Counted from the first letter of the stretch, positions 1 to 50,886 are shown. The stretch is DNA of 50,886 nucleotides from Nemertoderma westbladi (GCA_032718475.1 JAUCBJ010009160.1:1-50886); one strand, 5' to 3'. The notes: generated by a model from the letters alone, not told the origin. A program made the numbers and translations.

Positions 1-43
1 CTGAATGTTTTTAAAAGATATTTCTTCCCACCAAGAAAAACAG

Positions 44-600
44 TCAGTTACCATGTAAAAATAACTGGGATATTAGGAAAACTAAAGGCCCTGATTGTTC
101 CACCGCCAATTCTCCGAACTGCGACTCCAACTTATCATATTTCTCGCGGACACTTAAAGTTAACTCACATTCGGATAACACATGCAGTTCGTCTTGCACG
201 TCGTTACTTCTGCAACTGCCAACTCGACTCTCCCATGGCAACCTTTTCCACCTATCCTTCTTAACTCGCAGGTTATGACCTTAAAAAACCTTAAAAAACA
301 AAGTTATGTTCACTTCTCGTTTAAAAAAACTATATTTGGAATCACTTCTATAATGTCCTCCCTAAAGCTGTTACCTGTCACATCCCCAAAAATATCCGAT
401 GGCCAAAACTTCATAGGTTTCACCTCCATACTCAGCTTTTATTATAGTAGGCTATTAATATGAAAACTACAGTTTTAAACTTCTTGCTATCCTATCCACA
501 GTACCTACGCTCCTTTTAGGAATCTACTATCCCACTATATAGATACTGTATCTAGCCAGATTCCTGCACATTTCTGTCATATCCAACTGTATATAAGTTT
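44..600 (-). mobile_element. Degenerate 3' fragment of a LINE (CR1/L2/Crack-like) ORF2 C-terminus
   Basis: Minus strand ~290-100 reads GHNLRVKKDRWKRLPWESRVGSCRSNDVQDELHVLSECELTLSVREKY. This resembles the LINE C-terminal Zn-finger region (SHxLxIExGRWxxxPxxxRxCxC...QDExHVLxxCxxxxxxRxxY). Upstream it is broken by stops and frameshifts, so the 5' limit is approximate. Confidence 0.6.
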
Positions 601-627
601 TATTTAAAATTTGATACTGCCGAGATT

Positions 628-658
628 TCCCCCACCCCCCCCCCCCCCCCCCCCCTCC
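628..658. repeat. Poly(C) tract
   Basis: Near-pure C run of about 27-30 nt. Confidence 0.9.
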
Positions 659-934
659 TCTTTTTTCGCTTATTTATATCAATGTAACCCAATAGCTTAA
701 GTTTAAACGCCCGGTTGCTAGCTATACTAGCACTGCTACAGCTAAGCAACCGGGTGGTCTCATTATTCACCCTACCATTATTCTTTCCAATTACACTGTA
801 TCTTCTGTTTATTGGTGTTGGGGTGCTACATATAAAGCTATTCATATTATTGATTGGTAATAACAATGGACCGGGCCATCCCGGATTGATTGATTGATTG
901 ATATGGGAGGACAACCTAAACCGAGTTAATTCAG

Positions 935-1027
935 CGAATTATCCGGGACCGAATTGTCCGGGACCGAATTATCCTAGGACCGAATTGTCCTAGGACCGAA
1001 TTGTCCGGGACCAAATTGTCCGGTTCC
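935..1027. repeat. 15-16-bp tandem repeat (GGGACCGAATTGTCC, about 5-6 copies) ending in CCCGGTTCC; possibly the terminal sub-repeat of a foldback/MITE-type DNA element
   Basis: Units seen directly. The transposon-end interpretation is inference; no partner inverted end was found in the window. Confidence 0.7.
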
Positions 1028-1118
1028 TGATAGCAACTTTTTAGTGCTTTTGGTGATTGGTGAATGTTCTAGAACATTAGTAGAGATATTTTTTATGGTA
1101 GCTAGTGTTAGCTGGTAG

Positions 1119-4100
1119 CTGTTCTTACCCAAGGTCGTGTCTGTCCTTACCCAAGGTCGTGTCTGTCCTTACCCAAGGTCGTGTCTGTCCTTACCCAAGG
1201 TCGTGTCTGTCCTTACCCAAGGTCGTGTATGTCCTTACCCAAGGTCGTGTCTGTCCTCACCCAAGGTCGTGTCTGTCCTTACCCAAGGTCGTGTCTGTCC
1301 TTACCCAAGGTCGTGTCTGTCCTTACCCAAGGTCGTGTCTGTCCTTACCCAAGGTCGTGTCTGTCCTCACCCAAGGTCGTGTCTGTCCTTACCCAAGGTC
1401 GTGTCTGTCCTTACCCAAGGTCGTGTCTGTCCTTACCCAAGGTCGTGTCTGTCCTTACCCAAGGTCGTGTCTGTCCTTACCCAAGGTCGTGTCTGTCCTC
1501 ACCCAAGGTCGTGTCTGTCCTTACCCAAGGTCGTGTCTGTCCTTACCCAAGGTCGTGTCTATCCTTACCCAAGGTCGTGTCTGTCCTCACCCAAGGTCGT
1601 GTCTGTCCTCACCCAAGGTCGTGTCTGTCCTTACCCAAGGTCGTGTCTATCCTTACCCAAGGTCGTGTCTGTCCTCACCCAAGGTCGTGTCTGTCCTTAC
1701 CCAAGGTCGTGTCTGTCCTTACCCAAGGTCGTGTCTGTCCTTACCCAAGGTCGTGTCTGTCCTTACCCAAGGTCGTGTCTGTCCTTACCCAAGGTCGTGT
1801 CTGTCCTTACCCAAGGTCGTGTCTGTCCTTACCCAAGGTCGTGTCTGTCCTTACCCAAGGTCGTGTCTGTCCTTACCCAAGGTCGTGTCTGTCCTCACCC
1901 AAGGTCGTGTCTGTCCTTACCCAAGGTCGTGTCTGTCCTTACCCAAGGTCGTGTCTGTCCTTACCCAAGGTCGTGTCTGTCCTTACCCAAGGTCGTGTCT
2001 GTCCTTACCCAAGGTCGTGTCTGTCCTTACCCAAGGTCGTGTCTGTCCTTACCCAAGGTCGTGTCTGTCCTTACCCAAGGTCGTGTCTGTCCTTACCCAA
2101 GGTCGTGTCTGTCCTTACCCAAGGTCGTGTCTGTCCTTACCCAAGGTCGTGTCTGTCCTTACCCAAGATCGTGTCTGTCCTTACCCAAGATCGTGTCTGT
2201 CCTTACCCAAGGTCGTGTCTGTCCTTACCCAAGGTCGTGTCTGTCCTTACCCAAGGTCGTGTCTGTCCTTACCCAAGGTCGTGTCTGTCCTTACCCAAGG
2301 TCGTGTCTGTCCTTACCCAAGGTCGTGTCTGTCCTTACCCAAGGTCGTGTCTGTCCTTACCCAAGGTCGTGTCTGTCCTTACCCAAGGTCGTGTCTGTCC
2401 TTACCCAAGGTCGTGTCTGTCCTTACCCAAGGTCGTGTCTGTCCTTACCCAAGGTCGTGTCTGTCCTTACCCAAGGTCGTGTCTATCCTTACCCAAGGTC
2501 GTGTCTGTCCTTACCCAAGGTCGTGTCTGTCCTCACCCAAGGTCGTGTCTGTCCTTACCCAAGGTCGTGTCTATCCTTACCCAAGGTCGTGTCTGTCCTT
2601 ACCCAAGGTCGTGTCTGTCCTTACCCAAGGTCGTGTCTGTCCTTACCCAAGGTCGTGTCTGTCCTTACCCAAGGTCGTGTCTGTCCTTACCCAAGGTCGT
2701 GTCTGTCCTTACCCAAGGTCGTGTCTGTCCTCACCCAAGGTCGTGTCTATCCTTACCCAAGGTCGTGTCTATCCTTACCCAAGGTCGTGTCTATCCTTAC
2801 CCAAGGTCGTGTCTATCCTTACCCAAGGTCGTGCCTGTCCTTACCCAAGGTCGTGTCTATCCTTACCCAAGGTCGTGTCTGTCCTTACCCAAGGTCGTGT
2901 CTGTCCTTACCCAAGGTCGTGTCTGTCCTTACCCAAGGTCGTGTCTGTCCTTACCCAAGGTCGTGTCTGTCCTTACCCAAGATCGTGTCTGTCCTTACCC
3001 AAGATCGTGTCTGTCCTTACCCAAGGTCGTGTCTGTCCTTACCCAAGGTCGTGTCTGTCCTTACCCAAGGTCGTGTCTGTCCTTACCCAAGGTCGTGTCT
3101 GTCCTTACCCAAGGTCGTGTCTGTCCTTACCCAAGGTCGTGTCTGTCCTTACCCAAGGTCGTGTCTGTACTTACCCAAGGTCGTGTCTGTCCTTACCCAA
3201 GGTCGTGTCTGTCCTTACCCAAGGTCGTGTCTGTCCTTACCCAAGGTCGTGTCTGTCCTTACCCAAGGTCGTGTCTGTCCTTACCCAAGGTCGTGTCTGT
3301 CCTTACCCAAGGTCGTGTCTGTCCTTACCCAAGGTCGTGTCTGTCCTTACCCAAGGTCGTGTCTGTCCTTACCCAAGGTCGTGTCTATCCTTACCCAAGG
3401 TCGTGTCTATCCTTACCCAAGGTCGTGTCTGTCCTTACCCAAGGTCGTGTCTATCCTTACCCAAGGTCGTGTCTATCCTTACCCAAGGTCGTGTCTATCC
3501 TTACCCAAGGTCGTGTCTATCCTTACCCAAGGTCGTGTCTGTCCTTACCCAAGGTCGTGTCTGTCCTTACCCAAGGTCGTGTCTGTCCTTACCCAAGGTC
3601 GTGTCTGTCCTTACCCAAGGTCGTGTCTGTCCTCACCTAAGGTCGTGTCTGTCCTTACCCAAGGTCGTGTCTATCCTTACCCAAGGTCGTGTCTGTCCTT
3701 ACCCAAGGTCGTGTCTGTCCTTACCCAAGGTCGTGTCTGTCCTTACCCAAGGTCGTGTCTGTCCTTACCCAAGGTCGTGTCTGTCCTTACCCAAGGTCGT
3801 GTCTGTCCTTACCCAAGGTCGTGTCTGTCCTTACCCAAGGTCGTGTCTGTCCTTACCCAAGGTCGTGTCTGTCCTTACCCAAGGTCGTGTCTGTCCTTAC
3901 CCAAGGTCGTGTCTGTCCTTACCCAAGGTCGTGTCTGTCCTTACCCAAGGTCGTGTCTGTCCTTACCCAAGGTCGTGTCTGTCCTTACAAAAGGTCGTGT
4001 CTGTCCTTACACAAGGTCGTGTCTGTCCTTACCCAAGGTCGTGTCTGTCCTTACCCAAGGTCGTGTCTGTCCTTACCCAAGGTCGTGTCTATCCTTACCC

Positions 4101-7100
4101 AAGGTCGTGTCTGTCCTTACCCAAGTTCGTGTCTATCCTTACCCAAGGTCGTGTATGTCCTTACCCAAGGTCGTGTCTGTCCTTACCCAAGGTCGTGTCT
4201 ATCCTTACCCAAGGTCGTGTCTATCCATACCCAAGGTCGTGTCTATCCTTACCCAAGGTCGTGTCTGTCCTTACCCAAGGTCGTGTCTGTCCTTACCCAA
4301 TGTCGTGTATGTCCTTACCCAAGGTCGTGTCTGTCCTTACCCAAGGTCGTGTCTATCCTTACCCAAGGTCGTGTCTATCCTTACCCAAGGTCGTGTCTAT
4401 CCTTACCCAAGGTCGTGTCTGTCCTTACCGAAGGTCGTGTCTGTCCTTACCCAAGGTCGTGTCTGTCCTTACCCAAGGTCGTGTCTGTCCTTACCCAAGG
4501 TCGTGTCTGTCCTTACCCAAGGTCGTGTCTGTCCTTACCCAAGGTCGTGTCTATCCTCACCTAAGGTTGTGTCTGTCCTTACCCAAGGTCGTGTATGTCC
4601 TTACCCAAGGTCGTGTATGTCCTCACCCAAGGTCGTGTCTGTCCTTACCCAAGGTCGTGTCTGTCCTTACCCAAGGTCGTGTCTGTCCTTACCCAAGGTC
4701 GTGTCTGTCCTTACCCAAGGTCGTGTCTGTCCTTACCCAAGGTCGTGTCTGTCCTTACCCAAGGTCGTGTCTGTCCTTACCCAAGGTCGTGTCTGTCCTT
4801 ACCCAAGGTCGTGTCTGTCCTTACCCAAGGTCGTGTCTGTCCTTACCCAAGGTCGTGTCTGTCCTTACCCAAGGTCGTGTCTGTCCTTACCCAAGGTCGT
4901 GTCTATCCTTACCCAAGGTCGTGTCTATCCTTACCCAAGGTCGTGTCTATCCTTACCCAAGGTCGTGTCTATCCTTACCCAAGGTCGTGTCTGTCCTTAC
5001 CCAAGGTCGTGTCTATCCTTACCCAAGGTCGTGTCTGTCCTTACCCAAGGTCGTGTCTGTCCTTACCCAAGGTCGTGTCTGTCCTTACCCAAGGTCGTGT
5101 CTGTCCTTACCCAAGGTCGTGTCTGTCCTTACCCAAGATCGTGTCTGTCCTTACCCAAGATCGTGTCTGTCCTTACCCAAGGTCGTGTCTGTCCTTACCC
5201 AAGGTCGTGTCTGTCCTTACCCAAGGTCGTGTCTGTCCTTACCCAAGGTCGTGTCTGTCCTTACCCAAGGTCGTGTCTGTCCTTACCCAAGGTCGTGTCT
5301 GTCCTTACCCAAGGTCGTGTCTGTACTTACCCAAGGTCGTGTCTGTCCTTACCCAAGGTCGTGTCTGTCCTTACCCAAGGTCGTGTCTGTCCTTACCCAA
5401 GGTCGTGTCTGTCCTTACCCAAGGTCGTGTCTGTCCTTACCCAAGGTCGTGTCTGTCCTTACCCAAGGTCGTGTCTGTCCTTACCCAAGGTCGTGTCTGT
5501 CCTTACCCAAGGTCGTGTCTGTCCTTACCCAAGGTCGTGTCTATCCTTACCCAAGGTCGTGTCTATCCTTACCCAAGGTCGTGTCTGTCCTTACCCAATG
5601 TCGTGTCTATCCTTACCCAAGGTCGTGTCTATCCTTACCCAAGGTCGTGTCTATCCTTACCCAAGGTCGTGTCTATCCTTACCCAAGGTCGTGTCTGTCC
5701 TTACCCAAGGTCGTGTCTGTCCTTACCCAAGGTCGTGTCTGTCCTTACCCAAGGTCGTGTCTGTCCTTACCCAAGGTCGTGTCTGTCCTCACCTAAGGTC
5801 GTGTCTGTCCTTACCCAAGGTCGTGTCTATCCTTACCCAAGGTCGTGTCTGTCCTTACCCAAGGTCGTGTCTGTCCTTACCCAAGGTCGTGTCTGTCCTT
5901 ACCCAAGGTCGTGTCTGTCCTTACCCAAGGTCGTGTCTGTCCTTACCCAAGGTCGTGTCTGTCCTTACCCAAGGTCGTGTCTGTCCTTACCCAAGGTCGT
6001 GTCTGTCCTTACCCAAGGTCGTGTCTGTCCTTACCCAAGGTCGTGTCTGTCCTTACCCAAGGTCGTGTCTGTCCTTACCCAAGGTCGTGTCTGTCCTTAC
6101 CCAAGGTCGTGTCTGTCCTTACCCAAGGTCGTGTCTGTCCTTACAAAAGGTCGTGTCTGTCCTTACACAAGGTCGTGTCTGTCCTTACCCAAGGTCGTGT
6201 CTGTCCTTACCCAAGGTCGTGTCTGTCCTTACCCAAGGTCGTGTCTATCCTTACCCAAGGTCGTGTCTGTCCTTACCCAAGTTCGTGTCTATCCTTACCC
6301 AAGGTCGTGTATGTCCTTACCCAAGGTCGTGTCTGTCCTTACCCAAGGTCGTGTCTATCCTTACCCAAGGTCGTGTCTATCCATACCCAAGGTCGTGTCT
6401 ATCCTTACCCAAGGTCGTGTCTGTCCTTACCCAAGGTCGTGTCTGTCCTTACCCAATGTCGTGTATGTCCTTACCCAAGGTCGTGTCTGTCCTTACCCAA
6501 GGTCGTGTCTATCCTTACCCAAGGTCGTGTCTATCCTTACCCAAGGTCGTGTCTATCCTTACCCAAGGTCGTGTCTGTCCTTACCGAAGGTCGTGTCTGT
6601 CCTTACCCAAGGTCGTGTCTGTCCTTACCCAAGGTCGTGTCTGTCCTTACCCAAGGTCGTGTCTGTCCTTACCCAAGGTCGTGTCTGTCCTTACCCAAGG
6701 TCGTGTCTATCCTCACCTAAGGTTGTGTCTGTCCTTACCCAAGGTCGTGTATGTCCTTACCCAAGGTCGTGTATGTCCTCACCCAAGGTCGTGTCTGTCC
6801 TTACACAAGGTCGTGTCTGTCCTTACCCAAGGTCGTGTCTGTCCTTACCCAAGGTCGTGTCTGTCCTTACCCAAGGTCGTGTCTGTCCTTACCCAAGGTC
6901 GTGTCTGTCCTTACCCAAGGTCGTGTCTGTCCTTACCCAAGGTCGTGTCTGTCCTTACCCAAGGTCGTGTCTGTCCTTACCCAAGGTCGTGTCTGTCCTT
7001 ACCCAAGGTCGTGTCTGTCCTTACCCAAGGTCGTGTCTGTCCTTACCCAAGGTCGTGTCTGTCCTTACCCAAGGTCGTGTCTGTCCTTACCCAAGGTCGT

Positions 7101-10100
7101 GTCTGTCCTTACCCAAGGTCGTGTCTATCCTTACCCAAGGTCGTGTCTGTCCTTACCCAAGGTCGTGTCTGTCCTTACCCAAGGTCGTGTCTGTCCTTAC
7201 CCAAGGTCGTGTCTGTCCTTACCCAAGGTCGTGTCTGTCCTTACCCAAGGTCGTGTCTGTCCTTACCCAAGGTCGTGTCTGTCCTTACCCAAGGTCGTGT
7301 CTGTCCTTACCCAAGGTCGTGTCTGTCCTTACCCAAGGTCGTGTCTGTCCTTACCCAAGGTCGTGTCTATCCTTACCCAAGGTCGTGTCTGTCCTTACCC
7401 AAGGTCGTGTCTGTCCTTACCCAAGGTCGTGTCTGTCCTTACCCAAGGTCGTGTCTATCCTTACCCAAGGTCGTGTCTGTCCTTACCCAAGGTCGTGTCT
7501 GTCCTTACCCAAGGTCGTGTCTGTCCTTACCCAAGGTCGTGTCTGTCCTTACCCAAGGTCGTGTCTGTCCTTACCCAAGGTCGTGTCTGTCCTTACCCAA
7601 GGTCGTGTCTGTCCTTACCCAAGGTCGTGTCTATCCTTACCCAAGGTCGTGTCTATCCTTACCCAAGGTCGTGTCTATCCTTACCCAAGGTCGTGTCTAT
7701 CCTTACCCAAGGTCGTGCCTGTCCTTACCCAAGGTCGTGTCTATCCTTACCCAAGGTCGTGTCTGTCCTTACCCAAGGTCGTGTCTGTCCTTACCCAAGG
7801 TCGTGTCTGTCCTTACCCAAGGTCGTGTCTGTCCTTACCCAAGGTCGTGTCTGTCCTTACCCAAGATCGTGTCTGTCCTTACCCAAGATCGTGTCTGTCC
7901 TTACCCAAGGTCGTGTCTGTCCTTACCCAAGGTCGTGTCTGTCCTTACCCAAGGTCGTGTCTGTCCTTACCCAAGGTCGTGTCTGTCCTTACCCAAGGTC
8001 GTGTCTGTCCTTACCCAAGGTCGTGTCTGTCCTTACCCAAGGTCGTGTCTGTCCTTACCCAAGGTCGTGTCTGTCCTTACCCAAGGTCGTGTCTGTCCTT
8101 ACCCAAGGTCGTGTCTGTCCTTACCCAAGGTCGTGTCTGTCCTTACCCAAGGTCGTGTCTGTCCTTACCCAAGGTCGTGTCTGTCCTTACCCAAGGTCGT
8201 GTCTGTCCTTACCCAAGGTCGTGTCTGTCCTTACCCAAGGTCGTGTCTGTCCTTACCCAAGGTCGTGTCTATCCTTACCCAAGGTCGTGTCTATCCTTAC
8301 CCAAGGTCGTGTCTGTCCTTACCCAAGGTCGTGTCTATCCTTACCCAAGGTCGTGTCTGTCCTTACCCAAGGTCGTGTCTGTCCTTACCCAAGGTCGTGT
8401 CTGTCCTTACCCAAGGTCGTGTCTGTCCTTACCCAAGGTCGTGTCTGTCCTTACCCAAGGTCGTGTCTGTCCTTACCCAAGGTCGTGTCTGTCCTTACCC
8501 AAGGTCGTGTCTGTCCTCACCCAAGGTCGTGTCTGTCCTTACCCAAGGTCGTGTCTATCCTTACCCAAGGTCGTGTCTGTCCTTACCCAAGGTCGTGTCT
8601 GTCCTTACCCAAGGTCGTGTCTGTCCTTACCCAAGGTCGTGCCTGTCCTTACCCAAGGTCGTGTCTGTCCTTACCCAAGGTCGTGTCTGTCCTTACCCAA
8701 GGTCGTGTCTATCCTTACCCAAGGTCGTGTCTATCCTTACCCAAGGTCGTGTCTATCCTTACCCAAGGTCGTGTCTATCCTTACCCAAGGTCGTGCCTGT
8801 CCTTACCCAAGGTCGTGTCTATCCTTACCCAAGGTCGTGTCTGTCCTTACCCAAGGTCGTGTCTGTCCTTACCCAAGGTCGTGTCTGTCCTTACCCAAGG
8901 TCGTGTCTGTCCTTACCCAAGGTCGTGCCTGTCCTTACCCAAGATCGTGTCTGTCCTTACCCAAGATCGTGTCTGTCCTTACCCAAGGTCGTGTCTGTCC
9001 TTACCCAAGGTCGTGTCTGTCCTTACCCAAGGTCGTGTCTGTCCTTACCCAAGGTCGTGTCTGTCCTTACCCAAGGTCGTGTCTGTCCTTACCCAAGGTC
9101 GTGTCTGTCCTTACCCAAGGTCGTGTCTGTACTTACCCAAGGTCGTGTCTGTCCTTACCCAAGGTCGTGTCTGTCCTTACCCAAGGTCGTGTCTGTCCTT
9201 ACCCAAGGTCGTGTCTGTCCTTACCCAAGGTCGTGTCTGTCCTTAACCAAGGTCGTGTCTGTCCTTACCCAAGGTCGTGTCTGTCCTTACCCAAGGTCGT
9301 GTCTGTCCTTACCCAAGGTCGTGTCTGTCCTTACCCAAGGTCGTGTCTATCCTTACCCAAGGTCGTGTCTATCCTTACCCAAGGTCGTGTCTGTCCTTAC
9401 CCAAGGTCGTGTCTATCCTTACCCAAGGTCGTGTCTATCCTTACCCAAGGTCGTGTCTATCCTTACCCAAGGTCGTGTCTATCCTTACCCAAGGTCGTGT
9501 CTGTCCTTACCCAAGGTCGTGTCTGTCCTTACCCAAGGTCGTGTCTGTCCTTACCCAAGGTCGTGTCTATCCTTACCCAAGGTCGTGTCTATCCTTACCC
9601 AAGGTCGTGTCTATCCTTACCCAAGGTCGTGTCTGTCCTTACCCAAGGTCGTGTCTGTCCTTACCCAAGGTCGTGTCTATCCTTACCCAAGGTCGTGTCT
9701 ATCCTTACCCAAGGTCGTGTCTATCATTACCCAAGGTCGTGTCTGTCCTTACCCAAGGTCGTGTCTGTCCTTACCCAAGGTCGTGTCTGTCCTTACCCAA
9801 GGTCGTGCCTGTCCTTACCCAAGGTCGTGTCTGTCCTTACCCAAGGTCGTGTCTGTCCTTACCCAAGGTCGTGTCTATCCTTACCCAAGGTCGTGTCTAT
9901 CTTTACCCAAGGTCGTGTCTATCCTTACCCAAGGTCGTGTCTATCCTTACCCAAGGTCGTGTCTATCCTTACCCAAGGTCGTGTCTATCCTTACCCAAGG
10001 TCGTGTCTATCCTTACCCAAGGTCGTGTCTATCCTTACCCAAGGTCGTGCCTGTCCTTACCCAAGGTCGTGTCTATCCTTACCCAAGGTCGTGTCTGTCC

Positions 10101-13100
10101 TTACCCAAGGTCGTGTCTGTCCTTACCCAAGGTCGTGTCTGTCCTTACCCAAGGTCGTGTCTGTCCTTACCCAAGGTCGTGCCTGTCCTTACCCAAGATC
10201 GTGTCTGTCCTTACCCAAGATCGTGTCTGTCCTTACCCAAGGTCGTGTCTGTCCTTACCCAAGGTCGTGTCTGTCCTTACCCAAGGTCGTGTCTGTCCTT
10301 ACCCAAGGTCGTGTCTGTCCTTACCCAAGGTCGTGTCTGTCCTTACCCAAGGTCGTGTCTGTCCTTACCCAAGGTCGTGTCTGTACTTACCCAAGGTCGT
10401 GTCTGTCCTTACCCAAGGTCGTGTCTGTCCTTACCCAAGGTCGTGTCTGTCCTTACCCAAGGTCGTGTCTGTCCTTACCCAAGGTCGTGTCTGTCCTTAC
10501 CCAAGGTCGTGTCTGTCCTTACCCAAGGTCGTGTCTGTCCTTACCCAAGGTCGTGTCTGTCCTTACCCAAGGTCGTGTCTGTCCTTACCCAAGGTCGTGT
10601 CTATCCTTACCCAAGGTCGTGTCTATCCTTACCCAAGGTCGTGTCTGTCCTTACCCAAGGTCGTGTCTATCCTTACCCAAGGTCGTGTCTATCCTTACCC
10701 AAGGTCGTGTCTATCCTTACCCAAGGTCGTGTCTATCCTTACCCAAGGTCGTGTCTGTCCTTACCCAAGGTCGTGTCTGTCCTTACCCAAGGTCGTGTCT
10801 GTCCTTACCCAAGGTCGTGTCTATCCTTACCCAAGGTCGTGTCTATCCTTACCCAAGGTCGTGTCTATCCTTACCCAAGGTCGTGTCTGTCCTTACCCAA
10901 GGTCGTGTCTGTCCTTACCCAAGGTCGTGTCTATCCTTACCCAAGGTCGTGTCTATCCTTACCCAAGGTCGTGTCTATCATTACCCAAGGTCGTGTCTGT
11001 CCTTACCCAAGGTCGTGTCTGTCCTTACCCAAGGTCGTGTCTGTCCTTACCCAAGGTCGTGCCTGTCCTTACCCAAGGTCGTGTCTGTCCTTACCCAAGG
11101 TCGTGTCTGTCCTTACCCAAGGTCGTGTCTATCCTTACCCAAGGTCGTGTCTATCTTTACCCAAGGTCGTGTCTATCCTTACCCAAGGTCGTGTCTATCC
11201 TTACCCAAGGTCGTGTCTATCCTTACCCAAGGTCGTGTCTGTCCTTACCCAAGGTCGTGTCTGTCCTTACCCAAGGTCGTGTCTGTCCTTACCCAAGGTC
11301 GTGCCTGTCCTTACCCAAGGTCGTGTCTATCCTTACCCAAGGTCGTGTCTGTCCTTACCCAAGGTCGTGTCTGTCCTTACCCAAGGTCGTGTCTGTCCTT
11401 ACCCAAGGTCGTGTCTATCCTTACCCAAGGTCGTGTCTGTCCTTACCCAAGGTCGTGTCTGTCCTTACCCAAGGTCGTGTCTGTCCTTACCCAAGGTCGT
11501 GTCTGTCCTTACCCAAGGTCGTGTCTGTCCTTACCCAAGGTCGTGTCTGTCCTTACCCAAGGTCGTGTCTGTCCTTACCCAAGGTCGTGTCTGTCCTTAC
11601 CCAAGGTCGTGTCTGTCCTTACCCAAGGTCGTGTCTATCCTTACCCAAGGTCGTGTCTGTCCTTACCCAAGGTCGTGTCTGTCCTTACCCAAGGTCGTGT
11701 CTGTCCTTACCCAAGGTCGTGTCTGTCCTTACCCAAGGTCGTGCCTGTCCTTACCCAAGATCGTGTCTGTCCTTACCCAAGATCGTGTCTGTCCTTACCC
11801 AAGGTCGTGTCTGTCCTTACCCAAGGTCGTGTCTGTCCTTACCCAAGGTCGTGTCTGTCCTTACCCAAGGTCGTGTCTGTCCTTACCCAAGGTCGTGTCT
11901 GTCCTTACCCAAGGTCGTGTCTGTCCTTACCCAAGGTCGTGTCTGTACTTACCCAAGGTCGTGTCTGTCCTTACCCAAGGTCGTGTCTGTCCTTACCCAA
12001 GGTCGTGTCTGTCCTTACCCAAGGTCGTGTCTGTCCTTACCCAAGGTCGTGTCTGTCCTTAACCAAGGTCGTGTCTGTCCTTACCCAAGGTCGTGTCTGT
12101 CCTTACCCAAGGTCGTGTCTGTCCTTACCCAAGGTCGTGTCTGTCCTTACCCAAGGTCGTGTCTATCCTTACCCAAGGTCGTGTCTATCCTTACCCAAGG
12201 TCGTGTCTGTCCTTACCCAAGGTCGTGTCTATCCTTACCCAAGGTCGTGTCTATCCTTACCCAAGGTCGTGTCTATCCTTACCCAAGGTCGTGTCTATCC
12301 TTACCCAAGGTCGTGTCTGTCCTTACCCAAGGTCGTGTCTGTCCTTACCCAAGGTCGTGTCTGTCCTTACCCAAGGTCGTGTCTATCCTTACCCAAGGTC
12401 GTGTCTATCCTTACCCAAGGTCGTGTCTATCCTTACCCAAGGTCGTGTCTGTCCTTACCCAAGGTCGTGTCTGTCCTTACCCAAGGTCGTGTCTATCCTT
12501 ACCCAAGGTCGTGTCTATCCTTACCCAAGGTCGTGTCTATCATTACCCAAGGTCGTGTCTGTCCTTACCCAAGGTCGTGCCTGTCCTTACCCAAGGTCGT
12601 GTCTGTCCTTACCCAAGGTCGTGTCTGTCCTTACCCAAGGTCTTGTCTATCCTTACCCAAGGTCGTGTCTATCTTTACCCAAGGTCGTGTCTATCCTTAC
12701 CCAAGGTCGTGTCTATCCTTACCCAAGGTCGTGTCTATCCTTACCCAAGGTCGTGTCTATCCTTACCCAAGGTCGTGTCTATCCTTACCCAAGGTCGTGT
12801 CTATCCTTACCCAAGGTCGTGCCTGTCCTTACCCAAGGTCGTGTCTATCCTTACCCAAGGTCGTGTCTGTCCTTACCCAAGGTCGTGTCTGTCCTTACCC
12901 AAGGTCGTGTCTGTCCTTACCCAAGGTCGTGTCTGTCCTTACCCAAGGTCGTGCCTGTCCTTACCCAAGATCGTGTCTGTCCTTACCCAAGATCGTGTCT
13001 GTCCTTACCCAAGGTCGTGTCTGTCCTTACCCAAGGTCGTGTCTGTCCTTACCCAAGGTCGTGTCTGTCCTTACCCAAGGTCGTGTCTGTCCTTACCCAA

Positions 13101-16100
13101 GGTCGTGTCTGTCCTTACCCAAGGTCGTGTCTGTCCTTACCCAAGGTCGTGTCTGTACTTACCCAAGGTCGTGTCTGTCCTTACCCAAGGTCGTGTCTGT
13201 CCTTACCCAAGGTCGTGTCTGTCCTTACCCAAGGTCGTGTCTGTCCTTACCCAAGGTCGTGTCTGTCCTTAACCAAGGTCGTGTCTGTCCTTACCCAAGG
13301 TCGTGTCTGTCCTTACCCAAGGTCGTGTCTGTCCTTACCCAAGGTCGTGTCTGTCCTTACCCAAGGTCGTGTCTATCCTTACCCAAGGTCGTGTCTATCC
13401 TTACCCAAGGTCGTGTCTATCCTTACCCAAGGTCGTGTCTATCCTTACCCAAGGTCGTGTCTATCCTTACCCAAGGTCGTGCCTGTCCTTACCCAAGGTC
13501 GTGTCTATCCTTACCCAAGGTCGTGTCTGTCCTTACCCAAGGTCGTGTCTGTCCTTACCCAAGGTCGTGTCTGTCCTTACCCAAGGTCGTGTCTGTCCTT
13601 ACCCAAGGTCGTGCCTGTCCTTACCCAAGATCGTGTCTGTCCTTACCCAAGATCGTGTCTGTCCTTACCCAAGGTCGTGTCTGTCCTTACCCAAGGTCGT
13701 GTCTGTCCTTACCCAAGGTCGTGTCTGTCCTTACCCAAGGTCGTGTCTGTCCTTACCCAAGGTCGTGTCTGTCCTTACCCAAGGTCGTGTCTGTCCTTAC
13801 CCAAGGTCGTGTCTGTACTTACCCAAGGTCGTGTCTGTCCTTACCCAAGGTCGTGTCTGTCCTTACCCAAGGTCGTGTCTGTCCTTACCCAAGGTCGTGT
13901 CTGTCCTTACCCAAGGTCGTGTCTGTCCTTAACCAAGGTCGTGTCTGTCCTTACCCAAGGTCGTGTCTGTCCTTACCCAAGGTCGTGTCTGTCCTTACCC
14001 AAGGTCGTGTCTGTCCTTACCCAAGGTCGTGTCTATCCTTACCCAAGGTCGTGTCTATCCTTACCCAAGGTCGTGTCTGTCCTTACCCAAGGTCGTGTCT
14101 ATCCTTACCCAAGGTCGTGTCTATCCTTACCCAAGGTCGTGTCTATCCTTACCCAAGGTCGTGTCTATCCTTACCCAAGGTCGTGTCTGTCCTTACCCAA
14201 GGTCGTGTCTGTCCTTACCCAAGGTCGTGTCTGTCCTTACCCAAGGTCGTGTCTATCCTTACCCAAGGTCGTGTCTATCCTTACCCAAGGTCGTGTCTAT
14301 CCTTACCCAAGGTCGTGTCTGTCCTTACCCAAGGTCGTGTCTGTCCTTACCCAAGGTCGTGTCTATCCTTACCCTAGGTCGTGTCTATCCTTACCCAAGG
14401 TCGTGTCTATCATTACCCAAGGTCGTGTCTGTCCTTACCCAAGGTCGTGTCTGTCCTTACCCAAGGTCGTGTCTGTCCTTACCCAAGGTCGTGCCTGTCC
14501 TTACCCAAGGTCGTGTCTGTCCTTACCCAAGGTCGTGTCTGTCCTTACCCAAGGTCGTGTCTATCCTTACCCAAGGTCGTGTCTATCTTTACCCAAGGTC
14601 GTGTCTATCCTTACCCAAGGTCGTGTCTATCCTTACCCAAGGTCGTGTCTATCCTTACCCAAGGTCGTGTCTGTCCTTACCCAAGGTCGTGTCTGTCCTT
14701 ACCCAAGGTCGTGTCTGTCCTTACCCAAGGTCGTGCCTGTCCTTACNNNNNNNNNNNNNNNNNNNNNNNNNNNNNNNNNNNNNNNNNNNNNNNNNNNNNN
14801 NNNNNNNNNNNNNNNNNNNNNNNNNNNNNNNNNNNNNNNNNNNNNNTCCTTACCCAAGGTCGTGTCTGTCCTTACCCAAGGTCGTGTCTGTCCTTACCCA
14901 AGGTCGTGTCTATCCTTACCCAAGGTCGTGTCTGTCCTTACCCAAGGTCGTGTCTGTCCTTACCCAAGGTCGTGTCTGTCCTTACCCAAGGTCGTGTCTG
15001 TCCTTACCCAAGGTCGTGCCTGTCCTTACCCAAGATCGTGTCTGTCCTTACCCAAGATCGTGTCTGTCCTTACCCAAGGTCGTGTCTGTCCTTACCCAAG
15101 GTCGTGTCTGTCCTTACCCAAGGTCGTGTCTGTCCTTACCCAAGGTCGTGTCTGTCCTTACCCAAGGTCGTGTCTGTCCTTACCCAAGGTCGTGTCTGTC
15201 CTTACCCAAGGTCGTGTCTGTACTTACCCAAGGTCGTGTCTGTCCTTACCCAAGGTCGTGTCTGTCCTTACCCAAGGTCGTGTCTGTCCTTACCCAAGGT
15301 CGTGTCTGTCCTTACCCAAGGTCGTGTCTGTCCTTAACCAAGGTCGTGTCTGTCCTTACCCAAGGTCGTGTCTGTCCTTACCCAAGGTCGTGTCTGTCCT
15401 TACCCAAGGTCGTGTCTGTCCTTACCCAAGGTCGTGTCTATCCTTACCCAAGGTCGTGTCTATCCTTACCCAAGGTCGTGTCTGTCCTTACCCAAGGTCG
15501 TGTCTATCCTTACCCAAGGTCGTGTCTATCCTTACCCAAGGTCGTGTCTATCCTTACCCAAGGTCGTGTCTATCCTTACCCAAGGTCGTGTCTGTCCTTA
15601 CCCAAGGTCGTGTCTGTCCTTACCCAAGGTCGTGTCTGTCCTTACCCAAGGTCGTGTCTATCCTTACCCAAGGTCGTGTCTATCCTTACCCAAGGTCGTG
15701 TCTATCCTTACCCAAGGTCGTGTCTGTCCTTACCCAAGGTCGTGTCTGTCCTTACCCAAGGTCGTGTCTATCCTTACCCAAGGTCGTGTCTATCCTTACC
15801 CAAGGTCGTGTCTATCATTACCCAAGGTCGTGTCTGTCCTTACCCAAGGTCGTGTCTGTCCTTACCCAAGGTCGTGTCTGTCCTTACCCAAGGTCGTGCC
15901 TGTCCTTACCCAAGGTCGTGTCTGTCCTTACCCAAGGTCGTGTCTGTCCTTACCCAAGGTCTTGTCTATCCTTACCCAAGGTCGTGTCTATCTTTACCCA
16001 AGGTCGTGTCTATCCTTACCCAAGGTCGTGTCTATCCTTACCCAAGGTCGTGTCTATCCTTACCCAAGGTCGTGTCTATCCTTACCCAAGGTCGTGTCTA

Positions 16101-19100
16101 TCCTTACCCAAGGTCGTGTCTATCCTTACCCAAGGTCGTGCCTGTCCTTACCCAAGGTCGTGTCTATCCTTACCCAAGGTCGTGTCTGTCCTTACCCAAG
16201 GTCGTGTCTGTCCTTACCCAAGGTCGTGTCTGTCCTTACCCAAGGTCGTGTCTGTCCTTACCCAAGGTCGTGCCTGTCCTTACCCAAGATCGTGTCTGTC
16301 CTTACCCAAGATCGTGTCTGTCCTTACCCAAGGTCGTGTCTGTCCTTACCCAAGGTCGTGTCTGTCCTTACCCAAGGTCGTGTCTGTCCTTACCCAAGGT
16401 CGTGTCTGTCCTTACCCAAGGTCGTGTCTGTCCTTACCCAAGGTCGTGTCTGTCCTTACCCAAGGTCGTGTCTGTACTTACCCAAGGTCGTGTCTGTCCT
16501 TACCCAAGGTCGTGTCTGTCCTTACCCAAGGTCGTGTCTGTCCTTACCCAAGGTCGTGTCTGTCCTTACCCAAGGTCGTGTCTGTCCTTAACCAAGGTCG
16601 TGTCTGTCCTTACCCAAGGTCGTGTCTGTCCTTACCCAAGGTCGTGTCTGTCCTTACCCAAGGTCGTGTCTGTCCTTACCCAAGGTCGTGTCTATCCTTA
16701 CCCAAGGTCGTGTCTATCCTTACCCAAGGTCGTGTCTATCCTTACCCAAGGTCGTGTCTATCCTTACCCAAGGTCGTGTCTATCCTTACCCAAGGTCGTG
16801 TCTATCCTTACCCAAGGTCGTGTCTATCCTTACCCAAGGTCGTGTCTGTCCTTACCCAAGGTCGTGTCTGTCCTTACCCAAGGTCGTGTCTGTCCTTACC
16901 CAAGGTCGTGTCTGTCCTTACCCAAGGTCGTGTCTGTCCTTACCCAAGGTCGTGTCTGTCCTTACCCAAGGTCGTGTCTGTCCTTACCCAAGGTCGTGTC
17001 TGTCCTTACCCAAGGTCGTGTCTGTCCTTACCCAAGGTCGTGTCTGTCCTTACCCAAGGTCGTGTCTGTCCTTACCCAAGGTCGTGTCTGTCCTTACCCA
17101 AGGTCGTGTCTGTCCTTACCCAAGGTCGTGTCTGTCCTTACCCAAGGTCGTGTCTGTCCTTACCCAAGGTCGTGTCTGTCCTTACCCAAGGTCGTGTCTG
17201 TCCTTACCCAAGGTCGTGTCTGTCCTTACCCAAGGTCGTGTCTGTCCTTACCCAAGGTCGTGTCTGTCCTTACCCAAGGTCGTGTCTGTCCTTACCCAAG
17301 GTCGTGTCTGTCCTTACCCAAGGTCGTGTCTGTCCTTACCCAAGGTCGTGTCTGTCCTTACCCAAGGTCGTGTCTGTCCTTACCCAAGGTCGTGTCTGTC
17401 CTTACCCAAGGTCGTGTCTATCCTTACCCAAGGTCGTGTCTATCCTTACCCAAGGTCGTGTCTGTCCTTACCCAAGGTCGTGTCTGTCCTTACCCAAGGT
17501 CGTGTCTGTCCTTACCCAAGGTCGTGTCTATCCTTACCCAAGGTCGTGTCTATCCTTACCCAAGGTCGTGTCTATCCTTACCCAAGGTCGTGTCTGTCCT
17601 TACCCAAGGTCGTGTCTGTCCTTACCCAAGGTCGTGTCTGTCCTTACCCAAGGTCGTGTCTGTCCTTACCCAAGGTCGTGTCTATCCTTACCCAAGGTCG
17701 TGTCTATCCTTACCCAAGGTCGTGTCTATCCTTACCCAAGGTCGTGTCTGTCCTTACCCAAGGTCGTGTCTGTCCTTACCCAAGGTCGTGTCTGTCCTTA
17801 CCCAAGGTCGTGCCTGTCCTTACCCAAGGTCGTGTCTGTCCTTACCCAAGGTCGTGTCTGTCCTTACCCAAGGTCGTGTCTATCCTTACCCAAGGTCGTG
17901 TCTATCTTTACCCAAGGTCGTGTCTATCCTTACCCAAGGTCGTGTCTATCCTTACCCAAGGTCGTGTCTATCCTTACCCAAGGTCGTGTCTGTCCTTACC
18001 CAAGGTCGTGTCTGTCCTTACCCAAGGTCGTGTCTGTCCTTACCCAAGGTCGTGCCTGTCCTTACCCAAGGTCGTGTCTATCCTTACCCAAGGTCGTGTC
18101 TGTCCTTACCCAAGGTCGTGTCTGTCCTTACCCAAGGTCGTGTCTGTCCTTACCCAAGGTCGTGTCTGTCCTTACCCAAGGTCGTGTCTGTCCTTACCCA
18201 AGGTCGTGTCTGTCCTTACCCAAGGTCGTGTCTGTCCTTACCCAAGGTCGTGTCTGTCCTTACCCAAGGTCGTGTCTGTCCTTACCCAAGGTCGTGTCTG
18301 TCCTTACCCAAGGTCGTGTCTGTCCTTACCCAAGGTCGTGTCTGTCCTTACCCAAGGTCGTGTCTGTCCTTACCCAAGGTCGTGTCTGTCCTTACCCAAG
18401 GTCGTGTCTGTCCTTACCCAAGGTCGTGTCTGTCCTTACCCAAGGTCGTGTCTGTCCTTACCCAAGGTCGTGTCTGTCCTTACCCAAGGTCGTGTCTGTC
18501 CTTACCCAAGGTCGTGTCTGTCCTTACCCAAGGTCGTGTCTGTCCTTACCCAAGGTCGTGTCTGTCCTCACCTAAGGTCGTGTCTGTCCTTACCCAAGGT
18601 CGTGTATGTCCTTACCCAAGGTCGTGTCTGTCCTCACCCAAGGTCGTGTCTGTCCTTACACAAGGTCGTGTCTATCCTTACCCAAGGTCGTGTCTGTCCT
18701 TACCCAAGGTCGTGTCTGTCCTTACCCAAGGTCGTGTCTGTCCTTACCCAAGGTCGTGCCTGTCCTTACCCAAGGTCGTGTCTGTCCTTACCCAAGGTCG
18801 TGTCTGTCCTTACCCAAGGTCGTGTCTATCCTTACCCAAGGTCGTGTCTATCCTTACCCAAGGTCGTGTCTATCCTTACCCAAGGTCGTGTCTATCCTTA
18901 CCCAAGGTCGTGCCTGTCCTTACCCAAGGTCGTGTCTATCCTTACCCAAGGTCGTGTCTGTCCTTACCCAAGGTCGTGTCTGTCCTTACCCAAGGTCGTG
19001 TCTGTCCTTACCCAAGGTCGTGTCTGTCCTTACCCAAGGTCGTGCCTGTCCTTACCCAAGATCGTGTCTGTCCTTACCCAAGATCGTGTCTGTCCTTACC

Positions 19101-22100
19101 CAAGGTCGTGTCTGTCCTTACCCAAGGTCGTGTCTGTCCTTACCCAAGGTCGTGTCTGTCCTTACCCAAGGTCGTGTCTGTCCTTACCCAAGGTCGTGTC
19201 TGTCCTTACCCAAGGTCGTGTCTGTCCTTACCCAAGGTCGTGTCTGTACTTACCCAAGGTCGTGTCTGTCCTTACCCAAGGTCGTGTCTGTCCTTACCCA
19301 AGGTCGTGTCTGTCCTTACCCAAGGTCGTGTCTGTCCTTACCCAAGGTCGTGTCTGTCCTTAACCAAGGTCGTGTCTGTCCTTACCCAAGGTCGTGTCTG
19401 TCCTTACCCAAGGTCGTGTCTGTCCTTACCCAAGGTCGTGTCTGTCCTTACCCAAGGTCGTGTCTATCCTTACCCAAGGTCGTGTCTATCCTTACCCAAG
19501 GTCGTGTCTGTCCTTACCCAAGGTCGTGTCTATCCTTACCCAAGGTCGTGTCTATCCTTACCCAAGGTCGTGTCTATCCTTACCCAAGGTCGTGTCTATC
19601 CTTACCCAAGGTCGTGTCTGTCCTTACCCAAGGTCGTGTCTGTCCTTACCCAAGGTCGTGTCTGTCCTTACCCAAGGTCGTGTCTATCCTTACCCAAGGT
19701 CGTGTCTATCCTTACCCAAGGTCGTGTCTATCCTTACCCAAGGTCGTGTCTGTCCTTACCCAAGGTCGTGTCTGTCCTTACCCAAGGTCGTGTCTATCCT
19801 TACCCAAGGTCGTGTCTATCCTTACCCAAGGTCGTGTCTATCATTACCCAAGGTCGTGTCTGTCCTTACCCAAGGTCGTGTCTGTCCTTACCCAAGGTCG
19901 TGTCTGTCCTTACCCAAGGTCGTGCCTGTCCTTACCCAAGGTCGTGTCTGTCCTTACCCAAGGTCGTGTCTGTCCTTACCCAAGGTCTTGTCTATCCTTA
20001 CCCAAGGTCGTGTCTATCTTTACCCAAGGTCGTGTCTATCCTTACCCAAGGTCGTGTCTATCCTTACCCAAGGTCGTGTCTATCCTTACCCAAGGTCGTG
20101 TCTATCCTTACCCAAGGTCGTGTCTATCCTTACCCAAGGTCGTGTCTATCCTTACCCAAGGTCGTGCCTGTCCTTACCCAAGGTCGTGTCTATCCTTACC
20201 CAAGGTCGTGTCTGTCCTTACCCAAGGTCGTGTCTGTCCTTACCCAAGGTCGTGTCTGTCCTTACCCAAGGTCGTGTCTGTCCTTACCCAAGGTCGTGCC
20301 TGTCCTTACCCAAGATCGTGTCTGTCCTTACCCAAGATCGTGTCTGTCCTTACCCAAGGTCGTGTCTGTCCTTACCCAAGGTCGTGTCTGTCCTTACCCA
20401 AGGTCGTGTCTGTCCTTACCCAAGGTTGTGTCTGTCCTTACCCAAGGTCGTGTCTGTCCTTACCCAAGGTCGTGTCTGTCCTTACCCAAGGTCGTGTCTG
20501 TACTTACCCAAGGTCGTGTCTGTCCTTACCCAAGGTCGTGTCTGTCCTTACCCAAGGTCGTGTCTGTCCTTACCCAAGGTCGTGTCTGTCCTTACCCAAG
20601 GTCGTGTCTGTCCTTAACCAAGGTCGTGTCTGTCCTTACCCAAGGTCGTGTCTGTCCTTACCCAAGGTCGTGTCTGTCCTTACCCAAGGTCGTGTCTGTC
20701 CTTACCCAAGGTCGTGTCTATCCTTACCCAAGGTCGTGTCTATCCTTACCCAAGGTCGTGTCTGTCCTTACCCAAGGTCGTGTCTATCCTTACCCAAGGT
20801 CGTGTCTATCCTTACCCAAGGTCGTGTCTATCCTTACCCAAGGTCGTGTCTATCCTTACCCAAGGTCGTGTCTGTCCTTACCCAAGGTCGTGTCTGTCCT
20901 TACCCAAGGTCGTGTCTGTCCTTACCCAAGGTCGTGTCTATCCTTACCCAAGGTCGTGTCTATCCTTACCCAAGGTCGTGTCTATCCTTACCCAAGGTCG
21001 TGTCTGTCCTTACCCAAGGTCGTGTCTGTCCTTACCCAAGGTCGTGTCTATCCTTACCCTAGGTCGTGTCTATCCTTACCCAAGGTCGTGTCTATCATTA
21101 CCCAAGGTCGTGTCTGTCCTTACCCAAGGTCGTGTCTGTCCTTACCCAAGGTCGTGTCTGTCCTTACCCAAGGTCGTGCCTGTCCTTACCCAAGGTCGTG
21201 TCTGTCCTTACCCAAGGTCGTGTCTGTCCTTACCCAAGGTCGTGTCTATCCTTACCCAAGTTCGTGTCTATCTTTACCCAAGGTCGTGTCTATCCTTACC
21301 CAAGGTCGTGTCTATCCTTACCCAAGGTCGTGTCTATCCTTACCCAAGGTCGTGTCTGTCCTTACCCAAGGTCGTGTCTGTCCTTACCCAAGGTCGTGTC
21401 TGTCCTTACCCAAGGTCGTGCCTGTCCTTACCCAAGGTCGTGTCTATCCTTACCCAAGGTCGTGTCTATCCTTACCCAAGGTCGTGTCTGTCCTTACCCA
21501 AGGTCGTGTCTGTCCTTACCCAAGGTCGTGTCTGTCCTTACCCAAGGTCGTGTCTATCCTTACCCAAGGTCGTGTCTATCCTTACCCAAGGTCGTGTCTA
21601 TCCTTACCCAAGGTCGTGTCTGTCCTTACCCAAGGTCGTGTCTGTCCTTACCCAAGGTCGTGTCTGTCCTTACCCAAGGTCGTGCCTGTCCTTACCCAAG
21701 GTCGTGTCTATCCTTACCCAAGGTCGTGTCTATCCTTACCCAAGGTCGTGTCTATCCTTACCCAAGGTCGTGTCTGTCCTTACCCAAGGTCGTGTCTGTC
21801 CTTACCCAAGGTCGTGTCTGTCCTTACCCAAGGTCGTGCCTGTCCTTACCCAAGGTCGTGTCTGTCCTTACCCAAGGTCGTGTCTGTCCTTACCCAAGGT
21901 CGTGTCTATCCTTACCCAAGGTCGTGTCTATCTTTACCCAAGGTCGTGTCTATCCTTACCCAAGGTCGTGTCTATCCTTACCCAAGGTCGTGTCTATCCT
22001 TACCCAAGGTCGTGTCTGTCCTTACCCAAGGTCGTGTCTGTCCTTACCCAAGGTCGTGTCTGTCCTTACCCAAGGTCGTGCCTGTCCTTACCCAAGGTCG

Positions 22101-25100
22101 TGTCTATCCTTACCCAAGGTCGTGTCTGTCCTTACCCAAGGTCGTGTCTGTCCTTACCCAAGGTCGTGTCTGTCCTTACTCAAGGTCGTGCCTGTCCTTA
22201 CCCAAGGTCGTGTCTGTCCTTACCTAAGGTCGTGTCTGTCCTTACCCAAGGTCGTGTCTGTCCTTACCCAAGGTCGTGTCTATCCTTACCCAAGGTCGTG
22301 TCTATCCTTACCCAAGGTCGTGTCTATCCTTACCCAAGGTCGTGTCTATCCTTACCCAAGGTCGTGTCTATCCTTACCCAAGGTCGTGTCTGTCCTTACC
22401 CAAGGTCGTGTCTGTCCTTACCCAAGGTCGTGTCTGTCCTTACCCAAGGTCGTGCCTGTCCTTACCCAAGGTCGTGTCTATCCTTACCCAAGGTCGTGTC
22501 TATCCTTACCCAAGGTCGTGTCTATCCTTACCCAAGGTCGTATCTGTCCTTACCCAAGGTCGTGTCTGTCATTACCCAAGGTCGTGTCTGTCCTTACCCA
22601 AGGTCGTGCCTGTCCTTACCCAAGGTCGTGTCTGTCCTTACCCAAGGTCGTGTCTGTCCTCCTTACCCAAGGTCGTGTCTGTCCTTACCCAAGGTCGTGC
22701 CTGTCCTCACCCAAGGTCGTGTCTGTCCTTACCCAAGGTCGTGTCTGTCCTTACCCAACGTCGTGTCTGTCCTTACCCAAGGTCGTGTCTGTCCTTACCC
22801 AAGGTCGTGTCTGTCCTTACCCAAGGTCGTGTCTGTCCTTACCCAAGGTCGTGTCTATCCTTACCCAAGGTCGTGTCTATCCTTACCCAAGGTCGTGTCT
22901 ATCCTTACCCAAGATCGTGTCTGTCCTTACCCAAGATCGTGTCTGTCCTTACCCAAGGTCGTGTCTGTCCTTACCCAAGGTCGTGTCTGTCCTTACCCAA
23001 GGTCGTGTCTGTCCTTACCCAAGGTCGTGTCTGTCCTCACCCAAGGTCGTGTCTATCCTTACCCAAGGTCGTGTCTATCCTTACCCAAGGTCGTGTCTGT
23101 CCTTACCCAAGGTCGTGTCTGTCCTTACCCAAGGTCGTGTCTGTCCTTACCCAAAGTCGTGTCTGTCCTTACCCAAGGTCGTGTCTGTCCTTACCCAAGG
23201 TCGTGTCTGTCCTTACCCAAGGTCGTGTCTGTCCTTACCCAAGGTCTTGTCTGTCCTTACCCAAGGTCGTGTCTGTCCTTACCCAAGGTCGTGTCTGTCC
23301 TTACCCAAGGTCGTGTCTGTCCTTACCCAAGATCGTGTCTGTCCTTACCCAAGGTCGTGTCTGTCCTTACCCAATGTCGTGTCTGTCCTCACCTAAGGTC
23401 GTGTCTGTCCTTACCCAAGGTCGTGTATGTCCTTACCCAAGGTCGTGTCTGTCCTCACCCAAGGTCGTGTCTGTCCTTACACAAGGTCGTATCTGTCCTT
23501 ACCCAAGGTCGTGTCTGTCCTTACCCAAGGTCGTGTCTATCCTTACCCAAGGTCGTGTCTATCCTTACCCAAGATCGTGTCTGTCCTTACCCAAGATCGT
23601 GTCTGTCCTTACCCAAGGTCGTGTCTGTCCTTACCCAAGGTCGTGTCTGTCCTTACCCAAGGTCGTGTCTGTCCTTACCCAAGGTCGTGTCTGTCCTCAC
23701 CCAAGGTCGTGTCTATCCTTACCCAAGGTCGTGTCTATCCTTACCCAAGGTCGTGTCTGTCCTTACCCAAGGTCGTGTCTGTCCTTACCCAAGGTCGTGT
23801 CTGTCCTTACCCAAAGTCGTGTCTGTCCTTACCCAAGGTCGTGTCTGTCCTTACCCAAGGTCGTGTCTGTCCTTACCCAAGGTCGTGTCTGTCCTTACCC
23901 AAGGTCTTGTCTGTCCTTACCCAAGGTCGTGTCTGTCCTTACCCAAGGTCGTGTCTGTCCTTACCCAAGGTCGTGTCTGTCCTTACCCAAGATCGTGTCT
24001 GTCCTTACCCAAGGTCGTGTCTGTCCTTACCCAATGTCGTGTCTGTCCTCACCTAAGGTCGTGTCTGTCCTTACCCAAGGTCGTGTATGTCCTTACCCAA
24101 GGTCGTGTCTGTCCTTACCCAAGATCGTGTCTGTCCTTACCCAAGGTCGTGTCTGTCCTTACCCAAGGTGGTGTCTGTCCTTACCCAAGGTCGTGTCTGT
24201 CCTTACCCAAGGTCGTGTCTGTCCTTACCCAAGGTCGTGTCTGTCCTTACCCAAGATCGTGTCTGTCCTTACCCAAGGTCGTGTCTATCCTTACCCAAGG
24301 TCGTGTCTATCCTTACCCAAGGTCGTGTCTATCCTTACCCAAGGTCGTGTCTGTCCTTACCCAAGGTCGTGTCTGTCCTTACCCAAGGTCGTGTCTGTCC
24401 TCACCCAAGGTCGTGTCTGTCCTTACACAAGGTCGTGTCTGTCCTTACCCAAGGTCGTGTCTGTCCTTACCCAAGGTCGTGTCTGTCCTTACCCAAGGTC
24501 GTGTCTGTCCTTACCCAAGGTCGTGTCTGTCTTTACCCAAGGTCGTGTCTGTCCTTACCCAAGGTCGTGTCTGTCCTTACCCAAGGTCGTGTCTGTCCTT
24601 ACCCAAGGTCGTGTCTATCCTTACCCAAGGTCGTGTCTGTCCTTACCCAAGGTCGTGTCTGTCCTTACCCAAGGTCGTGTCTATCCTTACCCAAGGTCGT
24701 GTCTATCCTTACCCAAGATCGTGTCTGTCCTTACCCAAGGTCGTGTCTGTCCTTACCCAAGGTCGTGTCTGTCCTTACCCAAGGTCGTGTTTGTCCTTAC
24801 CCAAGATCGTGTCTGTCCTTACCCAAGGTCGTGTCTGTCCTTACCCAAGGTCGTGTCTGTCCTTACCCAAGGTCGTGTCTGTCCTTACCCAAGGTCGTGT
24901 CTATCCTTACCCAAGGTCGTGTCTGTCCTTACCCAAGGTCGTGTCTGTCCTTACCCAAGGTCGTGTCTGTCCTTACCCAAGGTCGTGTCTATCCTTACCC
25001 AAGGTCGTGTCTATCCTTACCCAAGATCGTGTCTGTCCTTACCCAAGGTCGTGTCTGTCCTTACCCAAGGTCGTGTCTGTCCTTACCCAAGGTCGTGTCT

Positions 25101-28100
25101 GTCCTTACCCAAGGTCGTGTCTGTCCTTACCCAAGGTCGTGTCTGTCCTTACCCAAGGTCGTGTCTGTCCTCACCCAAGGTCGTGTCTGTCCTTACCCAA
25201 GGTCGTGTCTATCCTTACCCAAGGTCGTGTCTATCCTTACCCAAGGTCGTGTCTGTCCTTACCCAAGGTCGTGTCTGTCCTTACCCAAGGTCGTGTCTGT
25301 CCTTACCCAAGGTCGTGTCTATCCTTACCCAAGGTCGTGTCTATCCTTACCCAAGGTCGTGTCTGTCCTTACCCAAGGTCGTGTCTATCCTTACCCAAGG
25401 TCGTGTCTGTCCTTACCCAAGGTCGTGTCTGTCCTTACCCAAGGTCGTGTCTGTCCTTACCCAAGGTCGTGCCTGTCCTTACCCAAGGTCGTGTCTGTCC
25501 TTACCCAAGGTCGTGTCTGTCCTTACCCAAGGTCGTGTCTATCCTTACCCAAGGTCGTGTCTATCTTTACCCAAGGTCGTGTCTATCCTTACCCAAGGTC
25601 GTGTCTATCCTTACCCAAGGTCGTGTCTATCCTTACCCAAGGTCGTGTCTATCCTTACCCAAGGTCGTGTCTATCCTTACCCAAGGTCGTGTCTATCCTT
25701 ACCCAAGGTCGTGCCTGTCCTTACCCAAGGTCGTGTCTATCCTTACCCAAGGTCGTGTCTGTCCTTACCCAAGGTCGTGTCTGTCCTTACCCAAGGTCGT
25801 GTCTGTCCTTACCCAAGGTCGTGTCTGTCCTTACCCAAGGTCGTGCCTGTCCTTACCCAAGATCGTGTCTGTCCTTACCCAAGATCGTGTCTGTCCTTAC
25901 CCAAGGTCGTGTCTGTCCTTACCCAAGGTCGTGTCTGTCCTTACCCAAGGTCGTGTCTGTCCTTACCCAAGGTCGTGTCTGTCCTTACCCAAGGTCGTGT
26001 CTGTCCTTACCCAAGGTCGTGTCTGTCCTTACCCAAGGTCGTGTCTGTACTTACCCAAGGTCGTGTCTGTCCTTACCCAAGGTCGTGTCTGTCCTTACCC
26101 AAGGTCGTGTCTGTCCTTACCCAAGGTCGTGTCTGTCCTTACCCAAGGTCGTGTCTGTCCTTAACCAAGGTCGTGTCTGTCCTTACCCAAGGTCGTGTCT
26201 GTCCTTACCCAAGGTCGTGTCTGTCCTTACCCAAGGTCGTGTCTGTCCTTACCCAAGGTCGTGTCTATCCTTACCCAAGGTCGTGTCTATCCTTACCCAA
26301 GGTCGTGTCTGTCCTTACCCAAGGTCGTGTCTATCCTTACCCAAGGTCGTGTCTATCCTTACCCAAGGTCGTGTCTATCCTTACCCAAGGTCGTGTCTAT
26401 CCTTACCCAAGGTCGTGTCTGTCCTTACCCAAGGTCGTGTCTGTCCTTACCCAAGGTCGTGTCTGTCCTTACCCAAGGTCGTGTCTATCCTTACCCAAGG
26501 TCGTGTCTATCCTTACCCAAGGTCGTGTCTATCCTTACCCAAGGTCGTGTCTGTCCTTACCCAAGGTCGTGTCTGTCCTTACCCAAGGTCGTGTCTATCC
26601 TTACCCTAGGTCGTGTCTATCCTTACCCAAGGTCGTGTCTATCATTACCCAAGGTCGTGTCTGTCCTTACCCAAGGTCGTGTCTGTCCTTACCCAAGGTC
26701 GTGTCTGTCCTTACCCAAGGTCGTGCCTGTCCTTACCCAAGGTCGTGTCTGTCCTTACCCAAGGTCGTGTCTGTCCTTACCCAAGGTCGTGTCTATCCTT
26801 ACCCAAGGTCGTGTCTATCTTTACCCAAGGTCGTGTCTATCCTTACCCAAGGTCGTGTCTATCCTTACCCAAGGTCGTGTCTATCCTTACCCAAGGTCGT
26901 GTCTGTCCTTACCCAAGGTCGTGTCTGTCCTTACCCAAGGTCGTGTCTGTCCTTACCCAAGGTCGTGCCTGTCCTTACCCAAGGTCGTGTCTATCCTTAC
27001 CCAAGGTCGTGTCTATCCTTACCCAAGGTCGTGTCTGTCCTTACCCAAGGTCGTGTCTGTCCTTACCCAAGGTCGTGTCTGTCCTTACCCAAGGTCGTGT
27101 CTATCCTTACCCAAGGTCGTGTCTATCCTTACCCAAGGTCGTGTCTATCCTTACCCAAGGTCGTGTCTGTCCTTACCCAAGGTCGTGTCTGTCCTTACCC
27201 AAGGTCGTGTCTGTCCTTACCCAAGGTCGTGCCTGTCCTTACCCAAGGTCGTGTCTATCCTTACCCAAGGTCGTGTCTATCCTTACCCAAGGTCGTGTCT
27301 ATCCTTACCCAAGGTCGTGTCTGTCCTTACCCAAGGTCGTGTCTGTCCTTACCCAAGGTCGTGTCTGTCCTTACCCAAGGTCGTGCCTGTCCTTACCCAA
27401 GGTCGTGTCTGTCCTTACCCAAGGTCGTGTCTGTCCTTACCCAAGGTCGTGTCTATCCTTACCCAAGGTCGTGTCTATCTTTACCCAAGGTCGTGTCTAT
27501 CCTTACCCAAGGTCGTGTCTATCCTTACCCAAGGTCGTGTCTATCCTTACCCAAGGTCGTGTCTGTCCTTACCCAAGGTCGTGTCTGTCCTTACCCAAGG
27601 TCGTGTCTGTCCTTACCCAAGGTCGTGCCTGTCCTTACCCAAGGTCGTGTCTATCCTTACCCAAGGTCGTGTCTGTCCTTACCCAAGGTCGTGTCTGTCC
27701 TTACCCAAGGTCGTGTCTGTCCTTACCCAAGGTCGTGCCTGTCCTTACCCAAGGTCGTGTCTGTCCTTACCTAAGGTCGTGTCTGTCCTTACCCAAGGTC
27801 GTGTCTGTCCTTACCCAAGGTCGTGTCTATCCTTACCCAAGGTCGTGTCTATCCTTACCCAAGGTCGTGTCTATCCTTACCCAAGGTCGTGTCTATCCTT
27901 ACCCAAGGTCGTGTCTGTCCTTACCCAAGGTCGTGTCTGTCCTTACCCAAGGTCGTGTCTGTCCTTACCCAAGGTCGTGCCTGTCCTTACCCAAGGTCGT
28001 GTCTATCCTTACCCAAGGTCGTGTCTATCCTTACCCAAGGTCGTGTCTATCCTTACCCAAGGTCGTATCTGTCCTTACCCAAGGTCGTGTCTGTCATTAC

Positions 28101-31100
28101 CCAAGGTCGTGTCTGTCCTTACCCAAGGTCGTGCCTGTCCTTACCCAAGGTCGTGTCTGTCCTTACCCAAGGTCGTGTCTGTCCTTACCCAAGGTCGTGT
28201 CTGTCCTTACCCAAGGTCGTGCCTGTCCTCACCCAAGGTCGTGTCTGTCCTTACCCAAGGTCGTGTCTGTCCTTACCCAAGGTCGTGTCTGTCCTTACCC
28301 AACGTCGTGTCTGTCCTTACCCAAGGTCGTGTCTGTCCTTACCCAAGGTCGTGTCTGTCCTTACCCAAGGTCGTGTCTATCCTTACCCAAGGTCGTGTCT
28401 ATCCTTACCCAAGGTCGTGTCTATCCTTACCCAAGATCGTGTCTGTCCTTACCCAAGATCGTGTCTGTCCTTACCCAAGGTCGTGTCTGTCCTTACCCAA
28501 GGTCGTGTCTGTCCTTACCCAAGGTCGTGTCTGTCCTTACCCAAGGTCGTGTCTGTCCTCACCCAAGGTCGTGTCTATCCTTACCCAAAGTCGTGTCTAT
28601 CCTTACCCAAGGTCGTGTCTGTCCTTACCCAAGGTCGTGTCTGTCCTTACCCAAGGTCGTGTCTGTCCTTACCCAAAGTCGTGTCTGTCCTTACCCAAGG
28701 TCGTGTCTGTCCTTACCCAAGGTCGTGTCTGTCCTTACCCAAGGTCGTGTCTGTCCTTACCCAAGGTCGTGTCTGTCCTTACCCAAGGTCGTGTCTGTCC
28801 TTACCCAAGGTCGTGTCTGTCCTTACCCAAGGTCGTGTCTGTCCTTACCCAAGATCGTGTCTGTCCTTACCCAAGGTCGTGTCTGTCCTTACCCAATGTC
28901 GTGTCTGTCCTCACCTAAGGTCGTGTCTGTCCTTACCCAAGGTCGTGTATGTCCTTACCCAAGGTCGTGTCTGTCCTCACCCAAGGTCGTGTCTGTCCTT
29001 ACACAAGGTCGTATCTGTCCTTACCCAAGGTCGTGTCTGTCCTTACCCAAGGTCGTGTCTGTCCTTACCCAAGGTCGTGTCTGTCCTTACCCAAGGACGT
29101 GTCTGTCCTTACCCAAGATCGTGTCTGTCCTTACCCAAGGTCGTGTCTGTCCTTACCCAAGGTCGTGTCTGTCCTTACCCAAGGTCGTGTCTGTCCTTAC
29201 CCAAGGTCGTGACTGTCCTTACCCAAGGTCGTGTCTGTCCTTACCCAAGGTCGTGTCTGTCCTTACCCAAGGTCGTGTCTGTCATTACCCAAGGTCGTGT
29301 CTGTCCTTACCCAAGGTCGTGTCTGTCCTTACCCAAGGTCGTGTCTGTCCTTACCCAAGGTCGTGTCTATCCTTACCCAAGGTCGTGTCTATCCTTACCC
29401 AAGGTCGTGTCTATCCTTACCCAAGATCGTGTCTGTCCTTACCCAAGATCGTGTCTGTCCTTACCCAAGGTCGTGTCTGTCCTTACCCAAGGTCGTGTCT
29501 GTCCTTACCCAAGGTCGTGACTGTCCTTACCCAAGGTCGTGTTTGTCCTTACCCAAGGTCGTGTCTGTCATTACCCAAGGTCGTGTCTGTCCTTACCCAA
29601 GGTCGTGTCTGTCCTTACCCAAGGTCGTGTCTGTCCTTACCCAAGGTCGTGACTGTCCTTACCCAAGGTCGTGTCTGTCATTACCCAAGGTCGTGTCTGT
29701 CCTTACCCAAGGTCGTGTCTGTCATTACCCAAGGTCGTGTCTGTCCTTACCCAAGGTCGTGTCTGTCCTTACCCAAGGTCGTGACTGTCCTTACCCAAGG
29801 TCGTGTCTGTCCTTACCCAAGGTCGTGTCTGTAATTACCCAAGGTCGTGACTGTCCTTACCCAAGGTCGTGTCTGTCCTTACCCAAGGTCGTGTCTGTCA
29901 TTACCCAAGGTCGTGTCTGTCCTTACCCAAGGTCGTGTCTGTCCTTACCCAAGGTCGTGTCTATCCTTACCCAAGGTCGTGTCTATCCTTACCCAAGGTC
30001 GTGTCTATCCTTACCCAAGGTCTTGTCTGTCCTTACCCAAGGTCGTGTCTATCCTTACCCAAGGTCGTGTCTATCCTTACCCAAGATCGTGTCTGTCCTT
30101 ACCCAAGGTCGTGTCTGTCCTTACCCAAGATCGTGTCTGTCCTTACCCAAGGTCGTGTCTGTCCTTACCCAAGGTCGTGTCTGTCCTTACCCAAGGTCGT
30201 GTCTGTCCTTACCCAAGGTCGTGTCTGTCCTTACCCAAGGTCGTGTCTGTCCTCACCTAAGGTCGTGTCTGTCCTTACCCAAGGTCGTGTCTATCCTTAC
30301 CCAAGGTCGTGTCTGTCCTTACCCAAGGTCGTGTCTGTCCTTACCCAAGGTCGTGTCTGTCCTTACCCAAGGTCGTGTCTGTCCTTACCCAAGGTCGTGT
30401 CTGTCCTTACCCAAGGTCGTGTCTGTCCTTACCCAAGGTCGTGTCTGTCCTTACCCAAGGTCGTGTCTGTCCTTACCCAAGGTCGTGTCTGTCCTTACCC
30501 AAGGTCGTGTCTGTCCTTACCCAAGGTCGTGTCTGTCCTTACCCAAGGTCGTGTCTGTCCTTACCCAAGGTCGTGTCTGTCCTTACCCAAGGTCGTGTCT
30601 GTCCTTACAAAAGGTCGTGTCTGTCCTTACACAAGGTCGTGTCTGTCCTTACCCAAGGTCGTGTCTGTCCTTACCCAAGGTCGTGTCTGTCCTTACCCAA
30701 GGTCGTGTCTATCCTTACCCAAGGTCGTGTCTGTCCTTACCCAAGTTCGTGTCTATCCTTACCCAAGGTCGTGTATGTCCTTACCCAAGGTCGTGTCTGT
30801 CCTTACCCAAGGTCGTGTCTATCCTTACCCAAGGTCGTGTCTATCCATACCCAAGGTCGTGTCTATCCTTACCCAAGGTCGTGTCTGTCCTTACCCAAGG
30901 TCGTGTCTGTCCTTACCCAATGTCGTGTATGTCCTTACCCAAGGTCGTGTCTGTCCTTACCCAAGGTCGTGTCTATCCTTACCCAAGGTCGTGTCTATCC
31001 TTACCCAAGGTCGTGTCTATCCTTACCCAAGGTCGTGTCTGTCCTTACCGAAGGTCGTGTCTGTCCTTACCCAAGGTCGTGTCTGTCCTTACCCAAGGTC

Positions 31101-34100
31101 GTGTCTGTCCTTACCCAAGGTCGTGTCTGTCCTTACCCAAGGTCGTGTCTGTCCTTACCCAAGGTCGTGTCTATCCACACCTAAGGTTGTGTCTGTCCTT
31201 ACCCAAGGTCGTGTATGTCCTTACCCAAGGTCGTGTATGTCCTCACCCAAGGTCGTGTCTGTCCTTACACAAGGTCGTGTCTGTCCTTACCCAAGGTCGT
31301 GTCTGTCCTTACCCAAGGTCGTGTCTGTCCTTACCCAAGGTCGTGTCTGTCCTTACCCAAGGTCGTGTCTGTCCTTACCCAAGGTCGTGTCTGTCCTTAC
31401 CCAAGGTCGTGTCTGTCCTTACCCAAGGTCGTGTCTGTCCTTACCCAAGGTCGTGTCTGTCCTTACCCAAGGTCGTGTCTGTCCTTACCCAAGGTCGTGT
31501 CTGTCCTTACCCAAGGTCGTGTCTGTCCTTACCCAAGGTCGTGTCTGTCCTTACCCAAGGTCGTGTCTGTCCTTACCCAAGGTCGTGTCTATCCTTACCC
31601 AAGGTCGTGTCTGTCCTTACCCAAGGTCGTGTCTGTCCTTACCCAAGGTCGTGTCTGTCCTTACCCAAGGTCGTGTCTGTCCTTATCCAAGGTCGTGTCT
31701 GTCCTTACCCAAGGTCGTGTCTGTCCTTACCCAAGGTCGTGTCTGTCCTTACCCAAGGTCGTGTCTGTCCTTACCCAAGGTCGTGTCTGTCCTTACCCAA
31801 GGTCGTGTCTGTCCTTACCCAAGGTCGTGTCTGTCCTTACCCAAGGTCGTGTCTGTCCTTACCCAAGGTCGTGTCTGTCCTTACCCAAGGTCGTGTCTGT
31901 CCTTACCCAAGGTCGTGTCTGTCCTTACCCAAGGTCGTGTCTGTCATTACCCAAGGTCGTGTCTGTCCTTACCCAAGGTCGTGTCTGTACTTACCCAAGG
32001 TCGTGTCTGTCCTTACCCAAGGTCGTGTCTGTCCTTACCCAAGGTCGTGTCTGTCCTTACCCAAGGTCGTGTCTGTCCTTACCCAAGGTCGTGTCTGTCC
32101 TTACCCAAGGTCGTGTCTGTCCTTACCCAAGGTCGTGTCTGTCCTTACCCAAGGTCGTGTCTGTCCTTACCCAAGGTCGTGTCTGTCCTTACCCAAGGTC
32201 GTGTCTGTCCTTACCCAAGGTCGTGTCTGTCCTTACCCAAGGTCGTGTCTGTCCTTACCCAAGGTCGTGTCTGTCCTTACCCAAGGTCGTGTCTGTCCTT
32301 ACCCAAGGTCGTGTCTGTCCTTACCCAAGGTCGTGTCTGTCCTTACCCAAGGTCGTGTCTGTCCTTACCCAAGGTCGTGTCTGTCCTTACACAAGGTCGT
32401 GTCTGTCCTTACCCAAGGTCGTGTCTATCCTTACCCAAGGTCGTGTCTGTCCTTACCCAAGGTCGTGTCTGTCCTTACCCAATGTCGTGTCTGTCCTTAC
32501 CCAAGGTCGTGTCTGTCCTTACCCAAGGTCGTGTCTGTCCTTACCCAAGGTCGTGTCTGTCCTTACCCAAGGTCGTGTCTGTCCTTACCCAAGGTCGTGT
32601 CTATCCTTACCCAAGGTCGTGTCTGTCCTTACCCAAGGTCGTGTCTGTCCTTACCCAAGGTCGTGTCTGTCCTTACCCAAGGTCGTGTCTGTCCTTACCC
32701 AAGGTCGTGTCTGTCCTTACCCAAGGTCGTGTCTGTCCTTACCCAAGGTCGTGTCTGTCCTTACCTAAGGTCGTGTCTGTCCTTACCCAAGGTCGTGTCT
32801 GTCCTTACCCAAGGTCGTGTCTGTCCTTACCCAAGGTCGTGTCTGTCCTTACCCAAGGTCGTGTCTGTCCTTACCCAAGGTCGTGTCTGTCCTTACCCAA
32901 GGTCGTGTCTGTCCTTACCCAAGGTCGTGTCTGTCCTTACCCAAGGTCGTGACTGTCCTTACCCAAGGTCGTGACTGTCCTTACCCAAGGTCGTGACTGT
33001 CCTTACCCAAGGTCGTGTCTGTCCTTACCCAAGGTCGTGTCTGTCCTTACCCAAGGTCGTGTCTGTCCTTACCCAAGGTCGTGTCTGTCCTTACCCAAGG
33101 TCGTGTCTGTCCTTACCCAAGGTCGTGTCTGTCCTTACCCAAGGTCGTGACTGTCCTTACCCAAGGTCGTGACTGTCCTTACCCAAGGTCGTGTATGTCC
33201 TTACCCAAGGTCGTGTCTGTCCTTACCCAAGGTCGTGTCTGTCCTTACCCAAGGTCGTGTCTGTCCTTACCCAAGGTCGTGTCTATCCTTACCCAAGGTC
33301 GTGTCTATCCTTACCCAAGGTCGTGTCTATCCTTACCCAAGGTCGTGTCTGTCCTTACCCAAGGTCGTGTCTGTCCTTACCCAAGGTCGTGTCTGTCCTT
33401 ACCCAAGGTCGTGTCTGTCCTTACCCAAGGTCGTGTCTGTCCTTACCCAAGGTCGTGTCTGTCCTTACCCAAGGTCGTGTCTATCCTTACCCAAGGTCGT
33501 GTCTGTCCTTACCCAAGGTCGTGTCTGTCCTTACCCAAGGTCGTGTCTGTCCTTACCCAAGGTCGTGTCTGTCCTTACCCAAGGTCGTGTCTGTCCTTAC
33601 CCAAGGTCGTGTCTGTCCTTACCCAAGGTCGTGTCTGTCCTTACCTAAGGTCGTGTCTGTCCTTACCCAAGGTCGTGTCTGTCCTTACCCAAGGTCGTGT
33701 CTGTCCTTACCCAAGGTCGTGTCTGTCCTTACCCAAGGTCGTGTCTGTCCTTACCCAAGGTCGTGTCTGTCCTTACCCAAGGTCGTGTCTGTCCTTACCC
33801 AAGGTCGTGTCTGTCCTTACCCAAGGTCGTGTCTGTCCTTACCCAAGGTCGTGTCTGTCCTTACCCAAGGTCGTGTCTGTCCTTACAAAAGGTCGTGTCT
33901 GTCCTTACACAAGGTCGTGTCTGTCCTTACCCAAGGTCGTGTCTGTCCTTACCCAAGGTCGTGTCTGTCCTTACCCAAGGTCGTGTCTATCCTTACCCAA
34001 GGTCGTGTCTATCCTTACCCAAGGTCGTGTCTATCCTTACCCAAGGTCGTGTCTGTCCTTACCCAAGGTCGTGTCTGTCCTTACCCAAGGTCGTGTCTGT

Positions 34101-37100
34101 CCTTACCCAAGGTCGTGTCTGTCCTTACCCAAGGTCGTGTCTGTCCTTACCCAAGGTCGTGTCTGTCCTTACCCAAGGTCGTGTCTGTCCTTACCCAAGG
34201 TCGTGTATGTCCTTACCCAAGGTCGTGTCTGTCCTTACCCAAGGTCGTGTCTGTCCTTACCCAAGGTCGTGTCTGTCCTTACCCAAGGTCGTGTCTATCC
34301 TTACCCAAGGTCGTGTCTATCCTTACCCAAGGTCGTGTCTATCCTTACCCAAGGTCGTGTCTGTCCTTACCCAAGGTCGTGTCTGTCCTTACCCAAGGTC
34401 GCGTCTGTCCTTACCCAAGGTCGTGTCTGTCCTTACCCAAGGTCGTGTCTGTCCTTACCCAAGGTCGTGTCTGTCCTTACCCAAGGTCGTGTCTGTCCTT
34501 ACCCAAGGTCGTGTCTGTCCTTAACCAAGGTCGTGTCTGTCCTTACCTAAGGTCGTGTCTGTCCTTACCCAAGGTCGTGTCTGTCCTTACCCAAGGTCGT
34601 GTCTGTCCTCACCCAAGGTCGTGTCTATCCTTACCCAAGGTCGTGTCTGTCCTTACCCAAGGTCGTTTCTGTCCTTACCCAAGGTCGTGTCTGTCCTTAC
34701 CCAAGGTCGTGTCTGTCCTTACCCAAGGTCGTGACTGTCCTTACCCAAGGTCGTGACTGTCCTTACCCAAGGTCGTGACTGTCCTTACCCAAGGTCGTGT
34801 CTGTCCTTACAAAAGGTCGTGTCTGTCCTTACACAAGGTCGTGTCTGTCCTTACCCAAGGTCGTGTCTGTCCTTACCCAAGGTCGTGTCTGTCCTTACCC
34901 AAGGTCGTGTCTATCCTTACCCAAGGTCGTGTCTATCCTTACCCAAGGTCGTGTCTATCCTTACCCAAGGTCGTGTCTGTCCTTACCCAAGGTCGTGTCT
35001 GTCCTTACCCAAGGTCGTGTCTGTCCTTACCCAAGGTCGTGTCTGTCCTTACCCAAGGTCGTGTCTGTCCTTACCCAAGGTCGTGTCTGTCCTTACCCAA
35101 GGTCGTGTCTGTCCTTACCCAAGGTCGTGTCTGTCCTTACCCAAGGTCGTGTATGTCCTTACCCAAGGTCGTGTCTGTCCTTACCCAAGGTCGTGTCTGT
35201 CCTTACCCAAGGTCGTGTCTGTCCTTACCCAAGGTCGTGTCTATCCTTACCCAAGGTCGTGTCTATCCTTACCCAAGGTCGTGTCTATCCTTACCCAAGG
35301 TCGTGTCTGTCCTTACCCAAGGTCGTGTCTGTCCTTACCCAAGGTCGCGTCTGTCCTTACCCAAGGTCGTGTCTGTCCTTACCCAAGGTCGTGTCTGTCC
35401 TTACCCAAGGTCGTGTCTGTCCTTACCCAAGGTCGTGTCTGTCCTTACCCAAGGTCGTGTCTGTCCTTAACCAAGGTCGTGTCTGTCCTTACCTAAGGTC
35501 GTGTCTGTCCTTACCCAAGGTCGTGTCTGTCCTTACCCAAGGTCGTGTCTATCCTTACCCAAGGTCGTGTCTATCCTTACCCAAGGTCGTGTCTGTCCTT
35601 ACCCAAGGTCGTGTCTGTCCTTACCCAAGGTCGTGTCTGTCCTTACCCAAGGTCGTGTCTGTCCTTACCCAAGGTCGTGTCTATCCTTACCCAAGGTCGT
35701 GTCTGTCCTTACCCAAGGTCGTGTCTGTCCTTACCCAAGGTCGTGTCTGTCCTTACCCAAGGTCGTGTCTGTCCTTACCCAAGGTCGTGTCTGTCCTTAC
35801 CCAAGGTCGTGTCTGTCCTTACCCAAGGTCGTGTCTGTCCTTACCTAAGGTCGTGTCTGTCCTTACCTAAGGTCGTGTCTGTCCTTACCCAAGGTCGTGT
35901 CTGTCCTTACCCAAGGTCGTGTCTGTCCTTACCCAAGGTCGTGTCTGTCCTTACCCAAGGTCGTGTCTGTCCTTACCCAAGGTCGTGTCTGTCCTTACCC
36001 AAGGTCGTGTCTGTCCTTACCCAAGGTCGTGTCTGTCCTTACCCAAGGTCGTGTCTGTCCTTACCCAAGGTCGTGTCTGTCCTTACAAAAGGTCGTGTCT
36101 GTCCTTACACAAGGTCGTGTCTGTCCTTACCCAAGGTCGTGTCTGTCCTTACCCAAGGTCGTGTCTGTCCTTACCCAAGGTCGTGTCTATCCTTACCCAA
36201 GGTCGTGTCTATCCTTACCCAAGGTCGTGTCTATCCTTACCCAAGGTCGTGTCTGTCCTTACCCAAGGTCGTGTCTGTCCTTACCCAAGGTCGTGTCTGT
36301 CCTTACCCAAGGTCGTGTCTGTCCTTACCCAAGGTCGTGTCTGTCCTTACCCAAGGTCGTGTCTGTCCTTACCCAAGGTCGTGTCTGTCCTTACCCAAGG
36401 TCGTGTCTGTCCTTACCCAAGGTCGTGTATGTCCTTACCCAAGGTCGTGTCTGTCCTTACCCAAGGTCGTGTCTGTCCTTACCCAAGGTCGTGTCTGTCC
36501 TTACCCAAGGTCGTGTCTATCCTTACCCAAGGTCGTGTCTATCCTTACCCAAGGTCGTGTCTATCCTTACCCAAGGTCGTGTCTGTCCTTACCCAAGGTC
36601 GTGTCTGTCCTTACCCAAGGTCGCGTCTGTCCTTACCCAAGGTCGTGTCTGTCCTTACCCAAGGTCGTGTCTGTCCTTACCCAAGGTCGTGTCTGTCCTT
36701 ACCCAAGGTCGTGTCTGTCCTTACCCAAGGTCGTGTCTGTCCTTAACCAAGGTCGTGTCTGTCCTTACCTAAGGTCGTGTCTGTCCTTACCCAAGGTCGT
36801 GTCTGTCCTTACCCAAGGTCGTGTCTGTCCTCACCCAAGGTCGTGTCTATCCTTACCCAAGGTCGTGTCTGTCCTTACCCAAGGTCGTTTCTGTCCTTAC
36901 CCAAGGTCGTGTCTGTCCTTACCCAAGGTCGTGTCTGTCCTTACCCAAGGTCGTGACTGTCCTTACCCAAGGTCGTGACTGTCCTTACCCAAGGTCGTGA
37001 CTGTCCTTACCCAAGGTCGTGTCTGTCCTTACCCAAGGTCGTGTCTGTCCTTACCCAAGGTCGTGTCTGTCCTTACCCAAGGTCGTGTCTGTCCTTACCC

Positions 37101-37415
37101 AAGGTCGTGTCTGTCCTTACCCAAGGTCGTGTCTGTCCTTACCCAAGGTCGTGACTGTCCTTACCCAAGGTCGTGACTGTCCTTACCCAAGGTCGTGACT
37201 GTCCTTACCCAAGGTCGTGTCTGTCCTTACCCAAGGTCGTGACTGTCCTTACCCAAGGTCGTGTCTGTCCTTACCCAAGGTCGTGTCTGTCCTTACCCAA
37301 GGTCGTGTCTGTCCTTACCCAAGGTCGTGACTGTCCTTACCCAAGGTCGTGACTGTCCTTACCCAAGGTCGTGACTGTCCTTACCCAAGGTCGTGTCTGT
37401 CCTTACCCAAGGTCG
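1119..37415 (+). repeat. Giant 22-bp tandem satellite, consensus CCTTACCCAAGGTCGTGTCTGT, roughly 1,640 sequenced monomers (true length unknown because of the gap)
   Basis: Uninterrupted head-to-tail 22-mers that differ almost only by single substitutions. Starts at ctgttcttacccaagg (~1119) and ends at ...ccttacccaaggtcg|gctctcc (37415). Confidence 0.99.
14747..14846. other. Assembly gap (100 N) inside the satellite
   Basis: Exactly 100 N, a typical placeholder size. Same monomer, orientation and variant patterns on both sides. Confidence 0.99.
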
Positions 37416-38674
37416 GCTCTCCGCTGCTGCCCTCCAACTTACATAATGACTGCTTCCTCTGAGTTTGATGCCCATCAGGGAGGCTGTCAGATATAGTAGG
37501 TGGGTCTCTGTCTGACTGGTCCTGGCTAAAAGCACATCTTCCATCTTCAATGGGTGGTCTAGGCCTACGTACAGCTGCAGACCACGCCCCAGCAGCATAT
37601 GCTGCTTCAGCCTGCCAATCGCACAATCTAGTTAGCCGTATCCTCGGCCAACCCCCTTACAGACCCTCACCTTATTACAGCCATAGAAAGTCTCGCCCGT
37701 GCAGCGGAGAACCATGAATGGTCATCACCAGATAGGCTTCCTTCTCCTCTGACGCAACGCACACTCTCATGCCATTGACACAGCGAACCATCACCATTTA
37801 ATATCCACAGCTCCAAATACTCGTTCCATTGTCTCTATGCAACTCCACCTCATTAACTCATGCCGGAGATTGGCTACGTGTCATCCCATCTGCTCCACTG
37901 GGCCTTCACATATTGGATAGGGAATATCAAACTTGAGGTCGATACTGGCTGGGAATACGTATGTCTTCTGACCCATCCTCCTGCGCGGTCTGTGGGTTAG
38001 CATCGGGGAATACGTATGTCTTCCGACCCATCCTCCTGCGCGGTCTGTGGGTTAGACTGCCTGCAATACTGGCTGGGAATACGTATGTCTTCCGACCCAT
38101 CCTCCTGCGCGGTCTGTGGGTTAGCATCGGACAATTTTGGGGACCATAACATCGGATGTAGTGGGGCCAGCCACCGCATCAGCCATCACGACTCTCTCAG
38201 GGATGCAATCTTCTCTGCAGCACAATCTGCTGCTCTAACGCCCCAGAATGGAAGTGCCAGGCATTGTTGCCGGATCGCGCAGCCGCCCAGCTGATGTATA
38301 TTTTCCTATCTGGTGCAGAGGGCAACCCATGGCCTTGGATGTTACAGGTATATCTAGTCTCCAGGCCCTCACCATTCAGGGATCAGCCCGCCACCCGGGC
38401 CAGCTCTCACTGTTGCCAAGGAACGCAAGACAGCCGCCCACGCATCAAACTGCCGTTCCTCTGGGGTGGGGTTCACCTCACTTATAGTCGAAGACCTGGG
38501 GGGCTGGGAGTCCGAATCGGCACTCTGCATCCGGGAAGTTGGGCGGCTTCTAGCTCTCCGTCGACAACCCAGCAGATATTCCAGCGCCTGTCAGTCTGTC
38601 TGTGGCGCGGTAACGCCGCAATGTGGCTCCGCCGCGTAACCACAGTCTCACCATTCATTGACGGAGTACAGTAA
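37388..38674 (+). mobile_element. 5'-truncated, frameshifted non-LTR retrotransposon with restriction-like endonuclease (CRE-like clade)
   Basis: Stitching + frames gives RSCLSLPKV/ALRCCPPTYIMTASSEFDA/IREAV/DIVGGSLSDWSWLKAHLPSSMGGLGLRTAADHAPAAY (post-RT region); HAGDWLRVIPSAPLGLHILDREY; CLQYWLG...CAVC...FGDHNIGC (CCHC knuckle); RISHHDSLRD; SRSRPADVYFPIWCRGQPMALDVT (PD..D nuclease); VEDLGGW; QRLSVCLWRGNAAMW; stop at 38674. This is the canonical domain order of RLE-type LINEs. Confidence 0.88.
37942..38130 (+). repeat. Three unequal tandem copies (about 50-75 bp) of the segment encoding YWLGIRMSSDPSSCAVCGL
   Basis: GGGAATACGTATGTCTTCYGACCCATCCTCCTGCGCGGTCTGTGGGTTAG occurs at ~37951, ~38006 and ~38075. 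Confidence 0.95.
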
Positions 38675-39546
38675 ATTTTCAGTTTACTATTGCCATTTGC
38701 CTATCTATCACGCCCCTCCTTGCTATCTGTTCTTGTTTGTATTAAATTCGTTTGCAGTAATATTTTCGTGGTTTATTTTTTTAGTTAGTAATAATTGGTT
38801 TAATATGCACATGATTTTACTTTCTTTTATTCTATGTATTTTACTTATTCAAATTTACTTGTGCTGTGTATTATATGAGGAAATTTAATTTTATTTATGT
38901 TAATATGAATATTATTTAGGGGAAAATTAGTGTACTTTCTAGTTGTTTAAATAAAATTAACATAATTACAGGCGATATCAATCTTAATATCAATAAAACT
39001 ACTCAATATGTTTAATCGGTTTTTCAGACATTTGATCGAACGTTTTTGTTCGTTCCAGAATATTAAATAGCAGTTATCAATTATTACAAAGTGGCAGCCC
39101 TCCAGTTACAAGTAATATAAACAACAAATGGTCGAGTATTATCGAGGGGAGGGCCATAATTACAAAATGTCTTACATTAAATATATTTGGTTATAATGAA
39201 ATATTGTAAATATAAATAGTTTCACCACCTAGAGTTAATGTTAATTGTTAAAAAAAAAGTAGAATTCGTATTAATAACACCAGTTTCATCAAGATTAATA
39301 AAATTATATACCAAAGTAACCATGGTAACCATAGGGGTGTAATGTAACTATGGCAACAAGTAGGAACTCTATTCCATTGTGATTTATTGAAACAGCAGCT
39401 CAAAATTCTGGAACAATCCTGACGTCATCACAAGTTATGAGTCCCGATGATTTATATGTAAATTCCCAATAAAGAATCGTGTTGTGACGTCATCAACTAC
39501 ATTGCATCCGATTTATTATCAACTATTATTATTGGGGGATTGTGGG

Positions 39547-39630
39547 TCACGTGATGTTGGCCGGGTAGTTTTCTGAAAGCGGATTGGTCAAGTCGTACTG
39601 GCCTTGGGATCGAACGGGACAAATTTTACC
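39547..39630 (-). CDS. CA10: Last coding exon of CA10/CA11-like carbonic anhydrase-related protein (GKICPVRSQGQYDLTNPLSENYPANIT*)
   Basis: Acceptor TTTTTCAG| (AG at 39632-39631), phase 0, stop TGA at 39549-39547. The peptide parallels the recalled CA10 tail GKDCPNNRAQKLQYRV. Minus-strand AATAAA lies downstream at ~39517 and ~39388. Not in the ORF track. Confidence 0.7.
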   Translation of the reverse strand, partial: GKICPVRSQGQYDLTNPLSENYPANIT

Positions 39631-39927
39631 CTGAAAAATATAAAAATGATAAAAAACAAATAAATTAATATCAGAAATATGACGAGATGGAAGTAGTTTG
39701 ATTATCTGAAAACCGAAAGTAAATTTGTTTCAATTCATTGGGAATTCATGGTCTATTAAATATAAATAATGGCTGTGTTAAATACATGTTCTGGAATGAA
39801 AGTGACATCCATGCGAAGTGGTCAATTTCTTTAATAGGTACATTTAATGGTGATTAACAAAATTTCATAATCGCGAAATTAAGTGCCAGGCAGTGGTTAC
39901 CTGGCGACGTATTGTAAACAAACGAAC

Positions 39928-40209
39928 CTGCCTGGTTTTATATTTCATGGGAATGTTAGTCCGTAGGGGCCGATTGTTGGTTGGTTGTACCGGTCGACTG
40001 GTTTCCGTGCTCAGCGGTTTATCGACATTGTGGGACCGGGTTCTGTGTTTCAGCACCTCGTTGTTCTGCCATCCTCGGAACACCTCGGAGACTCGGGTCT
40101 GCATCGACTGCCAACCAGGTATCAGTTGTTTCGTCTTCTTCTTTCGATCTGTTTCGCTGGTTTCGTTCGATGGTGGCCAACTGCTCCGTAACTGATTGAG
40201 ATCGTGAAA
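39928..40209 (-). CDS. CA10: Penultimate exon of CA10/CA11-like protein (FHDLNQLRSSW...TSRPVQPTNNRPLRTNIPMKYKTRQ)
   Basis: Acceptor TTTTAG| at 40211-40210, phase 0 and in frame with the previous exon. RPVQPTNNRPLRTNI matches the alpha-CA C-terminal motif in its CA10 form (RPVQPLNNRxIRTNI). Donor is CAG|GTTCGT at 39927, with an alternative in-frame CAG|GTAACC at 39900. Confidence 0.85.
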
Positions 40210-40341
40210 CTAAAAGTTAGAGGCGATTGTCTTATTCAGTGACATTGTTAATGTTCAATGTTTTAAATGTGAAAAGTTACGTCTCAAAAAGTACATATTA
40301 TTTCCCCAGGGAGATAAAGTGTCCTAAAGAAATACATGTGC

Positions 40342-42098
40342 CCAGCGTTGTGCCTGTATCTCAGTAATGCAGTTACTTGAGGCAGATCTATTTTGGACCA
40401 GCGTTGTGGCTTATCTCAGTAATGCAGTTACTTGAGGCAGATTTCTTTTGGACCAGCGGTGTGGATGTATCTCAGTAATGCAGTTACTTGAGGCAGATTT
40501 ATTTTGGACCAGCGTTGTGGCTGTATCTCAGTAATGCAGTTACTTGAGGCAGATTTCTTTTGGACCAGCGGTGTGGCTGTATCTCAGTAATGCAGTTACT
40601 TGAGGCAGATTTATTTTGGACCAGCGTTGTGGCTGTATCTCAGTAATGCAGTTACTTGAGGCAGATTTATTTTGGACCAGCGTTGTGGCTGTATCTCAGT
40701 AATGCAGTTACTTGAGGCAGATCTATTTTGGACCAGCGTTGTGACTGTATCTCAGTAATGCAGTTACTCGAGGCAGATCTATTTTGGACCAGCGTTGTGG
40801 CTGTATCTCAGTAATGCAGTTACTTGAGGCAGATTTATTTTGGACCAGCGTTGTGGCCGTATCTCAGTAATGCAGTTACTTGAGGCAGATTTCTTTTGGA
40901 CCAGCGTTGTGGCTGTATCTCAGTAATGCAGTTACTTGAGGCAGATTTATTTTGGACCAGCGTTGTGGCTGTATCTCAGTAATGCAGTTACTTGAGGCAG
41001 ATTTATTTTGGACCAGCGTTGTGGCTGTATCTCAGTAATGCAGTTACTTGAGGCAGATCTATTTTGGACCAGCGTTGTGGCTGTATCTCAGTAATGCAGT
41101 TACTTGAGGCAGATTTATTTTGGACCAGCGTTGTGGCTGTATCTCAGTAATGCAGTTACTTGAGGCAGATTTATTTTGGACCAGCGTTGTGGCTGTATCT
41201 CAGTAATGCAGTTACTTGAGGCAGATCTATTTTGGACCAGCGTTGTGGCTGTATCTCAGTAATGCAGTTACTTGAGGCAGATTTCTTTTGGACCAGCGTT
41301 GTGGCTGTATCTCAGTAATGCAGTTACTTGAGGCAGATTTATTTTGGACCAGCGTTGTGGCTGTATCTCAGTAATGCAGTTACTTGAGGCAGATTTATTT
41401 TGGACCAGCGTTGTGGCTGTATCTCAGTAATGCAGTTACTTGAGGCAGATTTATTTTGGACCAGCGTTGTGGCTGTATCTCAGTAATGCAGTTACTTGAG
41501 GCAGATCTATTTTGGACCAGCGTTGTGGCTGTATCTCAGTAATGCAGTTACTTGAGGCAGATTTCTTTTGGACCAGCGGTGTGGATGTATCTCAGTAATG
41601 CAGTTACTTGAGGCAGATCTATTTTGGACCAGCGTTGTGGCTGTATCTCAGTAATGCAGTTACTTGAGGCAGATTTCTTTTGGACCAGCGTTGTGGCTGT
41701 ATCTCAGTAATGCAGTTACTTGAGGCAGATTTCTTTTGGACCAGCGTTGTGGCTGTATCTCAGTAATGCAGTTACTTGAGGCAGATTTCTTTTGGACCAG
41801 CGTTGTGGCTGTATCTCAGTAATGCAGTTACTTAAGGCAGATCTATTTTGGACCAGCGTTGTGGCTGTATCTCAGTAATGCAGTTACTTGAGGCAGATCT
41901 ATTTTGGACCAGCGTTGTGGCTGTATCTCAGTAGGGCAGTTACTTGAGGCAGATCTATTTTGGACCAGCGTTGTGGCTGTATCTCAGTAATGCAGTTACT
42001 TGAGGCAGATTTCTTTTGGACCAGCGTTGTGGCTGTATCTCAGTAATGCAGTTACTTGAGGCAGATTTCTTTTGGACCAGCGTTGTGGCTGTATCTCA
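40342..42098. repeat. 56-bp minisatellite, about 31 copies (GTATCTCAGTAATGCAGTTACTTGAGGCAGATTTATTTTGGACCAGCGTTGTGGCT), intronic
   Basis: Period of 56 confirmed (unit starts at 40691, 40747 and 40971). Lies in the CA intron 40210-42539. Confidence 0.98.
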
Positions 42099-42400
42099 GC
42101 TTCCTTGATCAACTTTTCCTCAGCTAATTTATAGAATCTGTCTCGCTTGTATTTCAGTAGCAGCTTGAAGTCACCTTTTGTCGTCACGTTTTTCTCAAGA
42201 TTTGCTGCTGCTTCGATAAAGGATAAGACTCTCCGACTTTGGAATAGCAATACAGTCAAACCAAGGTTTGGGTCTACGGTTAGTAGTCCAATATCCTGGT
42301 GAAGCCTCCACATTGCACCTGCTGTAAGATCCATGTACTGTTACTGTAGACGATGTCTATGTCACCTTCGAATCCCAACTAAGACCACACAGAGCTATAG
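42099..42400 (-). other. Coding-like fragment of unknown origin (possible transposon ORF remnant) contiguous with the 56-bp array
   Basis: Minus ORF ...LLFQSRRVLSFIEAAANLEKNVTTKGDFKLLLKYKRDRFYKLAEEKLIKEAEIQPQRWSKRNLPQVTALLRY reads straight into the first monomer. No family recognised. Confidence 0.3.
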
Positions 42401-42539
42401 AAAGAAATTGAGTTGCAGCAAGAAGTTACTATACAAAATTGCAATAAATTGTTAAACTTACAAATGATAGTTCGTAACAATGTGTTGGCATCAAGACCCC
42501 ACGAACTGTTCCTACTGCATAATAAATGTATAAACTTAC

Positions 42540-42712
42540 AAAGGTTTCGTTAGCGTAAATAGGTTTGTTCATAATGATGTATGTGACGACTTCTGTACAA
42601 GGGGGCACGCTTAGGGAACCGGGGTAGGTTATGTATTGGTCTGTGGCTGGAAATAAACTATCTTTGTTGTCGTTACTAATAACCATCAGGTCCCGTACAT
42701 ATCTGTTCTGAC
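42540..42712 (-). CDS. CA10: Internal exon of alpha-carbonic anhydrase / CA10-like protein (GQNRYVRDL...DSLFPATDQYITYPGSLSVPPCTEVVTYIIMNKPIYANETF)
   Basis: YxGSLxxPPCxExV alpha-CA motif. IIMNKPIY and ITYxGS closely match recalled CA10 ([27 protein letters not shown]). Acceptor TTTTGCAG| (phase 1) at 42714-42713, donor |GTAAGT at 42539 (phase 0). Upstream exons not found in the window. Confidence 0.92.
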
Positions 42713-42843
42713 CTGCAAAAAGTAAAAATTTATATTCTTTATAATGTATGCTCAATATTGAATATATATTTAAAATATTCCAAGGCAAAGCAAGACAACA
42801 GTCGGCCGAAACCGGAGGCAAGCCGAAGACACCTCTTTCGATA

Positions 42844-45355
42844 GCTGCTACCCGGAGGTAGAGGTGGGCGCTACTCATATCCGCTACCCGGAGGTAGGGG
42901 TGGGCGCTACACCTATCTGCTACCCGATGGTGGGGGTGGCGCTTCTCCTATCCGCTACCCGGAGGTAGGGGTGGGCGCTACTCATATCCGCTACCCGGAG
43001 GTAGGGGTGGGCGCTACTCCTATCTGCTACCCGAAGGTAGGGGTGGACGCTACTCCTATCTGCTACCCGAAGGTAGGGGTGGGCGCTACTCCTATCTGCT
43101 ACCCGAAGGTAGGGGTGGACGCTACTCCTATCTGCTACCCGAATGTAGGGGTGGGCGCTACTCCTATCTGCTACCCGAAGGTAGGGGTGGGCGCTACTCC
43201 TATCTGCTACCCGAAGGTAGGGGTGGGCGCTACTCCTATCCGCTACCCGAAGGTAGAGGTGGGCGCTACTCATATCCGCTACCCGGAGGTAGGGGTGGGC
43301 GCTACTCCTATCCGCTACCAGAAGGTAGGGGTGGGCGCTACTCATATCCGCTACCCGGAGGTAGGGGTGGGCGCTACTCCTATCCGCTACCCGAAGTTAG
43401 GGGTGGGCGCTACTCATATCTGCTACCCGAAGGTAGGGGTGGGCGCTACTCCTACAGTATTTGCTACCTGAAGGTAGGGGTAGGCGCTACTCCTATCCGC
43501 TACCCGAAGGTAGGGGTGGGCGCTACACCTATCTTCTACCCGATGGTGGGGGTGGCGCTTCTCCTATCTGCTACCCGGAGGTAGGGGTGGGCGCTACTCC
43601 TACCTGCTACCCGAAGGTAGGGGTGGGTGCTACTCCTACCTGCTACCCGAAGGTAGGGGTGGGCGCTACTCCTATCCGCTACCCGCAGGTAGGGGTGGGC
43701 GCTACTCCTACCTGCTACCCGAAGGTAGGGGTGGGCGCTACTCCTACCTGCTACCCGAAGGTAGGGGTGGGCGCTACTCATATCCGCTACCCGGAGGTAG
43801 GGTGGGCGCTACTCCTACCTGCTACCCGAAGATAGGGGTGGGCGCTACTCCTACCTGCTACCCGAAGGTAGGGGTGGGCGCTACTCCCATCTGCTACCCG
43901 AAGGTAGGGTTGGGCACTACTCCTATCTGCTACCCGAAGGTAGGGGTGGGCGCTACTCTTACCTGCTACCCAAAGGTAGGGGTGGGTGCTACTCCTATCT
44001 GCTACCCGAAGGTAGGGGTGGGCGCTACTCCTATCTGCTACCTGAAGGTATGGGTGGGCGCTACTCCTATCTGCTACCCGAAGGTAGGGGTGGGCGCTAC
44101 TCCTATCTGCTACCTGAAGGTAGGGGTGGGCGCTACTCCTATCTGCTACCCGAAGGTAGGGGTGGGCGCTACTCCTACCTGCTACCCGAAGGTAGGGGTG
44201 GGCGCTACTCCTACCTGCTACCTGAAGGTAGGGGTGGGCGCTACTCCTATCTGCTACCCGAAAGTAGGGGTGGGCGCTACTCCTACCTGCTACCCGAAGG
44301 TAGGGGTGGGCGCTACACCTACCTGCTACCCGAAGGTAGGGGTGGGCGCTACTCCTATCTGCTACCCGAAAGTAGGGGTGGGCGCTACTCCTATCTGCTA
44401 CCCGAAGGTAGGGGTGGGCGCTACTCCTATCTGCTACCCGAAGGTAGGGGTGGGCGCTACTCCTATCTGCTACCCGAAAGTAGGGGTGGGCGCTACTCCT
44501 ACCTGCTACCCGAAGGTAGGGGTGGGCGCTACTCCTATCTGCTACCCGAAAGTAGGGGTGGGCGCTACTCCTACCTGCTACCCGAAGGTAGGGGTGGGCG
44601 CTACTCCTATCTGCTACCCGAAAGTAGGGGTGGGCGCTACTCCTATCTGCTACCCGAAGGTAGGGGTGGGCGCTACTCCTATCTGCTACCCGAAGGTAGG
44701 GGTGGGCGCTACTCCTATCTGCTACCCGAAAGTAGGGGTGGGCGCTACTCCTATCTGCTACCCGAAGGTAGGGGTGGGCGCTACTCCTATCTGCTACCCG
44801 AAGGTAGGGGTGGGCGCTACTCCTATCTGCTACCCGAAGGTAGGGGTGGGCGCTACTCCTATCTGCTACCCGAAGGTAGGGGTGGGCGCTACTCCTATCT
44901 GCTACCCGAAGGTAGGGGTGGGCGCTACTCCTATCTGCTACCCGAAGGTAGGGGTGGGCGCTACTCCTATCTGCTACCCGAAAGTAGGGGTGGGCGCTAC
45001 TCCTATCTGCTACCCGAAGGTAGGGGTGGGCGCTACTCCTATCTGCTACCCGAAGGTAGGGGTGGGCGCTACTCCTATCTGCTACCCGAAAGTAGGGGTG
45101 GGCGCTACTCCTATCTGCTACCCGAAGGTAGGGGTGGGCGCTACTCCTATCTACTACCCGAAGGTAGGGGTGATCGCTACTCCTATCTGCTACCCGAAGG
45201 TAGGGGTGGGCGCTACTCCTACCTGCTACCCGAAGGTAGGGGTGGGCGCTACTCCTATCTGCTACCCGAAAGTAGGGGTGGGCGCTACTCCTATCTGCTA
45301 CCCGAAGGTAGGGGTGGGCGCTACTCCTACCTGCTACCCGAAGGTAGGGGTGGGA
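42844..45355. repeat. 36-bp G-rich minisatellite, about 70 copies (GCTACCCGAAGGTAGGGGTGGGCGCTACTCCTATCT), intronic
   Basis: Period of 36 (12-aa period in the overlapping ORFs). More diverged on the left, very homogeneous from ~44050. Confidence 0.98.
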
Positions 45356-46649
45356 GTAACTAGGAACACCGAGCCATTGTCTTTACAATGAATATATGCA
45401 ATGTGATTATGTGTGTAGGCCTACAGTACTGTGAATAAATATCAGGTCCTGACCCTCCTCATGTTTCTACATAATATCATAGGGCAATAATGTGAGACTC
45501 GATAATCTTGAAATATAGATATTTAGATACCGCGACTGTTTTCTGGCTAAGTCTGAATTTCTCAATTAATATAATAAATAAATGTTGTTACGTCACAATT
45601 GAATAAGTAATCACCCTAAATATAAGTTATATATTACAGTTTATCCATACTGCAGGCCTACGTTAATTTGGACTATAGAAAAAAATCTTAAACAAAGGCA
45701 AATCGGTCAAGCCGGCACTTTAATTTAAAAGGGTCATGCAACGAAAACTATCATGATAAAACAATTCAGAAAGCACAACTAAACATACAAAGCTACCCGT
45801 ACCCATACATAGAAATTGTTTATGGTGGGAATAAAACCATACTATAACTACAGTAATTATAATTATAAAGTTTGTAATATTAAATATAATAAGTTGGATC
45901 GAAAAGTGTGTTATACACAACGTCACCAAAATGACTGACATATATGCATAGCATAATAACCTATGATATATATAACATAGGATACTAAATAATATTGAAA
46001 TCTGACAGTTACTTCTTTCATAACAGGTCCACCCTTCCGCTCTACTAATTAACCAGTCCAATTGTTACATTTTCGGTCTGTATTGTAACACAGTAGAATA
46101 GAATAACAAGACACACCCAATAATAATAGATTTATCAGTTTTCTGATCATTACTATTAGATAAAACATTGTCTGAATTTCCTTTGTTGGCAGATAGAAAA
46201 ATGGCAAGAAATGCAAGTAATAATTAATAATTCATTGTCAAACTAATCTGAATTCACCCCGTATTTTTTTCGTATATATTGTGGGAGTGAAATAAAGCTT
46301 TATCTTTTTTAACAAATTAATTATGTATACCCGCCATCCAGATAGCCTTATATTGATTAACTTTACTTGTGTGTCTTTTCTCCTATTTTTCTCCGTATAT
46401 GTATATTGGAAGCCATGCTGGACTCTAATTGCTGAGGACACGAGCAAGCAAATTGTTGATTGCATGGTGGTGGCACAATTTTTTTGTTAAGCCATCATAG
46501 CATCTCAATGTGCAGCATGACCTACTATAAATACGACCCGCCAAGCTGCTGCAATTACTGGCACCCATACCATATCAGCACTTTTCGGAATTGATAAAAT
46601 TACACAAAATACATCACCCTTCAAAGACTTGGGTATAACCATGAAACCA

Positions 46650-47181
46650 TACTACTACTAGTACTAGATCGAGCGAACTCGGACAATGGAAATGAGATCC
46701 TTCCAGGACTCCCGATTCTCCAACTACTACTAGGTTGAGCGAGCTCAGACAGTGGAAATGAGATCCTTCCAGGCTTCCCGATTCTCCAACTACTACTAGG
46801 TTGAACGAACTTGGACAGTGGAAATGAGATCCTTCCAGGCTTCCCGATTCTCCAACTACTACTAGGTCGAGCGAACTCGGACAGTGGAAATGAGATCCTT
46901 CCAGGCTTCCCGATTCTCCAACTACTACTAGGTCGAGCGAACTCGGACAGTGGAAATGAGATCCTTCCAGGCTTCCCGATTCTCCAACTACTACTAGGTC
47001 GAGCGAACTCGGACAGTGGAAATGAGATCCTTCCAGGCTTCCCGATTCGACTACTACTAATAGGTCGAGCGAACTCGGACAGTGGAAATGAGATCCTTCC
47101 AGGCTTCCCGATTCTCCAACTACTACTAGGTCGAGCGAACTCGGACAGTGGAAATGAGATCCTTCCAGGTTTCCCGATTCT
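46650..47181 (-). repeat. 66-bp tandem array, 8 copies, made of the 3' terminus of the adjacent RTE-like LINE including its (TAG)n tail
   Basis: Unit starts at 46681, 46747, 46813, 46879, 46945, 47011, 47077 and 47143. Minus-strand unit TGGAGAATCGGGAAGCCTGGAAGGATCTCATTTCCACTGTCCGAGTTCGCTCGACCTAGTAGTAGT encodes ENREAWKDLISTVRVRST* followed by the tail. Confidence 0.95.
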
Positions 47182-47958
47182 ACATAGTTGTCGCAATTTC
47201 ATTTTTCCCAAGTTCAGTATCCCTTTCAAGTTGATCTATATATGTTATGGCCGGTCGTCCACGACTATGCTTTCCATGAGTTGGTTGCCAGAGAAGTAGA
47301 TCTGGTATGACCTCGTCTTTACTTCGCCAGCAGTGCCCACTGAATCTTAATCTGCGTTCACGGAGGGTGGTTGATACAGGTGGTATTGTACCATAAAGCT
47401 CGGCGTTTGTTATGTGTTGTCTCCAGCTGATGTTTAGGGCTGCCCTTAGTAGTCTTGTGTAGCAACCATCAATTCGTTGTTCAAGTGATTTAGTCAGTGT
47501 CCAGGTCTCACCCCCGTATAAAAATACACTTTCCACTGTGGCTCGAAAGAACTTAGTCTTCAGGTGCCTGGAGAGATCTGATTTCCAGATTGTATCCATT
47601 TTTGATAGAGCTACCCAAGCCTTTGCTTTCCTAACTTCTCTGTCCTTTTTGCTACTCTCTATCCATGATCCAAGGTACTGGAAGTCGTCGACCTTCCTTA
47701 GTTGATTATTATCACTGGTTGTCAAGTTTCCATCAACATTAAAGGTCATGAATTCGGTCTTGGTCGCATTTATATGCAATCCAAACTCCTTAGCAGCCCT
47801 CTCCACTTTATTTAGTAGAAGCTGTGCATCTGCTAGCGTATTAGAGAGCAGGGCGATGCCATCTGCAAAGTCGGTGTCTGTGACTGTAGTTGCCGGATAT
47901 CTACTACTTCTGCGTTCTTGAAGTGTGAATCCCAGATCTTCACCCTTTGTGGCCGTCC
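47115..47958 (-). mobile_element. 5'-truncated RTE-like LINE (3' half of reverse transcriptase and C-terminus), inactive
   Basis: Reads GFTLQERRSSRYPATTVTDTDFADGIALLS (FADD changed to FADG), GLHINATKTEFM, FQYLGSWI, FFRATVESVFLYGGETWTLTK, RRLRFSGHCWR, RGRPAITYIDQL, M*NRETWK. Short 3' end with a (TAG)n microsatellite tail, as is typical of RTE-clade elements. Confidence 0.92.
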
Positions 47959-49119
47959 AATATTGCTTAACGGCTTACTTTATGGGTTTGTGTTAGCGGA
48001 ATTGAATAAGCTAACACTCCCCCCCATGCTATCTTCCCGGTGAGCAATCCCGGTCTTCCCGGCGGCTACAATTCCGCTGGATCCCGACCTAGTGTCGGGT
48101 GTGGGGTGGGATTATTTTTTTTCCGGAGCCGGCTTTCCAGGCCGCTCCCTATGGGTATGATAATGTTACCCGTTTGCCTGGCATCCCGTGTCGGGCCGAT
48201 CGTGCGCTTCTCCCACACGACTTTTGTTTCCCCAGCACTTTCGCCACTCTAACTCTACTCTGCTCTCACCCCAACTCTTACACTCTCGGACCTCTTCGTC
48301 CCTTAATCTGCCTCTTACTTCTCCCCCCCCCCCCCACACTGGAATTGCGCTCGCACTCTCTCTATACTTCACACCACCTCTCGCTATCTCTCTTGCGTTC
48401 TCCTCCCATACTCTTCTCACATTCCTCTCATTCTCCTCTCGTACTTCTCGCTCTCCACGCCTGTGGTCCCACCAAGTGCCCCTCCTACTCGTATCCCGGT
48501 AGTGCCCATCCGGACGATTCTTATCCCGGAGGATACGAGCTTTCACAGTAAATCCTGAACTCCGCCCTGTTGTTCAATGACCACACACTTATCGGGTCCC
48601 ACACATGTGCGCACATGTTAATGGGAGCCGTCTAAGTCCCGTTCTGTCGCCCTAGTCAATTAGTCCCCAGTCCCAGTAGCTAATTGGAAAAGGTTGTGCT
48701 TGACTACGGTACATACTGTATAATACATATATACGAGTTATTATATAATTTTTTTTATAATATTATAATTATTATTATTATATGTATTATATTATATGCT
48801 CGTCTACATAACGCGCTTCATTCCTACTACCCACTACTCTCTCTCCGCCTTTCTCGCCTGGCGACTTCTTCCAGTCGCTTCCCCTCCAGTCTATCCGCTT
48901 CCAACTTCTCCCAGCTCTCTTGTGTATCCACCTCCCTGTCTACTGGATGCCGGCTGTTGTATTACACCGACTCGCCCTCCAGCCCCGGGCGGTCTACCAG
49001 ACCTCCGAAAGCCACCTAGAAGGCCCTTCTGTAGTTCGGAGGTGATCCTGATATTCTTAACTTTCACTTTTATTTTTGTTTCACCCATGTTTGCCCCTGT
49101 GCTATCATACTATCTACTT

Positions 49120-49412
49120 ACCTACTAACTTCTTGTCTAACTAACTCTGCTAACTCTAATTCTACTACTACCTCTAACTCCGCTACTAACTCTCTACTAA
49201 GTCTACTCCACTAACTCTACTAACTCTGCTAACTCCATTTACTCTCTACTAACTCTACTCCACTAGCTCTACTAACTCTGCTAACTCCACTAGCTCTCTA
49301 CTAACTCTCTGGTTCTACTGACTCTCTAACTCTACTGACTCTCTAACTCTACTGGCTCTCTAACTCTACTGACTCTCTACCTCCACTAGCTCTACTGACT
49401 TTCTAACTTTCT
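49120..49412. repeat. Low-complexity degenerate repeat of CTCTACTAACT/CTCTAACT-type 7-11-mers
   Basis: Seen directly; almost G-free on the + strand. Confidence 0.85.
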
Positions 49413-49413
49413 C

Positions 49414-49692
49414 AACTAACGGTACTACGTACCCTCTAACTCTTACTCTCTCTAACTAACGGTACTACGTACCCTCTAACTCTTACTCTCTCTAACTAAC
49501 GGTACTACGTACCCTCTAACTCTTACTAACTCTCTAACTAACGGTACTACGTACCCTCTAACTCTTACTAACTCTCTAACTAACGGTACTACATACCCTC
49601 TCACTACTTCTAACTCTCTTACTAACGGTACTACGTACCCTCTTACTACTTCTACTAACTCCTCTAGCTAACGGTACTACGTACCCTCTTCC
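49414..49692. repeat. 40-46-bp tandem repeat, 7 copies, core CTAACGGTACTACGTACCCTCT
   Basis: GGTAC cores at 49421, 49461, 49501, 49543, 49585, 49627 and 49673. Confidence 0.93.
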
Positions 49693-49807
49693 TCTACATC
49701 TACTCCCTCTACTCTATCTACATCTTATCTCATCTACGTCTCCTCGCCTGCACGTGACGCTCTGAGTGCCGGCAAAGTGGGTATGTTAATTGTGTGGTCT
49801 ATTACAA

Positions 49808-50247
49808 CCGGTACCTACGTACCCTCTTACTACCTCTATCTGCATGGCGCTTGCGGTGCCCACAACCACGAACGGTACTACGTACCCTCTTACTACGTCT
49901 ATCTGCATGGCGCTTACGGTGCCCACAACCACAAACGGTACTACGTACCCTCTTACTACGTCTATCTGCATGGCGCTTACGGTGCCCACAACCACAAACG
50001 GTACTACGTACCCTCTTACTACGTCTATCTGCATGGCGCTTACGGTGCCCACAACCACAAACGGTACTACGTACCCTCTTACTACGTCTATCTGCATGGC
50101 GCTTACGGTGCCCACAACCACAAACGGTACTACGTACCCTCTTACTACGTCTATCTGCATGGCGCTTACGGTGCCCACAACCACAAACGGTACTACGTAC
50201 CCTCTTCTACGTCTATCTGCATGGCGCTTACGGTGCCCACAACCACT
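49808..50247. repeat. 63-bp tandem repeat, about 7 copies (ACGGTACTACGTACCCTCTTACTACGTCTATCTGCATGGCGCTTACGGTGCCCACAACCACAA)
   Basis: Period of 63 (21-aa period in the ORF track). Shares a 19-bp core with the 40-bp array. Confidence 0.96.
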
Positions 50248-50886
50248 CTACTACTACCTCTACTCTGCTAATACTAACCCTAATTAACATACCCTACTCT
50301 TAAATCAAACACGTCATCACGCACGTGCCCTACTTATTCAACGCACCCCCTGTACCCTTCTCATCTCTCCCATCTTCCTCCTCTAGCTTGTCTCTTGTTC
50401 CTCTACTGTTCTCACCCTACTTGTTTGTTCTTGGTTGTCTATACTGCGGATATTTTGTAATGGGGGAATGTCACCCTGTCCCCCCCCCCCACCAGTGTTA
50501 TGTCTGGTACTGGGGCTGATGTTAATATATTGGGGCCCATCCATCTATCTGCAATATCCCCCTCAACCGGGTATATGTTATGTCCCTGTGTATTATAGTC
50601 ATGCTGCTCGTACCGATATAGGCCTACCCACTTCTTGCCTACCTACCGGTATGTACTCCGCGACTTCCGGGTTTAATCCCGTCGTCCGCGCTACCCTATC
50701 GCCTATTCTATCTCTCCCAGCATGGCCTATAATAGTATGTGCAGTAAGGCCTACAGTATGTCCTGCAGTCTGCATGTGCCCTTCCGAACCGAAGTTTAAT
50801 TCTCTCGAATCTCGAATCTCCCCGCGACTACCGTACTCTCGATCGGCAGCTACATCCCGTCGGGAAGTTTCTCTTCGATCCCCTAT

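What the first reader, a model, noticed from the sequence alone, without database searches (positions are those of the whole stretch)
1119..37700. A >36-kb satellite whose 22-bp monomer is a piece of retrotransposon coding sequence, amplified exactly at the element's 5' truncation point
Seen: the last monomer (37388-37414, AGG TCG TGT CTG TCC TTA CCC AAG GTC) reads RSCLSLPKV. One base later it continues as ALRCCPPTYI...FD...DIVGGSLSDWSWLKAHLPSSMGGLGLR. No upstream element sequence is visible left of the array (1030-1118). Knowledge (recalled, not searched): CRE-like RLE elements of early-branching animals carry LLRSCLxLPKxxxxLRxCPP at this position after the RT core. Inference: the satellite is the amplified 5'-most 22 nt of the inserted cDNA, not a pre-existing target. 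The seed is bounded by a direct microhomology (AGGTCG...AGGTCG) and contains a hairpin (CCTT-ACCC-AAGG), suggesting that the RT stalled and repeatedly re-copied a short template window (telomerase-like stuttering) before later expansion to ~1,640 or more copies.
Basis: partly seen in the sequence, partly recalled or inferred. Interest (0 to 1): 0.92.

Follow-up and report, generated by a model that had tools for sequence, protein, structure and literature searches.

The report
Giant satellite grown from retrotransposon gene
A 22-letter piece of a dead jumping gene's coding sequence is repeated about 1,650 times in a row and is still attached to the rest of that gene; it likely began with a copying slip between two short matching sequences and then grew by ordinary DNA duplication, a striking but known way for satellite DNA to arise.

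Summary
A 22-bp array of about 1,650 units fills 1119-37415 (one 100-N scaffold gap inside). Its unit is coding sequence of a decayed RT + restriction-like-endonuclease non-LTR retrotransposon: 111 of 120 long relatives carry the motif at this place, and a sister-copy contig joins upstream coding sequence to the unit in frame. The mechanism offered is only partly supported. The claimed AGGTCG microhomology is produced by the repeat itself; the likely true seed is a 7-nt direct repeat (GTCGTGT) 22 nt apart. The hairpin is at chance level (z = -0.02). The left junction is not shown to be the insertion's 5' end (no convincing target-site duplication). Exact block duplications up to 1.5 kb show that the bulk grew by DNA-level recombination. 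The region is prone to this: the same copy has a private internal triplication, and a neighbouring LINE end is repeated 8 times. Open point: the array starts mid-unit without the upstream seed repeat, so either upstream DNA was deleted later (about 50%) or the first repeats existed before insertion ended (RT realignment about 28%, repeat-bearing parent about 15%). Verdict: new, unusually clear member of the known class of transposon-derived satellites.

The parts
1119..37415 (+). Satellite array, 22-bp unit taken from the element's coding strand, about 1,650 units, with irregular higher-order blocks
14747..14846 (.). 100-N scaffold gap inside the array; the same variant patterns occur on both sides
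1030..1118 (+). T-rich left flank, not element coding sequence; the array starts mid-unit without the upstream 7-nt repeat; the first unit is the only one with a C-to-T change at unit position 5
37390..37415 (+). Last unit, matching the sister copy's coding sequence (S-C-L-S-L-P-K-V); 5 nt are missing right after it
37416..38674 (+). Decayed 3' part of the ORF of an RT + restriction-like-endonuclease non-LTR retrotransposon (region after the RT core, through to the stop at 38672-38674); about ten frame changes and several stops
37942..38130 (+). Internal triplication (55-69-nt units) private to this copy; contigs of all four runs skip about 37934-38057
   Evidence: (table 5)
38106..38340 (+). 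CCHC knuckle, HHD, E, RPAD and D of the restriction-like endonuclease (in two frames)
   Evidence: motif spacing compared with PMC12857005
38675..38960 (+). T-rich 3' untranslated region; its end is uncertain (about 38745 or about 38960), no clear poly(A) tail
46657..47181 (-). Internal comparison: 8 x 66-bp array made of the last codons, stop and tail of a second, RTE-like LINE (47186-47974, RVT_1)

Best explanation
The satellite is a 22-bp piece of the coding strand of a decayed non-LTR retrotransposon, likely first duplicated by slippage between two 7-nt direct repeats after the copy had inserted, grown by DNA-level block duplication, and likely left at the copy's 5' edge by a later deletion of the upstream DNA. 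Steps: (1) unit derives from the element ORF just after the RT core: shown. (2) The parent sequence carries GTCGTGT twice, 22 nt apart: upstream copy shown in a sister contig, downstream copy inferred. [quoted passage not shown] (4) Growth to more than 36 kb by unequal exchange or gene conversion in blocks of 0.5-1.5 kb: shown as a pattern, mechanism inferred. (5) Edges eroded: 5 nt lost on the right (shown), upstream element and first partial unit lost on the left (inferred).
For: Motif in 111 of 120 long relatives, all 120 with an RT domain. Sister contigs in run X1: one carries 238 letters of upstream sequence whose last 30 read DSQMETALL in frame with the unit; another runs from 37390 through the junction with 5 more letters. 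A 7-nt flanking repeat is the commonest size reported for this route (PMC3389668, passages), and such repeats occur at 2.9-7.1 per kb in three related ORFs. Exact repeated blocks up to 68 units against 14-17 in 3 shuffles; 987 of 1650 units lie in exact blocks of 25 or more; only 5 of 31 substitution types occur once. The same copy has a private internal triplication; 41% of the window outside the array is tandem DNA. In a related family 0 of 10 distinct 5' junctions carry a tandem repeat, whereas private internal duplications occur in 3 of 15 loci (a fourth lies in inserted DNA). No convincing target-site duplication, although two truncated relatives show 7-10-bp ones. The right edge did suffer a deletion.
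Against: It needs a second event (the upstream deletion) for which there is no direct evidence. The array does sit at the visible 5' edge: a random internal seed would do so in about 2% of cases in a 1.3-kb copy without such a deletion (estimate). The unit appears unchanged relative to the sister copy although sister contigs differ from this copy by 5-14% elsewhere, which mildly favours early amplification; this rests on inference, as the letters were not shown. The window's other LINE-derived array also lies at an element end. A near-match of 11 of 13 letters between the left junction and 38722-38734 (p about 0.04) could be a target-site duplication. The related-family control is small and from another organism. 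Neither of the window's own junctions was seen in the contigs laid (holes prove nothing).
Confidence: 0.5

Rival explanations
1. During insertion the element's RT reached the upstream GTCGTGT, realigned its cDNA end on the downstream copy in the same RNA, copied the 22 nt again (one or a few times), stopped mid-unit and was joined to the target; DNA-level recombination later made the long array.
For: One event explains both the position at the 5' edge and the missing upstream repeat at the left junction. The template has the geometry needed (7-nt repeat, 22-nt window). Unit apparently unmutated against the sister copy (inferred). Candidate 13-nt target duplication with overlap into the first unit, p about 0.04. 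Microhomology and extra-template joins are known at 5' junctions of R1/R2 (PMC2718515, PMC11331408, passages); RT slippage is proposed for 3' simple repeats of RTE elements (PMC2887409, passages).
Against: 0 of 10 5' junctions in a related family show it. Hairpin at chance level. The candidate duplication resembles the 3' UTR end of relatives (by eye) and other-copy contigs extend past it to about 38900, so it is probably inside the element. The passages read list anneal, join, snap-back and extra-template junctions, not internal reiteration.
Confidence: 0.28
2. A parent copy already carried a short array at this site (born by DNA slippage); it was transcribed and retrotransposed, and the new copy was 5'-truncated inside the repeats.
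For: Explains the mid-unit start without a deletion or a new RT behaviour. The two X1 contigs that flank the unit do not fix the number of units between them.
Against: No contig showing several units inside an otherwise intact copy was seen; total unit count in X1 is roughly that of this one array; extra units break the frame, so the parent would need help in trans.
Confidence: 0.15
3. Processive, telomerase-like repeat addition by the RT made a large part of the array in one insertion event.
For: Only the template geometry; bacterial defence RTs can make tandem-repeat cDNA (PMC12632851, search listing and start of abstract only).
Against: Variants are shared in long exact blocks at distant places, which independent RT passes would not give; the copy is old and decayed while the array is 2% divergent.
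Confidence: 0.03
4. The element inserted into an older, unrelated satellite, or the array is an assembly artefact.
For: A scaffold gap lies in the array; the window's own junctions were not seen in contigs.
Against: The unit encodes the family's conserved motif in register with the adjacent ORF; the repeat is present at high depth in runs of two studies; variant blocks match across the gap.
Confidence: 0.04

Closest known systems
Transposon-derived minisatellites born on 5-10-bp flanking direct repeats (Haber and Louis model; Alu-derived minisatellites), as described in PMC3389668 and PMC6947457 (passages)
   Same: Short unit cut from a retroelement, bounded by a short direct repeat (7 nt, the commonest size reported), later expanded by slippage, conversion or unequal exchange.
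   Different: Here the array is satellite-sized (over 36 kb, about 1,650 units), the unit is protein-coding sequence of an RT-endonuclease ORF, and the upstream part of the element is missing.
Satellites derived from LINE ORFs: chicken HinfI (CR1 ORF2), Phodopus PROsat and seal Pvc20 (L1 ORF2), cetacean common satellite (L1 3' end), as listed in PMC9659126 (passages)
   Same: Satellite unit homologous to a non-LTR retrotransposon, including coding sequence.
   Different: Different clade (restriction-like-endonuclease type); the unit is only 22 bp and the parent copy is still attached in register, so the birth site can be read.
Maize CRM-derived tandem repeats (PMC3648361, passages)
   Same: Local tandem arrays born from a retrotransposon copy and amplified by DNA-level exchange.
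   Different: Those come from LTR elements with long units; short direct repeats were not found there.
CRE-clade elements (CRE1/2, SLACS, CZAR, MoTeR, FoTeR; PMC12857005, passages)
   Same: Single ORF with RT and C-terminal CCHC + restriction-like endonuclease motif spacing.
   Different: Clade membership by RT tree was not tested; a related family here shows dispersed, not site-specific, flanks.

Membership tests
Transposon-derived tandem repeat | Unit homologous to a part of a transposable element | tested here: met
   Motif in 111 of 120 long relatives; sister contig joins upstream coding sequence to the unit in frame.
Transposon-derived tandem repeat | Head-to-tail array beyond what the element itself holds | tested here: met
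   1649.9 copies; relatives have the motif once (165 motifs in 163 proteins).
Haber-Louis type minisatellite birth | Unit flanked by a 5-10-bp direct repeat in the progenitor | tested here: inconclusive
   Upstream GTCGTGT placed by the loose end; downstream copy inferred from a 5-letter gap and from a low-depth joint contig that has the full unit plus T.
Haber-Louis type minisatellite birth | Both flanking repeats kept at the array ends | tested here: not met
   Left end starts mid-unit without the repeat; right end has lost 5 nt. Needs later erosion or a seed made before the junction formed.
Non-LTR retrotransposon with restriction-like endonuclease | C-terminal CCHC knuckle followed by (R/H)HD...E...(R/K)PxD...D | tested here: met
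   CAVC-x9-H-x3-C, HHD, E, RPAD, D read across frames in the window; 93 of 120 long relatives match the pattern.
Non-LTR retrotransposon with restriction-like endonuclease | RT domain upstream in the same ORF | tested here: met
   Absent from this truncated copy; present in 120 of 120 listed long relatives; weak hits of one relative to R2 proteins in the PDB.
CRE clade | Grouping with CRE1/CRE2/SLACS/CZAR in an RT tree | not testable with these tools
   No named CRE reference sequence was returned by any search. The label CRE-like is recalled.
CRE clade | Site-specific insertion into tandem genes or telomeres (typical, not universal) | tested here: inconclusive
   Target of this copy unknown; flanks of a related family differ from copy to copy.
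5'-truncated TPRT insertion with intact ends | Target-site duplication around the insertion | tested here: inconclusive
   Best candidate 11 of 13 letters, p about 0.04, probably inside the 3' UTR; 3' end not located.
Telomerase-like repeat addition | Many repeats copied independently from one RNA window | tested here: not met
   Variants shared in exact blocks up to 68 units; only the first few units could be RT-made.

The most novel reading that the evidence does not exclude
A non-LTR retrotransposon RT used a 7-nt repeat inside its own mRNA as a realignment site, as telomerase does with its template, wrote several 22-nt repeats at the moment of insertion, and thereby founded a satellite of more than 36 kb.
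Probability: 0.25. Interest if true: 0.7.

Novelty: new member of a known kind. Interest (0 to 1): 0.36.

Why it matters
How a new satellite unit is first made is usually invisible because the source is lost. Here the source is still attached in register and a sister copy without the array's damage exists in the same species, so birth, growth and edge erosion of a satellite can be read at one locus. If the seed was made by the RT, it would be a natural case of template realignment inside an mRNA, relevant to the origin of telomerase-type repeat addition and to unwanted 5' junction products of retrotransposon-based gene insertion. If it was made by DNA slippage, it is a clear textbook example rather than a new mechanism.

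Tried and rejected
No whole genome is held, so the family consensus and a genome-wide map of the unit could not be built. Exact search for the unit in metagenome contigs: 0 matches. Pfam on 5 fragments of the element: 0 families. First protein search: 1 hit among 71 candidates. The GGLG-anchored count used only 25 of 150 proteins (110 had no such anchor, the rest were too short) and was replaced by the count. Left flank as a decayed copy of the 3' UTR: local alignment not better than shuffles (p 0.13 and 0.73). Hairpin stall: rejected. AGGTCG microhomology: rejected as circular. Window's own left and right junctions were not seen among contigs of X1-X3 (13 of 14 loose ends shown); the window's alleles at about 37416-37575 were also uncovered; these holes are no evidence. 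Summed satellite depth relative to unique depth is about five times lower in X2 than in X1: length difference or library bias, not resolved. Names of relatives were nearly all missing. Three look-ups of earlier findings returned nothing. An ORF-like stretch beside the 56-bp array gave no Pfam family at cut-off. Literature searches listed no paper on a satellite from the coding region of a CRE-type element or on internal reiteration by a non-LTR RT at 5' junctions; the library lacks most subscription journals, and no supplementary files were read.

Full report
1. The array. Tandem Repeats Finder gives one array at 1119-37415, period 22, 1649.9 copies, 97% matches. Unit-by-unit decomposition gives 1650 units of 51 types; 1011 of 1642 clean units equal the consensus and mean divergence is 2.0%. 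A 100-N gap lies at 14747-14846, so 36 kb is only the assembled length. The repeat is present at high depth in contigs of runs from two studies. As a rough check only (the tool warns that depth is no copy number): the deepest listed consensus contig in X1 has 720-780 times the depth of unique flanking contigs, and consensus 31-mers occur on average 881 times in the assembled array. This fits one array of about this size, not a genome-wide satellite.

2. The neighbour. 37416-38674 is the decayed 3' part of a non-LTR retrotransposon ORF. An 82-residue fragment finds 487 relatives at E up to 0.001. A 951-residue relative finds 754 more; the 120 listed all have an RT domain, and 119 of these 120 hit the window element. 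The C-terminal CCHC knuckle and the HHD, E, RPAD, D residues have the spacing given for SLACS/CRE/MoTeR endonucleases (PMC12857005, passages), a layout shared by several clades (own knowledge), so 'CRE' stays a recalled label. The copy has about ten frame changes by reading the three frames against relatives; listed sister contigs differ from it by about 5-14%.

3. Origin of the unit: confirmed. 111 of 120 long relatives have the motif here; among these R 106, S 96, C 111, L 99, A or S 106, L 95, P 111, K 110, then one residue (V in 37), two more residues, and x-L-R. The window lacks those two residues but one base, so 5 nt are missing at the junction. Run X1 supplies the DNA test: one contig lies on 37390-37472 with 88 letters over 83 places and goes on without two further small deletions of the window copy (inferred from its overlap with the next contig); another carries 238 letters before the same phase of the unit, whose last 30 read D-S-Q-M-E-T-A-L-L by hand translation, the family consensus. 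So the unit is element coding sequence. The number of units between these two contigs is not fixed by the data; one is the simplest reading and keeps the frame.

4. In the sister copy the codon before S-C is CTG, so the AGG of the window's 'RSC' is made by the repeat junction, and AGGTCG...AGGTCG is what any array ending in a partial unit shows. The real seed is probably GTCGTGT twice, 22 nt apart: the upstream copy follows the loose end, and the downstream copy is inferred from the 5-letter gap and from a low-depth contig (6.6) that has a full unit plus T before a joint. Repeats of 7 nt or more, 10-70 nt apart, occur at 2.9-7.1 per kb in three related ORFs and about 2 per kb in this copy, so such a seed is ordinary. 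The hairpin folds no better than shuffles (z -0.02).

5. Growth. Exact repeated blocks reach 68 units (1.5 kb) and link places up to 26 kb apart and across the gap; shuffles reach 14-17 (3 shuffles); 987 of 1650 units lie in exact blocks of 25 or more with at least 4 variant units; 5 of 31 substitution types occur once. The present array was therefore built by DNA-level duplication, long after an insertion whose other parts have decayed. Unequal exchange, conversion and rolling-circle routes are the standard proposals (PMC3648361, PMC9977147, passages); which of them acted is not tested.

6. Is the left junction the insertion's 5' end? Not shown. The flank is not element sequence. The only candidate target duplication is 11 of 13 letters at 38722-38734, p about 0.04 in 300 simulations; it resembles the end of the 3' UTR in a related family (by eye) and other-copy contigs continue past it. 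That family ends in a short T-rich UTR and poly(A), with 7-10-bp duplications visible in two truncated copies. A logical point remains: the array starts mid-unit without the upstream GTCGTGT. Slippage after insertion needs that repeat, so either it was deleted later, or repeats existed before the junction formed (RT realignment, or a parent with repeats). The 5-nt loss on the right shows that edges do erode.

7. Controls. In the same copy, 37942-38130 is a private triplication far from the 5' end; contigs of all four runs skip it. Nine kb away, 8 x 66 bp repeat the last codons, stop and tail of an RTE-like LINE; this shows that LINE pieces readily become arrays here, but it too lies at an element end, which cuts both ways. 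41% of the window outside the array is tandem DNA. Of 26 related loci from metagenome contigs, 15 belong to one family; 3 run off the contig at the 5' end and 2 pairs are the same insertion, leaving 10 distinct 5' junctions, 0 with a tandem repeat; private internal duplications occur in 3 loci plus one within inserted DNA. The sample is small and from another organism.

8. What is known. Satellites from LINE ORFs are listed for chicken, hamster and seal (PMC9659126, passages). Birth on 5-10-bp flanking repeats is the Haber-Louis model, seen here only as cited in PMC3389668 and PMC6947457 (passages); the first of these finds 7 bp the commonest size. Frequent origin of satellites from retrotransposon repeats is the title claim of PMC7004042 (search listing only). 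For R1/R2 5' junctions the passages read describe microhomology, non-templated bases, snap-back and extra templates (PMC2718515, PMC11331408). Eight searches listed no report of this kind of satellite from a CRE-type ORF or of internal reiteration at 5' junctions; coverage of the library is partial and no supplements were read.

9. Verdict. The satellite is real and comes from retrotransposon coding sequence (about 95%). Its bulk is DNA-made (about 95%). The seed is most likely DNA slippage with later loss of upstream DNA (0.5), with RT realignment at insertion (0.28) and a repeat-bearing parent (0.15) open. New member of a known kind; interest 0.36; 0.7 if the RT made the seed.

Noticed in passing
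window 46657-47974 (minus strand): Decayed RTE-like LINE whose last 66 nt (final codons, stop and TAG-repeat tail) are repeated 8 times head to tail.
   Followed up: partly
window 37942-38130: Private internal triplication in the element copy, skipped by sister contigs in all four runs.
   Followed up: yes
window 38993-39016 (minus strand): A contig of run X5 has poly(T) before 38993 and an ATTAAA-type signal lies about 20 nt upstream on the minus strand: probably the 3' end of a polyadenylated transcript facing the element.
   Followed up: no
window 40342-42099, 42845-45354, 49399-49689, 49804-50246: Four more minisatellite arrays (56, 36, 42 and 63 bp); 41% of the window outside the big array is tandem DNA. 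Their sources were not identified.
   Followed up: partly
window 42092-42340 (minus strand): 83-codon open stretch running into the 56-bp array; no Pfam family at cut-off; may be an exon.
   Followed up: partly
window 935-1023: About six 15-bp repeats 100 nt left of the array, resembling a small non-autonomous element (resemblance recalled).
   Followed up: no
window 39053-39090: A short high-copy repeat: depth rises about 40-fold and contigs diverge on both sides.
   Followed up: no
protein P0021: A close relative of this eukaryotic retroelement is filed as a bacterial metagenome-assembled-genome protein, probably host contamination.
   Followed up: no
L004/L010 3914: A copy in a related family is 5'-truncated within a few codons of the same motif, with a short target duplication and no tandem repeat.
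   Followed up: partly
runs X1 and X2 on window 37366-37415: Satellite depth relative to unique depth is about five times lower in X2 than in X1: possible large length difference between individuals, or library bias.
   Followed up: no
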